Part shown: in pieces, positions 1 through 64,000 of the stretch
Numbering within the stretch: the stretch's first letter is position 1
How the letters are laid out: each line of letters begins with the position of its first letter
Source of the DNA: an uncultured Candidatus Saccharibacteria bacterium
GTDB lineage: Bacteria > Patescibacteriota > Minisyncoccia > UBA6257 > UBA11618
NCBI GenBank assembly: GCA_964373915.1
Contig: CAYJWP010000002.1
Coordinates: forward strand, 4,312-68,311
Length of the DNA: 64,000 bases
Direction: 5' to 3'
Notes under the pieces: model-generated
Databases searched by the model: none
What the model was told of the DNA's origin: nothing
The model's input: only the letters and a program-made list of their open reading frames with translations
Made by a program: the position numbers and the translations under genes

Positions 1-848
1 CCTCTTTTAAAACTTTTACCATTGGCTTTCCCGAAGCGGGTTTTGATGAGAGATCATTAGCCAGAACAGTGGCTCAAATTGTGGGCAGTGAACATATTGA
101 GCTGGAGATTAAGCCGGACGCGGTCGAGATGCTTCCTAAATTGATTTATCAATATGAAGAGCCCTATGCGGATTCTTCGGCTTTACCGACTTTTTATCTG
201 GCAGAATTAAGCAGAAAACAGGCAACGGTGGCTTTGAATGGCGATGGCGGGGATGAAGCTTTTGGCGGTTATAAAAGATATTATTATTGGAATTGGCTTC
301 ACTGCTTAAAGAAAGATATCTACTATGATATTGCTACAAGAAATTATTTTGGAGAGTTTTTGCGCAATAAAACTAAGTTGAAAAAGTTGGATGATGTTTT
401 TGCCTTAAGCTTTAACACTTTTCTGCCGGATGATTTATTAGTTAAGGTTGATATTGCCACAATGGCTGTTGGTATGGAGGCGCGGTCTCCTTTTCTGGAT
501 CATAGATTGCTAGAATTTTCCGCTAGTTTGCCGGCAAGTTGGAAGGTTGGCTTGTTTTCTAAAAAGAAAATTTTAAAGGATGTTTTTCGTGGGCAAATCC
601 CAAATGAGATTATGCGTGGCAAGAGAGGTTTTGAGTTGCCGGTGGATGATTGGTTTAGGAATAATCTTTACCCTTGGGCGCGAGAGATTATTTTAGGATC
701 GGGTTTTGCTCAGAGTTATTTTAAAAAATCTGCTTTGGAAAAGTTATTGGATAATCATAAAAATAATCGAAAAAATCATGGCCAAAGAATTTGGACGTTA
801 GTTTGTTTAGAGTTGTGGCGGCAGACATTTATCGCAAGTAAATTATGA
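1..848 (+). CDS. Asparagine synthetase (AsnB)-like amidotransferase, C-terminal part; gene begins upstream of the window
   Basis: The open frame continues to base 1 (in-frame FSIGFPEAGFDE upstream of the annotated GTG). DGGDEAFGGY is an AsnB-type synthetase motif. Sits in a glycan locus (PseA/WbpS-like context). Confidence 0.6.
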   Translation, partial: SFKTFTIGFPEAGFDERSLARTVAQIVGSEHIELEIKPDAVEMLPKLIYQYEEPYADSSALPTFYLAELSRKQATVALNGDGGDEAFGGYKRYYYWNWLHCLKKDIYYDIATRNYFGEFLRNKTKLKKLDDVFALSFNTFLPDDLLVKVDIATMAVGMEARSPFLDHRLLEFSASLPASWKVGLFSKKKILKDVFRGQIPNEIMRGKRGFELPVDDWFRNNLYPWAREIILGSGFAQSYFKKSALEKLLDNHKNNRKNHGQRIWTLVCLELWRQTFIASKL

Positions 849-1576
849 GAACAAAACCATCAAAAGCTTTTCTTATGGATAAGATAACAGAGATGTTGAG
901 AGAGAATCCGGCTTTGAAAATTTTGGATTTAGGATCTGGCGACTCCGGTTTTTTCGACACCATTTTTGAGAAATTTCCAGAGGTTTTTTATTGGGGCATT
1001 GAGCCTAGCGATGGAGCTGTTGTTAAAGCAAAGCTAATAGCAAAAAACTGCCCCAACGTAAGGATTATAAATGACCGAGCGCCTACCACCACTCTTATTA
1101 ATGAACGGTTTGATATCGTAGTTTCTTTGAGTGTTTTAGAGCACTTAAAAGATCCAGAGAGTTTTCTGAGTTTTTCTGCAGAAAAACTTAAAGAGGGTGG
1201 AGAAATGTTTCACCTTTATGACTTAGGACATTTTTTATATTCCTCATCTTTACGGGAAAGATTATTAGTGTGGCTTTGCCAGAAGGATTTTTTGAAAAGA
1301 TTCATTCCTGATACCAGATTTACTCGTTATATCAACCAGCAGGAAGTGGAGTCTATTTTGAAAAAAAATGGAATTAATGTTAAAAATGTGACGTATCATA
1401 ACACCCCGACTCATGTGCGATTGATTAAGTCTTTGGACGAATCTGATGTGTCGTTAAAAGCGTTAGAAATTATTGTAAAAATTGAGGCGGACGTCTCTGA
1501 AGCGATAAAGAGTTTGCCCGTGAGCGCTAGAGAAATGATTTGCCCGAGTATCTGTATCTGGGGAAGAAAATCTTAA
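845..1576 (+). CDS. Class I SAM-dependent methyltransferase
   Basis: ILDLGSGDSG (motif I) and VLEHL motifs. ATGA start/stop overlap with the upstream gene. Confidence 0.7.
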   Translation: MRTKPSKAFLMDKITEMLRENPALKILDLGSGDSGFFDTIFEKFPEVFYWGIEPSDGAVVKAKLIAKNCPNVRIINDRAPTTTLINERFDIVVSLSVLEHLKDPESFLSFSAEKLKEGGEMFHLYDLGHFLYSSSLRERLLVWLCQKDFLKRFIPDTRFTRYINQQEVESILKKNGINVKNVTYHNTPTHVRLIKSLDESDVSLKALEIIVKIEADVSEAIKSLPVSAREMICPSICIWGRKS

Positions 1577-1582
1577 CTAATT

Positions 1583-2752
1583 ATGAACAAAAAAGCGCTA
1601 GTGTTTTCTTTGGAGTATTTCCCCTATGTGGGAGGGGCGGAGATTGCCATTAGGGAAATCTGCAAAAGAATGGAGGGTTTTAATTTTGATTTGATTACCT
1701 GCCACAATGATGCTGATATTGCGGAAAATGAAATTATTGATGGGGTTAATGTTTATCGGGTTGGCGTTGGGCGAAGAGGTTGGGATAAATACTTAATGCC
1801 TATCGTCGGTTTTTTAAAGGCGTTGGAGTTAAATAAAAAAAATCATTATGACCTAATCTGGGCGGTGATGGCTAACACCGCTGGTCTGGCCGCTTTATTT
1901 TTTAAATTAACCCACGGCCGTATTCCTTATTTACTTACCTTACAGGAAGGTGACCCTTTGGAGTATTATCAGCGAAGAACTTGGTTTTGGCTGCCTTTAT
2001 TCAAGTTGATATTTAAAAAGGCTAACCACATACAAATAATCAGCCGCCATTTTGCCACTTGGCCCAAAAATTATGGTTATCAGGGAGAAGTTTCTGTTGT
2101 GCCCAACGGAGTAGATTTTAATCTTTTTAATCAGATAATTGATGAGCGACAGCTCGCTATTGTTAGGCAAAACTTGAGTTTGACTAGTGATGAAAAGATT
2201 GTTATTACCACCTCTCGTTTGGTGAAAAAAAATGGCATCAGCGACTTAATAAAAGCAGTTGGTATTTTAAAAGAAGAAAATAAGTTTATTAAATTACTTA
2301 TTATTGGCCAAGGAGAAGAGGAAAAAAGCTTACAGGATTTAGTAAATGATTTGGGATTGAGAGAAGATATATTTTTTCTGGGGCATATTAAACAGGAGAT
2401 ATTACCTGTTTATTTGAAGATAGCCGATATTTTTGTCAGGCCATCGCTTTCGGAAGGATTAGGCAATAGTTTTTTAGAGGCGATGGCGGCCGGATTGCCG
2501 ATAGTGGGAACTCCAGTAGGCGGCATCCCAGACTTTTTAATTGATAAAAAAACCGGTATTTTTTGCCAGCCGCAAAATCCTGCTTCAGTAGCTGAAGCCA
2601 TTAATTTAATTCTTAGCGATGACGGTCTTCACCTTTCTTTAATAGAGGCCGGTCGTAATCTGGTAAGAGAAAAATATAATTGGGACGACATTGCTAAAAA
2701 AATGAGAGAAATTTATGAAAATATTAATAGTGGCGGGAATATTTCCTCCTGA
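1583..2752 (+). CDS. Glycosyltransferase family 4 (GT-B)
   Basis: EGLGNSFLEAMAAGLPIVGTPVGGIPDF (E-x7-E motif). About 390 aa, typical GT4 size. Confidence 0.8.
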   Translation: MNKKALVFSLEYFPYVGGAEIAIREICKRMEGFNFDLITCHNDADIAENEIIDGVNVYRVGVGRRGWDKYLMPIVGFLKALELNKKNHYDLIWAVMANTAGLAALFFKLTHGRIPYLLTLQEGDPLEYYQRRTWFWLPLFKLIFKKANHIQIISRHFATWPKNYGYQGEVSVVPNGVDFNLFNQIIDERQLAIVRQNLSLTSDEKIVITTSRLVKKNGISDLIKAVGILKEENKFIKLLIIGQGEEEKSLQDLVNDLGLREDIFFLGHIKQEILPVYLKIADIFVRPSLSEGLGNSFLEAMAAGLPIVGTPVGGIPDFLIDKKTGIFCQPQNPASVAEAINLILSDDGLHLSLIEAGRNLVREKYNWDDIAKKMREIYENINSGGNISS

Positions 2753-3890
2753 CATTGGCGGTCCGGCGGGATATACCGAAAAAATAGTCTCAGAGTTTTT
2801 TAAGAGAGGCCACGCCGTTGCTGTTATTTGTTATTCTGACAGCAAGGCCGGTCTAGATTATCCTTATAAAGTTTCTAGAGTTTTTCGCGGAAAATTCTTT
2901 ATCAAAAGATATTTCTTATATTTTTTAACAGTTTTAAAACTAGCTAAGAATTTTGATATTATTTATTGCCAAGATTCTGTTGCCGTCGGTTTACCTTGCG
3001 TTTTTGCCAGTTTGTTTTTGAGAAAAAAATTTGTTTTGAAAATAGTCGGAGATATTTCTTGGGAATATGCCAGAAACTGGAATTTAACTGAAGATGAGAT
3101 TGATTATTTTCAAAAAAGAAAATCATATCCTTTCTTGATTAAAGTAATGAGACGAGCGCAAAAGTTTGTCTGCCAAAGAAGCAAAACGATAATCGTTCCC
3201 AGTTTTTATCTGAAAAAAATTGTTGAAGGTTGGGGCATAACCTCAGAAAAAATAAAAGTTATTTATAACGCGGTTGAGCCCATAATTATAGAAAAAAGCA
3301 GAGAAGAGTTGAGAAATAATTTTGGTTTTTCCGGCAGTAAAATAATTCTATCCGTAGGCAGGCTCGTTTCTTGGAAGGGGTTTGAAGATTTAATTGCAAT
3401 GATGCCGGAATTAATAAAAAAGGAGACTGGGGCGAAATTGGTTATTATAGGCGATGGGCCGCAGAGGAACGGTCTAATTGATTTAATTAAAAAATTTAAT
3501 CTTGAAAAAGAAGTTGTTTTAGTTGGAAGATTATCGCGACAAAAAGTCGGGGAGTATCTCAAAGCCGCCGACGTTTTTGTTCTTAATAGCAGTTATGAAG
3601 GTTTGCCGCATATAGTTTTGGAGGCAATGTCTGTCGGTTGTCCGGTGATGGCTAGCAAAGCCGGAGGCAATATTGAAGTAGTGGAAGATGAAGTGAGTGG
3701 GTTTTTAATAAAAGAAAATAACTTAGACGATTGGCGGCTGAAAATTTTGAATTTGCTTTCAGACGATATTTTGAGAGAAAAGTTTATTAAAAACGGCCAT
3801 CAAAAACTAGAAGGATTTTCTTTTGAAAAGATGATAAGCAGAACATTGCAGACGTTAAGCGTTTTTAATAATAGTTTTAACCGCAGTTAA
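2715..3890 (+). CDS. Glycosyltransferase family 4 (GT-B)
   Basis: N-terminus MKILIVAGIFPPDIGGPAGY. EGLPHIVLEAMSVGCPVMASKAGG motif. Confidence 0.8.
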   Translation: MKILIVAGIFPPDIGGPAGYTEKIVSEFFKRGHAVAVICYSDSKAGLDYPYKVSRVFRGKFFIKRYFLYFLTVLKLAKNFDIIYCQDSVAVGLPCVFASLFLRKKFVLKIVGDISWEYARNWNLTEDEIDYFQKRKSYPFLIKVMRRAQKFVCQRSKTIIVPSFYLKKIVEGWGITSEKIKVIYNAVEPIIIEKSREELRNNFGFSGSKIILSVGRLVSWKGFEDLIAMMPELIKKETGAKLVIIGDGPQRNGLIDLIKKFNLEKEVVLVGRLSRQKVGEYLKAADVFVLNSSYEGLPHIVLEAMSVGCPVMASKAGGNIEVVEDEVSGFLIKENNLDDWRLKILNLLSDDILREKFIKNGHQKLEGFSFEKMISRTLQTLSVFNNSFNRS

Positions 3891-5039
3891 AAGATTCTTT
3901 TTGTGGTTAATTAAAATTGTTTTGCACCCGGCTTGTCTTCCCGCTTCCATGTCGGTATCGCAGTTGCCGACAAAAAAAGTATCGTTTAAATTAATGCGAT
4001 GATCTTTGGCGGCTTGATAAATCAATCCCGGCTGGGGTTTACGGCAGAAACAACTATCCCCTAAGTGGGGGCAATAGTAGATGCCCGAAATTTTCGCTCC
4101 GTTTTTTTCTAATTCTGCAACCATATTTTTGTGGATAATATTCAGGTCATTTTTGGTCATTATTTTTTTAGCGATGCCTCTTTGGTTTGTTATTACCAGA
4201 ATTTTATATTTTTTTTTCGTTAGCAATCTTAAGGCGGTTATCGCTTTGGGAGCAAATTCAAACTGATTCCACTTTTTAACATACTCTCCGGGAATTTCTT
4301 TATTAATCACCCCGTCGCGATCAAGGAGAATGGTTTTTTGTCCAAAATGGCCTTGAGCTTTTTTATAATCAGCTGGCGTGCCGATATCTATAAAATAACC
4401 ATTGGAAATAAAACCAAAAAGGCCGATGCGGGAGTGGTATTTTTCTAAAAAATCCTTTTCTATGGAAAATTTTTCTGGCAAATCAAAGCCGGAAAATATC
4501 TTTTTATTTATAAGATAAACACCTCCATTGATTAGTCCTTGTGCTCTATGCGTTTTCTCCTCAAAATTGATAATGCGATTGTTTTTATCTAATAAGACGT
4601 TGCCATAACGACTGGGCTTAATAATGTTTTTTAAGGCGACAGCAAAATTCGCTTTCTTCTTAAGATAAAATTTGTGAAATTCTGCTAAATCAACATCAAA
4701 AAATGTATCGCCATTAATAACAAAAACTTCATTTATTGATACGTGAGGCAAGGAAAGCTTGATTGAACCGCCTGTTTCTGGCGGTTCAGGATGATAAACA
4801 TAATTGATGTCAAGCTGTTTGTAGCGATTACCGAAGCGTCTCTTAACAAGATCAGACTTATAGCTGACAAAAAGATGGACTTTTTTTATTTTGAAAGAAA
4901 GCAGGTAGTCTAGAAGATATTCTAAAAAAGGCCGCTGATTGACTGGGGCTAGGGGCTTGGGAATTTCCCCTATGACTTTTTGTAAACGCGTGCCATAACC
5001 GCCCGCAAGAACAATCGCTTCTTTAATCATATTGTCCAA
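3855..5039 (-). CDS. Bifunctional sugar-1-phosphate nucleotidyltransferase (HddC-like) / D,D-heptose-1,7-bisphosphate phosphatase (GmhB, HAD family)
   Basis: N-terminus LAGGYGTRL (NTP-transferase G-loop). C-terminus LLDRDGVIN (HAD motif I) and CFCRKPQPGLI (GmhB Zn-binding motif). The two domains are fused in one ORF. Confidence 0.7.
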   Translation of the reverse strand: MDNMIKEAIVLAGGYGTRLQKVIGEIPKPLAPVNQRPFLEYLLDYLLSFKIKKVHLFVSYKSDLVKRRFGNRYKQLDINYVYHPEPPETGGSIKLSLPHVSINEVFVINGDTFFDVDLAEFHKFYLKKKANFAVALKNIIKPSRYGNVLLDKNNRIINFEEKTHRAQGLINGGVYLINKKIFSGFDLPEKFSIEKDFLEKYHSRIGLFGFISNGYFIDIGTPADYKKAQGHFGQKTILLDRDGVINKEIPGEYVKKWNQFEFAPKAITALRLLTKKKYKILVITNQRGIAKKIMTKNDLNIIHKNMVAELEKNGAKISGIYYCPHLGDSCFCRKPQPGLIYQAAKDHRINLNDTFFVGNCDTDMEAGRQAGCKTILINHKKNLLTAVKTIIKNA

Positions 5040-6091
5040 ATTTCCAAACCGCCTTGAGTGAAGTGGTATTTATGAGTGATGCCACCGAATTTTTCCAGTT
5101 CTTTAATCACTTTAAATTTATTATTTTCCGGGCAGTAAAATATCATAAATCCTCCACCGCCGGCTCCCGATATTTTTCCTCCGCTAGCTCCCGCTTTAAT
5201 GGCCGATTGGTAAATATTATCAATGAGATCGCTGGTCATGTTGTCGGCTATTTTTTTCTTGTTTTGCCAGCCAAAATCCAATATTTTGCCCATCTCGTCC
5301 AGATTACCTCTAAGCAGGGCCTCTTTCATAAGAAGGGCCTGTTCCTTAAGTTTGTGAGTAGCTTCAATGTGAGACGCCTTATTTTCTTGGATGTGTTGAG
5401 CCTGATTCTGTATAATTTGCGATGAGACGCGATTTTTTTGGGTGTAATAAAGCACAAGGCGGAATTCCAGCTCATTAAGCGAATGTTGTTTAATGCGCAG
5501 AGGATTAATAATCACTTTTCCGTCTCGGTGGAATTCCATAAAGTTCACTCCTCCGAATGTCGCCGAGTATTGGTCTTGTTTGCCGCCGACCATTTTTAAG
5601 TCAACTCTTTCTATTTCATGGGCTATTTGGGCGATATCATATTCTCCTAGAGGCAATTTTAACCATTCAACGAAAACTCCGACGATAGCCACCACTAAAG
5701 CTGATGAGGTGCCCAAGCCGGAGCCTATCGGGGCTTCTACGAAGGTGCTTAATTCAAAAGACAGCGGCTTTTTAATAAATTTTTCTATTATTTTATTATA
5801 AGTTCCCTTATGAAGAGGAAAGTAACCATCAATGATTAATCTTTCTTGGCTTACTAGTTCACAACTTTTTTGAGTATCAACGGAATTAAGGATAATTTTA
5901 TTGTCTGAACGCGGTTTGAGAGTAGTGTAGACATAAAGATTGATGGTGGCATTGAGGACGGCTCCGCCGTATAAGTCGGAATATGGGCTGACATCCGTGC
6001 CGCCTCCCGCCAGGCCTAATCTTAATGGAACTCGGCTTCGGTAGAGCATTTTATCTAAGGCTAGTATAACAGGTTTTTTCATGTTATCCAT
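5027..6091 (-). CDS. hddA: GHMP-family sugar kinase, D-glycero-D-manno-heptose 7-phosphate kinase (HddA)-like
   Basis: PIGSGLGTSSALVVAIVG GHMP ATP-binding motif. Adjacent to the HddC/GmhB fusion. Confidence 0.65.
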   Translation of the reverse strand: MDNMKKPVILALDKMLYRSRVPLRLGLAGGGTDVSPYSDLYGGAVLNATINLYVYTTLKPRSDNKIILNSVDTQKSCELVSQERLIIDGYFPLHKGTYNKIIEKFIKKPLSFELSTFVEAPIGSGLGTSSALVVAIVGVFVEWLKLPLGEYDIAQIAHEIERVDLKMVGGKQDQYSATFGGVNFMEFHRDGKVIINPLRIKQHSLNELEFRLVLYYTQKNRVSSQIIQNQAQHIQENKASHIEATHKLKEQALLMKEALLRGNLDEMGKILDFGWQNKKKIADNMTSDLIDNIYQSAIKAGASGGKISGAGGGGFMIFYCPENNKFKVIKELEKFGGITHKYHFTQGGLEIWTI

Positions 6092-6103
6092 AGTTTAGAT
6101 TTT

Positions 6104-7219
6104 ATGAATTTATTAATGGTCAGCGGCAATGACCGTTTGGCGACAGGTTTAAGAAGCGGTAATTTTTATAATAATCTTTTACGTTTTAGTCACTCCTTTG
6201 AACGCGTGGACGTTGTTTGTCCTTTTGTAAGCGATGCTTCGGCCGCTACTATCGGCGATAGTATCTTTTTACATGTCTTAAAACGCGGTTTATTATTTCA
6301 GTTTTTTTTTGCATATAAGGAAATCATGAGATTATGTTCACAGCACAAGCCAAAATTAATCGTTGCTCATGCTTATGGGCTACAGTTTATGCTTTTTGGC
6401 GCTTGGTTGGCCAGTAAAAAAACAGGCGTTCCTTTAGCGGTAGAAGTCCATCATATTGAGGGTTATCCGCGGGCGGCAACTTTTAAAGATTGGCTCATGA
6501 AGGTAATCACCTTTACTCTACTGCGTTTGATTAAAAACGACATTAAAATATTTAGAGTGGTGAACAAGGCGGAAGCTTTACCATTATTGTTGTCATTAGG
6601 CATTCCTGAAGAAAAGATAAAAATACTTTATAGCATGTATTTAGACAGGAGTATTTTTTATCCTGCGGTTAAAGAGCCGAAAGAATTTGATCTTATATTT
6701 GTTGGGAGGTTGATAGCCAATAAAGGATTATGGCTTTTTTTGGATGCTTTTGATATTGCTAAGAAAAAAATGCCTCTCATAAAACTGGCAATAGTTGGCG
6801 ATGGGCCTCTAAAGGAGCGTTTGGTTTCGCTAATAGGTAGCCGATTAGATATTTATTTTACTGGCATTCTTGCTCCTGAAGAGGTTGCTGATATGTATCG
6901 TCGGTCAAGGGCGGTTATTTGCACATCATTTGCCGAGGGGGGCCCTCTCTTTGTGGTTGAGGGGATGGCCTGTGGTTTGCCGGCGATTTCAACGCCGGTG
7001 GGTTTAATGAAAGAAATTATAGAAAATGGCAAAAACGGATTTTTAGTTGAGAGTTGGGATGCTGCTAAAATAGCCGAAGTTATTGTGAAAATATTGTCTG
7101 ATGATGAATTAAGAAGAAATTGTTCTTTGGCGGCGGTTGCGACAGCGGCGCGTTTTGATTATGAAAAAATAATCAATGATTATGTCGGAACTTATAAGGA
7201 TTTAGCCGTTGGTTTATGA
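6104..7219 (+). CDS. Glycosyltransferase family 4 (GT-B)
   Basis: EGGPLFVVEGMACGLPAISTPVG motif. Start uncertain: the divergent gap to hddA is only about 12 nt. Confidence 0.7.
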   Translation: MNLLMVSGNDRLATGLRSGNFYNNLLRFSHSFERVDVVCPFVSDASAATIGDSIFLHVLKRGLLFQFFFAYKEIMRLCSQHKPKLIVAHAYGLQFMLFGAWLASKKTGVPLAVEVHHIEGYPRAATFKDWLMKVITFTLLRLIKNDIKIFRVVNKAEALPLLLSLGIPEEKIKILYSMYLDRSIFYPAVKEPKEFDLIFVGRLIANKGLWLFLDAFDIAKKKMPLIKLAIVGDGPLKERLVSLIGSRLDIYFTGILAPEEVADMYRRSRAVICTSFAEGGPLFVVEGMACGLPAISTPVGLMKEIIENGKNGFLVESWDAAKIAEVIVKILSDDELRRNCSLAAVATAARFDYEKIINDYVGTYKDLAVGL

Positions 7220-8307
7220 AGGTACTGGCTATAGTTCAATCTTGGGATAGCAATCATTCCAGTGGCGGTTTTACTGTGGGGTGGATGAATAAGCTGGCTG
7301 AAAGAGTTGATGAACTTGTTGTTCTGGCTTTGGAAAAGAGAGAGGAAACTAACAGAAGAAATATCAAGATTTTTTCTTTGGGTAAGGAGAATTATCGTGG
7401 TTTTGGCCGTTATATTTTTTATTTGTGGCGCTGGCATTGGTTGATGAGAAAGATTATAAAACAACATCGTCCCGATATTGTTTTTACTCATATGACGCCG
7501 ACTTTTTCGGTTTTGGCCTATCCTTATGTTTGCTGGCGCAGGATCCCAATTATTACTTGGTTTATCCACCCTCAATCTTCAGTAATTTTAAAATTAGCTC
7601 ACTTTCTATCGACTAAAGTGGTTTCAGCCACAGTTGATTCTTATCCTTACAAGAAGGACAAACTGTTAGCTATCGGACATGGAATTGATACAGATTTGTT
7701 TTTTCCTAGTAATTTTGTCAGTAATCGAGTAATTTCATTGATAATCTGTGTAGGTAGAATATCTATCGTTAAAGATCATCCGACTTTGTTAAAGGCCGCT
7801 AAGATAATGAAAAATAATTTTGCTAAGCCTTTTAAGATTTTGATTATTGGTAATAAAGAAGCTGGCAGAGACGAGAGCTATGCGGAGCGGTTGTTGAGAT
7901 TAGTTGATATTTTAGGCGTAGGGGATGTTGTTGAATTTAAAGAAGCAGTTATTGGTGAGGATTTGCGTCGGTTTTATCAAGAAGCGTCCGCTTGTGTCAA
8001 TCTGACAAAGTCGGGGTCGGCAGACAAAGTAATTTTGGAGGCAATGTCTTGTGGCAAGCCATCATTGATGGCTAGTATCGCCTATGTCAACTTAATCGGG
8101 CCTCACAAAAATCAATTATTTTTTTCTTATAAAAATAGTGAGGAGTTAGCTAGGAAGTTGATGGATATTTTAGAGATGTCTAAGGAACAACTGACTATTA
8201 TGGGAGATTATTTAAGAGAAGTAGTGGTTGCAAATCATAGCTTAAATCAACTATCAGAAAAATTAGCCGGGATTTTTTATGAAGAAGCAGAAACTAAATT
8301 TAAATAA
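7216..8307 (+). CDS. GT-B fold glycosyltransferase (GT1/GT4-like)
   Basis: SGSADKVILEAMSCGKPSLMAS C-terminal-domain motif. ATGA overlap with the upstream gene. Confidence 0.6.
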   Translation: MKVLAIVQSWDSNHSSGGFTVGWMNKLAERVDELVVLALEKREETNRRNIKIFSLGKENYRGFGRYIFYLWRWHWLMRKIIKQHRPDIVFTHMTPTFSVLAYPYVCWRRIPIITWFIHPQSSVILKLAHFLSTKVVSATVDSYPYKKDKLLAIGHGIDTDLFFPSNFVSNRVISLIICVGRISIVKDHPTLLKAAKIMKNNFAKPFKILIIGNKEAGRDESYAERLLRLVDILGVGDVVEFKEAVIGEDLRRFYQEASACVNLTKSGSADKVILEAMSCGKPSLMASIAYVNLIGPHKNQLFFSYKNSEELARKLMDILEMSKEQLTIMGDYLREVVVANHSLNQLSEKLAGIFYEEAETKFK

Positions 8308-9028
8308 AATTAAAAAGCTTTTTTTAATGTATCTAACTTATGGCTTGTTTTACGTCTATAATTTTTTATTTACTAAAAATAAACAAGTTTACACTAGCGC
8401 TGTGCCGGAACTTAACGAAATCTTAATCAAGACGCAGAAGGCCAGTGATATTTGCGATCATTTAACTACATTGTTTTTAGAGGCCTATGAAATAAGGCCG
8501 CAATTGATTGTTGAATTGGGTGTGAGAAAAGGGGAGAGCACTTTTGTTTTTGAAAGAGTGGCCAAATTATGCCACTCTAAACTGGTGAGCGTAGACTATA
8601 AAGATTGTTCTAGTGCTTCTTCTTGGGAGGATTGGCTTTTTGTGCAGGCGGATGATTTAGAATTTGCTACAAATTTTAAAGCATGGTGTGAACAAAGAGG
8701 AATAGTCCCCGTGATTGATGTTTTGTTTATTGATACCTCCCATAAATTTGACCACACCTGCGCCGAGATAAACAATTGGTTCGGTTTTTTATCTGATAAG
8801 GCAAAAGTTATTTTTCATGACACTAACTTGCAAAAAATATGTTTCCGAAAAAATGGCGCTATTTGTTTGGGCTATGACAATCAAAGGGGCGTTATTATGG
8901 CTTTGGAGAATTACTTTAAAACCTCTTTTAACGAAAAAGAAGAATTTGTTGATGTAAGGTCGGGATGGCTGATAAAGCATTTTCCTTATTGCGCTGGATT
9001 GACTATTTTAAACAAGCTAAACAAATGA
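8279..9028 (+). CDS. Class I SAM-dependent methyltransferase (CmcI/TylF-like O-methyltransferase)
   Basis: LIVELGVRKGEST and FIDTSHKF motifs resemble the CmcI family. Start may instead be the internal Met at about 8327. Confidence 0.5.
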   Translation: MKKQKLNLNKIKKLFLMYLTYGLFYVYNFLFTKNKQVYTSAVPELNEILIKTQKASDICDHLTTLFLEAYEIRPQLIVELGVRKGESTFVFERVAKLCHSKLVSVDYKDCSSASSWEDWLFVQADDLEFATNFKAWCEQRGIVPVIDVLFIDTSHKFDHTCAEINNWFGFLSDKAKVIFHDTNLQKICFRKNGAICLGYDNQRGVIMALENYFKTSFNEKEEFVDVRSGWLIKHFPYCAGLTILNKLNK

Positions 9029-10203
9029 AAATTTTTTATATAGTTAACGCTCGTATTCCTACCGAGAAGGCGCATGGTTATCAAATTATGAAAATGTGCG
9101 AATCTTTTAGTCGAGTCGGGGCAGAGGTGCATCTGGTTTTGCCGGGAAGAAAAAACATCATTGAAGATAGTTCATTTTTTTTTTACGGAATCAGCCCCAT
9201 TTTTAAAATTCATAAATTACCAATAATAGACTTTATTAATCTAAATCCCTTTTTAAAAGCGCCTTTTTCTATTTTTCCTCACATTGTATCAATCGCAACC
9301 TTTTTGTGGCAGGCCGATGATTTTTTGAAGAAAAATTTTCAGAATGGGGATATTATTTATACCAGAGACATGGAAGTATCCTGGCTTTTTCGCAACTATC
9401 CAAAATTATTCTTTGAGGTGCATCAAATTTCTCGTATTTTAAAGTTTTGGGCTGGGCCATGGAAAAGTCCTGCTCGTTTGATTTCTGTAACTAATTCTAT
9501 GAAGGCAATTTTGGTAGGTTGTGGGATACCAGCCGAGAAGATTTTTGTTGCTCCAGACGCGGTTTCTTTAGAAGATTTTAATCTTGTCCCTGATAAGATT
9601 AGTTGTCGCCACAAATTATCGTTATCCACTGATAAAAATATAGTAGGTTATATAGGCAGATTTGTTACTATGGGCAAGGAAAAGGGAATAGCTTGTCTAA
9701 TAAGGGCTTTTGGTATTTTATTTAAAAATAATAGCTTAAAGGACCCAATGCTTCTTTGTGTTGGCGGGCCATTAGAGATGGTTCCTTATTATCTTAATTT
9801 AGCAGACAGAGAAGGTCTACCTCGAGAAGTGATTAAATTTGTAGATCTTGTACCGAATAGAGATGTGCCTTTGTGGGTTAACGCCTGCGATGTGGTTGCT
9901 ATGCCTTTTCCTTGGGAGCGCCATTATGCTTTTGAGGCCTCGCCGCTGAAAATGTTTGAATATATGGCGGCCAAAAAGCCAATTATATCAACAAAATTGC
10001 CTGCAGTGATGGAAATTTTAAATATAAATAATTCAGCTCTTGTTGATTTGAACAACGACCAAGAGTTGGCTAGAAACATAAAAGCTCTTCTTGAAGATAA
10101 AGAGCTAGCTGATAGATTAGCTAATCAGGCGAGAATTGATGTTGAACGTTATACTTGGCTGAACAGAGCAAAAGATATTATGAACTTAATTTCTAGTTGC
10201 TAA
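9025..10203 (+). CDS. Glycosyltransferase family 4 (GT-B)
   Basis: Start moved to MKIFYIV (ATGA overlap with the upstream stop). EASPLKMFEYMAAKKPIIST motif. Confidence 0.7.
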   Translation: MKIFYIVNARIPTEKAHGYQIMKMCESFSRVGAEVHLVLPGRKNIIEDSSFFFYGISPIFKIHKLPIIDFINLNPFLKAPFSIFPHIVSIATFLWQADDFLKKNFQNGDIIYTRDMEVSWLFRNYPKLFFEVHQISRILKFWAGPWKSPARLISVTNSMKAILVGCGIPAEKIFVAPDAVSLEDFNLVPDKISCRHKLSLSTDKNIVGYIGRFVTMGKEKGIACLIRAFGILFKNNSLKDPMLLCVGGPLEMVPYYLNLADREGLPREVIKFVDLVPNRDVPLWVNACDVVAMPFPWERHYAFEASPLKMFEYMAAKKPIISTKLPAVMEILNINNSALVDLNNDQELARNIKALLEDKELADRLANQARIDVERYTWLNRAKDIMNLISSC

Positions 10204-10237
10204 ATTTTTTTAGTTGTCTATAATTAGACTCAAGTTA

Positions 10238-10786
10238 ATGAAAAAGCAAAAGAAGACAGGATTTGTTCTAAACAAGCTAACCATCGCTGCTGCTGTGGGG
10301 ATTGCTTTAGTTCTTGTTATTGTTTGGGGGGTATTTTACTGGTTAAGCAGTAATGACTTTGCTTGGTTAGAAGGCGATGATATTGAAAGTGTTATTTCCA
10401 ATAATGTTGCCGATCACACGGATCCTTCTTATCAAGCCAAGAATCTTGTTGATGGCAATAGTCGTTCAAGAGCTAGTCCTTTTGAGTGTGGGCCTTTGGA
10501 CTATACTATTCAACTTAAGAATAAGTATAAAATAGATAAGGTTGAGTTAATATGGAGAGACCAGGGAACTACAGGAGTTAATGTTCAAGAATGGTCTTTA
10601 GAGGCGGAAACTGGCAATAATCAGTGGGAGTTGATTATAGAGAAAAAGGAGGCGCCAATGGAAGAAGTCACTACTGTGAATGCTAATGTAGAAGCAACAG
10701 CGATTCGTTTAAAAGCAGCTTCTCATAGCAATCAATGCATTTCCGTCTATGAGGTGAAACTTTTCGGAGCCTTAGCAGATAAATAA
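10238..10786 (+). CDS. Membrane-anchored (type II) discoidin / F5-8 type C domain protein
   Basis: N-terminal TM helix (LTIAAAVGIALVLVIVWGVFYW). KNLVDGN...VELIWRD...EWSLE...AIRLKA...SVYEVKLFG matches the F5/8 type C pattern. Paralog of the gene at 36806-37402. ATG at 10238 preferred over the TTG at 10214. Confidence 0.55.
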   Translation: MKKQKKTGFVLNKLTIAAAVGIALVLVIVWGVFYWLSSNDFAWLEGDDIESVISNNVADHTDPSYQAKNLVDGNSRSRASPFECGPLDYTIQLKNKYKIDKVELIWRDQGTTGVNVQEWSLEAETGNNQWELIIEKKEAPMEEVTTVNANVEATAIRLKAASHSNQCISVYEVKLFGALADK

Positions 10787-12903
10787 TCCCAGAATTTTTT
10801 GAGTATTTTTTCTAGAGGAAGAATTATTCCTATAGAGAAGATTATGAGGAATGGGACTAAAGGAGCTAGATATCGGACCTCTTGCTTGCCGAATATTAAA
10901 AGGGCTATTAGTTGGGCCCACACAAACCCCCCAACGATTAAATAGTCTTTTCTTTTACTTTCGGGAGAAAATATCTTGGGCTTGGTAATAAATAGAATTG
11001 AAGAAATTATGAACAAAATAAAAATAGGCCAAAGACTTACGCCATGAGCGCTAGTATCAATTAAGCCCATAAATTTTTCTTGAAGAAAATTTAAATATGA
11101 TATTGGTTCGTCAATTATCCAGCGAATGGTGTCATGTGAGCGACCGTCCAAAATTTTATTTGTCCATTTGAATATAGCAGAATAATCTGTAGCGGATGCT
11201 ATATAATCTTGAGGTATTGGTGTGTGATTTATGAAATTAATCGTTGGATTGCTATTAGACATTAGCTCAAATTGGCCTGAAATAATTTTGTTGCGTATAA
11301 CAAAAGGAGCTATTGTGGCTGTTACCCCAGCTAAAAACACAGCTAAGTACTTAATAAATGATTTACCAAAGCTTAAAACAAACCACAGGGAGATTAAAAA
11401 GAACCACAAGGCGAAGTTGGTTCTCATTAAGAGCATTAACCCCGAGATAATTCCTGATAGAGCGACGAGAGCTAACCACCCACCTCCCTTTTTTATTTTT
11501 TTTTCTGTGAACAAAAGCATGGCCGCGGTGGCAACGGCCAGCATCGTTCCCACTGGAAAAAATTCGGTAATTTGTTGAGTGGCGTGGGGATAAGTCGCTG
11601 ACAAGACAAAGACTGGTAGTAAGAGCCAGAAGTTTTTTATTTGCCCATCTTTTTTAAATAAGTAGAGACTGATAAAAAATGTTAGTAGAGCTGTAATCAA
11701 AACTGATACAAGTTGCAGAAAAGCAATCGGAAATAATGATTCACCGACAATATAGTGGGCAATGGCTAGTGAATGGTAGTAGAGAATTTGCCAGTAATAA
11801 GAGCTTTTTTGATAAGTTTTCATTAACCAGTCATTGGTTAATTGAAGATGGCGAGCGAATGTTTCATAAACTAACGGATCGTTGCCGCCATCAAGAATAT
11901 TAAAATATTCTGATCCCATCGCTTTGGAGAGAGTGGTAGCGGTTAGATAATAAAAGATGACAAAAAATAATATCATCAGATAAGGCTTATAAGAGTAAAA
12001 CCATGTTTTCCATGATGATTTTGCTGTGAAAATATAGAATGTGAAAAAAGTAAGGGCGGCAACCAAAATCTTTATTAATAGGTCAAGTATTCCTAAATAC
12101 CAGTCAAAAACTATTCTCTCTTTCCCATATCTTTGAGGAAAAAGAGAATTTTTAATAGTGGCTTTGCTGCCAAAATTTCCCTCCCAAGATAATCTTAATT
12201 TTTTATAGGGCCTCTCTAAGGCAGTGTAGTTAATTGTTATTGGAAAAACCTTATCTTTAAAATCTTCCCCGATAAGTTCCAGAGACGCTTTGTCCAAAGG
12301 CGTTTCACTGTCATATATTTTTATGTCCTTAATATATAAACTAGCTTTGTCTTTTGTTTCTAAACCAATTGTTGATTTATTAGGCGGTACATAAATATAA
12401 CCTTTCCATTCAACGTGGAATGGAAGGGAAGCCCTACTGCCATCAATAAAATTAAAACGTTCCTTATCATTAAAGAACCAAAGGGGAAATTGTTGAACAT
12501 TAAAAAAATACCCTACTGTTTCAAAATTAATTTCCCTATCTATCCTGGTGCCATCTATTTTAGAACGAATAAATTCTGTTGATTTTTCATAATTTTTACC
12601 ATCAGCGTTGGCATAATAATAGGAACCAACCAATCCTTGGGGAAGAGATAAAAATCCAAGGGCTGCTTTACCAGCGATGAGAACTATTAAGATAGCTGTC
12701 AAATTCCAGTAAATCGCCGATTTCTTTGGCGGCTTAATGGGTAGAAAAAATAAAACAGCGCCCAAAATTGTTAGCGACAAAAGTTCGTGAAGCTGGCTTA
12801 AAGGAAAACCATCAAACCAGCCCGGCCTGCCTGGGATTAAAATAAATAAAAATAAAAGAGTAATAATTAAAAACTTGAAAGCATTAGCTCTTTTTATTAC
12901 CAT
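10747..12903 (-). CDS. Polytopic membrane protein with an N-terminal extracytoplasmic PA14 domain; putative GT-C-fold (ArnT/PMT-like) lipid-linked-sugar transferase
   Basis: At least 12 predicted TM helices. A segment of about 180 aa (GLVGSYYYANADG ... HVEWKGYIYVPPNKSTIGLETKDKASLYIKD ... LRLSWEGN) fits the PA14 pattern. Divergent from an SMR-like gene. An ArnC-like GT2 is in the locus. Confidence 0.45.
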   Translation of the reverse strand: MVIKRANAFKFLIITLLFLFILIPGRPGWFDGFPLSQLHELLSLTILGAVLFFLPIKPPKKSAIYWNLTAILIVLIAGKAALGFLSLPQGLVGSYYYANADGKNYEKSTEFIRSKIDGTRIDREINFETVGYFFNVQQFPLWFFNDKERFNFIDGSRASLPFHVEWKGYIYVPPNKSTIGLETKDKASLYIKDIKIYDSETPLDKASLELIGEDFKDKVFPITINYTALERPYKKLRLSWEGNFGSKATIKNSLFPQRYGKERIVFDWYLGILDLLIKILVAALTFFTFYIFTAKSSWKTWFYSYKPYLMILFFVIFYYLTATTLSKAMGSEYFNILDGGNDPLVYETFARHLQLTNDWLMKTYQKSSYYWQILYYHSLAIAHYIVGESLFPIAFLQLVSVLITALLTFFISLYLFKKDGQIKNFWLLLPVFVLSATYPHATQQITEFFPVGTMLAVATAAMLLFTEKKIKKGGGWLALVALSGIISGLMLLMRTNFALWFFLISLWFVLSFGKSFIKYLAVFLAGVTATIAPFVIRNKIISGQFELMSNSNPTINFINHTPIPQDYIASATDYSAIFKWTNKILDGRSHDTIRWIIDEPISYLNFLQEKFMGLIDTSAHGVSLWPIFILFIISSILFITKPKIFSPESKRKDYLIVGGFVWAQLIALLIFGKQEVRYLAPLVPFLIIFSIGIILPLEKILKKFWDYLSAKAPKSFTS

Positions 12904-12906
12904 AAT

Positions 12907-13245
12907 TTGGTGAACGTCTTCTTTCTTTTTGTTGCTCTTGTTTTAAACTCGTTTGCCCATTTTTTCCTGAAAATTGGAGCCATTCAAGGGTTTTCTTTTT
13001 ATAACCTTCGCCTGTTTGCTGGTCTGGCTATTTTTGCTGTTAGCGCGGGTTTTTACTTTTTGTCGTTAAGAACCATACCCCTATCCACAGCTTTTCCTAT
13101 TATCGTTTTTGGCAGTTTTATACTGACGAACATCGTAGCATATTTTTATCTTAATGAAAATATAAATAATTGGCAGATTATTGGTTATTTAATGATTGTT
13201 TCGGGGCTTGTGTTGGTCTTTTATCATACGGATAAAATTTTTTGA
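12907..13245 (+). CDS. SMR/EamA-like 4-TM small membrane protein (ArnE/ArnF-like flippase subunit)
   Basis: About 110 aa, four hydrophobic helices. Typical size and position for ArnE/F next to a GT-C gene. Confidence 0.45.
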   Translation: MVNVFFLFVALVLNSFAHFFLKIGAIQGFSFYNLRLFAGLAIFAVSAGFYFLSLRTIPLSTAFPIIVFGSFILTNIVAYFYLNENINNWQIIGYLMIVSGLVLVFYHTDKIF

Positions 13246-13251
13246 TTAATA

Positions 13252-14130
13252 ATGATCAATTTTTTAAGAAGGATATTTTTTTTAATCTCCGATAAACCAT
13301 ATGTTTTTTTTGAGTCAATATTTAAAGTAATTTCTTGGCCTTACGATTTTTTTGATAGGCTATATATAAAAATAGACCGTGATTTTGTTGCTCCTCATTA
13401 TATAAAACCAAAGGGATTGAATTTGATTCCACGATTAAGGTATAGAATAGGAGGCCTTTATTCTTACGGTCTATGGTCCTATCTAATAGGAGTTTTTCAA
13501 GTTTTAATTTTTGATAATATTCAAGACAAAGATCACGGCACTATTTTAGATTTTGGCTGTGGCACTGGATTTTTGGCTATCGCTAGCGAGCCTTTGGTGA
13601 GGAGGGGAGTAGAATACATTGGTATAGATGTTAGAAAGCGTGACATTAATTTTTGTCAAGATTACTATAATATGCCCCGATTTAAGTTTATTCACCATAA
13701 TGTCTATAATGCTTTTTACGCTTCTAATCAGAGAAAAGTTTCTGTGACCAGATGGCCTCTGGCCGATAATAGTGTCGATTTGGTCGTTGCTAAATCTGTT
13801 TGGACTCACCTTGATAAAGATGATGCTATGTTTTATTTTGGAGAAGTAAACAGAGTTTTGAAGAATGGTGGTAGGGCGATAATAACTCTACATCTAATTG
13901 AAGAAGGAGGCGGCAATAACCTTTTTTTTAATAAGAATATTAGGGATTCAGGAGAATGGCTTACAACTATGAAAGCCAGTTTACCAGAAATGATTGTGGC
14001 AATAACTAGTAGTGGTTTAAAGAAGATGGTACTTAATACTAATATGAAACTTATTAAAAAATATGATGGTGAGTGGAGAGGCGGGGGTGGTATTTTTTTT
14101 CAAGATATTTTAATTTTTAAAAAGCAATAA
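13252..14130 (+). CDS. Class I SAM-dependent methyltransferase
   Basis: ILDFGCGTGFLAIA motif I. Confidence 0.6.
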   Translation: MINFLRRIFFLISDKPYVFFESIFKVISWPYDFFDRLYIKIDRDFVAPHYIKPKGLNLIPRLRYRIGGLYSYGLWSYLIGVFQVLIFDNIQDKDHGTILDFGCGTGFLAIASEPLVRRGVEYIGIDVRKRDINFCQDYYNMPRFKFIHHNVYNAFYASNQRKVSVTRWPLADNSVDLVVAKSVWTHLDKDDAMFYFGEVNRVLKNGGRAIITLHLIEEGGGNNLFFNKNIRDSGEWLTTMKASLPEMIVAITSSGLKKMVLNTNMKLIKKYDGEWRGGGGIFFQDILIFKKQ

Positions 14131-14132
14131 TT

Positions 14133-15152
14133 ATGAACAATGGCAGAAGAACTGCATTTATAACAGGAGTAGCTGGTTTTCTAGGAAGTCACCTAGCTGA
14201 CAGATTACTTAAGGAGGGTTGGAAAGTTATAGGGTGTGACAATCTTATTGGAGGGTATCTTGATAATGTTTCGCCATTGGTAGAGTTTTATGTCCATGAT
14301 TGTGGTGACCGACAATTTATGGAAAAAATCATGGAAGGAGTTGATTTAGTATTTCACTGCGCCTGTACCGCTTATGAAGGTTTGAGCGTTTTCTCTCCTC
14401 ATTTTGTTACTAGAAACACTTACGATATTACAGTGTCTGTCTTGTCTGCTGCTGTTGCTAATAGAGTGAAAAGGTTTGTTTTCTGCTCTAGTATGGCTAG
14501 ATATGGAAAACAGGATAGATTGCCTTTTACTGAAGATATGAATCCCAAGCCACAGGACCCTTATGGGATAGCAAAACTGGCCGCTGAAAAAACTGTTGAA
14601 AATTTATGCAGAACTCATCGGATGGATTATGTAATAGCTGTTCCCCACAATATTATTGGTCCGCGGCAAAAATACGATGATCCTTATAGAAACGTCGCTT
14701 CTATAATGATAAATTTGATACTACAAAATAGACAGCCCGTGATTTATGGTGATGGCGAACAGAGGCGTTGTTTCTCTTTTATTGATGATGTTTCAGAGCC
14801 TATTTTTAAACTGGGAATTTTAGATAACGTTGTTGGCGAAGTAATTAACATTGGGCCGGATGAAGAAGAAGTCACAGTAAATGAACTGGCCAGGGTTATA
14901 GCCGAGGAACTTTCCTTTTCTTTGAGCCCCATTTATATGCCTGATCGCCCCAGCGAGGTTAAATTTGCTTCTTGTAGCGCTGATAAGGCGCGCAACTTTT
15001 TGGGGTATAAAACAACTGTTGATTTAAGAAGCGGCATAAAATCAATGATTGTGTACATAAAAGAAAGAAAGCCTAGACCATTTCTTTACCACATCAATCT
15101 GGAAATTATTTCTGATATTACTCCAAGGACTTGGAGGGATAAATTATTTTAA
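14133..15152 (+). CDS. NAD-dependent epimerase/dehydratase (extended SDR; UDP-glucuronate decarboxylase/UXS-like)
   Basis: FITGVAGFLGSHLADRLL Rossmann motif. YGIAKLAAE (YxxxK). CDNLIGG resembles the UXS/ArnA C-terminal domain. Confidence 0.75.
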   Translation: MNNGRRTAFITGVAGFLGSHLADRLLKEGWKVIGCDNLIGGYLDNVSPLVEFYVHDCGDRQFMEKIMEGVDLVFHCACTAYEGLSVFSPHFVTRNTYDITVSVLSAAVANRVKRFVFCSSMARYGKQDRLPFTEDMNPKPQDPYGIAKLAAEKTVENLCRTHRMDYVIAVPHNIIGPRQKYDDPYRNVASIMINLILQNRQPVIYGDGEQRRCFSFIDDVSEPIFKLGILDNVVGEVINIGPDEEEVTVNELARVIAEELSFSLSPIYMPDRPSEVKFASCSADKARNFLGYKTTVDLRSGIKSMIVYIKERKPRPFLYHINLEIISDITPRTWRDKLF

Positions 15153-15156
15153 GCCT

Positions 15157-15894
15157 ATGTATAAAGGGAAGTTGGTGTCTGTGGTTATGCCTGTTTATAA
15201 CGAGGTAGAGAACATAAGAAACGCCATTAAGTCTTTCCTTAATCAGCCTTTCGTAGATGAGGTTATTGCCGTGGATAATAATTCTTCTGATGGGAGCGAC
15301 AGTGAAATAAAAAAGACCAATGCAAATTATGTATTAGAAGAAAAACAAGGATACGGCGCAGCGCTTCAAAGGGGTATGAGAGAGGCCACCGGTGACCTAA
15401 TAGTGACTGTTGAGCCGGACGGTACATTTCTTGCAAACGATATTGAAAAACTGCTTATTTATTCTTTGGATTTTAGCGTTGTACTAGGAACAAGGACTTC
15501 TCGGGCGCTTATCTGGTCCAATGCTAATATGAGGTTTGTGTTAAGGATGGGTAATTGGGTAGTAGCCAAATTTTTGGAATATTTATTTAATGGCCCATCT
15601 CTTACTGATGTGGGTTGTACATACAAGCTTATTAACAGACAGGCTTATGAGAAAATAAAAAATAGTTTCACCGTTGATGGTTCTTGGTTTTCGCCAGAAT
15701 TTATGATTAGAATTCTTCAATATAATATTTCATGCGTTGAGGTGCCGGTCCATTATTGCCCAAGAAAAGGATATTCGAAAATAACGGGAGAGACTTATAA
15801 GGTGGCATTTCTTGGATTAAAGATGATTGTTTTTATTATTGGACAGCGTTTCAAATATTTTATGATGAATAAGAAAATAATTAACAAATTATGA
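15157..15894 (+). CDS. GT2 polyprenol-phosphate glycosyltransferase (ArnC/GtrB/DPM1-like)
   Basis: VVMPVYNE ... AVDNNSSDGS ... EPDGTF motifs. About 245 aa, typical of the family. Confidence 0.75.
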   Translation: MYKGKLVSVVMPVYNEVENIRNAIKSFLNQPFVDEVIAVDNNSSDGSDSEIKKTNANYVLEEKQGYGAALQRGMREATGDLIVTVEPDGTFLANDIEKLLIYSLDFSVVLGTRTSRALIWSNANMRFVLRMGNWVVAKFLEYLFNGPSLTDVGCTYKLINRQAYEKIKNSFTVDGSWFSPEFMIRILQYNISCVEVPVHYCPRKGYSKITGETYKVAFLGLKMIVFIIGQRFKYFMMNKKIINKL

Positions 15895-17054
15895 AAATTA
15901 TTCTGGTAAGCGTGGAAATTGAACCTAGATCTGGCTGGGGGACAACGACCCATAATTATGCTCTTTATTTTTTTAGACAAGGCATCCCTTTTACTTTATT
16001 GTTGCCAAAATCGGCTAAGAGAATGGTTTTCCCTTATATAAAAGACGTAAAATATGTTTTGCCTAATCTACCTCTTTCTTTTAGCAATGTTAGAGATTGG
16101 TGGAAGATATTTAAATTATGGCCGGGCGAAATGGATTCAATGAGCGATTCTTCTTTGATTCACTGTCTAGTGGATTTTCCTTATGCTGCTTGGTCTTATC
16201 ATCTTGCTAAGAAAATGAAATTGTCTTTGGTATTCGGCGCCCATGGCACTTATTCGGTGGCTCCGTTTGTCAGATTTCCCGATCGTTATCTGATGTTGCC
16301 TACTTATAGGGGAGCGGCGGCTGTTATGGCAGTTAGTAATTTTACAGCAAATAAAATGAGAGAGGTTTCTGGCTATGATCGTGATATAGATGTAGTTTAT
16401 AATCCGATCAGCCATCCAGTTGATTGTCCAGCCGAGGAGGAAGATTGGATTAATGAAAATTTTTCTCCGGAGGAAAAAGTTATTTTAAGCATTGGTCAGA
16501 TAAAAAAAAGAAAAGGCCTGGATATTTTAATTAAGGCAATGCCTAAAATTCTTGGCAAGATTCCAAACGCTAGGCTGGTAATTGGCTCAAGCATTGGTGA
16601 CGAGAGTATTTATAAGAATTTAGCTGAAGATTTGGGAATTAGTAAAAATATTTTAATAGTTAAGCCTTTAACTTCGGAAAAATTAGCAGGTTTATATTCA
16701 AGGTGTAATATTTTCGCTCTTACTTCCAGATATATAGATCATCAGTTTGAAGGATACGGCGTTGTTTATGGAGAGGCGGGTCTTTTAAAAAAACCAGTGG
16801 TAGCGGCTGATTCGGGCGGCGTAAGCGATGCCGTTCGTGACAATGAAACAGGTATTTTAGTGCCGGAAAATAATGTTGAAGCTACCGCCGAGGCAATTGT
16901 TAAGATTTTAAGCGATGACTCATTAGCTAGGAGATTAGGCGAGGGCGGGTTTAAATTTGCTAACGAGCGCAATTGGGATAATTATATGAAAAAAGTTTTA
17001 ACAATTTATGAAACAGTTTCGACAAATCATTCCAAGCTCTATAAGGTGGTTTAG
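15891..17054 (+). CDS. Glycosyltransferase family 4 (GT-B)
   Basis: YGVVYGEAGLLKKPVVAADSGGVSDAV motif. ATGA overlap with the upstream gene. Confidence 0.75.
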   Translation: MKIILVSVEIEPRSGWGTTTHNYALYFFRQGIPFTLLLPKSAKRMVFPYIKDVKYVLPNLPLSFSNVRDWWKIFKLWPGEMDSMSDSSLIHCLVDFPYAAWSYHLAKKMKLSLVFGAHGTYSVAPFVRFPDRYLMLPTYRGAAAVMAVSNFTANKMREVSGYDRDIDVVYNPISHPVDCPAEEEDWINENFSPEEKVILSIGQIKKRKGLDILIKAMPKILGKIPNARLVIGSSIGDESIYKNLAEDLGISKNILIVKPLTSEKLAGLYSRCNIFALTSRYIDHQFEGYGVVYGEAGLLKKPVVAADSGGVSDAVRDNETGILVPENNVEATAEAIVKILSDDSLARRLGEGGFKFANERNWDNYMKKVLTIYETVSTNHSKLYKVV

Positions 17055-18030
17055 TGTTTCCAGGATACCCAGAACACTAGCGAGCACCGTATTGTTATTT
17101 CTTGCTATAAAAAAAATTAATTTAAAAGCAGACAAAGTTGCTGTTGCTTTTTCTATTTCAGAAAAGCAGGCGCGTTTGTGGCTATATTTTTGTCAGAAAT
17201 TTTTACCAAATAATCAATGGGATTTTTTGATTGTTGATTGCGCCGGTGATATGAATCCGGAAAATTTTCAAGGGGCGCAAGTCGTTAGGTTTTTGAATTT
17301 TTCTCACGGCTTTAAAATAGATTTTTTTCTCCGGCGAATTTTAAAACACAAGCTAGTTTTTATTGGAGACGATGACAAATATCTTATTTCTGAAATTAAT
17401 CAATGCGTTGATCAGTTTAGTAAAGATGAGAAAGCCGCCGTGGTTTCTTTTTGTCCCAGAGTGTATTATCGTCTTCGTTTTGGCAATGAGGAGTTTTCGG
17501 CCATGGGCTCATATTCTTTAATAATTAAAAGGAGAATATTTTTGGATAACAAGTTATCTTTTAGGCCAGTTAATAAAATATCCACGAGAAGATTTTTCTA
17601 TAAAGAAAAACCGGGATATAAACGCAATCTAAAATTTGATACCGGAGACTTTGCCAATGAGCAATTAATAGCGATGGGATACAAAATTATTTTTGCGAAT
17701 GAAAATACAGTTGTAGGTTTTGACGGTTTGAGCCAGACGAGGATACTATTGTTGTTTTGCGGAAAGGAAAAAATTGCGGCAATGCTTGCCTCGGCTGATA
17801 AGTATCGGAGTGACGGAGCGGGAGCTAATTTAAGGCGAGCTTATGGGATTGCTAAAGTTGACTATCTTTTTAGTAATATTTTTCACGAAGAGCCAGAGTT
17901 AAATAAGGGCTTTAGTGAACAGGAATTAAGATTTCTAGTTAACAACAACAAACAGGTAGCGCAAGAAGAAAAATTAGAGGTTTTGAGTTATTTTGACCAT
18001 CTTGATAGGGTAAGCTCACATCTTTTATGA
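17008..18030 (+). CDS. Hypothetical protein (possible GT-A-like, DDD motif)
   Basis: ORF only, 340 aa. Overlaps the upstream gene by 47 nt. No firm motif apart from FIGDDDKY. Confidence 0.35.
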   Translation: MKQFRQIIPSSIRWFSVSRIPRTLASTVLLFLAIKKINLKADKVAVAFSISEKQARLWLYFCQKFLPNNQWDFLIVDCAGDMNPENFQGAQVVRFLNFSHGFKIDFFLRRILKHKLVFIGDDDKYLISEINQCVDQFSKDEKAAVVSFCPRVYYRLRFGNEEFSAMGSYSLIIKRRIFLDNKLSFRPVNKISTRRFFYKEKPGYKRNLKFDTGDFANEQLIAMGYKIIFANENTVVGFDGLSQTRILLLFCGKEKIAAMLASADKYRSDGAGANLRRAYGIAKVDYLFSNIFHEEPELNKGFSEQELRFLVNNNKQVAQEEKLEVLSYFDHLDRVSSHLL

Positions 18031-19379
18031 AAACTGTTTTTTTGATTTTGCCTCGGAGGCATTCTATACGTTATATGGCATCTTCTGGGGCTCTAAATTA
18101 TCTAGCGGATAACAAAGATATTAAATTAATTATCTTAACTTCCTTTAAGGATGATTTTTTTATAAAAGAATGGACTGGAAAAGGAGCAATTATTGAATTC
18201 ATTCCGCGCAGAGAGGGAACGGAAAGCATTATTGATTTACTTGTTTCTTCATCAATGAGGTATCTGCTAAGCATCCAGTATGATTTGGCTACTATTAATG
18301 CCAAGATTAGGATGAAAGGAAGGTTATACCATTTTTTATACCGTTTACTTGTTAATTTACTTTCACCATTAGCGCCATTTTTGCGAAGTGGTTTAAGGTG
18401 GCTTGATTTGAATTTAATCTCTGCTTTTTTGGATAAGCAATATAGGTTTTTATTAAAAAAACATAAGCCGGATTTAGTAGTAGTGCACTCTGTTTTTGAA
18501 GCAACTGCGTATCCAGTGAGCCGTGCCGCTTATCGCAGCTCAATTCCTTTGGTGGGTATAGTTATTAGCTGGGATAATTTAACTGGCAAGGGAGAGACTC
18601 ATGCGCATTTTAATAAATTAATCGTCTGGGGGCAGGCAATGAAACAGCAGGCGATTGCTTACCATGGTTATAGAGAAAATCAGATAGAAATGGTGGGCAC
18701 CCCCCAATTTGATTTTTTTGTAAGTCTTAGAGATAAGATTCCTTCTAGAGAGGATTTTTTGAAAAGTAAAAATTTGGATCCAGAAAGAAGATTAATTACT
18801 TATACCACTTTTTCCCAGAGGGTGGGTGGCAATGAAAAAGAATTTCATGTAATCAATCTAATTCACAACAGTATTATAAAAAATATTTTTTTAAAACCAT
18901 GTCAATTAATTGTGAGGGTTTACGAAAAGAGCATACAGGAGCTATATCAACCATTTGAAAGACTGCCTTTTGTGGCAGTGGATTATGCCCGGCGTTTACC
19001 ATCAGGTTTAAACTATAAAGAGGCGGATGAATATTTTATGCTTAATTTAGCGGCAACAGTAAAATATGCCGATGTGGTGGTCAATTTTTCTTCAACCACA
19101 AGCATTGATGCTTTTATTTTTGATATTCCTACTATCAGCTCTGCTTATAGCAAACGTAATTATTGGAATGAAACCCATCATTTTAGATATTTAGTCAAGA
19201 GTGGTGGCGTGATGGTGGCTCACACTGATGACCAGCTGATTAATTTTATTAATGAATACTTAGTTAATCCGGCTTCAGACACGGATAATAGAAAAAAAGC
19301 GCTTGAGGAGCAGTGTTTTAGAGTTGATGGCCGGGCAGGGGAAAGGATTGCCAATATTGTGTTAAATAGTTTAAAATGA
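18027..19379 (+). CDS. TagB/TagF-like polyol-phosphate transferase family protein (paralog of 24452-25822)
   Basis: VGTPQFDFF resembles the G.PR.D motif of CDP-glycerol glycerophosphotransferases. The N-terminus MKTVFLIL is shared with its paralog. Confidence 0.4.
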   Translation: MKTVFLILPRRHSIRYMASSGALNYLADNKDIKLIILTSFKDDFFIKEWTGKGAIIEFIPRREGTESIIDLLVSSSMRYLLSIQYDLATINAKIRMKGRLYHFLYRLLVNLLSPLAPFLRSGLRWLDLNLISAFLDKQYRFLLKKHKPDLVVVHSVFEATAYPVSRAAYRSSIPLVGIVISWDNLTGKGETHAHFNKLIVWGQAMKQQAIAYHGYRENQIEMVGTPQFDFFVSLRDKIPSREDFLKSKNLDPERRLITYTTFSQRVGGNEKEFHVINLIHNSIIKNIFLKPCQLIVRVYEKSIQELYQPFERLPFVAVDYARRLPSGLNYKEADEYFMLNLAATVKYADVVVNFSSTTSIDAFIFDIPTISSAYSKRNYWNETHHFRYLVKSGGVMVAHTDDQLINFINEYLVNPASDTDNRKKALEEQCFRVDGRAGERIANIVLNSLK

Positions 19380-19398
19380 GCTTTGTAAGGAGAAGTTT

Positions 19399-20211
19399 AT
19401 GAAGGGTAGAGAGCGGGTGGTTTTGATAACTGGGGACTGCCTTCGCCATTCCTATTTGGCGAATCGTTTAGCTGAAAGCGTAGAAGTGGTTGGAGTTGTG
19501 TGTGAAAAAAAGAGGCTCTTACCTAGTGGCCTTGCTGAAGAAAATATTATTATTAGAGAGCATTTTAAAAAAAGAGATGAAGCTGAGCAAAAGCTACTTG
19601 GAGAATACGGGAAGTTGACTTCCTTCTCTGATAGAGTGCTTTATGTGCAGCACGGAGAGTCAAATAGTAATTATGTTTTTGATTGGATAAAGACAAAAAA
19701 TCCTTCAACCGTTGTTCTTTACGGTTGTAGCATTATCAAAAATCCCCTTCTAAGTTTTTATTCTGGCCGTGTAGTGAATATGCATTTGGGGCTCTCTCCT
19801 TATTACCGAGGCGCCGGAACTAATTTTTGGCCGCTAGTTTTTAATGAGCCGGAGTGCGTTGGCGCAACGATTCATTTAGCAACTCTGCAAGTGGACGCTG
19901 GCGATATTCTAATACAGGTTAGGCCGGAGATTGAGCTGACAGACGACTGCTATAGTATGGGATGTAAGACTATTATTAAGGCGGCTGGGGTTTTGCCGGA
20001 AGCCGCGCTTAATTACTTGAAGGGGAAAATAAAAGCAGAGGCGCAGAAAAATGGCGGTCGATTGTTTAGAAACAAAGATTTTAACGCTCAAGCAGTAGAA
20101 AAAATGAAGGCCAACTTTTCTAATGGCATGATAGCTCAATTTCTTGCCGATAAGGACAGTCGTTTACAAAAATATCCTATTATTGAACAAAGTGAAGTTC
20201 TTAGCGGTTAA
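19399..20211 (+). CDS. Formyltransferase (Fmt/ArnA N-terminal/PurN fold), likely sugar N-formyltransferase
   Basis: NMHLGLSPYYRGAGTNFWPL matches the N.H.SLLP..RG formyltransferase motif. Confidence 0.6.
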   Translation: MKGRERVVLITGDCLRHSYLANRLAESVEVVGVVCEKKRLLPSGLAEENIIIREHFKKRDEAEQKLLGEYGKLTSFSDRVLYVQHGESNSNYVFDWIKTKNPSTVVLYGCSIIKNPLLSFYSGRVVNMHLGLSPYYRGAGTNFWPLVFNEPECVGATIHLATLQVDAGDILIQVRPEIELTDDCYSMGCKTIIKAAGVLPEAALNYLKGKIKAEAQKNGGRLFRNKDFNAQAVEKMKANFSNGMIAQFLADKDSRLQKYPIIEQSEVLSG

Positions 20212-21151
20212 CTATCATTATTTCAGTAAAAAAAAAGAGGATGGCTTTGGTATTTATCCCACGTCCATTTCTGATTTTAAGGCCCAGCTATTACAGTTGG
20301 GCCGCGATTTTTCTTTTATTAGCCAGAATGAATTGATTGAAGCAATTGATGGGGTAAGTGATTTGCCGGAGAAATCTTGTTTGATAACTTTTGATGACGG
20401 TTTGAGGTCGCAGTATGAGCAGGCGTTGCCGGTGATAGACGTTTTAGGAATCCCGGCAGTTTTTTTTGTTAATACTTTGCCATATATTAATGGCAAGCTT
20501 TTATCGGTGCATAAAATTCATTGGTGCCGCCACTTTCTTTCTCCCAAAAAATTTATTACTGAAGTTTGTGATGCTTATAATTTTTTTACGGGCCAAGAAT
20601 TTAACCAACATCTTTTTTCTTTAAGCGATGATGACTTACTTAAACAATATCGATATGACGATCTTGATTCGGCAAGGATAAAGTTTGCGTTGAATAATGC
20701 CCTTGAAGAAGATCTGCGCAATCAGATAATAAATGTTATTTTTAAAAAAATTATCAATAACGAGCGGTCTTTTTGCCGAGATTTTTATATTAACCGGAGA
20801 GATTTAAAAAAATTGTATAAAAGAGGTTATCTTGGGACTCACACTCACAGCCATCAGCCTCTGGCATCTTTTGGAGCCGATCGGACCACAAAAGAGATTG
20901 TTCATTCTCTTGACTCACTGGCTGACATTCTAACTATTAGTAGGCAAGTTTTAGAAATAAGAGGGATTTCTTATCCTTACGGCAATTCCCAATCGGTTTC
21001 TCCGGAAACCGGAGCTATTGCTAAGAGTTTGGGTTTGAAGTTTGGTTTTACCATGGAAAGAAGTTTAAATAGTACCTTACAAGAACCGTTATTATTAGCA
21101 CGGGTTGATACTAATGATGTGATTGGCGGGAAAAAGGAATTGTTACTTTAA
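20144..21151 (+). CDS. Polysaccharide deacetylase (NodB homology) family, ArnD-like deformylase candidate
   Basis: LAVNYHYF and TFDDGLRSQ NodB motifs. Start may be the GTG at 20189. Lies directly downstream of the formyltransferase. Confidence 0.6.
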   Translation: MPIRTVVYKNILLLNKVKFLAVNYHYFSKKKEDGFGIYPTSISDFKAQLLQLGRDFSFISQNELIEAIDGVSDLPEKSCLITFDDGLRSQYEQALPVIDVLGIPAVFFVNTLPYINGKLLSVHKIHWCRHFLSPKKFITEVCDAYNFFTGQEFNQHLFSLSDDDLLKQYRYDDLDSARIKFALNNALEEDLRNQIINVIFKKIINNERSFCRDFYINRRDLKKLYKRGYLGTHTHSHQPLASFGADRTTKEIVHSLDSLADILTISRQVLEIRGISYPYGNSQSVSPETGAIAKSLGLKFGFTMERSLNSTLQEPLLLARVDTNDVIGGKKELLL

Positions 21152-22464
21152 TGAATAATTTTATAAAACAGAAAACTATCGCTATTATTCCCGCGCGTGG
21201 CGGTTCGAAAAGGTTGCCGGGAAAAAATATTAAACTGTTAAATGGTAAGCCATTAATTTGGTATGCCATTCGGGATGCTAAAGAAAGCAAGTGCATAGAT
21301 GACTTTTTTGTTTCTACCGATAATCGAGAAATTGCCGAAACAGCAGAGCAATATGGAGCTAAAATAATTAATCGTCCTCCAAAATTAGCGACAGATATTG
21401 CAACTACGGATAGCGTAGTAAAACACGCGGTTGAATATCTTAAGTTCAATGGGAATGTGGTTATATTACAGCCGACAGCGCCCTTGAGAACGGCGAAGGA
21501 TATTGAGGTATGCGCGGACAAATTTTTTCAAAACGAGCCCTCTATTTTAGTTACCATTGGACCCAGAGGGAGCTACACCGGATCGGTTTACATATTTAAT
21601 ACGAAAGATTTTGCAGAAGCTGATTATTGTTGGAAAGAACTTACTTATAAAAATCCTTATGTGTTTATGATGGATAAGTATCATGAAGCGGCTAATGTTG
21701 ATTATTTGGAAGATTTTCTAGCGGCAGAGAGATTTTTAAAGGGCGGATTGTCTGTGGCTGATTTTTCCTTTGCCGATCATTTATCCAAGGAGATTCAATT
21801 TGCGGACAGAATAGGGGATTTACATTTTTATATGTCAGAGAGAGATGGTCTTGATAATTTGCGGCATAAAGATGAGGTTTTGTATAAGAAATTAAGAGAC
21901 AATCCTGAACGAGTGAGATTGTTATCTGAAATTGCTCATGGAAAAAATTGTTTGGATGTCGGTTGCAGTGACGGTCTAATAACTTTGGAAATTGCTAAAA
22001 GAAGCGGCAGTCAAGTATTGGGTATAGATATCAGGGAGGAGGCGATTGATAATGCCCGACGCTTGGCAGGTTCGTTTTCAGATGACGTAAGGCAACGAGT
22101 AGAGTTTGCTGTTTTAAAACCTGAAGAATTGGTGGCAGCCGGAAGGAAGTTTGATACGATGTATTTTACTGAAGTTCTAGAACATATTGATTACCGACAC
22201 CATTCCCAAACCATAGAAAATTTGGTAAAACTAATGCATTCTGGGTCTAATTTGATTATTTCTATCCCCAACCGCTATCCGGCACAGCATTATGAACAAG
22301 AGGGTCGCCATCGTTGGGATGCACCGGCTCACTTGGCCCATTTTAGTAAATTAAGTTTTGAGGACTTGCTTAAAGGGTATTTTAGAGAGGTGAACTTTAT
22401 CACTTTGACTCAAGATAAAAGGCCTCAAGATGGGATTTGGTTAATTTGCGATTGTAAACTATGA
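21151..22464 (+). CDS. Fusion: acylneuraminate cytidylyltransferase (NeuA/CMP-nonulosonate synthetase) + class I SAM methyltransferase domain
   Basis: N-terminus AIIPARGGSKRLPGKNIK (CMP-NeuAc/CMP-Kdo synthetase motif). C-terminus LDVGCSDGLITLEIA ... FTEVLEHI (methyltransferase motifs I and post-I). Confidence 0.7.
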   Translation: MNNFIKQKTIAIIPARGGSKRLPGKNIKLLNGKPLIWYAIRDAKESKCIDDFFVSTDNREIAETAEQYGAKIINRPPKLATDIATTDSVVKHAVEYLKFNGNVVILQPTAPLRTAKDIEVCADKFFQNEPSILVTIGPRGSYTGSVYIFNTKDFAEADYCWKELTYKNPYVFMMDKYHEAANVDYLEDFLAAERFLKGGLSVADFSFADHLSKEIQFADRIGDLHFYMSERDGLDNLRHKDEVLYKKLRDNPERVRLLSEIAHGKNCLDVGCSDGLITLEIAKRSGSQVLGIDIREEAIDNARRLAGSFSDDVRQRVEFAVLKPEELVAAGRKFDTMYFTEVLEHIDYRHHSQTIENLVKLMHSGSNLIISIPNRYPAQHYEQEGRHRWDAPAHLAHFSKLSFEDLLKGYFREVNFITLTQDKRPQDGIWLICDCKL

Positions 22465-23294
22465 AAACAAAAATAATCGCGGAGATAGCATCTTCGCATA
22501 ATGGAGATATTGAATTAGCTAAGGCGATGATAAAGGCGGCGGCTGATGCTGGTGTTGATTATGTTAAGTTTCAGTCTTGGCAGGCAAAAAATGTTAGAGA
22601 TGATGACCCAGATAAAAATCGTTACAGAAAATTAGAGCTTTCTGATGAAGCGCACCGGCTTTTGATAGGGGAATGTGATAAGAACGGCATAGGTTTTTTG
22701 ACCAGCGTTTTTGACCGCAACCGTATTCCTTTTTTAAAAAGTTTAGGTATTAATATTATTAAAATTCCAAGTGTTTATTGCCAATCGGAAGAAATGTTAT
22801 TAGCTTGCCGTGATAATTTTGAGACCATTATTCTTTCAACCGGTTTAAGTTATGAAGGAGAAGTGAGTAGAGCGGCTGAAATTCTTAAAGGCCATGATTT
22901 TGCCCTGCTTCATTGTGTTGCTTCGTATCCTTTGCCAAAAGAGAGGGCTAATTTAGCTAGGATGAGGTGGTTACAATCTATAGCTCCCCGTTGGGGCCTA
23001 TCTGATCATTGCTATGGAGCTGAAGCGGCCAAAGTTGCTGTTGCGATGGGGGCGGATTTTGTGGAAAAGCATTTCACTTTGAGCCGATACTTACCGCAAG
23101 AGACTCACAAAACATCCGATGAAGCGGAAGCTAAAGCAATTACTACTCACATGATTGCTGACGAACCGGATGTTTTTAGAGAGATTTGCCAATGGCGCGA
23201 CCTTGTCTCAAAAATGATAGGTTCCGGGCAAAAAGAAATGATGGCAGAAGAGAAGTCGGTCAGAAAAAAATACACCGGCAGATTAGGAACATGA
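22461..23294 (+). CDS. neuB: N-acetylneuraminate (nonulosonate) synthase NeuB family, TIM-barrel only (no C-terminal SAF/AFP domain)
   Basis: IAEIASSHNGDIELAKAMIKAAADAGVDYVKFQ is a NeuB signature. Only 277 aa. Confidence 0.75.
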   Translation: MKTKIIAEIASSHNGDIELAKAMIKAAADAGVDYVKFQSWQAKNVRDDDPDKNRYRKLELSDEAHRLLIGECDKNGIGFLTSVFDRNRIPFLKSLGINIIKIPSVYCQSEEMLLACRDNFETIILSTGLSYEGEVSRAAEILKGHDFALLHCVASYPLPKERANLARMRWLQSIAPRWGLSDHCYGAEAAKVAVAMGADFVEKHFTLSRYLPQETHKTSDEAEAKAITTHMIADEPDVFREICQWRDLVSKMIGSGQKEMMAEEKSVRKKYTGRLGT

Positions 23295-24442
23295 GAAAAA
23301 TTTGTTTTATTATTACCAGCCGCGCGCATTACGGTCGGCTGAAGTCGGTATTAAGGGCGGTTGACAGGCATCCCAAGCTACAACTTCAATTAGTGGTCGG
23401 AGCATCGGCTCTTTTAAGGAATTATGGCGGAGTGATCGATGTTGTTAAGCAAGACGGCTTTAAAATAGATTCGGTTTTTTATTCTGTGGTTGAAGGAGAA
23501 AATCCGATTACTATGGCAAAAACCACTGGTTTGGCTATTTTAGAATTAACTAATATTTTTAATAATTTGGAGCCTGATATGGTATTTCTCCATGCTGATC
23601 GCTATGAGGTGATTGCGGCCGCTATTTCTGCTAGCTACATGAATATTATGGTAGCTCATAATCAGGGAGGGGAGGTTAGCGGCACTATTGATGAACATGC
23701 GCGCCATGCAATAACCAAACTAGCCCATCTTCACTTTACGGCCAATAAAAGCACCGCTCATCGTATTATTAAAATGGGAGAAAGGGAGGATAGCGTGCAT
23801 GTTGTAGGTTGCCCGTCTTTAGATTTAATAAAAGAAATAGATTTAAATCTGACTGCGGATTTGAAAAATAGTTTATCCGTATTGGGTGTTGGAACGACTA
23901 GCAATTTTAACCAGCCTTATCTTTTAGTGATTTATCACCCAGTTACCACCGATTACAATGATTGCTTTAAGAAAACTCAAATTCTCTTAGAAGCCGTTCA
24001 TCAACTATCAATGTCAACGATTTGGTTTTGGCCCAACGTAGATGCTGGTTCTGACCAGATTTCTAAAGCAATCAGGGAGTTTAGAGAAAAAGCAAAGAAT
24101 AGTAATATACACTTCTTAAAAAATCTTTCCCCGGAAGACTACCTCCGTATTCTTAATGGAGCGTCATGCTGTTTGGGGAACTCCAGCAGTTTTATAAGAG
24201 AGGGATCTTTTCTTGGCGTGCCGGCGGTGATTGTGGGGGATAGGCAAACTGGAAGAGAGAGGGGCGAGAACGCGCTTCATGTTGAATGTAATTTGGGGCA
24301 GATTACAGAGGTGGTCCAGAAGCAGTTGAATCATGGCCGGTATGAGCCAAAAGAAATTTATGGTTGTGGCGAAGCGGCTGTTAAAATAGCTGATGTTTTA
24401 GCAGAAACTAAGATAATTATTCAAAAATCCATTACTTATTAA
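23291..24442 (+). CDS. neuC: UDP-N-acetylglucosamine 2-epimerase (hydrolysing), NeuC-like
   Basis: Start moved to MRKICFIITSRAHYGRL (ATGA overlap with the neuB stop). HADRYEVIAAA ... HNQGGEVSGTIDEHARHAITKLAHLHF epimerase motifs. Confidence 0.75.
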   Translation: MRKICFIITSRAHYGRLKSVLRAVDRHPKLQLQLVVGASALLRNYGGVIDVVKQDGFKIDSVFYSVVEGENPITMAKTTGLAILELTNIFNNLEPDMVFLHADRYEVIAAAISASYMNIMVAHNQGGEVSGTIDEHARHAITKLAHLHFTANKSTAHRIIKMGEREDSVHVVGCPSLDLIKEIDLNLTADLKNSLSVLGVGTTSNFNQPYLLVIYHPVTTDYNDCFKKTQILLEAVHQLSMSTIWFWPNVDAGSDQISKAIREFREKAKNSNIHFLKNLSPEDYLRILNGASCCLGNSSSFIREGSFLGVPAVIVGDRQTGRERGENALHVECNLGQITEVVQKQLNHGRYEPKEIYGCGEAAVKIADVLAETKIIIQKSITY

Positions 24443-24451
24443 ATATTTTTT

Positions 24452-25822
24452 GTGAAAACAATATTTCTTATCCTCTTTCATACATTAGCTTCTAGAAATA
24501 TTCTTACCACTGATGTTTTTAAAATTTTATCAGCCGATAAAACAATAAAATTGGTAGTTTTCGTTCCTTATTATAAAGAGGATTTTTTAAGACAACTTTA
24601 TGGCCGGGAGAACGTTATTTTTATAGGTCTAGATAAAAAATTTTTAATCGGCTCCGGCATTTCCCAATTATTTAAATGGATAATTTTCGCTCTTATTCCT
24701 ACTTACACTATTAAGTTGCGATTATGGGAAGAAGTTTATAAAGAACGTTCTCTAAAGAAAAGAGCAAAATATTTTATATTGAGATTAATTTCTCTGATGT
24801 TTTCTCGTTCTGTTATAGCGTATAATTTTTTTAGACAGGCTGATTATTTTTTTGCTAATCACCAATCGCTCTTACCTTATTTTCAAAAATATCAACCAGA
24901 TTGTGTTTTTGTAGGCGATGCTTTTAGTGATGTTGACTCTGTTTTTGTCCAAGCGGCAAAAAAAATGAATATTTTTTCCATAGGCATGGTGCGGTCTTGG
25001 GACAATACAACCACAAAGGGTTTGATGAGGGCGGTGCCTGATAAATTGATAACAAACAATGATTTAATTAAGGACGAGGCAGTAAAATTTCACGGCGTTA
25101 AAGCCAGCAGTATTTTTGTGGGCGGTATTCCCCAATTTGACAGATTTTTTCGTGGAGTCCCAGTGTCCCGAGAGGATTTTTTTATAAAGATTGGAATTCA
25201 GCCCGATAAAAAATTAATTTTACTGGCTCCGGCCGGATATCTTTTATCGGATACAGATTGGCAAATTTGTGAAATATTAAAAAAAGGAATAAAAGACGGT
25301 CGCTTGCCAAGAAGCATTCATTTCTTAATAAGAAATCACCCCGCTGATCCTGCGTCCCTTGATAAATTTATACCTGATGAAAATTTTACTATTGAAAAGC
25401 CGGGCGTTTATTTTCAAAAGAAATATAAAGCCACGGAAGTGACAGACGAGGACGACAAGCATTTATTAAATTCACTTTTCCATTCGGAGATGGTCGTTCA
25501 CGTTAATTCTACTATTGGCTTAGATTCTTTACCATTTGACAAACCTCAGATAAAAATAGAATTTGATGGATGGGAAAAGCGTCCTTACTTAAACAGCGTT
25601 CGGCGTTATGGAGATGAGGACCATATGGTTAAATATTTAAAAACTGGAGCTAGCCGTATTGTTGAAAGTTCTGACGAGCTTTTTTATTGGATAGATACTT
25701 ATTTGCAGAATCCGAGATTAGATTCAGAGAATAGAAGGGTAGCCATGAGGGAACAATTTTGTTTTTTAGACGGAAAATCTGGAGAGAGGGTAGGAAAGTT
25801 TTTATTGAGCCAACTTGTTTAA
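24452..25822 (+). CDS. TagB/TagF-like polyol-phosphate transferase family protein (paralog of 18027-19379)
   Basis: GGIPQFDRFF motif. Similar N-terminus MKTIFLIL. Confidence 0.4.
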   Translation: MKTIFLILFHTLASRNILTTDVFKILSADKTIKLVVFVPYYKEDFLRQLYGRENVIFIGLDKKFLIGSGISQLFKWIIFALIPTYTIKLRLWEEVYKERSLKKRAKYFILRLISLMFSRSVIAYNFFRQADYFFANHQSLLPYFQKYQPDCVFVGDAFSDVDSVFVQAAKKMNIFSIGMVRSWDNTTTKGLMRAVPDKLITNNDLIKDEAVKFHGVKASSIFVGGIPQFDRFFRGVPVSREDFFIKIGIQPDKKLILLAPAGYLLSDTDWQICEILKKGIKDGRLPRSIHFLIRNHPADPASLDKFIPDENFTIEKPGVYFQKKYKATEVTDEDDKHLLNSLFHSEMVVHVNSTIGLDSLPFDKPQIKIEFDGWEKRPYLNSVRRYGDEDHMVKYLKTGASRIVESSDELFYWIDTYLQNPRLDSENRRVAMREQFCFLDGKSGERVGKFLLSQLV

Positions 25823-26521
25823 TTTCTTAAATTTTATCTCCGCTTCTTGCCAATCTTCTTCAGTGTTAATGTCAATTTCATAAAGGGGATTAGTTTCGTA
25901 AAGTTCAACTTTACTGCCATAAAGCCGTGGCGGGTTTTCATAAAGATTTTGGGGCTTAAGAACATAAACAAGATCGTTGCGAGCATAGCATTTTTGCGGG
26001 AAGTCTTGTCGGCGATTGAGAATGTTTTCTAACGGCACCCCGCCGAAGAGGCAGACACCGCCGTCATTGCTTTTAGTTAAAGTCCAGTAAGGAGTATGGT
26101 TGGCTGGGGTTTCATTGACAGAAACTACCGAGTCGCATTGTTTGGTCTGGAAAATATTAATCGCTTCATTTATATGAAAAGTCTGTCGGAGGGGATTAGT
26201 GGCAAACAATAGGGCAAGCGCGTCAACGGAGTAGCCGTCTTTCAAAAGCCACTGATAAGCATGTTGGAGTACCGGTTCTATGCCGATGGTATCGGTTGCT
26301 AATTCATTAGGTCTGATGAAAGGCACATCAGCGCCATATTTTTTGGCGACCTCCACTATTTCTTGGCTATCGGTGGAAACTATCAATCTATCCATAGGCG
26401 CGCTTTTGAGGGCTGTTTCTATCGTCCAGCCTATTAATGGTTTACCGCAGAAATGCTTAAGATTTTTATTGATTATTTTTTTTGACCCTCCTCTTGCTGG
26501 AATAATTCCCATAATCTTCAT
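25802..26521 (-). CDS. Acylneuraminate cytidylyltransferase family (second CMP-nonulosonate/Kdo-type synthetase)
   Basis: MGIIPARGGSKKIINKNL N-terminal motif. About 240 aa. Confidence 0.7.
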   Translation of the reverse strand: MKIMGIIPARGGSKKIINKNLKHFCGKPLIGWTIETALKSAPMDRLIVSTDSQEIVEVAKKYGADVPFIRPNELATDTIGIEPVLQHAYQWLLKDGYSVDALALLFATNPLRQTFHINEAINIFQTKQCDSVVSVNETPANHTPYWTLTKSNDGGVCLFGGVPLENILNRRQDFPQKCYARNDLVYVLKPQNLYENPPRLYGSKVELYETNPLYEIDINTEEDWQEAEIKFKKLNKLAQ

Positions 26522-27000
26522 CGTCTTTTAAGATAAACGATTTTATCTTAAAAAAAAAGCCTCCGCATGGGGCGGAACATTCATACCGTCAGCTTGGCAT
26601 CTGCTAAATTTTGGAGACTGAAGAAGATATGTGCTTATTTAAAGGCGAGATTTTTTAGAGCTTTTTCACCCAATCACAAAATAATTCTTCAGCCGTTAGA
26701 ATCAGTAATAGAACAAACGATTCCTTTAAAAATAATATTTGCTAAAAATATAAAATTTCTTGTAAAATAGTTTTATAAATGGCCTGGTTTAATTTTTCTA
26801 GTATTAAGTCGGCAAAAGTGCATGTAGCGCCAGCTGGTTTTCGTTACGGATATATAGAAAATCTTTTTAATGATGATTTTTATGAAAATCTTGTTGAAAC
26901 CTTTTGTCCAACAATCAAATTTTGTGAGAGATGTAGACAGTTTGTCGCTTATAAGTTAAAATAGAACTCTGTTCTTTGGCAATCTTTGGAGGTAAAAACG

Positions 27001-27822
27001 ATGACAGATTTTTCTCTTAAAGGTAAGAATGCCCTTTTGACAGGAGCGGCGGGCTTTTTTGGAAGATATTTTGCCGAAGCCTTGGCTGAAAGCGGGGTAA
27101 GGAGGCTCTATTTAATCGATAGAAATAATGAGAGGCTTTTTCAATTAAGAGAAAGTCTTAAAGGAAAATTTAACAAGGGTATGGTGGTGCATGTCTACGC
27201 CAGAGATCTTTATGATTGCAATCCGATCGGACATTTGTTTAATGCTATTGCGAGCAATTATAAGATTGATATTTTGATTAATAATGCTTTTGATTTCAGC
27301 AAAAGAACTGGCTTTAATACTTCGGAAGGTAGATTGGAAAACGCGACTTATGACCAGTTAAGGTCTTGTTTCGAGGCGGGAATTTATTGGGCTATACAAA
27401 CTACACAAACAATTGGATTAAAAATGAAAGAAAGGGGCGGCGGTTCTATTATTAACATCTGCTCTATGTATGGAGTGGTGGTGCCTTCACCTGATCTTTA
27501 TGAAGGAACCGATATTTTTAATCCTCCGGGTTACAGTATGGCTAAGGCGGGGCTTTTGCAGTTTACTAAATATGCAGCTTCGTTTTTGAGTCCCGAAGTG
27601 CGAGTCAACGCTATTTCTCCGGGGGCGATTCCGAATTTGGAAAATCCGACTGACAACCCATCAAGCGATGTGATTTTGGACAGACTGTTAAAAAAGATTT
27701 TACTTAAGCGGGTTGGTCATCCGAAAGATTTGACCGGTGCGATGATTTTCCTGGCGTCGGATGCTTCCAGTTACATTACCGGCCAGAATATTATTATTGA
27801 CGGCGGTTTAACAGTAACTTAA
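27001..27822 (+). CDS. Short-chain dehydrogenase/reductase (SDR)
   Basis: LLTGAAGFFGRYF glycine-rich motif. YSMAKAG (YxxxK). GGAGG SD 7 nt upstream of the ATG at 27001. Confidence 0.75.
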   Translation: MTDFSLKGKNALLTGAAGFFGRYFAEALAESGVRRLYLIDRNNERLFQLRESLKGKFNKGMVVHVYARDLYDCNPIGHLFNAIASNYKIDILINNAFDFSKRTGFNTSEGRLENATYDQLRSCFEAGIYWAIQTTQTIGLKMKERGGGSIINICSMYGVVVPSPDLYEGTDIFNPPGYSMAKAGLLQFTKYAASFLSPEVRVNAISPGAIPNLENPTDNPSSDVILDRLLKKILLKRVGHPKDLTGAMIFLASDASSYITGQNIIIDGGLTVT

Positions 27823-27859
27823 TTTTCAGCGGCTTAACAGCCGCCTTTTTTTAAAAGAA

Positions 27860-29401
27860 ATGAACACTTTAGTTTTAAATTTAGGGATTAAAAGCATTAG
27901 GAGTATTGTTTTTGATAGCAAAGGTAGAATATTGGGCGCCGCTTATCAACTAATACACACATCGGTAAGGCATGGTGTTGTGGAGCAAAATCCCGAAGAG
28001 TGGTGGTCAGCGTCTTTGGAGGTGATGAAAAAATCTTTAAAAAACAGCAATGCTAAAGAACAATTAAAATACATCACCGTCACCGCTTCCTCTTCTTGTC
28101 TTACTGCTGTAGATAAACAAGGCAATATTTTATTTAATTCTTTAATGGTTTCCGATTCTAGAGCTAAAAAGCAAGCTGAATTTATTGATAATCTTCCCGT
28201 TTTTAAGAAAATAATCCAAGATCAAGGCATGTGTTCCAGTCCATCTCTGATGTTACAAAAAGCATTGTGGATTAAGGAAAATAGCCCGACTATTTTTGAT
28301 AAAGTTTATAAATTTTTATCACCCAATGATTTTTTAGTTTTTAAATTGACTGGTAAATTATTAACCGATGAGGATAATGCTTCTAAATTTTACTATAACT
28401 GCTTCAAAAAAAATCCACCTTCAGATTTATTTAATGAAATTGGAATTAGCGTTTCAAAATTTCCGGAAGTGGTGCCGGTTGGAAGTGTGGCTGATAAAAT
28501 AAATAATCAAATAGCTAGTGATTTAGGTCTTTCTTATTGTCCCGATGTTGTTCTTTCTTCTTATGACGCTATTTGCTCCGTTTATGGTTCTGGAGTTACA
28601 AAATGCGGGGATGTGAGTGATGTTTCTGGAACGATTACTTCAGTAAGGGCTATTTGTGATAAGGCCGTAAAAGACCCTTTAGCGAAAGCTTTTCTTAACA
28701 AGCATCTTGAAAGAAACCTTTGGATTTTTGGTGGGTCCAATAATCTTGGTGGTGGGGTAATAGAGTGGGCAAAAGACTTATTGTATTCTGAAGTTAAGGA
28801 TTGTTATAAAAAAATGGAAAGCGAAGTATTATCAACATCACCTGGCGCCAATGGGATTATTTTCTTACCTTTTTTATTAGGAGAGCGCTTTCCTATTTGG
28901 AATCATAAAGCTCGCGGCGTTTTTTTTGGTTTAAATAGAGGTCATTCTCGGAGACATATGATGAGGGCTATATTTGAAGGCGTGGCTTTCAATTTTCGTC
29001 ACATGATAGAATCTTTAGAGGGTCTAGGAGTCGCTTGCGACGAGGTATATGCTTCCGGTGGTCTTGCGAGAATAGATAGTTTATTGAGAATTAAAGCTGA
29101 TGTTTTGGGGAAAAAAATAAATGTTGTAAATAATTTTGAAACGACCGCAGTCGGGGCCTTAATGATTGTTTTAGTGAGTCAAGGAAAATATAAAAATTTT
29201 AATGATGCTAAAAAAGAATTAGTCAGAGTAAAAATGGTAATAAAACCCGTAGAAAATAATTTTAGCGTTTATTCTGATATTTATAACAATTACAAAAAAA
29301 TTTATGAAGCTTTGATTGCTAGATTTGACGAACATCATGAAATTATCAGTAAGCATTTAGATATTCTAGATGATCGTGCATTTGAATTTAGAAACTTATA
29401 A
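27860..29401 (+). CDS. FGGY-family carbohydrate kinase (xylulo-/ribulo-/glycerol-kinase-like)
   Basis: 513 aa. N-domain LNLGIKSIRSIVFD and TVTASSSCLTAVD. C-domain FLPFLLGERFPIWN FGGY signatures. Confidence 0.7.
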   Translation: MNTLVLNLGIKSIRSIVFDSKGRILGAAYQLIHTSVRHGVVEQNPEEWWSASLEVMKKSLKNSNAKEQLKYITVTASSSCLTAVDKQGNILFNSLMVSDSRAKKQAEFIDNLPVFKKIIQDQGMCSSPSLMLQKALWIKENSPTIFDKVYKFLSPNDFLVFKLTGKLLTDEDNASKFYYNCFKKNPPSDLFNEIGISVSKFPEVVPVGSVADKINNQIASDLGLSYCPDVVLSSYDAICSVYGSGVTKCGDVSDVSGTITSVRAICDKAVKDPLAKAFLNKHLERNLWIFGGSNNLGGGVIEWAKDLLYSEVKDCYKKMESEVLSTSPGANGIIFLPFLLGERFPIWNHKARGVFFGLNRGHSRRHMMRAIFEGVAFNFRHMIESLEGLGVACDEVYASGGLARIDSLLRIKADVLGKKINVVNNFETTAVGALMIVLVSQGKYKNFNDAKKELVRVKMVIKPVENNFSVYSDIYNNYKKIYEALIARFDEHHEIISKHLDILDDRAFEFRNL

Positions 29402-29404
29402 AAA

Positions 29405-30121
29405 ATGAAGACTGTTATATTGGCCGCAGGAATTGGTAGTAGATTAGGAGAATTAACCCGTTTTACTCCGAAGTCTTTGCTTTGTATTGATGGCGACATA
29501 ACTATTATAGAAAAGAGTCTGGATGTTTTAAAACGTGGGGGATTAAAGGATATAGTTATTGTTAATGGTTTTGAAAAGGAAAAAATAGAGAAGGTTGTTG
29601 GCAAGAAAGCAGTTTATGTTTTTAATCCCTTATATAACTCAACCAACGTTATCTTTTCTCTTTGGTTGGCTAGAGATTATCTAAAAGAGGGCTTTATTTT
29701 TCTTCACGCTGACACATTATTCCATCCCGATATTTTGGATAGTCTTTTGCTCGGACAAGGAGATGTATTGTTGGCCATTGATTTTAAGCCCTGCGAAGAG
29801 GAGCATATGAAGGTCATGGTCAAAAATGGTCTGGTTTTAGAAATTAACAAAACGATGCCACTTAGGGATGCCGATGGTGAATTTATTGGCTTGGCAAAAA
29901 TTTCCCGGGAAGCAGCTCCGAAAGTCATTGGGACCGTAGATTGGCTGATAAAGAACAAAGAGACCGGCGCTTTTTTTGAACTAGCTATTCAGAAACTAAT
30001 TGACGACGGGTCAATACGTGTTAGCGCCGTTGATACTAAGGGCAATTTTTGGATGGAAGTTGATTTTTTGGAGGACTTGGAAAAAGCGAGAAGTTACTAT
30101 AATGAACAATCCATGCTTTGA
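29405..30121 (+). CDS. Sugar/polyol-phosphate nucleotidyl(cytidylyl)transferase
   Basis: MKTVILAAGIGSRLG G-loop. About 240 aa. Confidence 0.65.
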   Translation: MKTVILAAGIGSRLGELTRFTPKSLLCIDGDITIIEKSLDVLKRGGLKDIVIVNGFEKEKIEKVVGKKAVYVFNPLYNSTNVIFSLWLARDYLKEGFIFLHADTLFHPDILDSLLLGQGDVLLAIDFKPCEEEHMKVMVKNGLVLEINKTMPLRDADGEFIGLAKISREAAPKVIGTVDWLIKNKETGAFFELAIQKLIDDGSIRVSAVDTKGNFWMEVDFLEDLEKARSYYNEQSML

Positions 30122-31070
30122 GTGGTTTTCTCCAACTAGAGTTTTTTTTGGGGTGGGAGAGTCAGCTAAGATTAATAAGTTGGTCGCCTCTTATAAATCT
30201 CCATTGGTTGTCGGAACAAGTAGGCGCTTTTGCGGCATTCTTAATTTTGATTTTACTTTTAAAAATGTTTCTTCTAACCCCAGAATCCAAGAGGTTTCTT
30301 TTATAAATAGTTCTTGTGATGTGGTTATCGGGCTTGGTGGAGGTAGCGCCATTGATGCCGCTAAATATATCGGCTATAAGAAACAAATTCCTGTTATTGC
30401 CGTTCCAACCACCGCTGGTTCTGGAGCGGAAGTTACAAGGGGGGCTATTTTAACTGATATGAAAAAAAAAATAAAATTTGCCGTTAGAGATGATGGTTTG
30501 TTTCCAATGATTGCCGTGTGTGATCCAGAACTTACCGTTTCTATGCCTTCAAAATTAACTGCTATTTCTGGCTTAGACGCTCTCTTTCATGCTGTGGAAA
30601 GTTTTGCTTCCAAAAAATCCACTAAGTTTTCCAGAGTTATTTCAAAACAGATTGCGAATTTAGTTTTCGACAATTTAGAAAAAGTTATTGCTCAGCCTTC
30701 TAATATTGAAGAAAGGAGCAATATGATGTTAGCCGCGCTGTTAGGCGGGTTTAATTTGGCTAATGTGGGTACCTGCTTGCCTCATCGCCTGCAATATTCT
30801 TTAGGTGGTCTCACGGACACAGCCCACGCGGAGGGGGTAGCGGTTTTGTTTCCTGCCTGGATAAAGGAAAATCCGGAAATTGATATTTTTTTTAGCAGAA
30901 ACATCGCAGATTTTATTAAGAAATTTCCAGTACCGAAAAATCTTGGGGATTTCGGAATATTGGAGAAAGATATACCACTTCTTGTTAATAATGTTTCCGG
31001 TTCGCTTGATAATGATCCTTGTTATAAGGATCGGGAAACAATAAAGAGAATCTACAATAATAGCTTATGA
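30102..31070 (+). CDS. Iron-containing (group III) alcohol dehydrogenase / polyol-phosphate dehydrogenase-like
   Basis: GLGGGSAIDAAKYIG and AVPTTAGSGAEVT motifs. Start moved to MNNPCFEWFSPTRVFFGVG. Confidence 0.65.
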   Translation: MNNPCFEWFSPTRVFFGVGESAKINKLVASYKSPLVVGTSRRFCGILNFDFTFKNVSSNPRIQEVSFINSSCDVVIGLGGGSAIDAAKYIGYKKQIPVIAVPTTAGSGAEVTRGAILTDMKKKIKFAVRDDGLFPMIAVCDPELTVSMPSKLTAISGLDALFHAVESFASKKSTKFSRVISKQIANLVFDNLEKVIAQPSNIEERSNMMLAALLGGFNLANVGTCLPHRLQYSLGGLTDTAHAEGVAVLFPAWIKENPEIDIFFSRNIADFIKKFPVPKNLGDFGILEKDIPLLVNNVSGSLDNDPCYKDRETIKRIYNNSL

Positions 31071-32276
31071 TTATAAAAGTCTTATAGCATTAAATAATCT
31101 CTCAGAAGAATTGCCATCAAAGTGTTGAAAGCAAAGTTTTTTTATCTCCCTTCTTTTTTTAATAAAGAGGTCTTTTTTATTTAAAATAAAATTTATTTCA
31201 TTGATCAAACCATTAATATCTAATACTCTTGGACCTGCGACCAGATTTTCATAATGAGACTCCAATCCCTCTTTTTTTAAATATTCTTTATAGTCATGGG
31301 TAAAAAAAACAATGGGTCTGTTCAAAAGCAGGAAATCAAAAAAGATGCTAGAGTAATCCGTTATCAATAAATCAACTTGAGAAAGGAAGGGATAGATATC
31401 CATTTGATTGTCAATTTTAATTATCCGGTGAAAGTTATTATTTTCTAAAGGTAAGTCTTGGAGAAAATGAAATTTGATTAAAAATAACGAATTGTTTTTC
31501 TCCATCAATTTATCAATTGATTCCAGATTATTTATTTTTGTCAACGGAGATTGGATTGGATTATTGTTGGCATATCTAAAAGTGGGGGCGTACAAAATTA
31601 TTTTCTTGTTCTTTTTATTAATTCCTAACTTTCTTAAAGATATTTTGTTTTTGTCAAATAAAATATCATTTCTAGGATATCCGGTAATTAGTATTTTACT
31701 TTTTTCTAAACGAGTCATTTCGGATATTATACCTTGCGTGAAAGTAGATGTAGCCACAAAATAATTGCCGATCTCAATAAATTGCGGAGAACAAACTTCA
31801 GCCACAAATCTTTCAAATCCTTTTAATTTAGGCATTGAAAGTTTCCCTTTTGATTTTTTATACCAAAGATTTTTTATAGGAATGCCATGCCATGTGTTTA
31901 TTTTAACGGCCGCTCCCGAGAGCCAAAAACAAATGTCTTCCAGGTGACTATCGTAAATATAAAATTTTGCTCGAAGCTGATAATAAAGTCCTTTCGGAGA
32001 AAGATGATAAAAGGCTAGAAGATTATTTTTCCTGACTTCCTTTACAACCTTTATATTCTTTGATATCCATACAGCCTTTATTTTTTCTTGATGAGAATCA
32101 TTAATGTATAAGAAAAGATACTTGGGGTTGTCGGCAAATTTAATTCCTTTATAAGAGCCGAAGACCCAAATCTTTTTGCTTCTGGGTGCAAAAAATGATA
32201 AAAAATAGATAATATGTAAAGGTATGAGCTTGGGCAAAAGTCTTACAATGTAGATAATTTTTCTAAATTTAATCAT
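31071..32276 (-). CDS. CDP-glycerol/polyol-phosphate transferase, TagB/TagF family
   Basis: GYPRNDILF and [12 protein letters not shown] are classical TagF motifs. Confidence 0.75.
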
Positions 32277-33201
32277 GGATTATTGTACTCTATGCTGTAG
32301 TAAAGATAACAGATTTTATATGGGTGATTCCAGAATAAAGCAATGCTTAGCCTGCGGTGTTGTTTTTCTTGATTCTAACCAGGAAATAAAAAAACTTGAT
32401 GAATATTACTCATCTTTCGATGTCTGGAAGAATCGTTTGGCTGATGATGAGGAGATTAGATTGGCAGCTAAAGATTCAAAACAGAGATTGGGGTTAATTT
32501 TTAAGTATTTAAACAGGCCGGTGGGAGAATTACGGCTTCTTGATGTCGGTGCTCGTGAGGGTTTTTTTGTCAGCGAAGCTAATAAATTTGGCTTTAACGC
32601 AATTGGAATTGATCCAAACAAACAAGAAGTGGCTAGAGCTCAAAAAAGAGGTATTCATTTAATAGAAGGCGCTGTTGAAGAGTCTCACTTTGAAGGCGAA
32701 AAGTTTGATTTGATAACCATATTTCACGTTCTTGAGCATTTAAAAAATCCTAGAGATGTTTTGGTAAAACTAAAAGATAATTTGAACTCTGATGGATTGC
32801 TGGTGATTGAGGTGCCTAATATTAAAAGTTATCTAGCTCAGAAGCATGGCCTTTCGTGGAAATTTATTTCTTTAGAACACCTTTTTTATTTTTCTCCGGA
32901 AACTCTCACTAGTTTGTTAGTCGAATCCGGTTTTGAAATTTTGATGATAAAAAAGAGAAATTTTTCAATAAGGAATTTAAGTATTAATAAAATTTTCCAG
33001 TATTTTTTTCCGACGTCACAAAACATTGACCGTTTTAAAATGAAATCAAAAAAAAATAATGTTCAAAAAACACCGCTCACAATTTTATTGGCTCACAATG
33101 TTTTGAAAGCTTTGAAAATTAAAAATCTTCTGGCCTTTTTCATTAATTATTTGGGAAGGGGCGACCACGTGCTATTTATCGTCCGTCGCCGTCAGTCGTA
33201 G
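32275..33201 (+). CDS. Class I SAM-dependent methyltransferase with N-terminal Zn-ribbon
   Basis: CTLCCS...CLACG Cys4. [15 protein letters not shown] motif I. VLEHL motif. Confidence 0.7.
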
Positions 33202-34449
33202 TTTTTTCCTGCTTTCTATTTCCCAAATTGAAATATTAAATATTACTCCAAAAATTTTAGAGATAACCATTGCTAGCACCATTCCTTTTAGCCCTCCAAT
33301 AATACCAAGGACGATAATGGTAATAATTTTTATGACGCTGGGTATTGTACTAGTGAGATAACCGGCATAGATCATCTTCTGTGATAAGAAGGCATTAGCT
33401 ACTAAAGCGACGGAAAAAGAAAGAGCAATTTCTATAGCAAGAATCTGGGAGTAGAAGGCGACATTATAATAAAGAGGGAAAATTATCTTAAACACTAAAG
33501 GGGCGATAATTGCATATAATCCGCCGACAATTATACCCATAATCAAAGATTTAACGAACAAACAGTAAAAAATAGAGCGTACTTCTTTTATGCTCTTTTC
33601 GGAAAATTTGGGGAGAATAATCTCGTTGCTTATGAGTTTGATATTTTTTGAAATCTGTCCTGGCAAAGTCTTGATAATCGCATATTGGGCCAAAGTTTGA
33701 GCTCCCCAGAAATTAAACATTATTAAATTATCAGTATAAGTAGCGATTTGGCCCAATATTTTCATAAAAGTGAGGTGTTTGCCGTACTCAATGCATTTTT
33801 TGCCCCCAATATCATTGGGTTTGTATTTTATTAATGTTTTTCTGAATAAAACAAGGTTTATAATAATGTCGGAAATATTGAATGTTAATAAGGTAATTAG
33901 TAAATTGTTGCTAATAAATAAAGCTATGATAGTAGCTCCACTGGTAAATGCGGTGGCTGTTAAATTATAGGCCGTTAATGTCTTGAAATCTTTTTTACCT
34001 TTTAGATATGAACCATAAGATTGAAATATAAAGAAGATGGGGTGAAAAATGGCAAAAATAAATAAGGAAGACGCTACCAAATAGTCATTTCTTACCAGAT
34101 AGTAGTAACTGGCAATTACTAATATTGTTATGGTGAATATAAATCCCCAGCGAAGCCGGAAATAGGCGACGCTTTTTAGGGCTCCTTCTTCGCCTTGGGC
34201 GACAGATCTGACAATGGATAAATTAATGCGATTAAAAAGTAAAAATTGAAAAGCACCCACAATAGAAAAAGCGTATCGGTATATGCCTAATTCTTGGGGA
34301 TCAAGCAGATTGGCTAGAGCTAAAGCTAAGCCTAGTGATATTAAGTTTACAGAAAATTTATCAATGATAATCCAAGAGACGCTGTTTATTAGATAGCGGG
34401 TGCCTGCCGGCCAACTAAATTTAGATGATATTATTTTATGAATCTTCAC
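33172..34449 (-). CDS. Polysaccharide flippase, Wzx/PST family (MOP superfamily)
   Basis: 425 aa, about 12 TM helices. Sits in the glycan locus. Confidence 0.6.
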   Translation of the reverse strand: MKIHKIISSKFSWPAGTRYLINSVSWIIIDKFSVNLISLGLALALANLLDPQELGIYRYAFSIVGAFQFLLFNRINLSIVRSVAQGEEGALKSVAYFRLRWGFIFTITILVIASYYYLVRNDYLVASSLFIFAIFHPIFFIFQSYGSYLKGKKDFKTLTAYNLTATAFTSGATIIALFISNNLLITLLTFNISDIIINLVLFRKTLIKYKPNDIGGKKCIEYGKHLTFMKILGQIATYTDNLIMFNFWGAQTLAQYAIIKTLPGQISKNIKLISNEIILPKFSEKSIKEVRSIFYCLFVKSLIMGIIVGGLYAIIAPLVFKIIFPLYYNVAFYSQILAIEIALSFSVALVANAFLSQKMIYAGYLTSTIPSVIKIITIIVLGIIGGLKGMVLAMVISKIFGVIFNISIWEIESRKKLRLTATDDK

Positions 34450-34903
34450 CTTTACTGAAAGAATCTTTAAATATTAAGATAAATAAGATTGCTAACAAGC
34501 CGTAAGCAAGGAGATTTCCCAGACCTGATTGGGCCACAGTTAAAGCTATTGATTTTACTATTGTATGATTTGATAAATACCAAGCGAAAATTGATAACAT
34601 GGCTATCGTTGCCAAGGATTTTTTGTTTAAATTCAAAAAAACTTTTTGTGAAGTCTTCCGCGCTTCATAATTTATAAGTTCTGGAGCTTTATGAATTATT
34701 GATAGTAAGCTCTCTGCTTCAGGATAGACTTTAAGAGCCAAACTAACTATTAAAAATTGAAGCAAGAGCTTACTATCAATACCAGCTTCTGTGAATGTCC
34801 CCCCGGTTAAAAAGTTCAATATAATGATTGAAAAAATAACAGTAACGTAATACCAAAAACTTTCCGAGTTTATTTTTACTATATATTGAAAAACAGATTC
34901 CAT
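34436..34903 (-). CDS. Small integral membrane protein, unknown function
   Basis: 155 aa, 4 hydrophobic helices. In the operon between the Wzx gene and the 638-aa membrane protein gene. Confidence 0.4.
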   Translation of the reverse strand: MESVFQYIVKINSESFWYYVTVIFSIIILNFLTGGTFTEAGIDSKLLLQFLIVSLALKVYPEAESLLSIIHKAPELINYEARKTSQKVFLNLNKKSLATIAMLSIFAWYLSNHTIVKSIALTVAQSGLGNLLAYGLLAILFILIFKDSFSKGEDS

Positions 34904-34905
34904 AT

Positions 34906-36822
34906 TTAATCAGTATAAAAGGAAAAATGTTCAGCATCCTGCCATTTTTTGAATTTTTTTAATATATTAATCTCGGCTTTAGTTTTATCTTTATTCTTTT
35001 CTATTATCAATAGGTGAACATCGGTTTCTTCTAAGTATTTTCTTTGGCCATCGGTAGCATTAGCTATCAAGCAGTAACGGTAATTATAGCATTCCTCAGG
35101 AAGGAAAACTTTCCTGGGTTCAAAAATCCATCCAAGGTAAACAGCGTCTATATTACCCAAAAAGAGAATATCTCTATCGTTTTTTTTGCTAGCTAATAAT
35201 AACTCCTTTATTTTTTCTTTCTTAATAATATCCACCTCTGCTGTTTTATTTATCATTTCGGTAAAAACGTAGGATTGCTGTTCTAATACTTTGATAAATA
35301 AGTTTGGCACAAGAAAAATAATTGTAAGAAAAATTACAATTTGTCCCATTCTAATAGATAATTTTTCTTTGACTTGTTTTATAAGAACAGAGAGGGGGAG
35401 GAGGCAGAAAACAGCGATGGCGGGATAGAGAAAAATAAAATAGCGAAATTGTTGCCAGCTGGCATAAATGGCGTGATAAGTGACCCAAGGCGTTTTCAAA
35501 TAAATAAATATTAAGGTGAAGCTGATTATTAAAGATAAGAGGGCCGCAGAAATTCTCTTGCTTATTATTACAGTAATCAAAGCTATTAAAAATCCTAAAA
35601 TAGAAAACCAGATAACGCTTATTCCATAAGAGTTAACATAGGGTTGGTCCCAAAGCCCTAGAGGCCGAAGGTAATCATTAAGATAGGCAATGCTACGAAT
35701 ATCTCTGTTGGGTAATAGTTTAAAGAAGTAAAGTAAATAACGGATGATGGCAATAATTGCTAGTGGAAAGGCAATGGCTGTTATTGAGTTCAATATTTTT
35801 TTTATATTTAAAAAAAATTTTTCATACAGCAAACTAGTATCAGCCCAATATTTTTTAATGTAAAGTATTATTATTTCTATAATACTTGCTACACCAATGG
35901 CGATTAAAAAAATAACTAAACTAGCAAAATGAATGTAATAAAAAAGAGCGATAAAGGAAATAATTATCGGCCAGATAATCAAATTTTCTTTAAACCATGT
36001 CCTGTGGTAGTGGATTAATAAAAAACCAAAAATGTAAAGAAAAATTCCTACATTTTGTGGGACTACGGCGGCGGACAGTTGATAATAATTACTCCAGTAG
36101 AAGGAAAAGACAATTAGGGGCGTTAAAATGGCTAATTGCGGTACTGGCAAAATAATGCGTCCAAGTTGGAAAATGGCTAAGGCCTGAAGGATATAAAAAA
36201 AACAACTTATAATCAGGATAAATTTTTGATAGTCATTAAAATTGTCTGCTATGAATGGTATGTAGGAGGCGATTAACAACGCAAATCCCTCTTTGTTGGA
36301 AATGCGCCAAGGCTGAAAAATAGACCTGTTTGTTTCAAGGGGATTATGAAGAAGGCTTTTGGTATAGCCAAACCAAAAATATTGATCAGTTGCCTGATTA
36401 AAATAAGGAACCTCTAGCGAGGAGACTTGATAAGCTACGGTGATAATTAGAATAATAGCAACTAATATCATTGCTCCATCTGAGGCCGAGATTTGTAAAT
36501 TAGTAAAGTTGTTATCGATGAGTTTACGGCTTCTAATTCTTAAAAAAATAATGCTTAGTATTATGAAAAATTCTGCAATAATAATGGTGTATAACTGCAG
36601 ATTATTGGGATAAAAGTAGTTTAGGAGGATAACTCCTAAAGAAATTATTACCTGGGAAGCAAAGCCAAAGAAAGTTGTGAAGAGAAGAAAAGGGATTAGA
36701 TTAAGCTTGTTTTTGTGGATAGCAATTAATGCTAGAATGACACCCGGTAGCAAAAAAGTGATAAAAAATGGAGGGAAAAAGCTAAATATTATAAACTGGA
36801 GCATCTTATAGTGGTCTGCCAA
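34906..36822 (-). CDS. Large polytopic membrane protein (candidate Wzy_C-family polymerase/ligase/O-oligosaccharyltransferase or GT-C); paralog of 37636-39444
   Basis: 638 aa, at least 12 TM helices plus a C-terminal soluble domain of about 130 aa. N-terminal FFPPFFITFLLPG is shared with its paralog. Confidence 0.45.
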   Translation of the reverse strand: MADHYKMLQFIIFSFFPPFFITFLLPGVILALIAIHKNKLNLIPFLLFTTFFGFASQVIISLGVILLNYFYPNNLQLYTIIIAEFFIILSIIFLRIRSRKLIDNNFTNLQISASDGAMILVAIILIITVAYQVSSLEVPYFNQATDQYFWFGYTKSLLHNPLETNRSIFQPWRISNKEGFALLIASYIPFIADNFNDYQKFILIISCFFYILQALAIFQLGRIILPVPQLAILTPLIVFSFYWSNYYQLSAAVVPQNVGIFLYIFGFLLIHYHRTWFKENLIIWPIIISFIALFYYIHFASLVIFLIAIGVASIIEIIILYIKKYWADTSLLYEKFFLNIKKILNSITAIAFPLAIIAIIRYLLYFFKLLPNRDIRSIAYLNDYLRPLGLWDQPYVNSYGISVIWFSILGFLIALITVIISKRISAALLSLIISFTLIFIYLKTPWVTYHAIYASWQQFRYFIFLYPAIAVFCLLPLSVLIKQVKEKLSIRMGQIVIFLTIIFLVPNLFIKVLEQQSYVFTEMINKTAEVDIIKKEKIKELLLASKKNDRDILFLGNIDAVYLGWIFEPRKVFLPEECYNYRYCLIANATDGQRKYLEETDVHLLIIEKNKDKTKAEINILKKFKKWQDAEHFSFYTD

Positions 36823-37402
36823 CTATCTCTATCTCATTAACGCCAATCCAATTTTCTTTTTCTGAAGACGCCTTAATTCTTAACATTGCGGCTGTGAAAA
36901 GTTGGTCTTTAATTGATGTTTCGGAAACACCGGGCACTGTTCCCGTTGCTATTTCTGTCCATTCTTCATCGTCTAAGGATGATTCAAGGCTCCACTTGCT
37001 GATATATTTGGGATCTGTACCTTGCACTCCCCAGAATATTTTGATTGATTTTATCTCATAAACATCAGGCAATTTTACAATGTAATCAATTTCTTTATTG
37101 GCTGGGGCTGCCTGAGTTTTTTTATTACCGTCAACCAATTTGTCGGCTCCTTTGCCGATTTTCAGACTATACTCTGGTGATTCATCAACGTTGCTGACAG
37201 CGGTCATGTCTTGAGCGATAATTTTACTATAACCGCTAAAACTACTGCTTTCTCCCGATCGTGGATTTCCGCAAGCGATAGCTTTAATTGAATCTGGACC
37301 AATTAGAGAGAAACACCATCGCACCCCTATGAAAGTGATTAAGACTGATAAAATAACTGAAGTTTTGATTATTTTTTTTCTGTCTTTTTCGGACAATTCC
37401 AT
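36806..37402 (-). CDS. Membrane-anchored discoidin / F5-8 type C domain protein (paralog of 10238-10786)
   Basis: N-terminal TM helix. KLVDGN ... IKIFWGVQGTD ... KWSLE ... MLRIKAS ... VNEIEIVG pattern. Confidence 0.55.
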   Translation of the reverse strand: MELSEKDRKKIIKTSVILSVLITFIGVRWCFSLIGPDSIKAIACGNPRSGESSSFSGYSKIIAQDMTAVSNVDESPEYSLKIGKGADKLVDGNKKTQAAPANKEIDYIVKLPDVYEIKSIKIFWGVQGTDPKYISKWSLESSLDDEEWTEIATGTVPGVSETSIKDQLFTAAMLRIKASSEKENWIGVNEIEIVGRPL

Positions 37403-37457
37403 TGTTTCGTGGAGTATATTATATTGATAGTTCTTTTACAAGGAAATTTGTCATTAA

Positions 37458-37649
37458 TCATTCATTAGTAATAGTAATTAAAAAGGAAAGATATAAAACA
37501 ATAAAGAGACTGACTGTGAGTCGATAGTTATAGCCCATAGCTTGAAAAATATCAATGATAATTTTTGTTGACTTTTGTTCAAATAAAGACCAGCTTAAGG
37601 CAATGACTAAAGCCCAAATTATTACTTTGAAATTTTTATTTGGCGGCAT
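37458..37649 (-). CDS. Small single-pass membrane protein (hypothetical)
   Basis: 63 aa with one hydrophobic helix. Sits in-operon between the two large membrane protein genes. Confidence 0.3.
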   Translation of the reverse strand: MPPNKNFKVIIWALVIALSWSLFEQKSTKIIIDIFQAMGYNYRLTVSLFIVLYLSFLITITNE

Positions 37650-39444
37650 AGAAAATAAAATTAGGGGTTTCTCTTTGTTTTGAAAAATAATCCACTATTC
37701 CGCGCAAATTCTCCATCTTAGTATTTTTACCTGTTACAAGAAGGTCAATATTTAAGTTATGAAAATAGTCTGCTTTATCAGAAATCCGATTGCTAACCAG
37801 GCAATTGTAATAATCAAAGCAATCTTTATTGATGGTAAAAATTTGCTGAGGAGCGAAAGCGGCCTGAAGGTAGGGCAGGGGAATCCCCTCAACAATCATT
37901 AAAGTATTCTCCTTGCTATTTTTAATTATTTTCTGTTTTTCAAGCATTAATTCATTGAGGATTTGTCGGTAAGTTATTGATTTAGCGGCAGTATTAGAGT
38001 CTTTATACAAATCCGAGAATAAGGATTCGTGTTGTTTCATAATATAAACAAGGAGGGTGGGTAGTGTTATCGTTATTAAGAAACAAACCATTACTTTCCC
38101 AACAGTTTTAGAAATAAATTTTTCTATTATTTTAACCAAAAAAGCAAAAGGTAATAAAGATAAAATGGATAAACTTGGATAGAGGAATAGAAAATATCTG
38201 AATTTCTGCCAAGTAGCTTTAATAGCATGATATGGTATTAGCGGCGCCAAGAGAAGGAGATAAAATAAAATAAAAATTATTCCTAACATAAATGCCGGTA
38301 GTCTTTTTTTTGATATTATGCCGTGAGTTAAAACTATAATAAAACCGATGACCGCTAGCCAAATTATTATTTCTGAATAAGAATTAATGTAAGGTTGGCT
38401 GAAAAGGTTGTGGGGTCTTATATATTCTTCGTAACCATCTATTGTACTAGGAGGGAAATAGGAGATTAATCCAAGGGCAAAAAGAAAGTATCGGACAAGA
38501 AAAATAATCGTAGGCGGAATAGTTAAAGCAGACACAATTTTAAAATTATTAGTTTTAACACCAACCTCCGTTAATCCGATAAGACTTATCATTCCGATAG
38601 CAATAATAAACATCACAAAGGAGCCAATGTTGGTTAAGTAAAACATAAAAAGAAACGGCACAACGAACTTCCAAGAATTTTTTATTAGTAGCAAGCCGGC
38701 AATAAATAAAAAAATTCCCAAATTTTGAGGAACAATTACGGCATAGAGCAGATAGTAATTTATCCAGTAAAAAATAAAGATAATTGGTGGTGCTAAAAGG
38801 GCTAATGACGGTATGGGTAATATTGATCGTGCTAATTGGAAAACAGCTAGAGCGATTAATAAATATTGGAAATAACTCCATGTAGCAATAAAAAATTGGT
38901 AAGAATCGATATCTTCGTTAATAAAAGCCAGGTATGGGGAGATGATAAAGATGAATCCCGGACTTTGGGCGCTTAATAATTTTAAAAACTGTGGACTTAT
39001 TTCTTGAGGTTGACCGATGAAAGATTTAGCAAGCGCTACCCAATAATATTGGTCGGTAGACTGGTTGAAATAAGTATATCCCGTTCCTATGATTTGAATC
39101 GAAATTAAAGCTATGAGTACGATTGTGAATATAATAAATGCAAAATCATGAAATGATGGACGGATTATTTTCCAACGCAAATCTATTTTTATTAAAACTG
39201 CTAATAAGAAAACAACAGAAATAAAAATTATTATAGAACGAAAGTCAAATCTAGTTATCGTATTGATGAAGACGCTTATGGGAGTGGCTATAACTTGAAA
39301 GAAAAAGCCAAAAATTGCAATGTAAAGTAGTAATTTGACTAGATTAACTTCTTTTTTAAGAAAAATAAGACTAAGGAATAATCCCGGCAGTAAAAAAGTA
39401 ATAAAAAAAGGCGGAAAAAAAGACTCTACTAGAAAATCAGCCAT
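37636..39444 (-). CDS. Large polytopic membrane protein (candidate Wzy_C-family polymerase/ligase/O-OTase or GT-C); paralog of 34906-36822
   Basis: 602 aa, at least 12 TM helices, C-terminal soluble domain. Shares the FFPPFFITFLLPG N-terminus. Confidence 0.45.
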   Translation of the reverse strand: MADFLVESFFPPFFITFLLPGLFLSLIFLKKEVNLVKLLLYIAIFGFFFQVIATPISVFINTITRFDFRSIIIFISVVFLLAVLIKIDLRWKIIRPSFHDFAFIIFTIVLIALISIQIIGTGYTYFNQSTDQYYWVALAKSFIGQPQEISPQFLKLLSAQSPGFIFIISPYLAFINEDIDSYQFFIATWSYFQYLLIALAVFQLARSILPIPSLALLAPPIIFIFYWINYYLLYAVIVPQNLGIFLFIAGLLLIKNSWKFVVPFLFMFYLTNIGSFVMFIIAIGMISLIGLTEVGVKTNNFKIVSALTIPPTIIFLVRYFLFALGLISYFPPSTIDGYEEYIRPHNLFSQPYINSYSEIIIWLAVIGFIIVLTHGIISKKRLPAFMLGIIFILFYLLLLAPLIPYHAIKATWQKFRYFLFLYPSLSILSLLPFAFLVKIIEKFISKTVGKVMVCFLITITLPTLLVYIMKQHESLFSDLYKDSNTAAKSITYRQILNELMLEKQKIIKNSKENTLMIVEGIPLPYLQAAFAPQQIFTINKDCFDYYNCLVSNRISDKADYFHNLNIDLLVTGKNTKMENLRGIVDYFSKQRETPNFIFYAAK

Positions 39445-39461
39445 TAAGAGAAAATACCAAT

Positions 39462-39498
39462 AAAAAACACCTCCGCCAAGACCGGAGGTGTTTTTTTA
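39462..39498 (-). terminator. Rho-independent terminator (bidirectional hairpin) immediately downstream of the giant surface protein gene
   Basis: aaaaaacacctccg-ccaagac-cggaggtgttttttt: a perfect 10-bp GC-containing stem flanked by an A-run and a T-run. Confidence 0.7.
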
Positions 39499-39512
39499 TT
39501 CAACTTCAGATA

Positions 39513-42500
39513 CTAATAGACCGTCATTAATTCTGATAGGCGCAATTGAATCTTCTTAATAGTGGCTTGAATCAGTCCGATGAGCAGGTTCTTGACGGCG
39601 GCTTGAGCAGAGCTCTTAACTTCGGCGGTGATGGCATTTCCTTTGGCAAGTTCGCTGATTGCCTTAACAACTTTGGTTACTTCAGCGGTGAGGTCGGTGA
39701 CGCTCATAGAGCCATACTTGTTTGCGGAAGTTGAAGCAACGCTTGCAATATCAGCTTTGGAGCTGTCGATGGCACCGGTCGCCATGTCGGCCTGCGCCAC
39801 CTTGGCGGCTACTTCAGTAGGGATGGTTGCCGCGGGAGCAACAATAACCGGTCCAGTGATTAATCCGCCGCCTCCACCTCCGCCGCTATTTGTTTTAGCA
39901 GAGACTTTGGTAGTGATAGCGGCGGATTCTCCAGAATTATTCAGAGCGGATAAAGTGTAGTAATAGGTCGTGCCAGAATTTAATCCTGTATTGGAATAAG
40001 TACTGACATCGCCAACCGTCGGGTCGCTGCCTACCCTGGGAAAGTCGGCTATTGCCAAGCTGTTGTTGGTGGTGCGGTAAATATTGTAACCGGTGGCGCC
40101 GCTTGACTTTGTCCAAGCAAGATTAATTTGAGAGCCGCTGATAACGGTAGCTGTCAGGCCGGTCGGGGTGGATGGAGCGTCGGCGGCGGCAACAGTCGGG
40201 GCAAAATCGGAAAAGCTGTCAGTCTTGGCGATTAGAAGGTGTTTGTCTGTTCCATTGGCATCTTTAACGAAAGTGGTGGCTAGGTCTTCCCAAGCGCCCA
40301 AATCATTAAGTTTAGAGATTCTAACCTTGTCTCCAGCCGCCAGAATCTGGGCCGCTGTGGAGGTAGCAAACCCCGCGGTTGCCAGATCGGCTGTGGTGAT
40401 AGGAAGCTTCACAATGCCGGTGGCGTCGTGCACTTCTTTGCCAGAGGAATTTGTTGGGGTGATGCTGTATCCAGTGGTTCCGACAACTTTAGACTCCGAT
40501 GTGCTAAAGGCAATCTGGGGCGCCTTTTTCATCTCTAATGTTCCGGAGGTGCTGTCGTTAGCATCGGTAACATCCAATTCTACCGCTAATCCGGCGATAT
40601 TATCATCAATAATGGTGCCCCCGACTGATGGGATAAATGATTTCTTAGTGGTGGTGGCAGAAGAGAAGCCGGGGATACTGGTATCAATGTTTAAGGTGGG
40701 CGAGGAGTTGGCTATATTGTTAGCCGCAACAACAACTGTTGCCGGTGTGCCATCTTGGCGTCCATCATCGCTCTTTACCTCCACTGTCCATGTGCCTGCC
40801 GGCAGAGACATTGAGGCGTTGGCGGTGCTGGTAGCGGTTCTATCAATATCATCAAAGATAACCTTGCCGTCACTGGCTCTGGTAGCGATAACTTTAGCCT
40901 CACCGCCATAATTAGTAGTACTGGAACCTTCTTTAACGGTGATAGAAACATTATCCGCAGAGTTCTGGGCTAAGGACCTCTTGGTTAGTGTGGTATCGGC
41001 TGATACTACCAAAGTTTCTGGCCTGCCGGTAGAGTTGGTGTTGTCTGTAAAACCAGACTTTAGCGACTGAACTGAATAGGTGCCAGCTGGTAAGCTGACA
41101 GAAACGTTAGTGTTGGCGCCGGTTGCTCCGGAAGTGGTGACAAAAGACTTTCTGCCATTGGATTGGTCGGAAAAGACAACGGTAGCTCCCTGGATATTAG
41201 TTCCGGTGGAGTCCTCAATTTCTCCAGTAACAGTGTAGAGAGTGGGAACCACGGATGTTTTATCAATACTGTTAGTCTGTCCGGCAGTGACGACGGTTGA
41301 GGAGGAGAATATTTGGCCGATGCCTTCATTGTTGCACTGGACATTATAGGTGCCAGCGGGAACTTTTAAGCTTAAAGATGATCCTTCATATTTAGCAAAA
41401 GCCCCTCTGCCGCTGGAATCAACTGCGCTGCAGAAAGCACTGGTAACAGTGGCTCCTAAAATCACTGTAACGGTGCCAGGATTACCGACGGCTAGAGTGG
41501 TGTCTGTTGTGGCCCCGCTGGTCACAGCGACTCCTGTTTGCTGGGCCAGCGGACCGGCCCCGGGCAGATTACCATCACAGGTGTAAGTGCCGGTTTTCAT
41601 AGTCAGAGTGACCGTACCATCGGTGCCAGTTTTGCCATGATTGCCGCCGTTTGGTCCATAGCATCCCACAAAAGCTCCTTCAACCGCTGTGCCGCCTTTT
41701 GTAGCCGTTATCTTTACTTTTCCGAAATCAGCGGCGGTGACGGCAATGTTTTGGCCAGTTTTGCTGGTGCCACTCATAGTTATTATTTTACAACCGACTT
41801 CACCGTAAGCCGGAGCAAATCCTGCTAATCTCCACGTGGTTGCGCCGCTTTCATAACCGGGAGGCATATACACGGTGTAGTTACCGTTGGAGTCGGTGGG
41901 GGAGCCGGCAAACCCTCCGGTAGGAGTGAAGTTGGAGCAAGTGTCCCCTGAGGTAACCCTCTGGGCGTCAACGAAGCCATACTTGAGACTATTGCCATTT
42001 TCATCTTGCAATTGGCCGGCTATAGTGACACCGCTCTTGGCTAATTTAATTGTTAGTCCATCTCCTGTGAGAAGGGTGCCGTCTTTGTAAACATCTGCGG
42101 CGGTGTTGCCGTCAGTATTAGAAGAATTAGCTTTAACATCAACGACATTGTCGCCGCTGCAAGGCATGCCGGGAGAACAGGCGGTAACCCTATAGGTACC
42201 GGTAGTGATTTTAAGAACGGCCGTGCCATCAGATTTTGTTTGAGCAAAACTTCCCATCATCTCCACCAAGGCTCCGGTGGAAGAATCAACGCCTTTGCCG
42301 CCTATAGGGAAGGCATCAACATAAACATTAGCAATGCCGGTGGCGCCGTCAGTAACTTTAATTTTAATTTCTTGGTCGGTGGTTTTGAGGGCAAAGGCAA
42401 TGCTTAAATCGGCGCTGGCAACCGCTACTGTTTTAGGTGGCGGGGGCATGAATGTGAATATGGGAACCGGAGGTGGACCGCCATTGTTGAAAGATTCAAA

Positions 42501-45500
42501 AGCAATGTGGGGACCCACAGAACATTGGTATGTGGTATTGGGTTGGAGCTTTATGGTAACGGCGGCCGCTCCACTGCCGTCGGTAGTGCCCTTCTTAACA
42601 ATCGGAGCGGAGAACTGGAAATCAAAGCCTCCGGCGGAACAGAAGACATCAAAATCTGTGGCGGCCGGACCACCGGTAACATTTACTGTCAGAGTTTTAC
42701 CGGTGGTACTCAAATCAACCATTTTAAAATCAATATCTGTCTTATTGCTGTTACTGATATTAACCTGTTTAAATTGTCCGCCACCGCCAAGATTGCCTAA
42801 AGCCGTTGCGTCTTGGCCAAAACTTAACATTACTCCATAGTCGCCGTTATTTAGACTGCCGAATGAATAATCACCGTTGGCGTCGGTTTTTGTCTCAAAA
42901 CGTCCCATGCCCATAAAGGAATCAAGGAAGACTGTTACGCCAGCAATACCGGTATCACCCTCAGCGCAAGCTCCACCGGAAGTTGATGATTTACAAACTG
43001 TTCCAGAAATGGTGCGGCTACCGGCAGTAAGAATATCAAAAGGGGCAAAGTTAACAGTTTGCCCTACTTTTGTTCCGTTAGCGTCTTTTACTATAGCGGT
43101 CACACTTTTTTCTCCGGCGGTGGCAGGATTTTTAATGCCTTTTAACTCAAACATAAGCTGATCTCCTGGAAGCATTACGCTGCCAGTGTGGGTTAGTGTA
43201 ACAGTAAATGTTCTAGCGGCCGCATTGGTTGAGGTAGCGGTAATCGTGGTTGTGCCGGGACCCCAGCCATTGACGTCCTTGTTATCCCATGATTCGGTTG
43301 CTGGAACGACGTTAGCGTTAGTCAGGTCAAATCCAGTAGGAAAAGTGAAAATTACTTGGGCCCCGGTGGTAAGAGCGGCTGGCGCAGGAAATTCACAGCG
43401 GAACTTTCCTGTTTGTTCGGGCAAACGGTTATAAGGGTCACACCTTTCCGGACTTGTCCAGAAATTACCGAAGTTTTTTTGGTCAAAGGTTGGCATATCG
43501 AAACCGCCAAAAGTTCCTCCTTTAGAAGCATCAAAAACAGTACCGCGTCCGAAATCACCAGCACCGGGCACGATTGAGAGCGAGCCGCTGGATTCTTTAA
43601 CATTTTTAACAGTAACCTTAAATTCGGTATTGGGCTGGAAACTTAAACCAGTAACCTCAACAGCCCTGGCTTCGGGACGGGCAGAAAAGGTAGCGCTATT
43701 TAGGTCTATTTTAGTGCCAATGGGATTTTCTACCGTGTAATTTTGCTTATTAATGGCGCCGAATGGACCACCGGTGAAATCAACCGATTGGTCAAATTCA
43801 ATCCACATTCTGTAAGTATCAGCGTCAGCGAACATAACTGTCGGCGCTGTGGCGGTGAAGGCGGCGTCAACAGTGGTGAAACAACTGGTGGCATCTGAAG
43901 CAAAGGCGTTGCCCGTTACATCTTTAACGCCGGTGGTTGCCTTAACACAATATTTGGTGTTTTGGTCTAAGAGCATTTGCAGTCCGACATTAGCGCCAAA
44001 AGATGTTGGGTTGTATTTGAGATTGGCTGTTATAGCCGTCTCGGCTCCGTTGAGCGTTCCACTGGCGTCAGAGTCTTTCCAGAAGATTATGTTACTGGCA
44101 GTCAATGTGGTAGGATCTATAGCTTCGGAGAATTGGGCGAAAATGGAAGGAATGTTCCTTGCTACGCCGGTGGCGTTGGTCTTAGGGTCAACAGAAGTTA
44201 CAGTTGGCGCAGTGACATCAGCGGTGGCGCCAGTGGTGAAGAATAAAATATAGTCTGCCGTTCCGGTTCCGCCAAAACCTAAGCCAGCAACATTAACAAC
44301 ATTTTTCTTAATAGTAAGAACATGTGCTTGATTAGCGGCTAGATTAGCAGCCGGGTCTATTTTTAATAACTTATTAGTAGCGTCCCAAGTTAGGGTGGCA
44401 GCAAGGGCGCTTCCTGACGGAGAGCCAAGAGCGGCTGCTTGGAGGAGGACATTATTGGCGTTGTTAATAGCGTTAGCCGTGCCGTCAGCTAACATATTGC
44501 CAGAATCGCCAGCGGTAAATTGGATATATAAATTGCCGTTGGGAGAAAAACTGGCAGAACCGCTAGACGGAGCGGTGCTTTCTATAGCGGGGGGCAGTTT
44601 AACGTTGGTGGGGTCGTTGGAGCTGGTGCTAAAAGAAATGGTTGAGGTGGCGGCTAGGGCGTTACCGGCCAGGTCTTTAAGGCCGGTGCCGATAGTGACT
44701 ACATAAGTAGAGTTGGGAAGCAGATTAGCTGGAGCGTTATCAAGGCGCAAAGCGGCGCTATTAATAGCGGCGCCTAAGGAGGCAAAGTGGAAGTCATAAC
44801 CGCTTAGGTTGCCCAACGCGCCAGCAGTAGCATGGCCGAAGACGATGTCGCCATCAGACAGGACTGTGGAGTCGGTTACGGCGCCTTGGGCAACCGGTGT
44901 TAACTTACTCATTTGAGTGTTAGCTGCCACACGCGAGTTGGCTGCGGTTTTGCCATCTACAGTGGCAGTTCCTTCAGTGGAATCAGAGGACATATCGCCG
45001 GCGCCTGTCACTATATGCCAGCCATAGCCAGTAGCGCCTGTTAATTGGGCATAAACCATATCACCAACGGAAACCGCCAGAGTTCCGCCGTTAGTAGCGC
45101 CGTTATCGGTAGCGGTAGCGGACGGGGTAATAGCAGAAAAACTGGAACCGGTGCTGAAAGTAGGAGCGGCGCTGCCAACTCCGCTAACACTGGCTAATCT
45201 CAAATCAGCGTTATTAACAGCGGCGCCGGCAGTAGCGATAGCCCAACCATAAGTGTCCCAATTGTTGGAACTAGTGTCGGGATTGGCGCTGGAACTAACT
45301 AAAAGAATATCACCGGTAGAAATGCTTGTAGTTCCGGTGACAACACCGGTGGCATTAGGAGTGGCAATTTTAATTACTCTTTGAGGGCCGTAGAGAGGGA
45401 AATTATTAACAGCGAAGGTGCCGCCTGTCTTAGTGGCGTTAGTTACAATACCGATTTCAGCGGGCATATTTTCATGCTGAAAGAGTACTATATCACCGGC

Positions 45501-46433
45501 GGCGAAAGTGGCGTTGCAGTCAAAGCCGACCGCTATATTATGTTGAAAGTTGGCGAAGCAGTTGGTAGGGCTCCATGGTTTGCTCCAGCGGGTGGAGGCG
45601 GCCCATGCGGGGGCGCCCCCCGACGGCACCAGGTCAAAACCGTTGGGAAAGCGTTTTAAACTAAAAGGCACAGCGGAAGCGCTTCTAGTAAAGGTAATAT
45701 TTGCTGGATTAATCGTTGTCGGATCCATATCGCTGGCGTCAGTGAAATTGGCGTTAAAGAAGGAGCCAAGAGGAACATTGGTATCGCCATTTTTAGGAAA
45801 GGTGCTGGCAGTGTTGAGAACAGGAGCTGTGTTATCAACCACGTGGCTGGTTGTTCCGGTAAGAGCGGTGGTGGTTATAGCAGAGCCGGTTACGGTGATA
45901 CCGTTAGTGGCGACATCCATTTTAAATTTACGGCCTTCGGTAGGGCTTGCCGCTAAAGTGCCCACTACAAAATAAGTGGTGGCGCTGGCTGATCCTGACA
46001 GAGCGTTAGTGCCCGTGGTGATGGTGGTTGCGCTACCGACATTGACAGTGGTCTGGGTGCCGAGCAATGTATCAGTGCCGGCAGAGAATATTCCGTCGCC
46101 ATTGTCTTTGTAAACAGATAAGCTGGCAAAATCGGCGGCTGTAATAGCGGGGGAACCTGCGATGACAGTTACCGCAACGCTGTCTAATGTGTCATCAGAG
46201 ACAGCGTCAGCGTCTTTGAGGCCGAATTTAACGACCGCAAATACGGCGGCCGATTTATGTCCGACTGCTGGGCGAAATTCAACATCCGCCGGCTGGGCGG
46301 TAACGGTTGCGTTACCAGTGGCGGCTTTTGCCGGTAGCAGATAAGCGGTAAGACTTAATAAAAAAATGACAGCGAAAATTGCTGTCCGAACAACCGACCT
46401 ATTATAAAAACGACCGATAAAACTATTTTCCAT
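39513..46433 (-). CDS. Giant secreted surface protein (2306 aa), Thr/Gly/Ala/Ser-rich, with Ig-like/FN3/carboxypeptidase-regulatory-like repeats; candidate S-layer or surface glycoprotein
   Basis: Signal peptide (MENSF...LLPAKA|ATG). FN3-like segment PSTPTGLTATVISGSQINLAWTKSSGATGYNIYRT...TYYYTLSALNNSGES. CarboxypepD_reg-like segment TISGTVCKSS...KTDANGDYSF. GGGGGGG linker. Amphipathic C-terminal tail. Confidence 0.8.
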   Translation of the reverse strand: MENSFIGRFYNRSVVRTAIFAVIFLLSLTAYLLPAKAATGNATVTAQPADVEFRPAVGHKSAAVFAVVKFGLKDADAVSDDTLDSVAVTVIAGSPAITAADFASLSVYKDNGDGIFSAGTDTLLGTQTTVNVGSATTITTGTNALSGSASATTYFVVGTLAASPTEGRKFKMDVATNGITVTGSAITTTALTGTTSHVVDNTAPVLNTASTFPKNGDTNVPLGSFFNANFTDASDMDPTTINPANITFTRSASAVPFSLKRFPNGFDLVPSGGAPAWAASTRWSKPWSPTNCFANFQHNIAVGFDCNATFAAGDIVLFQHENMPAEIGIVTNATKTGGTFAVNNFPLYGPQRVIKIATPNATGVVTGTTSISTGDILLVSSSANPDTSSNNWDTYGWAIATAGAAVNNADLRLASVSGVGSAAPTFSTGSSFSAITPSATATDNGATNGGTLAVSVGDMVYAQLTGATGYGWHIVTGAGDMSSDSTEGTATVDGKTAANSRVAANTQMSKLTPVAQGAVTDSTVLSDGDIVFGHATAGALGNLSGYDFHFASLGAAINSAALRLDNAPANLLPNSTYVVTIGTGLKDLAGNALAATSTISFSTSSNDPTNVKLPPAIESTAPSSGSASFSPNGNLYIQFTAGDSGNMLADGTANAINNANNVLLQAAALGSPSGSALAATLTWDATNKLLKIDPAANLAANQAHVLTIKKNVVNVAGLGFGGTGTADYILFFTTGATADVTAPTVTSVDPKTNATGVARNIPSIFAQFSEAIDPTTLTASNIIFWKDSDASGTLNGAETAITANLKYNPTSFGANVGLQMLLDQNTKYCVKATTGVKDVTGNAFASDATSCFTTVDAAFTATAPTVMFADADTYRMWIEFDQSVDFTGGPFGAINKQNYTVENPIGTKIDLNSATFSARPEARAVEVTGLSFQPNTEFKVTVKNVKESSGSLSIVPGAGDFGRGTVFDASKGGTFGGFDMPTFDQKNFGNFWTSPERCDPYNRLPEQTGKFRCEFPAPAALTTGAQVIFTFPTGFDLTNANVVPATESWDNKDVNGWGPGTTTITATSTNAAARTFTVTLTHTGSVMLPGDQLMFELKGIKNPATAGEKSVTAIVKDANGTKVGQTVNFAPFDILTAGSRTISGTVCKSSTSGGACAEGDTGIAGVTVFLDSFMGMGRFETKTDANGDYSFGSLNNGDYGVMLSFGQDATALGNLGGGGQFKQVNISNSNKTDIDFKMVDLSTTGKTLTVNVTGGPAATDFDVFCSAGGFDFQFSAPIVKKGTTDGSGAAAVTIKLQPNTTYQCSVGPHIAFESFNNGGPPPVPIFTFMPPPPKTVAVASADLSIAFALKTTDQEIKIKVTDGATGIANVYVDAFPIGGKGVDSSTGALVEMMGSFAQTKSDGTAVLKITTGTYRVTACSPGMPCSGDNVVDVKANSSNTDGNTAADVYKDGTLLTGDGLTIKLAKSGVTIAGQLQDENGNSLKYGFVDAQRVTSGDTCSNFTPTGGFAGSPTDSNGNYTVYMPPGYESGATTWRLAGFAPAYGEVGCKIITMSGTSKTGQNIAVTAADFGKVKITATKGGTAVEGAFVGCYGPNGGNHGKTGTDGTVTLTMKTGTYTCDGNLPGAGPLAQQTGVAVTSGATTDTTLAVGNPGTVTVILGATVTSAFCSAVDSSGRGAFAKYEGSSLSLKVPAGTYNVQCNNEGIGQIFSSSTVVTAGQTNSIDKTSVVPTLYTVTGEIEDSTGTNIQGATVVFSDQSNGRKSFVTTSGATGANTNVSVSLPAGTYSVQSLKSGFTDNTNSTGRPETLVVSADTTLTKRSLAQNSADNVSITVKEGSSTTNYGGEAKVIATRASDGKVIFDDIDRTATSTANASMSLPAGTWTVEVKSDDGRQDGTPATVVVAANNIANSSPTLNIDTSIPGFSSATTTKKSFIPSVGGTIIDDNIAGLAVELDVTDANDSTSGTLEMKKAPQIAFSTSESKVVGTTGYSITPTNSSGKEVHDATGIVKLPITTADLATAGFATSTAAQILAAGDKVRISKLNDLGAWEDLATTFVKDANGTDKHLLIAKTDSFSDFAPTVAAADAPSTPTGLTATVISGSQINLAWTKSSGATGYNIYRTTNNSLAIADFPRVGSDPTVGDVSTYSNTGLNSGTTYYYTLSALNNSGESAAITTKVSAKTNSGGGGGGGLITGPVIVAPAATIPTEVAAKVAQADMATGAIDSSKADIASVASTSANKYGSMSVTDLTAEVTKVVKAISELAKGNAITAEVKSSAQAAVKNLLIGLIQATIKKIQLRLSELMTVY

Positions 46434-46539
46434 AATATAGATTTATATTATTTTTTTATATTATTAGCGACTTTATTTTTCAATAAAACAACAAACAAAG
46501 ACCAAATGCCGTGATTGCTAAAATAATAACAAATGTTTT

Positions 46540-47211
46540 TCAAAAAAAGATATGCACAGGGATGTGGATATTTTTAATCGCCTTATTTTTAGTGAATTCT
46601 CCAACACGAGTACGTTCAAGGGATTTGAGATACCCGCCAGTTTTCAATTTGGAGCCAATATCTCTAGCGAGGGAGCGGATATAGACGCCGGGGCCGGTGA
46701 GGACTTTTATTTTTAAAAGAGGCCATTTGTAGCTGATTAAAGATATTTTTTTAATAAAAACTGGGCGAGGAGAGAGTTCGGGGGGTTTGCCCTTACGGGC
46801 TAGAGAATAGGCGGTTTTGCCCTTGATTTTAATAGCGCTATAAATCGGGGGAATTTGTTTGATATTGCCAGTGAATTTTTTAAGAGTCGGTTTTATATTT
46901 TTAAGCGAAGGTTTCGGATAAGCTCTACTCCAAACACTGGTTTTTTCTCCTTCTTCGTCGTCAGTGGAACTTGTACTGCCTAATTTTATCACAGCCACAT
47001 ATTCCTTCTCACCCTTTACAATAGTAGAGAGTTTTTTGGTGGCTTCTCTGCCTATACCTACTATCAAGACCCCCTTAGCTAGGGGGTCTAGAGTTCCGGC
47101 ATGGCCGATTTTTCTAATGCCGGTCAGTCGGCGCAACTGGTTGATTATGTCATGCGAGGTCGGGCCTTTAGGCTTATAAATGGCAAAAATACCCTCTTTT
47201 TTTATTTTCAT
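46540..47211 (-). CDS. truB: tRNA pseudouridine(55) synthase TruB
   Basis: GHAGTLDPLAKGVLIVGIG catalytic-Asp motif. Confidence 0.85.
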   Translation of the reverse strand: MKIKKEGIFAIYKPKGPTSHDIINQLRRLTGIRKIGHAGTLDPLAKGVLIVGIGREATKKLSTIVKGEKEYVAVIKLGSTSSTDDEEGEKTSVWSRAYPKPSLKNIKPTLKKFTGNIKQIPPIYSAIKIKGKTAYSLARKGKPPELSPRPVFIKKISLISYKWPLLKIKVLTGPGVYIRSLARDIGSKLKTGGYLKSLERTRVGEFTKNKAIKNIHIPVHIFF

Positions 47212-47249
47212 TTCAGGATGTCATTTCTTTGAATTATATCATAAATAAA

Positions 47250-47275
47250 AAATCCGCCCGAGGGCGGGAGCATTT
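47250..47275 (-). terminator. Rho-independent terminator downstream of the aminotransferase gene
   Basis: ccgcc-cgag-ggcgg hairpin followed (minus sense) by ATTTTTTATTTAT. Confidence 0.45.
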
Positions 47276-47276
47276 T

Positions 47277-48479
47277 TTATACAAGAACGCTTTTAATAAT
47301 CTCTATCCCTTGTTGCAGGTCTTGCATCGGGATATTAAGCGGGGGCATGAGGCGGATAGCTCTTTCGCCGGCGCCGATAACCAGCAGATTTTTTCTTAGT
47401 AATTCTTCAATGGCGCAATCTCGGGCATGCTGGCTGGGGAATTTTATCCGGCGCATCATGCCGAGGCCTTCCGGAGCCATCTCCGCTAGGGCTTTTATTT
47501 TTTCTTCCAAAGCAATCTTGTCCATTTTTTCCAGAGCATCAATAGTTGCTAAAGAGGCGGCGCAAGCCAAGGGATTGCCGCCGTTGGTATTGGAGTGCTG
47601 TCCGGGAGCAAAATCAAATTCTTTGTGAGTGATGGTCGCTCCCAAAGGCAACCCTCCGCCAAGCGCCTTAGCGAGGCAGATAATATCCGGTTGAATGCCA
47701 TAGTGCTCGCAAGCGAACATTTTGCCGGTGCGCATCAGGCCGGTCTGCACCTCGTCCACAATTACGGAGACGCCATTTACCCAGCAGACGTCAAGAAGTT
47801 TATTTAAGCTATCTTTACTAATAACGTTAATGCCACCCTCCCCTTGGACAAGCTCTAGGATAATCGCGTTAACTTCAAGAAATAAATCAGCATGTTCAAG
47901 AGATTCATTAAATCTAGCAATCGCTTCGGGGTTGTTTTTTTCCGGAAATGGCAAGTGGCGCACCGGAAAGGCTCTTGGAAAGCCGCGGGTGTGAATTTCT
48001 TTGCTTCTATTAAGAGCCAAAGAGCCTAAAGTTCTTCCGTGAAAAGCGCCCTCAAATGCGATAAAATTAGGGCGTTTACAGCGCGCCATACAGAGCTTGA
48101 TGGCGGCCTCAACCGCTTCGGTGCCGGAACTGCTTAAAAAGACTATTTTGTCGTGTTTTTTAACCGGAGCAATCCCGCAGAGCTTTTTTTTCAGAGCCAC
48201 TGCCGGCTCGTTATGCCAATCGTTAGAGCAAAACTGCCAGACACCGCTGTTTAATTGTTCAATAACAGCTCTTTTTACAGCAAAATTATTATAACCAAGG
48301 GCGTTGCAACCCGCACTGGAGCAAAAATCAATGAAATGGCCTTCGTATACATATTCAGCCAACGCGCCAGAAACAATAGAACCGCTAGCCCTCAAGGGCA
48401 TAAAATCACTAGCAATAGTTGACGTAACAGATGTTTTTTGCCCGTCTTGAAAAATTCTTTTTATTTCCGACGGTAGCAT
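47277..48479 (-). CDS. Class III pyridoxal-phosphate aminotransferase (acetylornithine/ornithine aminotransferase-like)
   Basis: SGTEAVEAAIKL and DEVQTGLMRTGKMFACEHYGIQPDIICLAKALGGGLPLGA motifs. Start at MLPSEIK, with an AAGGAGG SD 5 nt upstream. Confidence 0.8.
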   Translation of the reverse strand: MLPSEIKRIFQDGQKTSVTSTIASDFMPLRASGSIVSGALAEYVYEGHFIDFCSSAGCNALGYNNFAVKRAVIEQLNSGVWQFCSNDWHNEPAVALKKKLCGIAPVKKHDKIVFLSSSGTEAVEAAIKLCMARCKRPNFIAFEGAFHGRTLGSLALNRSKEIHTRGFPRAFPVRHLPFPEKNNPEAIARFNESLEHADLFLEVNAIILELVQGEGGINVISKDSLNKLLDVCWVNGVSVIVDEVQTGLMRTGKMFACEHYGIQPDIICLAKALGGGLPLGATITHKEFDFAPGQHSNTNGGNPLACAASLATIDALEKMDKIALEEKIKALAEMAPEGLGMMRRIKFPSQHARDCAIEELLRKNLLVIGAGERAIRLMPPLNIPMQDLQQGIEIIKSVLV

Positions 48480-48562
48480 AGCGCCTCCTTTATTAAAGAG
48501 CCAGATTAGGATAGTATAAAAGCCGCTCTTTGGCAATCCGCCAGCTGGCGGAGGAGGGAAAT

Positions 48563-50173
48563 ATGAGACAGAACTATGATGTTGTTATCGTCGGCGGAGG
48601 CCATAATGGACTTGTAGCCGCATGTTATCTAGCTAAAGCCGGTTTATCCGTTCTCGTTTTAGAACAAAATATTCGTTTGGGAGGAGCGGCCGCCGGCAGG
48701 AAGATGTTTGCTGGAATTGAGGCAGATATTCCCGAATATGCTTATTTGGTGAGTTTGTTTCCTCGGCAGATTGCTGAGGAACTAGTACTTAATTTTTCCA
48801 CAAAGAAAAGAGCGTTTGATTCGTTTACGCCTTATTCCAGGAGGGGAATTTATCAGGGCTTGTCCATTGGGGAGGATCAAGTTTTAACTAAAGAATCTTT
48901 TATTAATTTGACGGGTGATGAGTCTGAATACGAAGCTTTCCAGCGTTTTTCCGAAATGCGCCGAGCTTTTGCGGGCATAGTCTGGCCTACTCTACTTGAG
49001 CCGCTAATGTCAAGGGAGGCGATAAAAAGAAGATTTAGAAGTCCTGTGGAGAAAAAAGCATGGCAGTCTTTTGTGGATTGTGCCCTGGGCGAATGCATTG
49101 AGAGATTTTTTAAAGATGATTTGGTGAAAGGGCTGGTTTTTACTGATGCTAAAATAGGCGTTTTGACCAGAGGTTATGATTTGAATTTTGTTCAAAATAA
49201 AACCTTTATCTACCACATTATCGGCGGCGGAAATGGCAAGTGGCTGGTGCCGGTCGGAGGAACAAAGGCGCTAGTCGGCGAGCTAGGGGCGGCGGTGGAA
49301 AAACTGGGCGTTGATGCTTTATTGAACGCCAAAGTTTATAAAATTGAATTTGATAAGGGGATTTGGGCGGTTAAAGCTGATGTTTTAGGAGAAGGGAAAA
49401 AAATGGAGTTTGGGGGGCGGTTTCTGCTGGCTGATGTAGCCCCGAAAATTCTTTATCGCCTGATAACCGGCGATAACAGCCAATTAAAAGGCAGAAAAGT
49501 GATTGAAGAGGGTTCTTTCTTTAAAATAAACATGCTGGTCAGGCGCCTGCCGAGATTTAAGGCGCTGGCCCACTTGCAGGAGGATCAGCATATAAATGTG
49601 GGATTTTCCGGCACCATTCATATTAACGAGAGTTGCCAGAATATGGAAGAAAGTTACTGGGATGCCAAGGCGGGATTTTTTCCAGAAAATCTCCCGTTTG
49701 AGGTCTACTGCCACACTTTATCAGATCGGAGCATATTTCCTCCAGATTTAAGCGAAAGCTCCTGCCAATCCTTATCAATTTTTGCTTTGGATACGCCTTA
49801 CAGTTTGTTTAGAAACAAAAAATTAACCAATAATGAAGCGGCGCAGAGCTGTCTGCGGGCGTTCAATCGGTACCTGATTGAACCTCTGGAAGAATTACTT
49901 TTGGCGGACGGAAATGGCCGGCCCTGTCTCCAAACAAAAAGTCCGGTAGAAGTTGAAAGAGAATTAGGCATGCCTTTGGGAAACATTTTTCATCGGCCGC
50001 TCCAATGGCCCTTTGCCGAAAAGGAAGAAGAGATTGGCCGGTGGGGGGTGGAGACGGAGTTTGAGAATATTTTTATCTGCGGCGCCGGCGCCAAAAGAGG
50101 CGGAGGTATCAGCGGCATTCCGGGCAGGAATGCGGCGATGGCAGTGTTAGAGCAGTTCAAAACCCCCGCTTAG
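48563..50173 (+). CDS. FAD-dependent oxidoreductase (phytoene desaturase/amine oxidase CrtI-like family)
   Basis: DVVIVGGGHNGLVAACYLAKAGLSVLVLE dinucleotide-binding motif. GGAGG SD before the ATG at 48563. Confidence 0.7.
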   Translation: MRQNYDVVIVGGGHNGLVAACYLAKAGLSVLVLEQNIRLGGAAAGRKMFAGIEADIPEYAYLVSLFPRQIAEELVLNFSTKKRAFDSFTPYSRRGIYQGLSIGEDQVLTKESFINLTGDESEYEAFQRFSEMRRAFAGIVWPTLLEPLMSREAIKRRFRSPVEKKAWQSFVDCALGECIERFFKDDLVKGLVFTDAKIGVLTRGYDLNFVQNKTFIYHIIGGGNGKWLVPVGGTKALVGELGAAVEKLGVDALLNAKVYKIEFDKGIWAVKADVLGEGKKMEFGGRFLLADVAPKILYRLITGDNSQLKGRKVIEEGSFFKINMLVRRLPRFKALAHLQEDQHINVGFSGTIHINESCQNMEESYWDAKAGFFPENLPFEVYCHTLSDRSIFPPDLSESSCQSLSIFALDTPYSLFRNKKLTNNEAAQSCLRAFNRYLIEPLEELLLADGNGRPCLQTKSPVEVERELGMPLGNIFHRPLQWPFAEKEEEIGRWGVETEFENIFICGAGAKRGGGISGIPGRNAAMAVLEQFKTPA

Positions 50174-50186
50174 GCGGGGGATTTTT
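50163..50186. terminator. Bidirectional rho-independent terminator between convergent genes
   Basis: aaaacccccgc-ttag-gcggggg-attttt. Confidence 0.65.
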
Positions 50187-50964
50187 AGCTAGCGATGACC
50201 TCCTCCACCGGTTCTCCGGGGAGGCTGTTGTTGATTTCTGTAAGCCAATTTTCAACTCCATCAAGAAAAGGACCAAGTTCAGAAACGTATCGTTGTTGTT
50301 CTTCATATGTACGTAACCCACTAAGCGGGCACGCGATTATGCCTCCAGAAGCTAATCTTTCAGCGCCAGCATCGTCATTAAGAGGATTCTTACCCTCTGG
50401 GTATATACTGTAAAAGAATTGAGGCCATTCATTACCAAGATCACCGAGCAGAGGATAAGCGTTGAATTTCGGAGGAAGGGCATCGGAAGGCAAGCCTCCT
50501 TTTAAAGAGGAGTTTGACATTTCTTCTCCCAGCGGCGATACAATATTGGTAAAAGATGGAACACCCGCAGAGGCGATTTTATTGGCATCTTCACCCCTAC
50601 TTAATGGTTTAATAGTCGGATCTGGCCGAGTACGGGGACCAAGGCAAAGAAGTGGTCTATTTCCACCGCTAGGTAACCCAACACAGGAATCATTTTTTCT
50701 ACTTGCCCGAGAACAATATAACCATCTATGCACGGGAAATACTGCAGGTCCTTTATATCTTATGCAGGAGTAATTCCAGCCCGGATCTTTCCTCTCGTAC
50801 GCAGCTTTTATTTTTCTCTCTAATAAATCTCTACAAGTCTTCTCATAAAAACGGCAAACTTGGAGATCAGAAGAAGCCGCAGTCATTCTAGTGTAGAAGA
50901 TAAACAAAACAAAAGAAGCCAGCAGAAACAACATCAAAAGTTTATTTTTATTACTGATAACCAT
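50185..50964 (-). CDS. Secreted Cys-rich protein (member 1 of 4 in a Cys-rich operon)
   Basis: Signal/TM anchor (LLMLFLLASFVLFIF). Many Cys. A 3-nt gap to the upstream gene. Confidence 0.5.
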   Translation of the reverse strand: MVISNKNKLLMLFLLASFVLFIFYTRMTAASSDLQVCRFYEKTCRDLLERKIKAAYERKDPGWNYSCIRYKGPAVFPVHRWLYCSRASRKNDSCVGLPSGGNRPLLCLGPRTRPDPTIKPLSRGEDANKIASAGVPSFTNIVSPLGEEMSNSSLKGGLPSDALPPKFNAYPLLGDLGNEWPQFFYSIYPEGKNPLNDDAGAERLASGGIIACPLSGLRTYEEQQRYVSELGPFLDGVENWLTEINNSLPGEPVEEVIAS

Positions 50965-50966
50965 AA

Positions 50967-51593
50967 TTATCTATTAGTCTCTTTCTCTAATTCTTCGACC
51001 TTCTTTTCAAGCGTTACGAGTTCTTCTTCGGCATTTAAAATCTCATCCTCACCAAATAAAGATCTTTGTATTCTGCTAATTCTGGGTAGAATATCTACGG
51101 TTAAATCTTGACTTAACTCCTCAATCATGTGAGAAATAGCCACTAGCGTGTCAAGGGGATAAATAGCTAAAGGATCGCCCGAATTAAGAGCGCAGTTACC
51201 AATATTGCAAAGAGGATTGCTACAGGATACGGGGAGAGCCGGAGCCAGAGCGCAATCGGCCACTTCGGGATGAGCTAGGCAATAGTCGTAGCCGCAGGAG
51301 CCGGCTAACTCTATCTTCTCGCCAATATCTTGGCAGGGGCCGGAGTTGCAGTAGCTGGCGTAGCAAGAGACGATAACCGGGACGCGGTCGCAGGCATCTC
51401 CATCGGCGCCGGTGAAGTCTTGGCAGGCATCGTAATAACAGGTATCGGCATCTTCTATAACCGCTCCCAAACCCGCCGCCTGGGGCTGGGTTTGCGGCCT
51501 GATAATACCCATAAGCAATAAGACAACTATAGCAAGAACAGCCACTATGAGAACTGTCCAGAATATTTTTGAAACGTTCATTGTTTTAATCAT
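50967..51593 (-). CDS. Membrane-anchored Cys-rich protein with C-terminal coiled-coil (member 2)
   Basis: N-terminal TM helix. VSCSNPLCNIGNC motif shared with member 3. C-terminal EEELVTLEKKVEELEKE coiled coil. Confidence 0.55.
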   Translation of the reverse strand: MIKTMNVSKIFWTVLIVAVLAIVVLLLMGIIRPQTQPQAAGLGAVIEDADTCYYDACQDFTGADGDACDRVPVIVSCYASYCNSGPCQDIGEKIELAGSCGYDYCLAHPEVADCALAPALPVSCSNPLCNIGNCALNSGDPLAIYPLDTLVAISHMIEELSQDLTVDILPRISRIQRSLFGEDEILNAEEELVTLEKKVEELEKETNR

Positions 51594-51600
51594 AACACTA

Positions 51601-52590
51601 TTAATTGCATACTACTTCTCCGCAGGTGCTCAAAGAAGCGCCACTAGGCAATGTCTTTACAAAGGGGCCTACATAACGGCACCCGGCAGGGGGAGGAGCG
51701 CACGAACCGCCAGCGGAAAGACCACCACCGTCTTTTTGGGACAACAGGGCGTCAATTCTTGCCTGAAGGGCGGCGATTTGTTCCCGAAGCGCATTTATAA
51801 GACTTTCTCCAAGGGGGCTAGGAAAAGGATCGGGAGATATTTTTGGCCGGCACCAGGTGAGTTCGTTGTTGTCTTTGTTAGCGTTAACACAGGATTCACT
51901 ACTGCAAAGCACTAATCCTGGAAATCGGCTACAAACAAAGTTGGATTTAGGGCAAGTTGACCCAAGAATGCAGTATAATTCAGATGGCGGAGGTGGTGGT
52001 GGCGGAGATATGGGCGGCTGACCGATAGGAGTACAGATAAATCCCGGCACTGTTTTAGCAAGACATCTTGGATTGTTACAGCTGATTACTATGGGAAAAA
52101 TCAGCGGACAACCCCCCGGTTTGTCTTCGCACAAAGAACGATCCACGTCGAAGAGGCACAATTGATCGGTGGGGGGCGGGGGGGTTGTAGGGCCACAAGA
52201 CCAGTTAGGAGCGGGAAAATCTCGCTTACACTGCTCACAAGAAACAGAAAGGAATCGGCAGGGCGGTCCAAGGAAACCTGGACCATCAACCAGACAAAGT
52301 TTACAAGTCTCTCCGGGCACCGGAACTGGCACCGGCACCGGCACAGGAAATGGCCCTCCTGTTGCTTTCACACACTTGCCATTAACATAATCGCAGTCGG
52401 GGTTACTCTCACAAATCTGTCCTCTTCGGGGATCGGGAATACCCATTAAGTTAACGTTAGCGCACTTATCTTCTCTAGCATGAAACGCCTGTGGCTGGAC
52501 CGAGGGGGAGATTAACGCAGGTACAGAAACCAAAACCAGCAGGCCGGCTAGGATGCCCAGTAACAACCAGATTGCCTTTAAATTAGTCAT
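51601..52590 (-). CDS. Secreted Cys/Pro-rich protein with PVPVPVPVPVPG and PPPPPPP tracts and a C-terminal coiled-coil (member 3)
   Basis: Signal peptide. About 30 Cys. ISCNNPRC motif. LINALREQIAALQARIDALL coiled coil. Confidence 0.55.
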   Translation of the reverse strand: MTNLKAIWLLLGILAGLLVLVSVPALISPSVQPQAFHAREDKCANVNLMGIPDPRRGQICESNPDCDYVNGKCVKATGGPFPVPVPVPVPVPGETCKLCLVDGPGFLGPPCRFLSVSCEQCKRDFPAPNWSCGPTTPPPPTDQLCLFDVDRSLCEDKPGGCPLIFPIVISCNNPRCLAKTVPGFICTPIGQPPISPPPPPPPSELYCILGSTCPKSNFVCSRFPGLVLCSSESCVNANKDNNELTWCRPKISPDPFPSPLGESLINALREQIAALQARIDALLSQKDGGGLSAGGSCAPPPAGCRYVGPFVKTLPSGASLSTCGEVVCN

Positions 52591-52594
52591 AGTT

Positions 52595-53446
52595 TTATGA
52601 TTGTAATAATCTTAATCTTTCCTGAAGAGCTTCAATTTGTTTTTTAAGCCTAGCTAGTTCTGTCGCCAACGATGAGTCGTTAATTTGTTGTTTCCTGACG
52701 GCTGCTCTAGCTTCCAATCGTGAAAGTCCTGGCAAAACACTGTCGCGGAGTTGTTCTCTTAACAAAACTAATTGCTTAGACATATTGTCTCCACCAGCCC
52801 GCATTCTCTCTCTGGTTTGGCGGTTGTTGGCGCGGGGGACATCTCCCATCGAAAAAGCGGGGCTATCAAACCCGGCGGTGGAGCAGATATCGTTCTGCTT
52901 ATAGCCACTCTTAGAGTCCACACAAGAGCCATTTTGACTACCGCCTATAAGCAGCCAGACGCATCCTAAAGATTTTTTCTGAGCGCATCTTTCCTTTTCT
53001 AGATTAACGAGCGTGCATTTACCTGAAGCCTCAACCCAGTGGCAGACTTCCCGTCCGCGGCGGCGAGCTTCAAAATCAGACATATTTAACTCACTAGAGG
53101 TAAGAGGGCGCTCGCATTCATCTTTTGTTCTGGCAGTCGTGCATCTTAGTTGCATGAAAGTAACGCTAGAACCGCTTATCCCACCAGGTCTACTTACCTG
53201 TTGTTCTTTTGGTGGTCTCGAGGGAGCGCTGTTTCTTTGAGGAGTAGGTTGTCTGCGTGAGCATCGGATTTTTGCTGCGTCTTGGCATTTTTGAACTTCG
53301 GCTTTACTTTGAGCAGATTTTAAACAGGAGGGATCAGGACGGCATACATGCACAGCCAGAGCTCTGGGCGGGTAAATAAGGAGAGCGGCAAGGACGATTA
53401 AGGCAAAAATAAAAACGAGAGAAAAAGAGAAACTTAATTGTTTCAT
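52595..53446 (-). CDS. Secreted Cys-rich protein with C-terminal coiled-coil (member 4)
   Basis: Signal peptide. Multiple Cys. LVLLREQLRD ... LKKQIEALQERLRLLQS coiled coil. Confidence 0.55.
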   Translation of the reverse strand: MKQLSFSFSLVFIFALIVLAALLIYPPRALAVHVCRPDPSCLKSAQSKAEVQKCQDAAKIRCSRRQPTPQRNSAPSRPPKEQQVSRPGGISGSSVTFMQLRCTTARTKDECERPLTSSELNMSDFEARRRGREVCHWVEASGKCTLVNLEKERCAQKKSLGCVWLLIGGSQNGSCVDSKSGYKQNDICSTAGFDSPAFSMGDVPRANNRQTRERMRAGGDNMSKQLVLLREQLRDSVLPGLSRLEARAAVRKQQINDSSLATELARLKKQIEALQERLRLLQS

Positions 53447-53495
53447 TACCTTTATTTTATCATCCGCAGATTTTTTAAGGCAAGACTAAAGTTAT

Positions 53496-55073
53496 TCACA
53501 CCTTTTTTCCGGGATTAAAAATGTTGTTCGGGTCAAATATTTTTTTAGTTTCTTTGAAGAGTTGGCAGACCTCCCCGCCGAACATCTCTTTAAGGTATGG
53601 AGTGCGGATGAGGCCGTCGTTGTGCTCGGCGGACATAGAGCCGCCAAAGGCAAAGACCAACTGATAAACTTTTTTAGAGAGAGTTTTAATAATTTTTTTA
53701 GACAGGGGATCGGTTAAGTCCATTAAAGGGATGATGTGGAGGTTGCCGTCGCCGATATGGCCGACGATGGTGTATTCAAAATCATACCGGCTAAGGATTT
53801 TTTCCAGTTGAGGAAGAAATTGAGGCAGTTTTTCTGGCCGGACTATTAGGTCGTCAATAAAAGGCGCCGGCTTCTTGTCTTGGAAGTGGCCGCGGAGAAG
53901 ATTAAAACTCTCGCGGCGCATCAGCCAGTATTTTTCGGTGTCTATGCCGGGCCGAGCAACGCGGGCGGGCAATCCCATCTTTTTAATTTCTTTAAGAGCG
54001 TCAGCGGCTGCCATTTTTACCTGACTGTCGGAGTTAGCGGCAAATTGGGCAATCATTACCAATTTAGGGAAGCCTCCCTGCAGAAACATTAAAGATTCGG
54101 GCAGAAAGCGCCAGAAATGCTTCCACATCAAGTAGCGCAATGCCAGCTTCATAGTGTAATTATCAAAAAACTCAAAACTTTCCGGTTTTAGGCGGAGGAT
54201 TTTTTCTGCAATTGCAGGAATCAGGGAGATATCTTTAAGAAAAATAATCAGCAGGCGGGAGTTTCTTTGAGGTTTGATAAGGCGAAATTTAATCTCGGTG
54301 ATGACGCCGAGAGTGCCTTGAGAGCCGGTAAAAAGCCTGGTCAGGTCAAAAGTTTTGCCGTCCCAGACATTCCAAAGAGCGTAGCCGGAGGAGTTTTTGG
54401 AGACTTTAGGCCGGGCATTTTTTAGCAGTTTATAGTTGGCAGTTAGCAATTTGTGGAGCTGGCGGTAAATTTCTCCCTCAAAATCACTCTGTTTAATTTT
54501 CTTATCTAACTGCTGTTTACTAAGGGGTTTAATGGCGTATTCGTTGCCATCGGAGAGGACTACTTTTAATTTCCGGACAAAGTTTTCAGTCTTGCCGTAA
54601 GCGAGAGTTTTCTCTCCGCCGGCATTGTTGGCGACCATGCCACCGATAGCGCAAATTTCGCGGGAGGAGGGATAGGAGGGGAGAAGCAGATTTTTTGCTA
54701 ATGTTTTTTTTTCAAAATCGCGGTAGTAGACTCCCGGCTGGGCGATGGCATAGCCGCCCCGCTGGCTGGCGGAAACTTTTTTTATCTTGTTAAAATACTT
54801 GGTGAAATCCAGAATAATTGAGTCGTTGAGGGGGCCGCCGGTCATATCTGTGCCGGCGGAGCGGGCGGTAAGGGATAATTTATAATTTCTAATTTTGAAT
54901 TTTGAATTAATGAATTTAACCAGATTTTTTATGTCAGAAACTGATTTGGGGGCGATGACCAGTTGCGGCTTTACCTGGAAGATACTGGCGTCGCGGCTAT
55001 ATTTTTCCAGAGTTTGCCGGTCGCTGTAGACCTTCCCCCGAACAATTTTTTGTAATTCTTTTTTAAGGCTCAT
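53496..55073 (-). CDS. FAD-linked oxidase (PCMH-type FAD-binding; GlcD/D-lactate dehydrogenase-like)
   Basis: ARSAGTDMTGG FAD-binding motif. Start moved to the Met at 55073 (MSLKKELQKIV), because a hairpin occupies 55100-55135. Confidence 0.7.
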   Translation of the reverse strand: MSLKKELQKIVRGKVYSDRQTLEKYSRDASIFQVKPQLVIAPKSVSDIKNLVKFINSKFKIRNYKLSLTARSAGTDMTGGPLNDSIILDFTKYFNKIKKVSASQRGGYAIAQPGVYYRDFEKKTLAKNLLLPSYPSSREICAIGGMVANNAGGEKTLAYGKTENFVRKLKVVLSDGNEYAIKPLSKQQLDKKIKQSDFEGEIYRQLHKLLTANYKLLKNARPKVSKNSSGYALWNVWDGKTFDLTRLFTGSQGTLGVITEIKFRLIKPQRNSRLLIIFLKDISLIPAIAEKILRLKPESFEFFDNYTMKLALRYLMWKHFWRFLPESLMFLQGGFPKLVMIAQFAANSDSQVKMAAADALKEIKKMGLPARVARPGIDTEKYWLMRRESFNLLRGHFQDKKPAPFIDDLIVRPEKLPQFLPQLEKILSRYDFEYTIVGHIGDGNLHIIPLMDLTDPLSKKIIKTLSKKVYQLVFAFGGSMSAEHNDGLIRTPYLKEMFGGEVCQLFKETKKIFDPNNIFNPGKKV

Positions 55074-55097
55074 TAACAGAATTTTAACACAAAACAC

Positions 55098-55135
55098 AAA
55101 CCCCGCACCTTTGTGGAATCTTAAGGCGCGGGGTT
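55098..55135 (-). terminator. Putative terminator/attenuator hairpin downstream of the small-protein genes
   Basis: ccccgcacc-(15 nt)-ggcgcgggg stem followed in minus sense by a U-rich tract. Confidence 0.35.
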
Positions 55136-55161
55136 TATTATTCACCGAGTAAATTTTTACT

Positions 55162-55320
55162 CAGTGACGGTTTCGGTGACCGTTGCCGTTAAATCTTCTC
55201 CTAATGTATCTTCGACAGAAACCTCCTCTGTTGGAGTTTCGGAAGAAGTTCTGCTATAAAAGAAGTACCAAGCGCCGGCAACGATAAGTACCAGCACAAC
55301 AACCCAAATCCAAACTTTCA
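55162..55320 (-). CDS. Small membrane-anchored acidic protein (52 aa; not in the ORF track)
   Basis: MKVWIWVVVLVLIVAGAWYFFY followed by a Glu/Thr-rich tail. Similar architecture to the 98-aa neighbour. Confidence 0.3.
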
Positions 55321-55394
55321 TTTAAATTGTTAAGTTTTTTGATAAATAATCACAACGACCTTTTCAATTAAAACTTTGCTAAGTATTAAACAAG

Positions 55395-55691
55395 TTAAAG
55401 ACCGCTGTCAAGAGCCTCTAGGTCTGTTTCGTTGAGGTCTGCCTCAATGGCGGCCACATCATCAGAGGTTCTTATTCGGCTTAAATCTTCAGTTAGTTGG
55501 TCGGGGGAATACGCGGCATCCACACCGGCTTCTTGAAGGGCCTGTTTCTCCGCTTCGGTGAATTCCACAGCATCAAGTTCCTCTCCAACACCGATATATT
55601 CCTTGCCGTACCAATTTCGGCTGAAGAAGAAGGCGCCGGCGGCTATCGCTAGAATGACGACTGCTAAAATAATTATTTTGTTTTTGCTCAT
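55395..55691 (-). CDS. Small membrane-anchored acidic protein
   Basis: One N-terminal TM helix (IIILAVVILAIAAGAFFF) and an acidic C-terminus. Confidence 0.4.
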   Translation of the reverse strand: MSKNKIIILAVVILAIAAGAFFFSRNWYGKEYIGVGEELDAVEFTEAEKQALQEAGVDAAYSPDQLTEDLSRIRTSDDVAAIEADLNETDLEALDSGL

Positions 55692-55697
55692 ATTTTT

Positions 55698-56543
55698 TTA
55701 GTTATTATTAGTGCTGGTAGCGGTGCTGGTGGCATTTTCATCATCCTCGTTGTCGTTACCAGCCCCCTTAAGAAGGTCCTTTATTTTTTGGACGATGTCT
55801 TGGAATTTTTGTTTAAGGGTTTTAATATCATCTTTTAGCTCTTTGGCTATAGCTTTAGCTTCGGCGGTAACTTCTTCCGCGCTTTTCTTGGCGTCCAGAT
55901 AAGATTCAAACTTCTGGCGTAAGGCGTCTATTTTAGCGTCAATGGCAAGCTTGGAATTCTTAGCTTCCTCCATCAAAGGGGTGATACTGGAAACATCTAT
56001 GCCCCTTTCTTGCATTTTTTTCAGTCGAGCCTCAATTCTTTTGGCAATGTGGTCAAAACGGGCGGCGGCATGGCGGAAGCGAAACAAGATTTTCATTGCT
56101 TTACGGTGGGCGTGAACCATGCGGGCGCTGTCTTTGGCCGATTCAACCTTCTCTCTAAAAGTGCTGCGCAACTCTTCTTTTCTGGCTTTAAAGGCTTCTT
56201 TTAGCTCCTCTTGTCCTTTTTTAAGCTCTTCCCTTTTAGCTTTAAATTCCTCTTTTATTTTTTCCCTCTCTTCTTTAGCTAAGTTAGAAAAGTCTCTAAA
56301 CTTGCCGGAGGTTTCTTCTTGTAAAGCGCGGCGTTTTTCTTCTATATCATCTATGAGCAATCGGTGCTTTTCTCGAAATTCGTCCCTTTCTACTTTTAGC
56401 TCCTTTCTTTGAGCTTTAACTTTTTCTTCAAGAGCTTTGCGGGCTTCAGCGTTTTCTTTTCCATGGTCGGCTAGAGCGACCGAGGAAAACAGAGCGACCG
56501 ATGTAATGAGGGCTGTAACAGCCATTTTTTTAGCGTTTTTCAT
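55698..56543 (-). CDS. Secreted Lys/Glu-rich coiled-coil protein
   Basis: Signal peptide (ALFSSVALA). Long KE-rich heptad-like region. Thr/Asn tail. Confidence 0.5.
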   Translation of the reverse strand: MKNAKKMAVTALITSVALFSSVALADHGKENAEARKALEEKVKAQRKELKVERDEFREKHRLLIDDIEEKRRALQEETSGKFRDFSNLAKEEREKIKEEFKAKREELKKGQEELKEAFKARKEELRSTFREKVESAKDSARMVHAHRKAMKILFRFRHAAARFDHIAKRIEARLKKMQERGIDVSSITPLMEEAKNSKLAIDAKIDALRQKFESYLDAKKSAEEVTAEAKAIAKELKDDIKTLKQKFQDIVQKIKDLLKGAGNDNEDDENATSTATSTNNN

Positions 56544-56602
56544 AGTGATTTTGATGGTAGCAGATTGCTAATTTAATTTCAATAGAACGATAATAATGCT
56601 AA

Positions 56603-56630
56603 AAAAGCCCCGAGAAGCTCGGGGCGGGGT
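56603..56630 (-). terminator. Rho-independent terminator
   Basis: gccccgag-aagc-ctcggggc followed in minus sense by TTTTTT, directly after the stop at 56633. Confidence 0.7.
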
Positions 56631-56632
56631 TT

Positions 56633-57223
56633 CTAATAATTTTCCAGAGTTTTTTCCAGCTTTTCTTTAAGAAATCTTATTTCAGACAACTCAATAAAAG
56701 CATTATCAAGACTGGCCGGGCTACCGAGGCAACGAAATCTGGCGTTGTTTATCATTCTGGTCAGGTCGGCGCTTACTTTTCTAGCTCCCAGCTTGACCAG
56801 CCACTGGTCATCAGGCACCTTCTCCAGTTTTTTGGGGATGGCGTCTAGGTCCTTGTCGGTGTTGGCCAAAAATTGGAGAAGCACCTCGTACTCAATCCCT
56901 CTTTCTTTAAAATCAGGATTGGTCAGCCAATTAATCGCCACTTGGGCTCTTGCCAGCTTTTCTGTGATAATAATTTCATAATCGCGGAAGTCGGGGCAGG
57001 ACAAGCGCTGTTCAGCTTCGCTGATTTGCAGGCTGGTCTGGCCTAGATAGACGAAGAAGAATTCTGAAAAGGCGGGGAAGCGGGAATTTGCCCGCTGGCT
57101 TTTTACTTCTTGGGCAAGATTAGCCGTTATTTTTTGATATACCTTCGGAGCGTCGGTCGGCCCAACGCCGGCAGAAGTAATAATTGCTAAAAATGCCGTT
57201 AAACTCACCAACAAAGCTTCCAT
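56633..57223 (-). CDS. Secreted hypothetical protein
   Basis: 196 aa with a signal peptide and a terminator immediately downstream. Confidence 0.45.
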   Translation of the reverse strand: MEALLVSLTAFLAIITSAGVGPTDAPKVYQKITANLAQEVKSQRANSRFPAFSEFFFVYLGQTSLQISEAEQRLSCPDFRDYEIIITEKLARAQVAINWLTNPDFKERGIEYEVLLQFLANTDKDLDAIPKKLEKVPDDQWLVKLGARKVSADLTRMINNARFRCLGSPASLDNAFIELSEIRFLKEKLEKTLENY

Positions 57224-57303
57224 CGGCTCTCCTTTGTGGGTTTTGGAAAGATGCTGTTTAAAACCAGGAAGATATTAATATTTTATCTAAGAAAAGTCAA
57301 CCT

Positions 57304-57480
57304 ATTTTATAAAACCAAACCAACATATCCCTGTCGGCACTGGCGGTTCAGGCGCCCAGCCGCGCCTGCCCGCCTAAAGGCTCGGCACGAAACTTTTTTA
57401 TAAGATTAATTATAATAAAAAAGACCATGCTTTCGTGCCTCCGCCATTTGCCGCACGGGATAGTTGATTTGGTTTTATAA
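57304..57480. other. Intergenic element of about 177 nt: about 25-bp AT-rich imperfect inverted repeats flanking a GC-rich core (structured ncRNA or MITE-like element)
   Basis: ttttataaaaccaaaccaacatatccc at 57304-57330 versus gggatagttgatttggttttataaa at 57456-57480 (reverse complement; about 24/26 match). Core contains ggcgc-ccagcc-gcgcc and ggcacgaaac / gctttcgtgcc pairings. Confidence 0.3.
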
Positions 57481-57530
57481 AGGTTAAGGTTTAGATGGGT
57501 TGTGAACTTGAGGGGGCTATATAAAAAACA

Positions 57531-57560
57531 AAAACCCCCGCTAGGAGCGGGGGTTTTTGT
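57531..57560. terminator. Bidirectional rho-independent terminator
   Basis: aaaaacccccgc-tagga-gcgggggtttttgtttt. Confidence 0.7.
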
Positions 57561-57566
57561 TTTGCC

Positions 57567-57752
57567 TTAAAAGCGGTCTCTGCGAAAAGCAGGACGGCTC
57601 TTTTTGTGGCAATCGCGGCATTTCAGCTGATCAATCCGGCTTGGATCTGGCTCGAAGGGAAGCTCTTTAATTTCAGCTCCGCACTCCGCGCACTTCCAAT
57701 CACCCTGATACATCTTTCTCTGAAAACCGCCACCGTTATTATCGTACGCCAT
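57567..57752 (-). CDS. Small Zn-ribbon protein (CxxC...CxxC)
   Basis: 61 aa. CAECG ... CRDCH. Strong terminator directly downstream. Confidence 0.4.
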   Translation of the reverse strand: MAYDNNGGGFQRKMYQGDWKCAECGAEIKELPFEPDPSRIDQLKCRDCHKKSRPAFRRDRF

Positions 57753-57873
57753 TTATTCACTTATAAACTTAATGACCTTTTAACTGGAAGGCGTGAACAA
57801 AAAGCTTACGACTTACAGTATGTTGCCATTATACAGCGTATCTTGATATTATGCAAGTGGTGGATGTCAAGAC

Positions 57874-58224
57874 ATGATTAAAACTATCTCTCCTATTTTT
57901 CTCTCCCGACTGGCTTTGGCATTTGTTTTTCTTTACGCGGCCATCTCCTCGCTGGCCGATCCCCTAAGCTGGGTGGGTTTTTTCCCTGCTTGGGTCGGGG
58001 CCTCTAATTATTCGTTGGCCTTTTTTTCAATTGGGGAGGGCTTGCTTGCCTTATGGCTAATCTCCGGCAAAAAGGGATTTTACGCCGCCATCGCCGCGGC
58101 TGTGGTTTTGGCGGTTATCGTCCTTACTAATTTAGAATCAATGATTATTGTTTTTCGCGACGTTGGCCTTTTCTTAGCGGCTTTATCTCTGGCGGTTTTG
58201 GAGAAGAAAGCTGATAATTTATAA
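57874..58224 (+). CDS. DoxX-like small membrane protein
   Basis: 116 aa, 3-4 TM helices. Architecture typical of the DoxX family. Confidence 0.4.
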   Translation: MIKTISPIFLSRLALAFVFLYAAISSLADPLSWVGFFPAWVGASNYSLAFFSIGEGLLALWLISGKKGFYAAIAAAVVLAVIVLTNLESMIIVFRDVGLFLAALSLAVLEKKADNL

Positions 58225-59916
58225 AACTGTAAAAATATTAATCCCCTCTACGCGGCCCTTAACTTGGGCGGAGCCCAAAGATTTAAATTGGTAAGCGCCT
58301 TTGATTTTTTTGACAGTCGGTTCGCCGATAATAATAGAAGTTTGGTACTCCTTATTTAAGCTCTCAAGGCGGGAGGCGACATTGACCGTGTCGCCGATGG
58401 CGGTGTAGTCAAAGCGCTGGCTGGAACCCATGTTGCCGACGATAGCCGGGCCGGAGTAAAGGCCGATGCCAATAGCGATTTCTATGCCGATTTCTTTTTT
58501 AAGAATTTGGTTGAACTCCTCCACTTTCTTAATCATGCCCAGAGAAGCTTTCAGGGCTTTTTCGGCGTGGTCGGGGTCGCTGAGCGGCGCTCCCCAAAAA
58601 GCCATGACGGCATCGCCAATATACTTATCCACAACTCCGTCGTTTTTGAGAATTTCTTCGGTGACCGATGTAAAATAGCGATTGATGATATCCACCAGCT
58701 GGTGGGGGCTGGTTTTTTCAGAGAGCGAGGTGTAGCCGCGGATGTCGGAGAACAGGACGGTAATTTCTCTCTCTTCTCCGCCCAGCGCCACTTTTTGCGG
58801 ATTTTGCAGTATCTGCTCCAGCACCTCCGGGGAGACATATTTGCCGAAAACTCCCCGCATCTCCCTTTTTTCTTTATCAACTATTAGATAGCGGAAAATA
58901 ACCAAAGCGATAGTGGAGAGAATCCAAGCAAGATGAATGTGGATGATGTTAGCCGCTATGCCTTGCTGGAAGAGTATAATTTGAGCGATAAGATAAAGAA
59001 CGCCTGCCCCGACGGAGGCAAAAACAAAACTATTAATGGAGCGCAGTTTTAAAGAAAACACTACGGGCATAAGGATGGCAAAAAGGAGCCAGAGATAGGC
59101 GAGCGGGCTAGTGAGAGGGCGGAGGCGATAGCCCATAATGAGCATGTTAGCGATATTGGCATGGATTTCCACACCCGCCATTTCTTCCCCTTTGGAAAGG
59201 GGCGTGGGGCGGCTATCGTGCAGGTCGGGGGCGGTGGCGCCGATGAAAATTAATTTATTACTTAACTGATCGGACAAATCCTCCTCAAATAATCTCCAGA
59301 AAGGGATAGCCCTAACCGAACGGGGAGGGGCGGCGTAAACAATACGATTAATTTCCCCAAGGTTTTGTTCTTGGGGTATTTTTTTGCCAGCGGCTTTCAG
59401 AGCAGAGTAGCCAAGCGAATAAACGCCGTTCTCTGTTCTTAAAGGAAAATTTCTGACAATGCCGTCTTTGTCCTGGATGGTGTTGATGTAGCCGAGAGCG
59501 GTGCGGCCGGTGAATTGAGGCAGGGGACGAGTGAAATTGGGCCCGATTTTTTCCAAGGGCATTACGATTGGAAAAAAGGTTGAGCTCAAAACATTGGAAA
59601 GATAGTAATCATCCTGCGGCCCGAGCCGAGAAGGTTCGGAAAAAATGACATCAAAAGCGACAGCGGCCGGCCTGCTTTGATTTATTTTTAAGAGGGCGCT
59701 GGCAAAAAGGCCGCGAGGCCAGGGCCACTGGCCGAGGCGAGACAGGGACTCATTGTCAATGGCAATAATAAGGATATCCTGATGGATGGGTTTATTAGAA
59801 AACAGTCGGTCTTCAAGAAAATTTTCCAATCCGGAGAAAAGGCCAGCGGAAAAAGAGGCGAAAACTATTAAAAATACTATAAAACTGACCAGACAATATC
59901 CTTTTAAGTTTTTCAT
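58219..59916 (-). CDS. CHASE2 sensor domain-containing class III adenylate/guanylate cyclase
   Basis: N-terminal TM plus extracytoplasmic domain. TM bundle. C-terminal VLFSDIRGYTSLSE ... KYIGDAVMAFWGAP cyclase homology domain. Confidence 0.8.
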   Translation of the reverse strand: MKNLKGYCLVSFIVFLIVFASFSAGLFSGLENFLEDRLFSNKPIHQDILIIAIDNESLSRLGQWPWPRGLFASALLKINQSRPAAVAFDVIFSEPSRLGPQDDYYLSNVLSSTFFPIVMPLEKIGPNFTRPLPQFTGRTALGYINTIQDKDGIVRNFPLRTENGVYSLGYSALKAAGKKIPQEQNLGEINRIVYAAPPRSVRAIPFWRLFEEDLSDQLSNKLIFIGATAPDLHDSRPTPLSKGEEMAGVEIHANIANMLIMGYRLRPLTSPLAYLWLLFAILMPVVFSLKLRSINSFVFASVGAGVLYLIAQIILFQQGIAANIIHIHLAWILSTIALVIFRYLIVDKEKREMRGVFGKYVSPEVLEQILQNPQKVALGGEEREITVLFSDIRGYTSLSEKTSPHQLVDIINRYFTSVTEEILKNDGVVDKYIGDAVMAFWGAPLSDPDHAEKALKASLGMIKKVEEFNQILKKEIGIEIAIGIGLYSGPAIVGNMGSSQRFDYTAIGDTVNVASRLESLNKEYQTSIIIGEPTVKKIKGAYQFKSLGSAQVKGRVEGINIFTVL

Positions 59917-59923
59917 TTTTATA

Positions 59924-60940
59924 TCAACCTCGACTGTCTATTTTTTGAGGTACAAAACCAACAACCTCAAAAAATGGGCTTTGGGCTGTGAATTCTTTGC
60001 CGGTGGCGGAATCTTTCCAACCGACGGCTACAGCCCCTTTGGAGGCGCCTAACTCGGAAACTTCCGGAGCTAATTTAGCGATAAAAGCGCCGGGTTTTTC
60101 AAAGAATCCTATCGGACCGATAACCTGCCATTGGGCGGCAGCGGTAATAATTTTTCTCGAGCCATCGCTATTAACCAGAATTGCGTCAAACAATAGGCGG
60201 TCGTTTTCCACCACTCTTCCAAGATTTGCTTGGGTTTCCAGAATTATTTTTACTGGGGTAGTGTTTGCTATCGTATCAACTTTAGAGGGAACGGCGGCGA
60301 TTTTTTTAGCGACAGTTTCCGGGGTGATTTCAATTTGGTCGCCGGCGGTGACCAGTGTTTCGGTGCCGGGTATTACCTTTCCGGTTGCTGGATTAACAAC
60401 GGAAACAAAGACCGAGTCTTTGACGACTTTTATGTCGGACTTGCCGTTGGCGTAAGCGACACTGAATTCGGTGCCGCGGACGACCGCGACAGCGTTGGGA
60501 GTTTTAACTTCCCATGAGGATTGGGGAGTGGCTAGGGCAACAACTTTGGAAAGTATTTTGCCGGAGTTGATGAAAATACTAACCACTAAACTTTTATCGG
60601 ACTTACCGTAAGAGCTGTTTTTGATAATAAAAGAGGTGTTGGGTTCTATGTAGGCGGCGGAGCCGTCGGCGAAATGCAATTCTCCCACGCCAGCCTCTCC
60701 GGTTTTGACGGTTTGCCCCTCGTTTAATTCGTCTCCGGTGCGGAGTTCGCGATCGCTTTCCGTAACGCGCGGCTTAAAAACTTCTATCCAAGGCTTAGTG
60801 GAGGCTTGTTGATTTTCAATTGGATTGGTTGTGGTTGAGGGGGCTGAAGCGGAGTTGATAAAATAGTAGCCGGCGAGAAAAACAACAAACAAAATTGCTA
60901 AGGCGGTTAAGAGCCTTAACTTAAGAATTTTTGCAAACAT
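59924..60940 (-). CDS. FecR-domain protein (periplasmic, N-terminal anchor)
   Basis: VVRGTEFSVAY FecR signature. N-terminal TM. Confidence 0.65.
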   Translation of the reverse strand: MFAKILKLRLLTALAILFVVFLAGYYFINSASAPSTTTNPIENQQASTKPWIEVFKPRVTESDRELRTGDELNEGQTVKTGEAGVGELHFADGSAAYIEPNTSFIIKNSSYGKSDKSLVVSIFINSGKILSKVVALATPQSSWEVKTPNAVAVVRGTEFSVAYANGKSDIKVVKDSVFVSVVNPATGKVIPGTETLVTAGDQIEITPETVAKKIAAVPSKVDTIANTTPVKIILETQANLGRVVENDRLLFDAILVNSDGSRKIITAAAQWQVIGPIGFFEKPGAFIAKLAPEVSELGASKGAVAVGWKDSATGKEFTAQSPFFEVVGFVPQKIDSRG

Positions 60941-60948
60941 AATATGGC

Positions 60949-61731
60949 TTAATTAGCCCAGATAACAAAGGTGAAGACTTTGTCTCCTTTGCCGAGATTC
61001 TTGACGTGGAGAGAAGACTTGCCGTCGGATGATCTTTTGATTTCCCTACCCCACTGGCTGGGATGATCAAGGTCGGCGCCCCCGTTGCTAGTCGGCTCTT
61101 TACTGCCAATAGTGGTAATGGAATCAAGGTGGGTATAAATAGTTTCTAACTGGTCATAATCATGCAAGTTAGGATGTTCGTTTAAACCGCTGGGGTTGTT
61201 GGTGTAATCCATACAGGTGCCGAGATTGGCGTTGGTAAAAACTTCATCTTGATGGTCAAGACCGAAAGTGTGGCCGACCTCCTGGCACATAACAAAGTTT
61301 CTCCACTCGGGCTTGTTATAGGTGGCGGTATTGAAATAAGTGTCGTTAAGCTTGACAGTGCTTTGAGTGATGTGGTCGCCACTAATCCAAATACTGGCTA
61401 CCCCCAGCCAGCCGTTGAAGCCATACCTGCTGCTGCAGACCTGAACTCCGCCCTTGACCGGCTTGCAGTTCTTGGGGTTGATACTGCCGGAAACGACAGT
61501 AGTGTCCAATGCGTTGGATAAACTCCAATCGCTAGAGGCGGTTGCTAAAAAGGAATCCCAATTAGCGGAAACATTATCGCTTAATTTTAAATTAAAGGGA
61601 TTGGCTGTTCTGGACCAGTGGTAAACGCCCCAAGAGTGACTGGCATAAGCGATCATGCCGCCGAAGCTGGCGACTACCAAAACTACCGCCGAAACGACTA
61701 AAAAATAACCGAAAATAGAAATTCTTTTCAT
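60949..61731 (-). CDS. Secreted zinc metalloprotease, metzincin (M10/M7-like)
   Basis: Signal peptide. HEVGHTFGLDH (HExxHxxGxxH) followed by a Met-turn region. Confidence 0.7.
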   Translation of the reverse strand: MKRISIFGYFLVVSAVVLVVASFGGMIAYASHSWGVYHWSRTANPFNLKLSDNVSANWDSFLATASSDWSLSNALDTTVVSGSINPKNCKPVKGGVQVCSSRYGFNGWLGVASIWISGDHITQSTVKLNDTYFNTATYNKPEWRNFVMCQEVGHTFGLDHQDEVFTNANLGTCMDYTNNPSGLNEHPNLHDYDQLETIYTHLDSITTIGSKEPTSNGGADLDHPSQWGREIKRSSDGKSSLHVKNLGKGDKVFTFVIWAN

Positions 61732-61796
61732 ATTGCATTGATTATCATATAAAGTTAGAAGCTGTCAAATATCCGTTTTATGTTAGAATATTCAGC

Positions 61797-62960
61797 ATGC
61801 GTGGCTGGGGAAAGAAAAGTGATTTTTTAATATTGGGAGCGACTGGCATGCAAGGGCGGATTGTCACTAGGGATTTAGCAGAGAATGGCTACAGGGTTTT
61901 TATCTCCGGGCGAAGCCGGGAAAGATTAGAAAAGCTTCAGGCTCAATATCCAGTTGCCGGTCTAAAAACAGCTGATTTGGGGAATAAACGGCAATTGAAG
62001 GGGATTGTTGAGGGAGTTAAGCCAGCAGTGATTATAAATTGCGCCGAAGGGGATTGGAACGTGGATGTTTATCAAGCTGCTTTAGAGGGCGAGGCGAATG
62101 TGATTGACCTTGGTTCGGAGGTGCCGGCTACTAAAATTCAGCTAGCGATGAGTAAAGATTTTAAGAAAAAAGGGCTGACCGCAATTACCGGCTGCGGCTC
62201 CACTCCGGGGGTGAATAATGTGACTTTAAGCTATGCCGTCAGCCAGTTAGACACTGTGGAGACAATAGAAGTTGGTTTTGCCTGGAACTCCAATATCAAA
62301 AAATTTGTCGTGCCTTTTTCTATGAAGAGTATTGTGGAGGAGTTTACCGACCTAGCTCCTTTGATAAAAAATGAGATGTGGTTGGAGAAAGAGCCTTTAA
62401 AAACAGTGAAGAATAGAAAATTTCGCTGGGTGGGCAGGCAAAAAATTTTTTTAGTCAAGCATCCAGAGACGTTTACCTTCTTTCATTATTTTAAAAATCG
62501 CGGCTTGAAAAACGTTCTTTTCTTAGCCGGTTTTCCGGAACATTCTTTTAATAAAATTATAAGCTATACTGGTAAAAACAGGCGGGGTAATTTAGTTTAT
62601 GAAAATGGTTCGGGATTTGTTTCTTTAAATAATCTTACCAGAATTCTTCAGAAGAAACACAGGCCGCCGAAAGGCTATAAGGAGGTGGAAAATTTATGGG
62701 TGGTTGCCAGCGGAATTAAGGACGGCAAGAAGAAGAATATTTTTATGGAGTGTATTGTGCCAACGTTAAAAGGATGGGAATCGGCTGGCTGTAATATCGA
62801 TACCGGTTTCCCGGCTTCAATTATTGGGCAGATGATTTGGAGGGGGGAGATCAAACAGTGCGGCAGTTTCGCTCCCGAGGTTGTCGTGCCTTACGGGCAT
62901 TTTTTTCAAGATCTAAAAAGAAAGGGAATGAGCGTCTGGCAGAACGGGAAGTGGGTATAA
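61797..62960 (+). CDS. Saccharopine dehydrogenase-family NAD(P)-binding protein (carboxynorspermidine dehydrogenase-like?)
   Basis: N-terminal LILGATGMQGRIV Rossmann motif. About 390 aa. Adjacent to pdaD. Confidence 0.5.
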   Translation: MRGWGKKSDFLILGATGMQGRIVTRDLAENGYRVFISGRSRERLEKLQAQYPVAGLKTADLGNKRQLKGIVEGVKPAVIINCAEGDWNVDVYQAALEGEANVIDLGSEVPATKIQLAMSKDFKKKGLTAITGCGSTPGVNNVTLSYAVSQLDTVETIEVGFAWNSNIKKFVVPFSMKSIVEEFTDLAPLIKNEMWLEKEPLKTVKNRKFRWVGRQKIFLVKHPETFTFFHYFKNRGLKNVLFLAGFPEHSFNKIISYTGKNRRGNLVYENGSGFVSLNNLTRILQKKHRPPKGYKEVENLWVVASGIKDGKKKNIFMECIVPTLKGWESAGCNIDTGFPASIIGQMIWRGEIKQCGSFAPEVVVPYGHFFQDLKRKGMSVWQNGKWV

Positions 62961-62999
62961 AAAACCGGTCGCTTGAGGCGACCGGCACGGTTCGGTGTT

Positions 63000-63554
63000 T
63001 TAGCAAAAAACAACAGCGGAGACGGCCGATGTCCAAAGGCCATCTTTGTGGCCCTCGGCGCTCTGGCAGATGTGGCTGGTTTTGAAGATGTGGCCGCTCA
63101 TCTGGTAAATCTGCTTGCGCTGGTTCCAAGCCTTGTCGGGATTAAACTTAATGCCGAGAGTGGTGGCTAGCATGGTGGCGGCCAAATCTTCAGCATAATC
63201 ACCGGCCTTTTTGGCGGTTTGGCCATAGGTGTGATGTTCAGAGATGTATCCATATTGTTCACTGCCATTATTAGGCAGGGCGATGCCGACAGCCGCGGCC
63301 ACCAAGCGGTTGGGTTCGTCGGTTTCCTGCCGCGCCATGACGCAAAAAACAACCTGGCCTGGTTTGAGCAGCGCCTGTCCTTCTTTGCGGGAAAGACGTT
63401 TGCAGTTAGGCGGCAGAATGCTGGAAACAGTTACCAAATTGCACATTTGAATGCCGGCATCGCGCAGAGCCGCCTCAAAAGCGGCCAGCTTGTCTCTGTT
63501 GATGCCGACGCCATTGGTAACGAAATAGTTTTTCGGAACAACCCCCTCAAGCAT
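63000..63554 (-). CDS. pdaD: Pyruvoyl-dependent arginine decarboxylase (PdaD)
   Basis: 184 aa. VPKNYFVTNGVG ... VTVSSILPP resembles the PdaD family, including the Ser-Ser self-cleavage region. Confidence 0.7.
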   Translation of the reverse strand: MLEGVVPKNYFVTNGVGINRDKLAAFEAALRDAGIQMCNLVTVSSILPPNCKRLSRKEGQALLKPGQVVFCVMARQETDEPNRLVAAAVGIALPNNGSEQYGYISEHHTYGQTAKKAGDYAEDLAATMLATTLGIKFNPDKAWNQRKQIYQMSGHIFKTSHICQSAEGHKDGLWTSAVSAVVFC

Positions 63555-63651
63555 TTTCTCTCCTTTTTTGCTGGTTGGTGAATTATCAAAAAACTAATTT
63601 AATTACAAGGGACTAATTGCTAAAAATTATAGGCAAAATTCTTTCTTGTCA

Positions 63652-63685
63652 AATAAATAATTTGACGATCGTCAAATTATTTATT
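63652..63685. promoter_or_regulatory. Perfect 34-bp palindrome (operator-like) about 100 nt upstream of pdaD
   Basis: aataaataatttgacgatcgtcaaattatttatt is a perfect dyad centred on GATC. GTCAAAT-like half-sites recur in the flanks. Confidence 0.4.
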
Positions 63686-63700
63686 ATTGGCAATTAAAAA

Positions 63701-63728
63701 CAGGGCACAGCATTGTGCCCTGTTGTTT
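63701..63728 (-). terminator. Rho-independent terminator for a minus-strand gene entering from the right edge
   Basis: cagggcaca-gcat-tgtgccctg, followed in minus sense by TTTTTAATT. Confidence 0.55.
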
Positions 63729-63729
63729 C

Positions 63730-64000
63730 TCATGGAGGGGTAATCCTCACCAGACAGAAGGGGCGGGTCCAAGGGCCGCATAGGTAAGCGATCTTACCTG
63801 GGTCCATAGCGCTGGCGCGATAATCGGGATTAGCGACGCCGCAGACTTGAAAAGCGGTAAAAGCCAATTGAGAGCAGAACCAGCTGGGCTGGTTGGCGCT
63901 CTCGCGACGTATCCGCCAGTTGGCGGAGCCAGTAGCGGAGCCAGCAACGGAGCCCCAAACCTCCCGGATAACAGGCACCCTGTAAGGGGTAGCCGCCAAT
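63730..64000 (-). CDS. 3' end of an unidentified GC-rich gene extending beyond the window (hypothetical)
   Basis: Two minus-strand frames are open and a terminator sits directly downstream. No recognisable motif. Confidence 0.2.
   Translation of the reverse strand, partial: LAATPYRVPVIREVWGSVAGSATGSANWRIRRESANQPSWFCSQLAFTAFQVCGVANPDYRASAMDPGKIAYLCGPWTRPFCLVRITPP

Follow-up and report, generated by a model that had tools for sequence, protein, structure and literature searches.

Two candidate GT-C glycosyltransferase units with membrane-anchored discoidin proteins in a low-GC island of a Saccharibacteria bacterium

The low-GC island that runs from position 1 to ~39.5 kb of the window (the whole stretch of 64,000 nucleotides analysed here) appears to be a cell-surface glycopolymer locus. 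With moderate confidence we read it as containing two units of GT-C glycosyltransferases and anchored discoidin proteins, in which the discoidin proteins D1 and D2 serve in trans as acceptor-binding subunits. The comparative analysis suggests that the anchored discoidin protein is probably a detachable substrate-recognition subunit of the GT-C.

Patescibacteria account for much of the diversity of bacteria and, to our knowledge, their envelope and surface-glycan chemistry is almost unknown. The cultivated Patescibacteria all live attached to host cells, according to bioRxiv 10.1101/2024.11.25.624915. Genetic manipulation has been shown to work in Saccharibacteria (PMC10633639). The locus of the paralogous enzymes M638 and M602 defines a GT-C family that is missed by sequence searches of Pfam, NCBIfam and the PDB, and the pair of a D gene and an M638-type gene is a compact metagenome marker for such loci. 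Should the lectin prove to be a genuine subunit, the substrate recognition of a GT-C can be outsourced to a separate and exchangeable protein. This would help to predict acceptor specificity and could be used in glycoengineering.

Layout of the island and its two units

The initial annotation had placed five ORFs in this region and an ORF check confirmed all of them (5/5: D1, D2, M718, M638 and M602) at the coordinates used below. Its description of their arrangement has to be corrected in part. It had paired or fused each of three large membrane enzymes with a lectin-like module and had assigned one discoidin gene to each of the two tandem paralogs M638 and M602. There are only two discoidin genes, not three: D2 lies between M602 and M638 and serves both of them, and D1 lies beside the PA14-bearing enzyme M718 and belongs to it.

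Unit B (33.2-39.4 kb, minus strand) is an operon with the order M602, D2, M638, S155 and MOP/Wzx flippase. M602 (37636..39444, minus strand) is the first gene of the cassette and D2 (36806..37402, minus strand) is immediately upstream of M638 (34906..36822, minus strand). The TAA of D2 (36808-36806) is followed by a single base and then by the ATG at 36804, which is the start site in all homologs. Because of this agreement the ATG at 36804 is the probable true start of M638 and the gap between the two genes is probably 1 nt. The overlap of 17 nt with translational coupling that had been proposed rests on a TTG start and is probably replaced by this 1-nt spacer, though even so the two genes are close enough to be co-translated. 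The gap between M602 and D2 contains a hydrophobic ORF of 63 aa (37458..37649, minus strand). Its best phmmer matches are S155-like proteins and are not significant (E 0.07), so that it is possibly, and with some uncertainty, the relic of an S155-like gene.

S155 (34436..34903, minus strand) is a small membrane protein that follows the M638-type gene and has no Pfam or NCBIfam match. Homologs of S155 are encoded right behind M638-family genes, some as separate proteins of 164 aa and others as the N-terminal portion of a fusion with a SAM methyltransferase. The MOP/Wzx-type flippase (33172..34449, minus strand; Pfam Polysacc_synt_3 E 2.3e-13, Polysacc_synt E 5.8e-13) is the last minus-strand gene of the cassette, and homologs of it trail the cassette in loci L001, L002, L004, L012, L013, L015, L016 and L018. 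Directly upstream of the cassette and on the same strand lies the gene of a 2306-aa Big_5/SdrD_B/fn3 surface protein. A terminator-like hairpin (39462..39496, minus strand; 14-bp stem and T run, a consensus match only) stands between this giant gene and the cassette headed by M602, and the GC profile shows a step from ~50% to ~35% that coincides with the hairpin. A promoter scan gave sites no more numerous than in shuffled sequence. On the other side the island runs beyond position 1 of the window. Its further genes include those of NeuB, a NeuC-like epimerase and CMP-transferases.

Unit A (10.2-15.9 kb) has the appearance of a classical system for side-chain glycosylation with three components. 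M718 (10747..12903, minus strand; 718 aa, ~13 TM segments) is a probable PMT_2-type GT-C glycosyltransferase, and D1 (10238..10786, plus strand) is convergent to it with a 3' overlap of 40 nt. A 112-aa SMR-type protein with 4 TM helices (12907..13245, plus strand) is divergent from M718. Its NCBIfam matches (EbrA/SMR 6e-7, ArnF 1e-6, ArnE 7e-4) are all far below the curated cut-offs and its Pfam matches to EamA and Multi_Drug_Res are weak; we regard it as a candidate ArnE/ArnF-like flippase for a polyprenyl-phosphate-sugar donor. The GT2 glycosyltransferase of the unit (15157..15894, plus strand; Pfam Glycos_transf_2 E 1.4e-24) has AglJ, dolichyl-phosphate hexose transferase, PpgS and ArnC among its best NCBIfam matches, again all far below the cut-offs. 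It is a candidate polyprenyl-phosphate-sugar synthase that would feed the GT-C donor.

Properties of the enzymes and of the discoidin proteins

M638 and M602 are paralogs, as had been proposed, with 34% identity from end to end (E 2e-108). They belong to a new and rare GT-C family. M638 has ~14 TM segments and a C-terminal alpha/beta domain of ~90 aa that contains a conserved Cys. The number of hydrophobic segments is 14 in M638 and 13 in M602, and the helices of the AlphaFold model agree with this. Searches of Pfam, NCBIfam and PDB sequences gave no match for the family, and a profile search of the PDB sequences with it did not find any oligosaccharyltransferase (OST). The modelled fold superposes on solved GT-C enzymes. 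Its best matches are OST and PMT enzymes and STT3/PglB/AglB are the closest, which places M638 and M602 in the GT-C superfamily with a predicted fold nearest to the oligosaccharyltransferases. Membership in the OST family itself (GT66) was rejected: WWDYG/WW[DE] occurs in 0/18 members and there is no conserved DxD column.

The residues D146, Q147, Y148, W150, N245, Y246, Q256, F459 and R460 of M638 are invariant in the family and M602 carries all of them. D146 is part of the motif YFNxATDQYxW, where it is invariant across 18 sequences, and lies behind helix 4 in a loop of 60 residues for which the positive-inside rule predicts a location outside. The invariant R460 and the near-invariant H298 are candidate phosphate ligands. 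A distant member (P0030) has a C-terminal extension, which we rejected as fusion ('Rosetta stone') proof as its CBM_11 match is weak (E 0.015).

The M718 family differs in its sequence matches. Five of its seven members match PF13231 (PMT_2; best E 6.8e-10), while the M718 of the window has no such match at E <= 0.1. Its extracytoplasmic-loop motif GNDPLxYETFARH is conserved (D342, E347, R351). BLASTP detected no sequence similarity of M718 to M638 or M602, and the relationship between M718 and M638 is unproven: the hhalign result is weak (E 0.016, probability 2.8%) though the YFN..D..Y loop motifs align. A putative PA14 beta-sandwich (12124..12645, minus strand; ~residues 87-260) is inserted between the hydrophobic helices 3 and 4 of M718 and is predicted to be extracytoplasmic by the positive-inside rule. 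The PA14 domain that had been assigned to this protein holds at the level of the family and not for the single sequence. For the M718 of the window the Pfam PA14 match is below the threshold (E 0.15; 12.3 bits at a cut-off of 24) and the best family member reaches 0.005. The family profile, on the other hand, matches the PA14 domain of 6qdi with E 1.5e-7 and that of the anthrax protective antigen with ~5e-6 (profile positions 167-262). The model of M718 is poor overall (pLDDT 56) and shows beta strands in the PA14 region.

The GT-C fold matches of M638 and M602 and the PMT_2 matches of the M718 family agree with the earlier view of these large membrane proteins as enzymes of glycan transfer and not transporters. 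The label 'Wzy_C-like' that had been given to them was wrong: none of the proteins has a Pfam Wzy_C match, and the fold is that of a GT-C.

D1 (182 aa from the ATG at 10238, or 190 aa from an alternative TTG start at 10214) and D2 (198 aa) each carry an F5/8 type C (discoidin) domain. Both match Pfam F5_F8_type_C significantly and above the gathering cut-off of PF00754 (28.2), D1 with E 3.3e-11 (43.8 bits) and D2 with E 3.7e-10 (40.5 bits). For PF22633 the score of D1 (31.9) is above the cut-off of 27.8 and that of D2 (26.9) just under it. The two genes are paralogs with 30% identity across the domain (E 3e-16). The initial annotation was thus right about both the domains and the relationship of the genes. 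Each protein has a K/R-rich N-terminus followed by a single hydrophobic helix, from which, by the positive-inside rule, we infer a type II single-pass orientation. In alignment A4 the TM helix contains a near-invariant Ser and is followed by a conserved juxtamembrane Cys pair (C30 and C44 in D2). This pair and the conserved Cys in the C-terminal domain of M638 are consistent with extracytoplasmic domains. The stalk is short and the ectodomain has ~150 aa in all. The discoidin domain is a widespread module of adhesion proteins and lectins, and sugar binding by D1 and D2 is assumed here from the behaviour of the family. A word-index homolog search with D2 returned nothing beyond the query itself.

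Conservation of the pairing and its possible roles

Locus scans were run with the narrower alignments A1 and A5, and the relatives found were all Patescibacteria MAGs. A D2-type gene is located directly upstream and on the same strand in 15/15 distinct M638-family loci with upstream DNA, namely 12 distinct full-length pairs (window included) and the partial loci L006, L017 and L022. With longest-ORF starts, the spacing of the two genes lies between +12 nt and an overlap of 46 nt. The pair was retained although the M638-family enzymes diverged to 27-36% identity, and the two partners diverged together: the pairwise distances of the D proteins and of the M638 family correlate with r = 0.98. In most of the other loci D is directly preceded by the gene of another GT-C (family A6) and thus usually sits between two GT-C genes. 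A PMT_2 match was found in 1/7 members of A6 (E 4e-7), and hhalign aligned this family to the M638 family with 78% probability (E 1.8e-5).

The subtype of D tracks the partner, with D1-type proteins next to M718-type and D2-type proteins next to M638-type genes. Orthologs of D1 are convergent to and overlap the M718-type gene in L007, L010 and L030, which together with the window are the four closest contexts. In L007 and L010 a GT2 and an epimerase are divergent from the M718 orthologs. The distant M718 relatives in L008/L009, L029 and L031 have no D gene, and those of L008 and L029 adjoin UbiA. The pairing therefore does recur in related genomes as predicted, in 15/15 M638-family loci and in 4/7 M718-family contexts. 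Adjacency and co-divergence would also result from simple operon co-inheritance.

GT-C enzymes draw their sugar from a polyprenyl-phosphate-linked donor. In the mechanism that we propose, the GT-C of each unit would work on the outer face of the membrane beside the membrane-anchored discoidin protein. In unit A the GT2 would make the polyprenyl-phosphate sugar, the SMR/ArnEF-like protein would flip it and M718 would transfer it. D1 and D2 would act in trans as subunits that bind the acceptor glycan. Their N-terminal helix may dock the protein against its GT-C within the membrane, and the discoidin domain would keep the surface glycan, whether growing or finished, close to the active-site loop, which would carry the invariant D146 and R460 in M638 and D342, E347 and R351 in M718.

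We also weighed other roles. It is unlikely that M638 and M602 supply the missing polymerase and/or en bloc ligase in a CPR-specific route that depends on Wzx but not on Wzy, with D2 as obligate lectin subunit. Wzx would then flip an undecaprenyl-diphosphate-linked repeat, the OST-like GT-C would polymerise it or move it whole onto a glycan or surface protein, and D2 would pick the acceptor or fix the chain length. A Polysacc_synt (Wzx-type) flippase does end the cassette of the window and those of at least 8 other loci. In the part of the island that the window covers, polytopic proteins are limited to M718, the SMR-like protein, Wzx, S155, M638 and M602, and there is no candidate for Wzy, WaaL or an ABC permease in this part or in L001, L002 and L004. 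Against this stand the missing OST hallmarks (WWDYG in 0/18 members, no conserved DxD) and the fact that MOP-family flippases can also carry polyprenyl-phosphate monosaccharides in three-component systems, according to PMC11127046. Furthermore the island extends past the left window edge, so a Wzy could lie there. We consider it rather unlikely, too, that the M638 family and its obligate discoidin subunit form a CPR-specific, Wzy-independent machine that polymerises or ligates Wzx-flipped diphosphate-linked glycans en bloc while the lectin measures or selects the acceptor chain. If true, such a machine would be a third solution for surface-polymer assembly besides the Wzy/Wzz and ABC-transporter pathways.

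The discoidin proteins might instead be independent surface lectins or anchors that ride in glycan operons and have no role in GT-C catalysis; possible functions are to anchor the finished polymer in the membrane or to bind glycans of the host cell in episymbiosis. Such roles are common for discoidin domains, and D1 is convergent to M718 and so not co-transcribed with it. Divergent D-like proteins (38-39% identity) with no adjacent GT-C were found in two other contexts, L025/L026 and L027/L028; a discoidin protein can therefore exist without a GT-C neighbour. This explanation nevertheless seems improbable given the adjacency in 15/15 M638-family loci, with almost no intergenic DNA between genes whose enzymes are only ~30% identical. 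The D subtypes also follow the type of GT-C, and the short stalk keeps the domain near the membrane surface and does not project it outward. Finally, the best fold matches to OST and PMT enzymes and the giant gene directly upstream on the same strand would fit M638 and M602 as protein glycosyltransferases (OST/PMT analogues) that modify a surface protein, for example the 2306-aa neighbour, with D2 in an OST-accessory or malectin-type role, yet this is very improbable, as a strong terminator-like hairpin and the GC step separate that gene from the cassette, no such giant gene lies beside the cassette in L001, L002, L004 and L005, and the OST sequence motifs are missing.

Comparison with known systems

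For the favoured reading of D1 and D2 as acceptor-binding subunits there are precedents in fused form. Carbohydrate-binding modules (CBMs) are fused to the GT-C enzymes EmbA/B/C and AftD of mycobacteria and to the GT136 enzyme ORF12 of Citrobacter (PMC3044687; PMC11127046), and fused CBMs of this kind are described in PMC11127046 as binding the acceptor polysaccharide. The principle of a beta-sandwich that aids a lipid-linked-sugar transferase by carbohydrate binding is thus already known (EmbC, AftD, GT136 ORF12). The earlier statement that the system is undescribed survives for the gene pairing, for which no paper was found in the literature searched, and not for the general idea of joining a lectin to a GT-C. 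PMC11127046 also reports that ORF12, under the conditions used, was active without its fused CBM, and for this reason the lectin subunit may be an accessory one. In contrast to Emb, AftD and GT136, the discoidin beta-sandwich is found here on a separate single-pass membrane protein with its own gene. The M638 family has no HMM-detectable sequence relationship to the Emb, Aft and GT136 enzymes, and M718 joins both designs with its putative PA14 insert and its separate discoidin neighbour.

Compared to STT3/PglB/AglB (GT66), M638 lacks WWDYG and a conserved DxD and has no match at the sequence level. Its C-terminal domain comprises only ~90 aa, and of its ~14 hydrophobic segments roughly four helices precede the loop with the invariant Asp. 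The M718 family resembles PMT1/2/4 (GT39) and ArnT (GT83), both of which belong to Pfam PMT_2, in that five of its seven members match PF13231, while the M718 of the window does not at E <= 0.1. In PMTs the MIR domain sits in loop 5. The insert of M718 is a putative PA14 and not a beta-trefoil MIR domain, and it precedes the catalytic loop, with helices 3 and 4 on either side. The M718 family shares with the PMTs that have a luminal MIR domain (PMC7759382) the insertion of a beta-rich lectin-type domain into a predicted extracytoplasmic loop.

In three-component systems such as GtrA/B/C, ArnC/ArnEF/ArnT and the pentofuranose systems of Kelly et al. 2024, a polyprenyl-phosphate-sugar synthase of the GT2 or UbiA type is combined with a GT-C and with a flippase that is either small or of the MOP family (PMC11127046). 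M718 is found near a GT2 and an ArnE/F-like SMR protein, which are candidates for the synthase and the flippase of such a system, with both assignments below the curated thresholds. In addition there is a fourth conserved component here, the membrane-anchored discoidin protein D as a putative lectin. The new elements are the M638 enzyme family and the putative discoidin subunit that is encoded in trans.

Membrane enzymes of the GT-C fold

All five open reading frames of the initial annotation were found in the window. Three encode large polytopic membrane proteins, M718 (10747-12903, -), M638 (34906-36822, -) and M602 (37636-39444, -), and two encode small membrane-anchored proteins with an F5/8 type C (discoidin) domain, D1 (10238-10786, +) and D2 (36806-37402, -). 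M638 and M602 share 34% identity over their full length (E 2e-108) and M718 is unrelated to both at the sequence level. The large proteins had been described as Wzy_C-like, a reading we dropped as none of the three matches Wzy_C. M638 and M602 had no match in Pfam, NCBIfam or the PDB sequences. Their family is very rare: a word-indexed search of 5.8 billion proteins returned four members, and 25 turned up when 1.84 billion representatives were searched exhaustively with a profile. The genome matches of the M638 family were all Patescibacteria (CPR) MAGs (8/8), labelled Saccharibacteria in most cases and otherwise Parcubacteria or Harrisonbacteria.

An AlphaFold model of M638 computed from 18 family members reached a pLDDT of 89.4 and a pTM of 0.91. 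When this model was searched with Foldseek, eight oligosaccharyltransferase (OST) chains came out on top with a probability of 1.00. M638 and M602 are therefore GT-C-fold enzymes, and the possibility that they are transporters falls away. The same fold ruled out a Wzy or WaaL identity. Membership of the OST family was also ruled out, as WWDYG occurs in no member and no DxD is conserved. The residues D146, Q147, Y148, W150, F180, N245, Y246, Q256, F459 and R460 are invariant in the M638 family; D146 is predicted to lie in a long outside loop and N245, Y246, Q256 and R460 at the outer helix ends. The model also contains a C-terminal alpha/beta domain of ~90 residues; it carries a conserved Cys, as would fit an extracytoplasmic position. 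In P0030, a distant member of the family (801 aa), residues ~640-801 form a beta-rich C-terminal extension with a weak CBM_11 match (E 0.015). If confirmed, this would be a fused carbohydrate-binding module within the M638 enzyme family.

M718 alone had no PMT_2 match in Pfam; five of the seven members of its family match PF13231 PMT_2 (best E 6.8e-10). The proposed PA14 insertion held for the family profile, which matched solved PA14 domains with E values of 1.5e-7 to ~1e-5, and stayed below threshold for M718 alone. The PA14 segment spans approximately residues 87-260, between hydrophobic helices 3 and 4, and precedes the conserved loop GNDPLxYETFARH.

Discoidin proteins and their pairing with the enzymes

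The discoidin domains scored above the Pfam F5_F8_type_C threshold (D1 E 3.3e-11, D2 E 3.7e-10), and the paralogy of D1 and D2 was borne out (E 3e-16). Both proteins have an N-terminus rich in Lys and Arg followed by one hydrophobic helix, and because of this the discoidin domain is predicted to face outward (positive-inside rule). The alignment displays a near-invariant Ser in the helix and a conserved Cys pair after it, which, as weak evidence, would fit a helix that is packed and a stalk on the outside that is oxidised.

It had been claimed that each of the three enzymes is paired with such a module. There are only two discoidin genes, however: D2 lies between M602 and M638, and D1 is tail-to-tail with M718. 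The reported 17-nt overlap of D2 and M638 needs a TTG start. A single base separates the TAA of D2 from ATG 36804, the start of every homolog, and the true gap is therefore probably 1 nt.

Loci of the M638 family were collected by an exact-protein look-up, a GTDB species-genome scan and a scan of metagenomes that started from the discoidin protein. In every locus with upstream DNA the immediate upstream neighbour on the same strand is a D2-type gene (192-207 aa), so that for this family the pairing stands. By longest-ORF calls the two genes are at most 12 nt apart and overlap by up to 46 nt. After duplicate removal there were 12 distinct full-length pairs including the window, and three partial ones; within these pairs identity falls to 27-36% for the enzymes and to 38-43% for the D proteins. 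The pairwise distances of the D proteins and of their paired enzymes correlate with r = 0.98, which shows that the two are inherited as a unit and is no proof of contact.

The cassette of the window is an operon on the minus strand with the gene order M602, D2, M638, S155, flippase. S155, a 155-aa membrane protein (34436-34903, -), has no family assignment. Similar membrane domains follow the M638-family gene elsewhere, either as proteins of their own or joined to a SAM methyltransferase; in the joined form they make up the N-terminus of 404-477-aa proteins (L004 3990-5423, L014 7738-8951, L015 7776-9047, L016 7829-9112). These fusions suggest a membrane-tethered glycan methylation step tied to the cassette. 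A Polysacc_synt (Wzx-type) flippase gene is usually next. A further polytopic protein, 533-555 aa long (family A6), is encoded upstream of the D gene in most loci. Among seven A6 members one matches PMT_2, and a profile-profile comparison with the M638 family gave a probability of 78% (E 1.8e-5), with DGYIY aligned to TDQYFW. The usual place of the discoidin gene is therefore between two GT-C genes, and in the window it is the paralog M602 that takes the upstream position. M602 and D2 are 230 nt apart, and this gap is filled by a hydrophobic ORF of 63 aa (37458-37649, -) that overlaps the 3' end of M602 by 14 nt. The best matches of the ORF, which are not significant (E 0.07), are S155-like proteins behind M638-family genes elsewhere, and the ORF may be what remains of a duplicated unit of GT-C and S155.

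For the M718 family the pairing holds in part and is clade-limited. The three closest relatives (L007, L010 and L030; 40-43% identity) each have a convergent, overlapping D1-type gene, and no D gene was seen next to the more distant relatives L008/L009, L029 and L031. The 3' overlap measures 40 nt in the window (10747-10786), 74 nt by called genes in L007 (3817-3890) and L010 (4920-4993), and 59 nt in L030 (2017-2075); the tail-to-tail arrangement is thus conserved in all four contexts. The D subtype follows the enzyme type, D1-type with M718-type and D2-type with M638-type. The M718 relatives in L008/L009 (L008 7098-10151) and L029 (4978-7876) adjoin a UbiA-family prenyltransferase, with a phosphatase also in L008, an arrangement that resembles the polyprenyl-phosphoribose three-component systems of Kelly et al. 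2024.

The low-GC glycan island

The G+C content is 32-41% from window position 1 to ~39,500 and 44-51% from 40 kb on. A strong terminator-like hairpin (39496-39462, -; 14-bp stem and T run) between the gene of a 2306-aa surface protein and M602 coincides with the step from ~35% to ~50% at ~39.5 kb. The low-GC block may be distinct in composition and was possibly acquired. It is dense in glycan-biosynthesis genes according to Pfam and NCBIfam: six GT4 and one GT2 glycosyltransferases, several SAM methyltransferases, GHMP and FGGY sugar kinases, nucleotidyltransferases, a formyltransferase and a deacetylase, two TagF-like glycerophosphotransferases, and a nonulosonic-acid set (14133-15152 and 21151-26521) with NeuB, a NeuC-like UDP-GlcNAc 2-epimerase, a LegB-like dehydratase and two CMP-transferases. 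Its polytopic membrane proteins are limited to M718, M638, M602, a 112-aa SMR-type protein, the Wzx-type flippase and S155. Two soluble proteins are less clear: one of 340 aa (17008-18030, +) had no match, and one of 450 aa (18027-19379, +) had weak GT-B matches and a below-cut-off match to the BFO_1060-family glycosyltransferase (E 1e-25).

At least two other loci also carry a NeuB or CTP_transf_3 gene near the cassette (L004 9062-10036; L002 8679-10784), and the D proteins match PF22633, a sialidase-associated NedA-like galactose-binding model, D1 above the cut-off and D2 just below it. Nonulosonic-type sugars might therefore be candidate ligands of the D proteins.

Just outside the island, the 2306-aa protein (39513-46433, -) contains Big_5, SdrD_B, CarboxypepD_reg and fn3 domains and is probably a surface adhesin. 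Farther on (50185-57223, -) there are six successive ORFs of 196-329 aa with no Pfam match at E <= 0.001, a run broken by an annotated FAD oxidase gene (53496-55145).

Proposed mechanism and comparison with known systems

GT-C enzymes work on the outside of the membrane with polyprenyl-phosphate-linked donors. By its gene content the M718 and D1 neighbourhood resembles the three-component systems for side-chain glycosylation known as the Gtr/Arn type. The best NCBIfam matches of the GT2 (15157-15894) include AglJ, dolichyl-phosphate hexose transferase, PpgS and ArnC, and the 112-aa protein, which is encoded divergently from M718, gave matches to SMR transporters and ArnE/ArnF, in both cases below the curated cut-offs. 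Systems of this type are reviewed and extended in Kelly et al. 2024 (PMC11127046). In other GT-C enzymes (EmbC, AftD and GT136 ORF12) the acceptor polysaccharide is bound by fused beta-sandwich carbohydrate-binding modules (PMC11127046). By analogy we propose, with a slight leaning in its favour, that acceptor binding is here the task of a separate membrane-anchored subunit of the GT-C enzyme, D1 or D2. The D helix would dock on its enzyme and the discoidin domain would bring the acceptor glycan up to the loop of the active site.

A different and rather unlikely role for M638 and M602 is to stand in for the missing Wzy/WaaL on Wzx-flipped, diphosphate-linked units. Their closest folds are OSTs, and a Wzy-type protein was seen neither in the window nor in the comparison loci; however, the OST motifs are missing, the island extends past the left window edge, and MOP flippases can also carry monophosphate donors (PMC11127046). 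It is somewhat less probable still that the D proteins serve as lectins or anchors independently of the enzymes. Two divergent D-like proteins with a TM helix and a discoidin domain (38-39% identity over the domain; L025/L026 1978-2724 and L027 12-596 / L028 2124-2708) have no adjacent GT-C. One of these genes sits by a UDP-sugar dehydrogenase, a 195-aa membrane protein and the apparent start of a Wzx gene. That the enzymes glycosylate a surface protein is highly improbable, as the hairpin and the GC step divide the giant gene from the cassette and such a gene is absent beside the cassette in L001, L002, L004 and L005.

The literature searched contained no description of this GT-C/discoidin arrangement, in agreement with the initial annotation. 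New are a GT-C family, unannotated and confined to CPR bacteria, that has an OST-like fold and lacks OST motifs; its strictly conserved, separately encoded and predicted single-pass discoidin partner; and M718 as a putative enzyme with an inserted PA14 domain plus such a partner. The principle of joining a GT-C enzyme to a carbohydrate-binding beta-sandwich is itself known in cis, whereas D1 and D2 are separately encoded.

What the first reader, a model, noticed from the sequence alone, without database searches (positions are those of the whole stretch)
12907..21151. Arn-like (formyl-protected amino-sugar on polyprenol phosphate) gene set without an aminotransferase
A formyltransferase (19399-20211) sits next to a NodB-family deacetylase (20144-21151). 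The locus also holds a UXS/ArnA-C-like SDR (14133-15152), an ArnC-like GT2 (15157-15894), an SMR-like ArnE/F candidate (12907-13245) and a GT-C-like membrane protein (10747-12903). Together these mirror the ArnA/ArnD/ArnC/ArnE-F/ArnT logic of formylate, transfer to lipid, deformylate, flip and transfer. No DegT/ArnB-type aminotransferase lies within the locus; the only aminotransferase in the window is class III and lies outside (47277-48479). The substrate could be a protein or a glycan rather than lipid A.
Basis: partly seen in the sequence, partly recalled or inferred. Interest (0 to 1): 0.6.

Follow-up and report, generated by a model that had tools for sequence, protein, structure and literature searches.

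The report
Two glycan modules, not Arn
The genes are real, but they form two separate sugar-pathway units inside a large surface-glycan island of a probable candidate-phyla-radiation bacterium: a sialic-acid-like (nonulosonic acid) unit whose deacetylase and formyltransferase remodel the sugar's N-acyl group, and a lipid-carrier unit feeding a membrane glycosyltransferase; this is not a polymyxin-resistance-type Arn pathway.

Summary
The Arn-like reading that links them is not supported. In 80 species-level genomes that carry a relative of the formyltransferase, a CE4 deacetylase lies next to it on the same strand in 72 (48 of the 49 loci with full flanks). The pair travels with a PseF-like cytidylyltransferase (43/49), a hydrolysing UDP-GlcNAc 2-epimerase NeuC (40/49), NeuB (28/49) and BFO_1060-like transferases. 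It never travels with the 718-aa membrane protein or the SMR-like protein (0/49), and rarely with the GT2 (4/49). In the window the pair sits directly upstream of those same nonulosonic-acid genes. A DegT aminotransferase is near the pair in only 9/49 loci, so its absence here is normal: the amine most likely comes from de-N-acetylation. A 2026 preprint links such a pair in Ca. Kuenenia to CMP-nonulosonic acids with a free amine, an N-formyl and an O-methyl group. Separately, the 718-aa protein is a PA14-bearing PMT_2-type GT-C. Together with the DPM1/ArnC-like GT2, an epimerase-type SDR and a 4-TM protein it forms a generic polyprenyl-phosphate-sugar glycosylation unit. The host is probably Patescibacteria, which lack lipid A.

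The parts
10214..10786 (+). Module A accessory: single-TM protein with an F5/8 type C (discoidin, sugar-binding) domain
   Evidence: Pfam F5_F8_type_C 3.3e-11. One N-terminal TM helix. A homolog (32-33% identity) follows the GT-C in L084 and L087.
10747..12903 (-). Module A: PA14-bearing PMT_2-type GT-C glycosyltransferase. It has 3 TM helices, an extracytoplasmic PA14 domain (residues ~90-260), then about 10 TM helices. The conserved motif is GNDPLVYETFAR, with D342 invariant.
   Evidence: 5/7 close and 28/40 distant full-length relatives hit PF13231 PMT_2 (best 2.8e-15); PA14 best 7.4e-12. The family profile hits PA14 structures at 1.5e-7. AF2 model pLDDT 91, pTM 0.91. Foldseek finds PA14 lectin domains at ~2e-4, and the membrane part matches only STT3 (6e-3) or ArnT (earlier poor model). 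9,885 relatives at E<=1e-3.
12907..13245 (+). Module A: 112-aa, 4-TM DMT/SMR-superfamily protein; candidate flippase for the lipid-linked sugar
   Evidence: EamA 5.7e-5, Multi_Drug_Res 9e-4. EbrA 5.9e-7, ArnF 9.7e-7, ArnE 7.4e-4, all far below the curated cut-offs. Four hydrophobic segments. EmrE only at E 0.57 in PDB.
13252..14130 (+). Class I SAM-dependent methyltransferase; module assignment uncertain
   Evidence: Methyltransf_11 7e-14. No relative in the formyltransferase loci.
14133..15152 (+). Module A (probable): extended SDR of the nucleotide-sugar 4-epimerase type
   Evidence: Best PDB hits: UDP-Glc 4-epimerase 4zrm 1.8e-42, 6dnt 1e-38, UDP-GlcA 4-epimerase 6zl6 5.7e-32, WbgU 1e-29. 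UXS ~1e-23; ArnA-C 2.5e-14. Motif SSMARYG...YGIAK lacks the Glu of the SSSEVYG enzymes. Ends 4 nt before the GT2 start.
15157..15894 (+). Module A: soluble DPM1/ArnC/PpgS-like GT2; candidate polyprenyl-phosphate sugar synthase
   Evidence: NCBIfam: AglJ 2.5e-21, dolichyl-P-hexose transferase 1.4e-14, PpgS 1.5e-11, ArnC 2.9e-8, each aligned over ~200 residues. PDB: ArnC 7e-8, P. furiosus DPMS 5.8e-6. No TM helix.
18027..19379 (+). Module B: BFO_1060-family / 'surface carbohydrate biosynthesis' GT-B-like protein; candidate nonulosonic-acid transferase
   Evidence: NF046086 BFO_1060 1e-25, TIGR04396 1.7e-9. Its family is the commonest non-biosynthetic neighbour of the formyltransferase (39/80 loci, 91 copies).
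19399..20211 (+). Module B: N10-formyl-THF-dependent sugar N-formyltransferase of a distinct ~265-aa clade
   Evidence: Formyl_trans_N 2.1e-14. Invariant N127/H129/D166. 1,653 homologs at ~50% identity. 330 relatives in species-representative genomes. Profile vs PDB: ArnA-N 61 bits, GDP-perosamine formyltransferase 54, PurN 51, LgrA 51, Fmt 45.5, PseJ 44.6.
20192..21151 (+). Module B: cytoplasmic CE4 (NodB-fold) metallo-deacetylase, paired with the formyltransferase (20-nt overlap)
   Evidence: Polysacc_deac_1 4.6e-14. PgaB/IcaB are the best hits and there is no ArnD hit. Invariant H9, D68, D69, H217, H221, R304. No signal peptide or TM. Adjacent and co-directional with the formyltransferase in 72/80 loci, median gap 54 bp.
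21151..22464 (+). Module B: PseF-like cytidylyltransferase domain fused to a SAM methyltransferase
   Evidence: CTP_transf_3 3.4e-26 plus Methyltransf_23 9.8e-17. PseF 2.3e-34 over residues 10-135.
22461..23294 (+). Module B: NeuB-family nonulosonic acid synthase (no SAF domain)
   Evidence: NeuB 6.4e-52. TIGR03569 2.1e-56, PseI 4.2e-39, both below cut-off. 277 aa against a family median of ~336.
23291..24442 (+). Module B: hydrolysing UDP-GlcNAc 2-epimerase (NeuC/LegG type)
   Evidence: TIGR03568 NeuC_NnaA 378 bits, above the curated cut-off of 235.9. ATG 23291 overlaps the NeuB stop codon.
24452..25822 (+). Module B: second BFO_1060/TagF-like transferase paralog
   Evidence: Glyphos_transf 4.6e-7. 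BFO_1060 9e-10. Same neighbour family as 18027-19379.
25802..26521 (-). Module B: full-length PseF-like CMP-nonulosonic acid synthetase
   Evidence: TIGR03584 PseF 2.4e-48 over 221/222 model positions. A homolog is present in 64/80 formyltransferase loci at a median distance of 1.8 kb.

Best explanation
The region holds two independent modules of one large surface-glycan island. They are probably co-transcribed and feed the same envelope glycan.

Module B (18027-26521) makes and transfers an N-acyl-remodelled nonulosonic acid.
- NeuC hydrolyses and epimerises UDP-GlcNAc (or a 2,4-diamino analogue) to the free 2-acetamido-mannose-type sugar.
- NeuB condenses that sugar with PEP.
- A PseF-like enzyme activates the product as the CMP-sugar.
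- The cytoplasmic CE4 deacetylase strips an N-acetyl group to expose a free amine.
- The formyltransferase puts a formyl group from N10-formyl-THF on a free amine.
- The methyltransferase fused to the cytidylyltransferase O-methylates the sugar.
- The BFO_1060-like proteins transfer the sugar to the glycan.
- Because the amine comes from GlcNAc's own nitrogen by deacetylation, no aminotransferase is needed. The order (deacetylate, then formylate) is the reverse of Arn.

Module A (10214-15894) is a three-component lipid-carrier system.
- The epimerase-type SDR supplies a 4-epimer nucleotide sugar.
- The soluble DPM1/ArnC/PpgS-like GT2 loads it on polyprenyl phosphate.
- The 4-TM protein flips it.
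- The PA14-PMT_2 GT-C transfers it outside the membrane to a glycan or surface protein, with the PA14 domain and the F5/8C partner binding the acceptor.

Shown here: domain identities, conserved catalytic residues, synteny statistics and the GT-C family assignment.
Inferred: substrates, the order of steps, the flippase role and the acceptor.
For: - Formyltransferase-deacetylase pairing: 72/80 loci, always on the same strand, both gene orders, median gap 54 bp.
- In 49 loci with at least 8 kb on both sides: deacetylase 48, cytidylyltransferase 43, NeuC 40, NeuB 28, BFO-like 27, GT2 4, GT-C 0, SMR-like 0.
- Unbiased ORF clustering gives the same ranking. The recurrent operon is NeuB>NeuC>CTP3>DAC>FT>BFO across Planctomycetota, Bacteroidota, Chloroflexota and CPR.
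- DegT is present in only 9/49 loci, and 16/49 have NeuB+NeuC without DegT.
- Catalytic residues are intact in both enzymes. The deacetylase has no signal peptide.
- NeuC passes the curated cut-off.
- One formyltransferase homolog is fused to 5-formyl-THF cyclo-ligase.
- Literature: CMP-NulOs with a free amine, an N-formyl and an O-methyl group in Ca. Kuenenia, with a deacetylase + formyltransferase pair inside its Leg-type cluster (bioRxiv 10.64898/2026.04.20.719630).
- Module A: PMT_2 in 28/40 relatives. Every GT-C relative examined is divergently paired with a maker of a lipid-phospho-sugar, either GT2+SDR (L084, L087) or UbiA (L085, L088). The GT2 aligns over its full catalytic domain with AglJ, Dol-P-hexose synthase, PpgS and ArnC.
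- The nearest named relatives of a housekeeping gene are Patescibacteria.
Against: - No biochemistry exists for any member of this formyltransferase or deacetylase clade. The Kuenenia link is itself a gene-cluster inference, and I could not test whether the Kuenenia genes belong to the same families.
- All genes from 12907 to 25822 are co-directional with overlaps or gaps of at most 19 nt and no detectable internal terminator. Physical linkage of the two modules in this genome is therefore real.
- The SDR and GT2 are only 29-33% identical to their counterparts in GT-C loci, no closer than to SDRs and GT2s in some formyltransferase loci. The SDR's module assignment rests on adjacency and motif only.
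- The SMR-like protein is below every curated threshold.
- NeuB is below the curated cut-offs and lacks the SAF domain.
- Whether deacetylation and formylation hit the same nitrogen (Neu-type) or different nitrogens (Leg/Pse-type, with the dehydratase and aminotransferase elsewhere) is unresolved. Three of the seven CPR loci do carry DegT nearby.
Confidence: 0.8

Rival explanations
1. A UDP-amino-sugar is N-formylated by the formyltransferase, loaded on polyprenyl phosphate by the GT2, deformylated by the CE4 enzyme, flipped by the SMR-like protein and transferred by the GT-C.
For: - All six genes lie in one co-directional string.
- With the family profile, the formyltransferase's best solved relative is ArnA-N (61 bits).
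- The GT2's best PDB hit is ArnC (7e-8).
- ArnF and ArnE appear among the small protein's weak hits.
- The GT-C belongs to the same Pfam family as ArnT (PMT_2).
Against: - There is no route to the amine: no ArnB/DegT in any frame and no Ugd. The SDR lacks the decarboxylase Glu and is closest to 4-epimerases.
- The deacetylase gives no ArnD hit at E<0.01.
- The formyltransferase-deacetylase pair co-occurs with the GT-C in 0/49 loci and with the GT2 in 4/49, but with NulO genes in about 40/49.
- GT-C relatives occur without a formyltransferase or CE4 deacetylase.
- The ArnA-N margin over other formyltransferases is small (61 vs 54/51 bits).
- The probable host (Patescibacteria) has no lipid A.
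Confidence: 0.03
2. Hybrid pathway. The deacetylase and formyltransferase convert UDP-HexNAc to UDP-HexNFo (via UDP-HexN). The SDR epimerises it, the GT2 loads HexNFo on polyprenyl phosphate and the GT-C transfers it. This explains the missing aminotransferase but keeps the six genes in one pathway.
For: - Contiguity in one gene string.
- The SDR resembles UDP-GlcNAc 4-epimerases (6dnt 1e-38, WbgU 1e-29).
- The GT2 resembles PpgS, the polyprenyl-P-GalNAc synthase (1.5e-11).
Against: - The formyltransferase-deacetylase pair is almost never accompanied by a DPM1-like GT2 or a GT-C elsewhere (4/49 and 0/49).
- The pair is separated from the GT2 by three other genes, yet abuts the cytidylyltransferase/NeuB/NeuC genes.
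Confidence: 0.05
3. Leg/Pse-type variant of the NulO reading. The sugar is a 5,7-diamino nonulosonic acid whose 4,6-dehydratase and DegT aminotransferase lie outside the window. The formyltransferase replaces LegH/PseH and formylates the transaminase-derived amine. The deacetylase independently frees the other nitrogen, as proposed for Ca. Kuenenia.
For: - The Kuenenia CMP-NulOs carry one free amine and one N-formyl group on a Leg-type skeleton.
- PseJ is a precedent for a formyltransferase that replaces PseH (PMC11040635).
- 9/49 loci, including 3 of 7 CPR loci, have DegT plus an SDR near the pair.
- Both cytidylyltransferases score best against PseF.
Against: - No DegT or dehydratase-type SDR anywhere in 64 kb that otherwise holds the whole island.
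- 40/49 loci lack DegT within 8-10 kb, and 16/49 have NeuB+NeuC with no DegT.
- The window's NeuB scores higher against NeuB_NnaB (191 bits) than against PseI (135 bits).
Confidence: 0.3

Closest known systems
Deacetylase + formyltransferase pair in the legionaminic-acid-type cluster of Ca. Kuenenia stuttgartiensis (SugarBase preprint, bioRxiv 10.64898/2026.04.20.719630)
   Same: A deacetylase and a formyltransferase are embedded among neuB, the legG/neuC-type epimerase and the CMP-synthetase genes. O-methylation of the CMP-NulO matches the methyltransferase fused to the cytidylyltransferase here. GDP-heptose is used for the surface glycan, and HddA and HddC-GmhB are present in this island.
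   Different: The Kuenenia cluster includes legB and legC (dehydratase and aminotransferase); this window has neither. Homology between the Kuenenia genes and these families was not testable here. The enzymes are uncharacterised in both cases.
PseJ, the sugar N-formyltransferase of the Pse5Ac7Fo pathway (PDB 6ci2/6ci4; cited in PMC11040635)
   Same: A Formyl_trans_N enzyme that puts an N-formyl group on a nonulosonic-acid precursor. It is among the window protein's better PDB hits (4e-7).
   Different: The relation is remote (profile 44.6 bits, below ArnA-N, PurN and LgrA). PseJ is ~190-217 aa against 270 aa here. PseJ acts on a transaminase-derived amine and has no partner deacetylase.
Arn pathway (ArnA/ArnB/ArnC/ArnD/ArnE-F/ArnT) for L-Ara4N on lipid A
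   Same: It uses a formyltransferase, a CE4-fold hydrolase, a DPM1-like GT2, small DMT/SMR-type flippase subunits and a PMT_2-family GT-C. Weak sequence hits to ArnA-N, ArnC and ArnF are seen here.
   Different: There is no ArnB, no Ugd and no ArnA-C-type decarboxylase. The CE4 enzyme is PgaB-like, not ArnD-like. The formyltransferase and deacetylase are genomically tied to NulO genes and not to the GT2/GT-C. The likely order of chemistry is deacetylate then formylate. The host probably has no lipid A.
Three-component polyprenyl-phosphate-sugar glycosylation systems: GtrA/GtrB/Gtr*, CsbB/GtcA/YfhO, and mycobacterial PpgS (Rv3631)/Rv3632/Rv3779 (recalled from established knowledge, not tested here)
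   Same: A cytoplasmic DPM1-like GT2, a small multi-TM protein and an extracytoplasmic GT-C encoded together. PpgS is a TM-less GT2 of similar size and is among the GT2's best NCBIfam hits.
   Different: The GT-C here carries an inserted PA14 lectin domain after TM3 and is paired with a membrane-anchored F5/8C protein. The small protein is SMR/EamA-like, not GtrA-like. An epimerase and a methyltransferase are built into the unit.

Membership tests
Arn (L-Ara4N lipid A modification) pathway | ArnB-type (DegT family) aminotransferase that makes the UDP-4-amino-pentose | tested here: not met
   No DegT among the ORFs scanned. tblastn with 11 DegT proteins against the window gives a best E of 0.29.
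Arn (L-Ara4N lipid A modification) pathway | ArnA C-terminal-type UDP-GlcA oxidative decarboxylase (UXS-like SDR with a catalytic Glu) | tested here: not met
   The SDR's best hits are 4-epimerases (1.8e-42); ArnA-C scores 2.5e-14. It has SSMARYG in place of S-T/S-S-E-V-Y-G.
Arn (L-Ara4N lipid A modification) pathway | ArnD-type deformylase | tested here: not met
   The NCBIfam scan gives PgaB/IcaB/PdaA hits only, with no ArnD model at E<0.01. PDB hits are PgaB/BpsB/IcaB.
Arn (L-Ara4N lipid A modification) pathway | ArnA N-terminal-type formyltransferase | tested here: inconclusive
   The catalytic triad is present. With the family profile ArnA-N is the top PDB hit (61 bits), but GDP-perosamine formyltransferase (54), PurN (51) and LgrA (51) are close. 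NCBIfam ArnA scores 40.7 bits against a cut-off of 777.
Arn (L-Ara4N lipid A modification) pathway | Formyltransferase and deformylase co-inherited with the ArnC/ArnT-type genes | tested here: not met
   Of the 49 full-flank loci: GT-C 0, SMR-like 0, GT2 4.
CMP-nonulosonic acid biosynthesis module (NeuC/NeuB/CMP-synthetase) | Hydrolysing UDP-GlcNAc 2-epimerase | tested here: met
   TIGR03568 scores 378 bits, above the cut-off of 235.9.
CMP-nonulosonic acid biosynthesis module (NeuC/NeuB/CMP-synthetase) | NeuB-family PEP-condensing synthase | tested here: met
   Pfam NeuB scores 176.9 bits against a cut-off of 22.1. The subtype is unresolved: NeuB_NnaB 191 bits and PseI 135 bits are both below their equivalog cut-offs, and the SAF domain is absent.
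CMP-nonulosonic acid biosynthesis module (NeuC/NeuB/CMP-synthetase) | CMP-sugar synthetase (CTP_transf_3) | tested here: met
   Two copies: 25802-26521(-), PseF-like, 164.7 bits over the full model (cut-off 205.7); and the N-terminal domain of 21151-22464. Both pass the Pfam cut-off but fall below the PseF equivalog cut-off.
CMP-nonulosonic acid biosynthesis module (NeuC/NeuB/CMP-synthetase) | The formyltransferase-deacetylase pair is a conserved constituent of such modules | tested here: met
   cytidylyltransferase 43/49, NeuC 40/49, NeuB 28/49; the operon NeuB>NeuC>CTP3>DAC>FT recurs in several phyla.
GT-C glycosyltransferases, PMT_2 (ArnT/PMT-like) family | Sequence membership in PF13231 | tested here: met
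   The window protein alone gives no hit. 5/7 close relatives (35-42% identity, E down to 1e-144) and 28/40 profile-found relatives hit PMT_2, best 2.8e-15.
GT-C glycosyltransferases, PMT_2 (ArnT/PMT-like) family | Polytopic fold with a conserved acidic motif in an extracytoplasmic loop near the N-terminal TM bundle | tested here: inconclusive
Polyprenyl-phosphate sugar synthases (DPM1/GtrB/ArnC/PpgS-type GT2) | Similarity over the full catalytic domain to characterised members, not only over the generic N-terminal GT-A half | tested here: met
   AglJ 7-207, Dol-P-hexose transferase 11-209, PpgS 8-209 and ArnC 5-203 all align over the full domain; other GT2 families align only to about residue 100. 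PDB: ArnC 5-207. All scores are below the equivalog cut-offs.
ArnE/ArnF or SMR small flippases | Score above the family threshold | tested here: not met
   ArnF 29.3 bits (cut-off 99), ArnE 19.7 (92), EamA 23.9 (28.2), Multi_Drug_Res 20.2 (23.7). Size and the 4-TM topology fit.

The most novel reading that the evidence does not exclude
The CE4 deacetylase and the formyltransferase form a two-enzyme 'N-acyl swap' on a sialic-acid-type (single-nitrogen, NeuC/NeuB-derived) nonulosonic acid, with no aminotransferase involved. The products would be CMP-neuraminic acid with a free amine and/or CMP-N-formylneuraminic acid, which are bacterial sialic-acid variants not yet described. The module is spread over at least 330 species in many phyla, including CPR bacteria and an archaeon. 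In this genome it decorates a methylated, heptose-containing surface glycan.
Probability: 0.35. Interest if true: 0.65.

Novelty: new variant of a known kind. Interest (0 to 1): 0.45.

Why it matters
N-acyl groups on nonulosonic acids set surface charge and control recognition by phages, lectins and immune systems. The enzymes that diversify them are largely unknown. This analysis shows that a CE4 deacetylase and a distinct formyltransferase clade form a tightly coupled pair, widespread across phyla, inside CMP-nonulosonic-acid operons. The pair is usually not accompanied by an aminotransferase. That gives a concrete and testable route to free-amine and N-formyl sialic-acid-like sugars, and cultured carriers (Salinimicrobium, Christiangramia, Zunongwangia, Salegentibacter) are available for testing it. 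It also shows that a probable CPR bacterium invests about 40 kb in an elaborate surface glycan, including a PA14-bearing GT-C with lectin-like partners. For annotation, it warns against reading 'formyltransferase + NodB deacetylase + GT2 + GT-C' as Arn.

Tried and rejected
- The exact-sequence look-up of the formyltransferase gave no contig. The source contig is an unnamed 72.7-kb NCBI record, so the rest of the genome could not be searched for DegT or Ugd.
- The first AF2 model of the 718-aa protein, built from 7 sequences, was poor (pLDDT 56) and its fold search was not significant. It was replaced by a 40-sequence model.
- The promoter/terminator scan of 10-27.5 kb was uninformative: counts were near the shuffle expectation and all sites lay inside ORFs.
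- I tried to tie the window's SDR and GT2 to the SDR and GT2 directly beside the GT-C in L084 and L087 by orthology. This failed: there was no hit, or only 23% identity. They resemble the second SDR-GT2-DUF2304 unit of those loci at 29-33% identity, no better than SDRs in some formyltransferase loci.
- hhalign of the 638-aa membrane paralog against the GT-C family found nothing.
- I considered that the formyltransferase might be housekeeping Fmt or PurN. I rejected this because of its context, its size and a distinct clade of 1,653 members.
- I considered that the deacetylase might act on an exported polymer, as PgaB and IcaB do. This is disfavoured because it has no signal peptide or TM helix and because Kuenenia's CMP-level modifications have been reported.
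- A literature search for Kuenenia S-layer NulO papers returned nothing in the held library.

Full report
**1. Observation**

Pfam and NCBIfam confirm the following domain content:
- Formyl_trans_N at 19399-20211.
- Polysacc_deac_1 (NodB/CE4) at 20144-21151.
- An extended SDR at 14133-15152.
- A GT2 at 15157-15894.
- A 112-aa four-TM protein at 12907-13245, with sub-threshold EamA, SMR and ArnF similarity.
- A 718-aa polytopic membrane protein at 10747-12903(-), with no Pfam hit of its own.

No DegT-type aminotransferase is encoded in any frame of the 64 kb. The class-III aminotransferase at 47277-48536 belongs to the ArgD family and is housekeeping.

Three corrections are needed:
- The deacetylase most likely starts at GTG 20192 (MKFLAVNYHY...), overlapping the formyltransferase by 20 nt.
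- The SDR is of the 4-epimerase type, not UXS/ArnA-C-like.
These are flanked by two BFO_1060/TagF-like transferases and a second PseF-like cytidylyltransferase.

**2. Setting**

Bases 1-40000 form a ~36% GC glycan island. Beyond it the DNA is ~47% GC and carries housekeeping genes. The island holds the following:
- Many GT4 glycosyltransferases and methyltransferases.
- GDP-D-glycero-D-manno-heptose genes (HddA and an HddC-GmhB fusion).
- A Wzx-type flippase.
- A TagF/kinase/nucleotidyltransferase unit.

It ends next to a 2,306-aa surface protein built of Ig-like repeats. The nearest named relatives of the ArgD-like protein (45-50% identity) are Patescibacteria, Ca. Vogelbacteria and Ca. Niyogibacteria. 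A relative of the GT-C comes from a 0.1-µm groundwater fraction. The host is therefore probably a CPR bacterium. Such bacteria have no outer membrane or lipid A (established knowledge), which rules out a literal Arn function.

**3. The formyltransferase and deacetylase belong to a nonulosonic-acid (NulO) module**

The formyltransferase is a member of a distinct clade of proteins about 265 aa long. The clade has 1,653 members at roughly 50% identity, and the PurN/ArnA-type Asn-His-Asp triad is invariant in it (N127, H129, D166). One member is fused to 5-formyl-THF cyclo-ligase.

No solved relative is close:
- With the single sequence, the best hits are the LgrA F-domain (5e-9) and PseJ (4e-7).
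- With the family profile, the best hits are ArnA-N (61 bits), GDP-perosamine formyltransferase (54), PurN (51), LgrA (51), Fmt (45.5) and PseJ (44.6).

The enzyme is not a housekeeping Fmt or PurN, but sequence alone does not say what it formylates.

Context does. A scan of one genome per species found 330 relatives, and 80 loci were fetched with 10-kb flanks. tblastn with every window protein gave these results:
- The deacetylase is adjacent in 72/80 loci, always on the same strand. Both gene orders occur (44 DAC>FT, 28 FT>DAC), with a median gap of 54 bp between the alignments.
- Of the 49 loci with at least 8 kb on both sides, 48 have the deacetylase, 43 the PseF-like cytidylyltransferase, 40 NeuC, 28 NeuB and 26-27 each BFO_1060-like paralog.
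- Only 4 of the 49 have a relative of the GT2, and none has the 718-aa or the SMR-like protein.

An unbiased clustering of all ORFs in these loci gave the same ranking. It put a DegT aminotransferase in only 11/80 loci (9/49 with full flanks), and 16/49 have NeuB and NeuC with no DegT.

Gene maps show a recurrent operon, NeuB>NeuC>CTP3>DAC>FT>BFO-like, in Planctomycetota, Bacteroidota, Chloroflexota, Acidobacteriota and CPR. The pair also occurs in one Hadarchaeota archaeon.

The deacetylase family keeps the CE4 metal and catalytic set: D68, D69, H217-x3-H221, YPYG, R304 and an N-terminal invariant His. I read that His as PgaB-like from memory of PgaB; this was not tested here. The enzyme has no signal peptide or TM helix, so it is a cytoplasmic enzyme. 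It gives no ArnD hit.

**4. Mechanism proposed for the NulO module**

The shown facts fix the cast, and the order of steps is inferred:
- NeuC gives the free 2-acetamido sugar.
- NeuB condenses it with PEP.
- A PseF-like enzyme makes the CMP-sugar.
- The deacetylase exposes an amine.
- The formyltransferase formylates an amine.
- The fused methyltransferase O-methylates the sugar.
- The BFO_1060-like proteins transfer it.

A 2026 preprint reports CMP-NulOs with one free amine, one N-formyl group and an O-methyl group in Ca. Kuenenia stuttgartiensis. [quoted passage not shown] N-formyl pseudaminic acids and the formyltransferase PseJ are known precedents (PMC11040635).

It is in fact the usual state of this module: the nitrogen is GlcNAc's own, uncovered by deacetylation. 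The chemistry is deacetylate-then-formylate, the reverse of Arn's formylate-then-deformylate.

What remains open is whether both enzymes act on the same nitrogen of a Neu-type sugar (an acyl swap giving Neu or Neu5Fo) or on different nitrogens of a Leg/Pse-type sugar whose dehydratase and aminotransferase lie elsewhere. Three of the seven CPR loci have DegT nearby. Free neuraminic acid is unstable unless C2 is locked (established knowledge), which favours action on the CMP- or UDP-linked form.

**5. The 718-aa protein and its neighbours form a separate lipid-carrier module**

The word-indexed search found only seven relatives. The exhaustive profile search found 9,885 at E <= 1e-3. Five of the 7 close relatives and 28 of 40 sampled distant full-length relatives hit PF13231 PMT_2 (best 2.8e-15), and 9/40 hit PA14 (best 7.4e-12).

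The family profile hits PA14 structures at residues 163-264. With the 40-sequence alignment AlphaFold gives pLDDT 91 and pTM 0.91. Foldseek then finds sugar-binding PA14 domains (~2e-4). For the membrane part it finds only GT-C enzymes, at weak scores (STT3 6e-3, TM ~0.3); ArnT was the top hit for the earlier poor model.

The architecture is three TM helices, an external PA14 domain, then about ten TM helices. An invariant Asp (D342) sits in a G-D-D-W-L-x-Y-E-x-x-A-R motif in the loop after TM5.

In four other contigs, every relative is divergently paired with an enzyme that makes a lipid-phospho-sugar. This is either an SDR plus a DPM1-like GT2 (L084, L087, where a membrane-anchored F5/8C protein also follows the GT-C as in the window) or a UbiA prenyltransferase (L085, L088). 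None of these contigs has a formyltransferase or a CE4 deacetylase.

The window's GT2 aligns over its whole catalytic domain with AglJ, Dol-P-hexose synthase, PpgS and ArnC, and it has no TM helix.

The SDR's best solved relatives are UDP-Glc, UDP-GlcNAc and UDP-GlcA 4-epimerases. It has Ala where UXS, ArnA-C and dehydratases have the catalytic Glu.

Gtr, CsbB/GtcA/YfhO and PpgS/Rv3632/Rv3779 are equally good analogues (from established knowledge).

Caveats:
- The small protein is below every family threshold.
- The SDR and GT2 are only 29-33% identical to counterparts in GT-C loci, no closer than to some in formyltransferase loci. The SDR's assignment to this module rests on its 4-nt spacing from the GT2 and on its motif.

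**6. Weighing the Arn-like reading**

In its favour:
- All genes from 12907 to 25822 are co-directional, with overlaps or gaps of at most 19 nt and no evident terminator.
- ArnA-N, ArnC and ArnF appear among the weak hits.

Against it:
- There is no route to an amino-pentose: no ArnB, no Ugd and no decarboxylase-type SDR.
- The CE4 enzyme is not ArnD-like.
- The pair never co-occurs with the GT-C elsewhere, while it co-occurs strongly with NulO genes.
- The host probably has no lipid A.

I put the Arn-like reading at about 3%. A hybrid, in which UDP-HexNFo is loaded on the lipid carrier, gets about 5%.

**7. Novelty and score**

Both modules are of known kinds. The NulO module with a CE4 deacetylase and this formyltransferase clade has been noticed only at gene-cluster level, in one preprint, and it has no biochemistry. 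Its breadth (330 species-level genomes), its tight pairing and its usual independence from an aminotransferase are shown here. The PA14-PMT_2 GT-C with F5/8C partners is an unusual architecture inside a large family.

I rate the finding 'new variant of a known kind', with interest 0.45. The most novel reading still open is an aminotransferase-free acyl swap that yields free-amine or N-formyl neuraminic acid. I give it a probability of about 0.35.

Noticed in passing
window 1-40000 vs 40001-64000: A ~36% GC glycan-biosynthesis island of about 40 kb abuts ~47% GC housekeeping DNA. This suggests horizontal acquisition or a strong compositional bias in the island.
   Followed up: partly
window 3855-6091 (-): GDP-D-glycero-D-manno-heptose genes: the HddA kinase (419 bits) and an HddC guanylyltransferase-GmhB phosphatase fusion. 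The Kuenenia S-layer glycan, which carries the free-amine/N-formyl NulO, also uses GDP-heptose.
   Followed up: partly
window 21151-22464 (+): A PseF-like cytidylyltransferase domain (only about 135 residues match) is fused to a class I SAM methyltransferase. A second, full-length PseF-like cytidylyltransferase lies at 25802-26521(-). Which of the two activates the NulO is unknown.
   Followed up: partly
window 22461-23294 (+): NeuB is 277 aa and lacks the C-terminal SAF domain that most homologs in related loci carry (median ~336 aa). NeuC starts at ATG 23291, overlapping the NeuB stop codon.
   Followed up: partly
window 34906-36822 (-) and 37636-39444 (-), with 36806-37402 (-): Two paralogous polytopic membrane proteins (34% identity) have no Pfam family and no hhalign link to the GT-C family. 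One is followed by a single-TM F5/8 type C protein, mirroring the pairing of the GT-C with an F5/8C protein at 10214-12903.
   Followed up: partly
window 39513-46433 (-): A 2,306-aa protein with Big_5, SdrD_B, CarboxypepD_reg and fn3 repeats lies at the edge of the island. It is a candidate glycosylated surface or S-layer-like protein.
   Followed up: no
window 24452-32276: Two TagF-like phosphotransferases, a short-chain SDR, an FGGY (XylB-like) kinase, a nucleotidyltransferase and an Fe-ADH together look like a polyol- or ketose-phosphate (teichoic-acid-like) module.
   Followed up: no
window 17008-18030 (+): A 340-aa soluble protein with no family match sits between the GT4 and the BFO_1060-like gene. 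It has no relatives in the 80 formyltransferase loci.
   Followed up: no
P0011 (homolog of the formyltransferase): A 448-aa protein fuses this formyltransferase clade to 5-formyltetrahydrofolate cyclo-ligase (PF01812). This supports a folate-derived formyl donor.
   Followed up: no
L085 7098-10151 and L088 4978-7876: Relatives of the PA14-PMT_2 GT-C pair with a UbiA prenyltransferase plus a small protein instead of a GT2. This is reminiscent of the decaprenyl-phospho-ribose/arabinose donor route.
   Followed up: no
L084 8000-11770, L087 7716-9666, L088 11288-12307: A recurrent unit of SDR + GT2 + DUF2304 (a 113-aa membrane protein) occurs in the same loci as the GT-C. The L084 SDR2 has the UXS/decarboxylase motif SSSEVYG, unlike the window's SDR.
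   Followed up: partly
L056 (Ca. Hadarchaeota MAG), 1-10528: The formyltransferase-deacetylase pair, with a cytidylyltransferase and a 2-hydroxyacid dehydrogenase, also occurs in an archaeal MAG, so the module crosses domains.
   Followed up: no
formyltransferase loci generally (e.g. L026, L034, L062): AsnB-like amidotransferases (17/80 loci, median 2.4 kb away) and D-2-hydroxyacid dehydrogenases (13/80) often accompany the module. This hints at further N-acyl variants such as amidino or glyceroyl-type groups. The window has a partial AsnB at 69-848.
   Followed up: no

Follow-up and report, generated by a model that had tools for sequence, protein, structure and literature searches.

The Pfam domain Big_5, "SbsA Ig-like", derives from the S-layer proteins SbsA and SbsC of Geobacillus stearothermophilus. 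In SbsC, domain 1 is all-alpha, binds the secondary cell wall polymer and is flexibly linked to beta-rich Ig-like domains (PMC13635256). PS2, an S-layer protein of C. glutamicum, has a C-terminal helical segment that faces the cell and mediates both assembly and anchoring (10.1101/2024.05.28.596244), and the predicted S-layer proteins of Patescibacteria are 692-1,274 aa in length (10.1101/2024.05.28.596244, supplement). Typically, several secreted proteins of a genome have the same anchor module (10.1101/2025.04.02.646754).

The stretch of DNA analysed here (64 kb, hereafter the window) encodes a giant protein of about 240 kDa, predicted to be exported by the Sec system, which is probably located at the surface of a Patescibacteria (CPR) bacterium. 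Patescibacteria/CPR account for a large part of the diversity of bacteria; most of them are uncultivated, and they live attached to other cells. To our knowledge, how their surface proteins are retained on the envelope is essentially unknown.

Results

The ORF at 39513..46433 on the minus strand starts with ATG, ends with a stop codon at 39513-39515 and, from the ORF list and translation, encodes a product of 2,306 aa. This product is 100% identical to the NCBI-derived protein P0001 and has full-length homologues at 31-57% identity. Pfam matches in the giant protein were Big_5 (4 stretches, E 2.7e-25), CarboxypepD_reg (E 4.6e-12) and SdrD_B (E 2.5e-7); a search of the whole protein against NCBIfam gave no match. 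The conserved family body, residues 38-2084 (40182..46322, minus strand), was defined by Pfam and an alignment of 14 homologues as a chain of beta-sandwich domains, in which prealbumin-like beta-sandwich domains accompany Big_5. The best Pfam stretches in the body are residues 739-854 (Big_5), 1151-1228 (SdrD_B) and 1734-1801 (CarboxypepD_reg), and the body closes with a conserved SFSDFAP junction at residues 2073-2079. A fibronectin type III domain follows at residues 2088-2174 (39912..40172, minus strand; Pfam fn3, E 3.5e-9). It matches PDB 3mpc, an Fn3-like protein (E 8.8e-7), forms beta strands in the AF2 model and is carried by some, not all, members of the family. In the sequence, a Gly7 hinge (residues 2184-2190, 39864-39884) and a 15-residue Pro/Ala/Val linker (residues 2191-2205) come next, together covering 39819..39884 on the minus strand, with pLDDT below 50 in the AF2 model. 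Thus, sequence, Pfam and AF2 recovered every element that the first-pass annotation had listed, namely a signal peptide, beta-sandwich domains, FN3, Gly7 and the quoted helical tail sequence; among the domains looked for, Big_5, CarboxypepD_reg and fn3 were matched and SLH was not.

Residues 1-37 (46323..46433, minus strand) constitute a Sec-type signal peptide as judged from hydropathy and alignment. The N-terminus reads MENSFIGRFYNRSVVRTAIFAVIFLLSLTAYLLPAKA up to the predicted cleavage site, which follows AKA (Ala37), and ATG after it. The sole TM-like stretch in the protein is residues 14-36 (Kyte-Doolittle 19-aa window 2.1), and Ala37 is invariant across the 14 homologues of the family alignment. 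From the AxA motif, we infer that the signal peptide is cleaved after Ala37. No LPxTG motif is present anywhere in the 2,306 aa, so the protein does not qualify as a sortase substrate, and there is no C-terminal TM segment, the hydropathy maximum in the last 130 aa being 1.38 (KD19). SLH (PF00395) gave no match in the whole protein at E <=0.1 nor in isolated tails at E <=1, in a search where the relative L023 served as a positive control and scored SLH at E 9e-16. PG_binding_1 (PF01471) likewise matched neither the giant protein nor isolated tails. Motif search, Pfam and hydropathy therefore agree with the earlier statement that LPXTG, SLH and a C-terminal TM are all lacking. If the signal peptide is cleaved, the C-terminal module is the only candidate for holding the giant protein on the cell.

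The C-terminal tail domain, residues 2206-2306 (39516..39818, minus strand), was delimited by AF2 and profile searches. Given a 4-sequence alignment, AF2 modelled the tail as a three-helix bundle, at pLDDT 87.5 and pTM 0.73. In this model the helices span tail residues 2-29, 40-59 and 65-100, and the single-sequence model had the same ones; the helical segment seen in the first pass is thus, in prediction, a three-helix bundle. The last helix, 36 residues long, carries a hydrophobic stripe conserved in an a/d-like heptad pattern, and the tail-family alignment shows no variation at tail positions L79, I83, T86, I90 and R93. The tail had no match among Pfam, NCBIfam or PDB sequences, and Foldseek against PDB returned nothing below E = 1, its best hits being generic three-helix bundles, as expected if the tail is none of the known anchors.

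Members of the tail family come from an exhaustive profile search, as the negative result of a search with the tail alone against a word index was unreliable, that search having missed even the tail's own protein. In hmmsearch against 1.84 billion representatives, the tail profile found P0002 (E 7.7e-49), P0038 (2.1e-6) and P0039 (1e-4); a further search, with a four-sequence profile (E 1.7e-34 to 4.7e-12), added P0040-42, and a local profile search placed the domain in the giant protein of locus L005 (E 3.3e-23). In P0001, P0002, the L005 giant, P0038, P0039 and P0040-43, the profile match spans about 85-95 residues and contains the core AI(K/R)xLLxxxIQxTIxxIxxR. The tails of P0001 and P0002 share 38-42% identity and keep the core AI(K/R)xLLxGLIQxTIxxIQxRxxEL. 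The family is small, only about 8 members having been found, and for this reason its conservation statistics are thin. P0038, P0039 and P0041-43 are small secreted proteins of 126-160 aa composed of a signal peptide and the tail domain alone; in P0039, a Gly8 run lies directly after the signal peptide. P0039 (contig JBDRBW010000023) and the tail-bearing giant L005 (contig JBDRBW010000002) are from one assembly, GCA_043822345.1. A six-frame phmmer search found no second tail-domain gene within the 64-kb window. Scans of genome, metagenome and viral contigs for extra tail-domain loci gave none with alignment A3 and only one 1.4-kb contig with alignment A6. From profile searches and structure prediction, the tail is a genuine, rare and uncatalogued domain with a predicted three-helix-bundle fold.

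The net charge of the tail is +2, -8 and -5 in the three giant proteins, while the small proteins range from +1 to +11. With the net charge varying in this way, a basic surface for a polyanionic ligand is not conserved. The description of the tail as Ala/Lys/Ser-rich fits this copy but neither of the two homologous giant tails, which are acidic.

Two candidate relationships were rejected. P0037 (E 4e-9) is a spurious member, being an FN3-repeat protein that matches the low-complexity linker at profile positions 4-56. Homology of the last tail helix to the amphipathic helices beside PG_binding_1 in L008, L011, L030 and P0013 was not borne out, with no profile match at E <=1 and filters off. The resemblance of these helices is compositional only.

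The giant protein belongs to a widespread Patescibacteria family of surface proteins of 2,000-3,500 aa, for which tblastn found 43 loci in Patescibacteria species representatives. P0002-P0016 match it at E = 0 to 4e-173 with 31-53% identity over 77-99% of the query, and about 190 columns, including S2075, D2076, F2077 and P2079, are invariant across 14 homologues. The family shares a layout of a Sec signal peptide, a Big_5/CarboxypepD_reg body, the (S)HFSDFAP junction, a Gly/Ser hinge and a variable terminal module; a run of at least 5 Gly occurs near the C-terminus, at the junction of body and module, in 18 of the 43 related loci. The modules found in relatives are PG_binding_1 (L021 and many of the P-series), SLH (L023) and SH3_3 (P0004). 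A regex census of 36 complete C-termini counted about 19 PG_binding_1-like, 7 with an "AIAYSGA" domain, 3-4 beta-repeat, 1 SLH and 1 helical tail. Several of these other modules likewise await characterisation, and the slot may therefore take more than anchors. The helical tail is shared by one of the 43 species-representative loci (L005). It is kept in the two closest homologues of the giant protein (53% and 57% identity) but is absent from relatives of 31-38% identity, where other modules take its place; presence in homologues, on which the first reading depended, thus extends to the nearest ones. PG_binding_1 also occurs on other secreted proteins beside the homologue L004, and in some relatives PG_binding_1 is bordered by single amphipathic helices. 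Members of the tail clade have 18-19 Cys residues versus 2-8 in other family members.

Thr makes up 13.4% of the giant protein, whereas the remaining 48 ORFs of the window have 4.0%. The large share that had been remarked on is real, but each of the 16 family members examined is Thr-rich (12-15.6%), irrespective of the module at its C-terminus. Being common to the whole family, Thr-richness is no specific sign of O-glycosylation.

The giant gene abuts a glycan-biosynthesis island of about 39 kb that contains two clear Glyphos_transf genes along with cytidylyltransferases, a sugar kinase, an NTP-transferase, an Fe-ADH and a flippase. The Glyphos_transf genes lie at 31071-32276 (minus strand) and 24452-25822 (plus strand); the nearer one is separated from the giant gene by at least 7.2 kb and five genes, so that the TagF-like enzymes earlier called adjacent are not. 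Directly downstream of the giant gene are two uncharacterised polytopic membrane proteins. These were considered as recognisable glycosyltransferases or ligases and rejected, having no Pfam match even at E = 10 and no PDB match. Between the stop codon of the giant gene and the ATG of the next gene (39444), a consensus scan and the sequence revealed a strong terminator-like hairpin (39462..39496, minus strand) with a 14-bp stem and A-tract and T-tract flanks. A sharp step in GC from about 0.50 to about 0.32 coincides with the hairpin at the 3' end of the giant gene, and the two set the gene apart from the glycan island. The tail-coding DNA matches the gene body in GC and GC3, unlike the island; the idea that the tail came in by horizontal transfer along with the low-GC island was rejected on this ground. 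In a comparison of one homologue locus, L005, with the window, only the giant gene and one small-transporter-like ORF of 119 aa matched, the latter corresponding to a 124-aa ORF near 12.9 kb of the window. No Glyphos_transf/TagF gene was found within 10 kb upstream or 3 kb downstream at L005.

Discussion

The tail occupies the position after the SHFSDFAP junction and hinge that holds PG_binding_1, SLH or SH3_3 in homologues. Attachment is therefore a reasonable function to propose for it, and the tail may well be a non-covalent module for attachment to, or docking on, the envelope that was gained at the hinge through a domain swap or a gene fusion. The proposal of a new anchoring module made in the first pass survives to this extent, since the tail is unmatched, folded in prediction, conserved and located in the anchor slot; the polyol-phosphate ligand suggested for it is unsupported. 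On this reading, events would run as follows: The signal peptide would be cleaved on Sec export, leaving the beta-sandwich body linked via FN3 and the flexible Gly7 hinge to the tail. The segment after the hinge would be an exchangeable module that holds the giant protein on the cell. In a small clade, this slot would be filled by a rare helical domain instead of PG_binding_1, SLH or SH3.

As the partner of the tail, we favour a protein, or self-association of helical bundles, the small secreted paralogues being one candidate, rather than an anionic teichoic-acid-like polymer. The sharing of the tail by the L005 giant and P0039 within one assembly fits the pattern of anchor modules (10.1101/2025.04.02.646754), and SbsC domain 1 is a precedent for a helical wall-binding domain hinged to beta-rich ones (PMC13635256). 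A more specific form of this idea is a Patescibacteria-specific helical docking, in which the tail bundle of the giant protein pairs with P0039-like small proteins, secreted or associated with the wall, and is thereby kept on the ultra-small cell; the fused form would have arisen by capture of a small gene at the poly-Gly hinge, P0039 having its own Gly8 run. This is a rather long shot; if true, it would be a principle of protein-protein anchoring distinct from all known wall-binding modules.

Of the other explanations, the one that fares best is that the tail is an oligomerisation module: the three-helix bundles, or their long last helices, would form trimers or hexamers that gather several of the giant chains in a fibre or at a node of a lattice, while something else provides attachment. 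The long last helix with its conserved a/d-like hydrophobic stripe is what such a module might look like, the C-terminal helices of PS2 form a hexameric coiled coil (10.1101/2024.05.28.596244), and there are the single amphipathic helices beside PG_binding_1 in some relatives. However, AF2 gives a compact monomeric bundle with high confidence, the stand-alone small proteins have no evident need of a pure oligomerisation domain, and the giant protein has no other retention signal. We therefore regard pure oligomerisation as unlikely.

CPR bacteria often live as epibionts. The giant protein might be tethered by an N-terminal signal anchor that stays uncleaved, with the C-terminal module as a distal tip that binds the host and swaps of the module tracking host range. 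PG_binding_1, SLH and SH3 of the relatives could equally bind the wall of another cell, and extreme diversity of modules on a conserved body is what adaptation of host range would be expected to produce. Nevertheless, the canonical n-h-c structure of the signal peptide, its AxA site and the invariant Ala at -1 in 14 homologues favour cleavage; PG_binding_1 is found on other secreted proteins beside L004, as self-anchoring predicts; and the small tail-domain proteins carry signals that look cleavable and lack an adhesin body. A host-binding tip is thus quite improbable.

It is very unlikely that the tail binds a polyol-phosphate (teichoic-acid-like) polymer of the neighbouring TagF-like enzymes, with anchor and polymer synthesis forming one unit, because, although the tail is in the anchor slot next to a glycan island with two Glyphos_transf genes, secondary cell wall polymer enzymes of Firmicutes co-distribute with cognate anchor domains (10.1101/2025.04.02.646754) and the ligand of the helical anchor of SbsC is an anionic polymer (PMC13635256), the TagF-like genes are distant, the hairpin and GC step fall exactly at the 3' end of the giant gene while the tail keeps the GC of the gene body, L005 has the same tail in a different neighbourhood with no TagF in its flanks, and the tail charge is unconserved whereas the polyanion-binding domain of SbsC is positive (PMC13635256).

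This study describes giant surface proteins that form a phylum-wide family and have a slot for exchangeable modules at the C-terminus. It also identifies a new and very rare helical domain that can fill the slot and additionally exists as free small secreted proteins. If the tail is an anchor or docking module, it would represent a new attachment principle and, with 100 aa and a confidently predicted fold, a compact and tractable handle on CPR envelopes. If it is a mere structural spacer, it would be one further variant of modular surface-protein architecture.

Like SbsA and SbsC, the giant protein is secreted, has domains arranged as beads on a string, contains Big_5 and has a helical domain hinged to a beta-rich chain. 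The SbsC anchor, however, is N-terminal, about 228 aa and positive, whereas the tail lies at the C-terminus, has about 100 aa and varies in charge; no match was found in PDB by sequence or fold. The combination of a conserved body with alternative terminal modules is also that of the swappable anchors of Gram-positive bacteria, such as SLH, CWB2, SH3 and PG_binding_1 (10.1101/2025.04.02.646754; 10.1101/2024.05.28.596244), and as with those anchors the tail is shared, here in one assembly by the giant L005 and the small P0039. Unlike them, the tail matches none of the known modules, and an association with cognate polymer genes was not seen at L005. A helical C-terminal segment is common to the giant protein and PS2, but PS2 has a transmembrane helix at its end and assembles into a hexameric coiled coil, whereas the tail has no TM and is predicted to be a compact bundle. 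At 2,306 aa, the giant protein is much longer than the predicted S-layer proteins of Patescibacteria. Homology over the full length is found with the unnamed giant "Ig-like domain-containing proteins" of Patescibacteria/CPR (NCBI names; P0005, P0011). Within this family, the terminal module is a predicted three-helix bundle in the giant protein, whereas it is PG_binding_1 in most other members and SLH or SH3 in others.

Results

The gene at 39513..46433 on the minus strand (6,921 nt; ORF list and translation) encodes a giant protein of 2,306 amino acids, and an identical protein, P0001, was present in the public protein collection (NCBI-derived, 72.7-kb contig). Its N-terminus, MENSFIGRFYNRSVVRTAIFAVIFLLSLTAYLLPAKA/ATG, is the sole hydrophobic segment (Kyte-Doolittle 19-residue mean of 2.1, residues 14-36), and Ala37, at position -1 of the AxA site, is invariant in the 14-member family alignment. 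Pfam detected four stretches of Big_5 (E 2.7e-25), CarboxypepD_reg (4.6e-12), SdrD_B (2.5e-7) and fn3 at residues 2088-2174 (3.5e-9); NCBIfam gave zero matches, and the related solved structures in PDB were FN3 domains only. The last 101 residues (the tail) are preceded by Gly7 (residues 2184-2190) and a 15-residue Pro/Ala/Val linker. Translation, Pfam and hydropathy thus bear out the architecture described in the first-pass annotation: signal peptide, beta-sandwich domains, FN3 and Gly7. The reported absence of LPxTG, SLH and a C-terminal transmembrane segment also stands (Pfam; maximum hydropathy of 1.38 across the last 130 residues).

Full-length homologues were found by word-index search (P0002-P0016, 31-53% identity, E from 0 to 4e-173), two of which, from the Parcubacteria group, carry the NCBI name 'Ig-like domain-containing protein'. 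A scan with a 14-sequence alignment, taking one genome per GTDB species, gave 43 family loci. By record title most come from Patescibacteria groups (Kaiser-, Uhr-, Doudna-, Vogel-, Falkow- and Peregrinibacteria, Microgenomates, 'Saccharibacteria', Paceibacterota and 'Patescibacteria group'), the remainder being 5 uncultured Gammaproteobacteria and 3 plain 'bacterium'. In the 14-member alignment about 190 columns are invariant from the signal peptide to the (S)HFSDFAP motif at residues 2073-2079, beyond which similarity among family members is lost entirely. Judged by sequence, the giant agrees in every tested feature with the Patescibacteria family of giant Ig-like surface proteins; it is a new member of a family already known though unstudied. 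Thr makes up 13.4% of the giant versus 4.0% for the remaining ORFs of the window, a richness taken earlier as a sign of dense O-glycosylation. However, Thr is at 12.0-15.6% in all 16 family members examined, regardless of the C-terminal module, so high Thr is a trait of the whole beta-sandwich family and not evidence of glycosylation in the giant. Cysteines number 18-19 in the tail-bearing clade versus 2-8 in other members; many in the giant are closely spaced between residues 292 and 1700 (292/306, 829/851, 998/1013, 1147/1156, 1419/1425 and so on), which is suggestive of disulfide pairs.

Beyond the conserved body there follow an optional FN3 domain, usually a Gly/Ser-rich hinge (runs of at least 5 consecutive Gly in 18 of the 43 loci), and then one of several modules, counted approximately in a regex census of 36 complete C-termini. 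PG_binding_1 occurs in 1-5 copies in about 19 of the 36 (precomputed Pfam of homologues; L021, E 6e-10), SLH in the Peregrinibacteria locus L023 (E 9e-16) and SH3_3 in the homologue P0004 (precomputed Pfam). PG_binding_1, SLH and SH3 are established wall-binding modules that act non-covalently. An uncharacterised domain of about 200 amino acids, 'GERAGVVNSF...AIAYSGA', for which Pfam gave nothing, was found in about 7-8 of the 43 loci (L009, L017, L031, L033, L035, L040, L042, L045), and uncharacterised beta repeats, 'GTLV..DG..YLI..G.K..F', in 3-4 loci (L013, L014, L018) and in proteins P0009 and P0012; either may represent an additional, so far unknown anchor domain. Five loci have other C-termini without a recognised module, one of which (L044) has an Ig-like Pfam match. 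The helical tail was found by profile search in L005 alone among the 43. Adjoining the homologue P0007 in locus L004 are two secreted proteins with PG_binding_1 (758-4573 and 7865-9076; 1,271 and 403 amino acids), the larger equal in size to predicted Patescibacteria S-layer proteins; PG_binding_1 on all three fits the idea of a single anchor module shared by several of a genome's surface proteins.

The tails of P0001 and P0002 are alignable end to end (38-42% identity). AlphaFold2 with a four-sequence alignment predicted helices at tail residues 2-29, 40-59 and 65-100, packed into a bundle (pLDDT 87.5, pTM 0.73); a single-sequence model repeats these helices alongside the FN3 domain and a disordered hinge. 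In an exhaustive search of 1.84 billion cluster representatives, the tail profile found only P0002 (E 7.7e-49) and the small proteins P0038 (151 amino acids, 2.1e-6) and P0039 (160 amino acids, 1e-4), besides one FN3-repeat protein that was discarded as spurious. A second search with a four-sequence profile added P0040-42 (95-126 amino acids), and a cluster look-up added P0043. All the small proteins combine an N-terminal signal peptide with the domain, with a Gly8 run immediately behind the signal peptide in P0039, and the domain has a common core, AI(K/R)xLLxGLIQ(H)TIxIIQxRxxEL. A local profile search of all fetched loci gave L005 as the only further giant with the domain (E 3.3e-23; 57% identical to the window protein). 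The L005 giant and P0039 lie on contigs 2 and 23 of the same assembly, JBDRBW01, so one genome has the domain on a giant and on a small secreted protein. The clade of the window giant, P0002 and L005 shows 53-57% mutual identity and at most 38% to other family members. JGI metagenome contigs gave no tail domain beyond one 1.4-kb contig, and viral contigs gave none. The domain had no consistent match in Pfam or NCBIfam, no match to PDB sequences and no PDB fold below E = 1, the best Foldseek matches being generic three-helix bundles.

Three stand-alone tail-domain genes have a loosely conserved chromosomal neighbourhood. In L049 (1441-1821) the order is SIMPL, the small protein, ribonucleotide reductase (RNR) small and large subunits, FtsZ and FtsA; in L001 (86-568) about 4 kb separate the gene from FtsZ/FtsA; in L002 (6001-6381) the gene is 2.5 kb downstream of a TruB with 54% identity to that of the window, which directly precedes the giant gene. 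This shared neighbourhood may point to a resident small tail-domain gene having been captured by the giant.

Left of about 39,500 the GC content of the window is 0.32-0.39 versus 0.45-0.51 in the rest, and this island of about 39 kb (1-39500) encodes glycan biosynthesis: NeuB, UDP-GlcNAc 2-epimerase, 2-3 TagF-like Glyphos_transf proteins (clear at 31071-32276, E 6e-66, and 24452-25822, E 5e-7), cytidylyltransferases (two CTP_transf_3), FGGY kinase, NTP-transferase, Fe-ADH, methyltransferases, GT2/GT4 glycosyltransferases and a flippase. The island may be a surface-glycan locus that is hypervariable or was gained by horizontal transfer. The nearest TagF-like gene, described earlier as adjacent, is 7.2 kb from the giant gene. 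The giant stop codon marks the exact point at which GC falls from about 0.50 to about 0.32, and the tail-coding DNA (0.47-0.52) resembles the gene body and not the island. The 68-nt gap between this stop codon and the next ATG holds a strong terminator-like hairpin with a 14-bp stem (39462-39496, minus strand), whose A-tract and T-tract flanks suggest that it could act in both directions. Directly downstream is a polytopic membrane protein of 602 amino acids (37636-39444, minus strand), with a 638-residue paralogue at 34906-36822 (minus strand; 34% identity, E 4e-95). The N-terminal motif FFPPFFITFLLPG is common to both, as is a soluble C-terminal part of about 130 residues, and neither has a Pfam match even at E = 10 or a PDB match; for these island proteins, activity as a novel glycan polymerase, ligase or GT-C-like enzyme is conceivable. 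Between them, overlapping the start of the second, is a 198-residue protein with a carbohydrate-binding F5/8 type C (discoidin) domain (36806-37402, minus strand), and a 718-residue multi-pass membrane protein without a Pfam family lies elsewhere in the island (10747-12903, minus strand). Outside the island, a CHASE2-adenylate/guanylate cyclase gene adjoins a FecR-domain gene (58219-60940, minus strand), and 63000-63554 encodes a pyruvoyl-dependent arginine decarboxylase.

Discussion

The tail is a real and very rare domain, hitherto uncatalogued, that takes a known architectural role. The signal peptide would be cleaved, leaving a mature giant without covalent or membrane anchor, so that the module behind the hinge is the only candidate for retention. 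A recognised wall binder occupies this slot in most relatives, and conserved bodies of surface proteins are documented to exchange such anchors, both in Firmicutes and among S-layer proteins (10.1101/2025.04.02.646754; 10.1101/2024.05.28.596244). We give about even chances to the tail being an alternative non-covalent attachment or docking module, a function that we infer from slot position alone. The common ancestor of its small clade would have gained the tail by a swap at the hinge.

With low confidence, we consider self-association or binding to a protein partner more likely than a polyanionic polymer as ligand, because the domain occurs on free small secreted proteins, at least once alongside a tail-bearing giant in one genome, and because tail charge is not conserved. 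A pure oligomerisation module is unlikely. Somewhat less likely still, the tail is a distal host-binding tip of a giant tethered by its N-terminus, where the only hydrophobic segment is the presumably cleaved signal peptide. That the tail anchors the giant to a TagF-made polymer, the more striking idea of the first-pass annotation, did not hold up and is improbable: the island does encode TagF-like proteins, but they are distant, the GC step and hairpin fall at the 3' end of the giant gene, the L005 flanks (HlyD/ABC/MacB transporter, sigma factor, APS kinase, deacetylase) share nothing relevant with the window and have no Glyphos_transf gene, and the three giant tails have net charges of +2, -8 and -5 whereas the polymer-binding helical domain of SbsC is positively charged (PMC13635256). 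Specific support for a teichoic-acid-like ligand is thereby removed, which leaves room for a glycan ligand as such. What stands of the proposed anchoring module is an uncatalogued domain with a predicted fold in the anchor slot, present in P0002 and L005 and replaced by different modules in other family members; the Ala/Lys/Ser-rich amphipathic composition holds for the window copy, but Lys-richness is not conserved among the tails. This domain, rare and truly new, bears on the poorly understood CPR envelope.

Compared with known systems, the giant lacks the defining features of SLH, PG_binding_1 and LPxTG proteins. Since predicted Patescibacteria S-layer proteins have only 692-1,274 amino acids (10.1101/2024.05.28.596244), it may be an accessory surface protein. 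Mechanistically, SbsC comes closest, with a wall-binding domain that is entirely alpha-helical and joined by a hinge to beta-rich domains (PMC13635256), although that anchor differs from the tail in position, size and charge and has no detectable sequence or fold match to it. In its working, the giant resembles those surface and S-layer proteins of Gram-positive bacteria that are modular and swap anchors.
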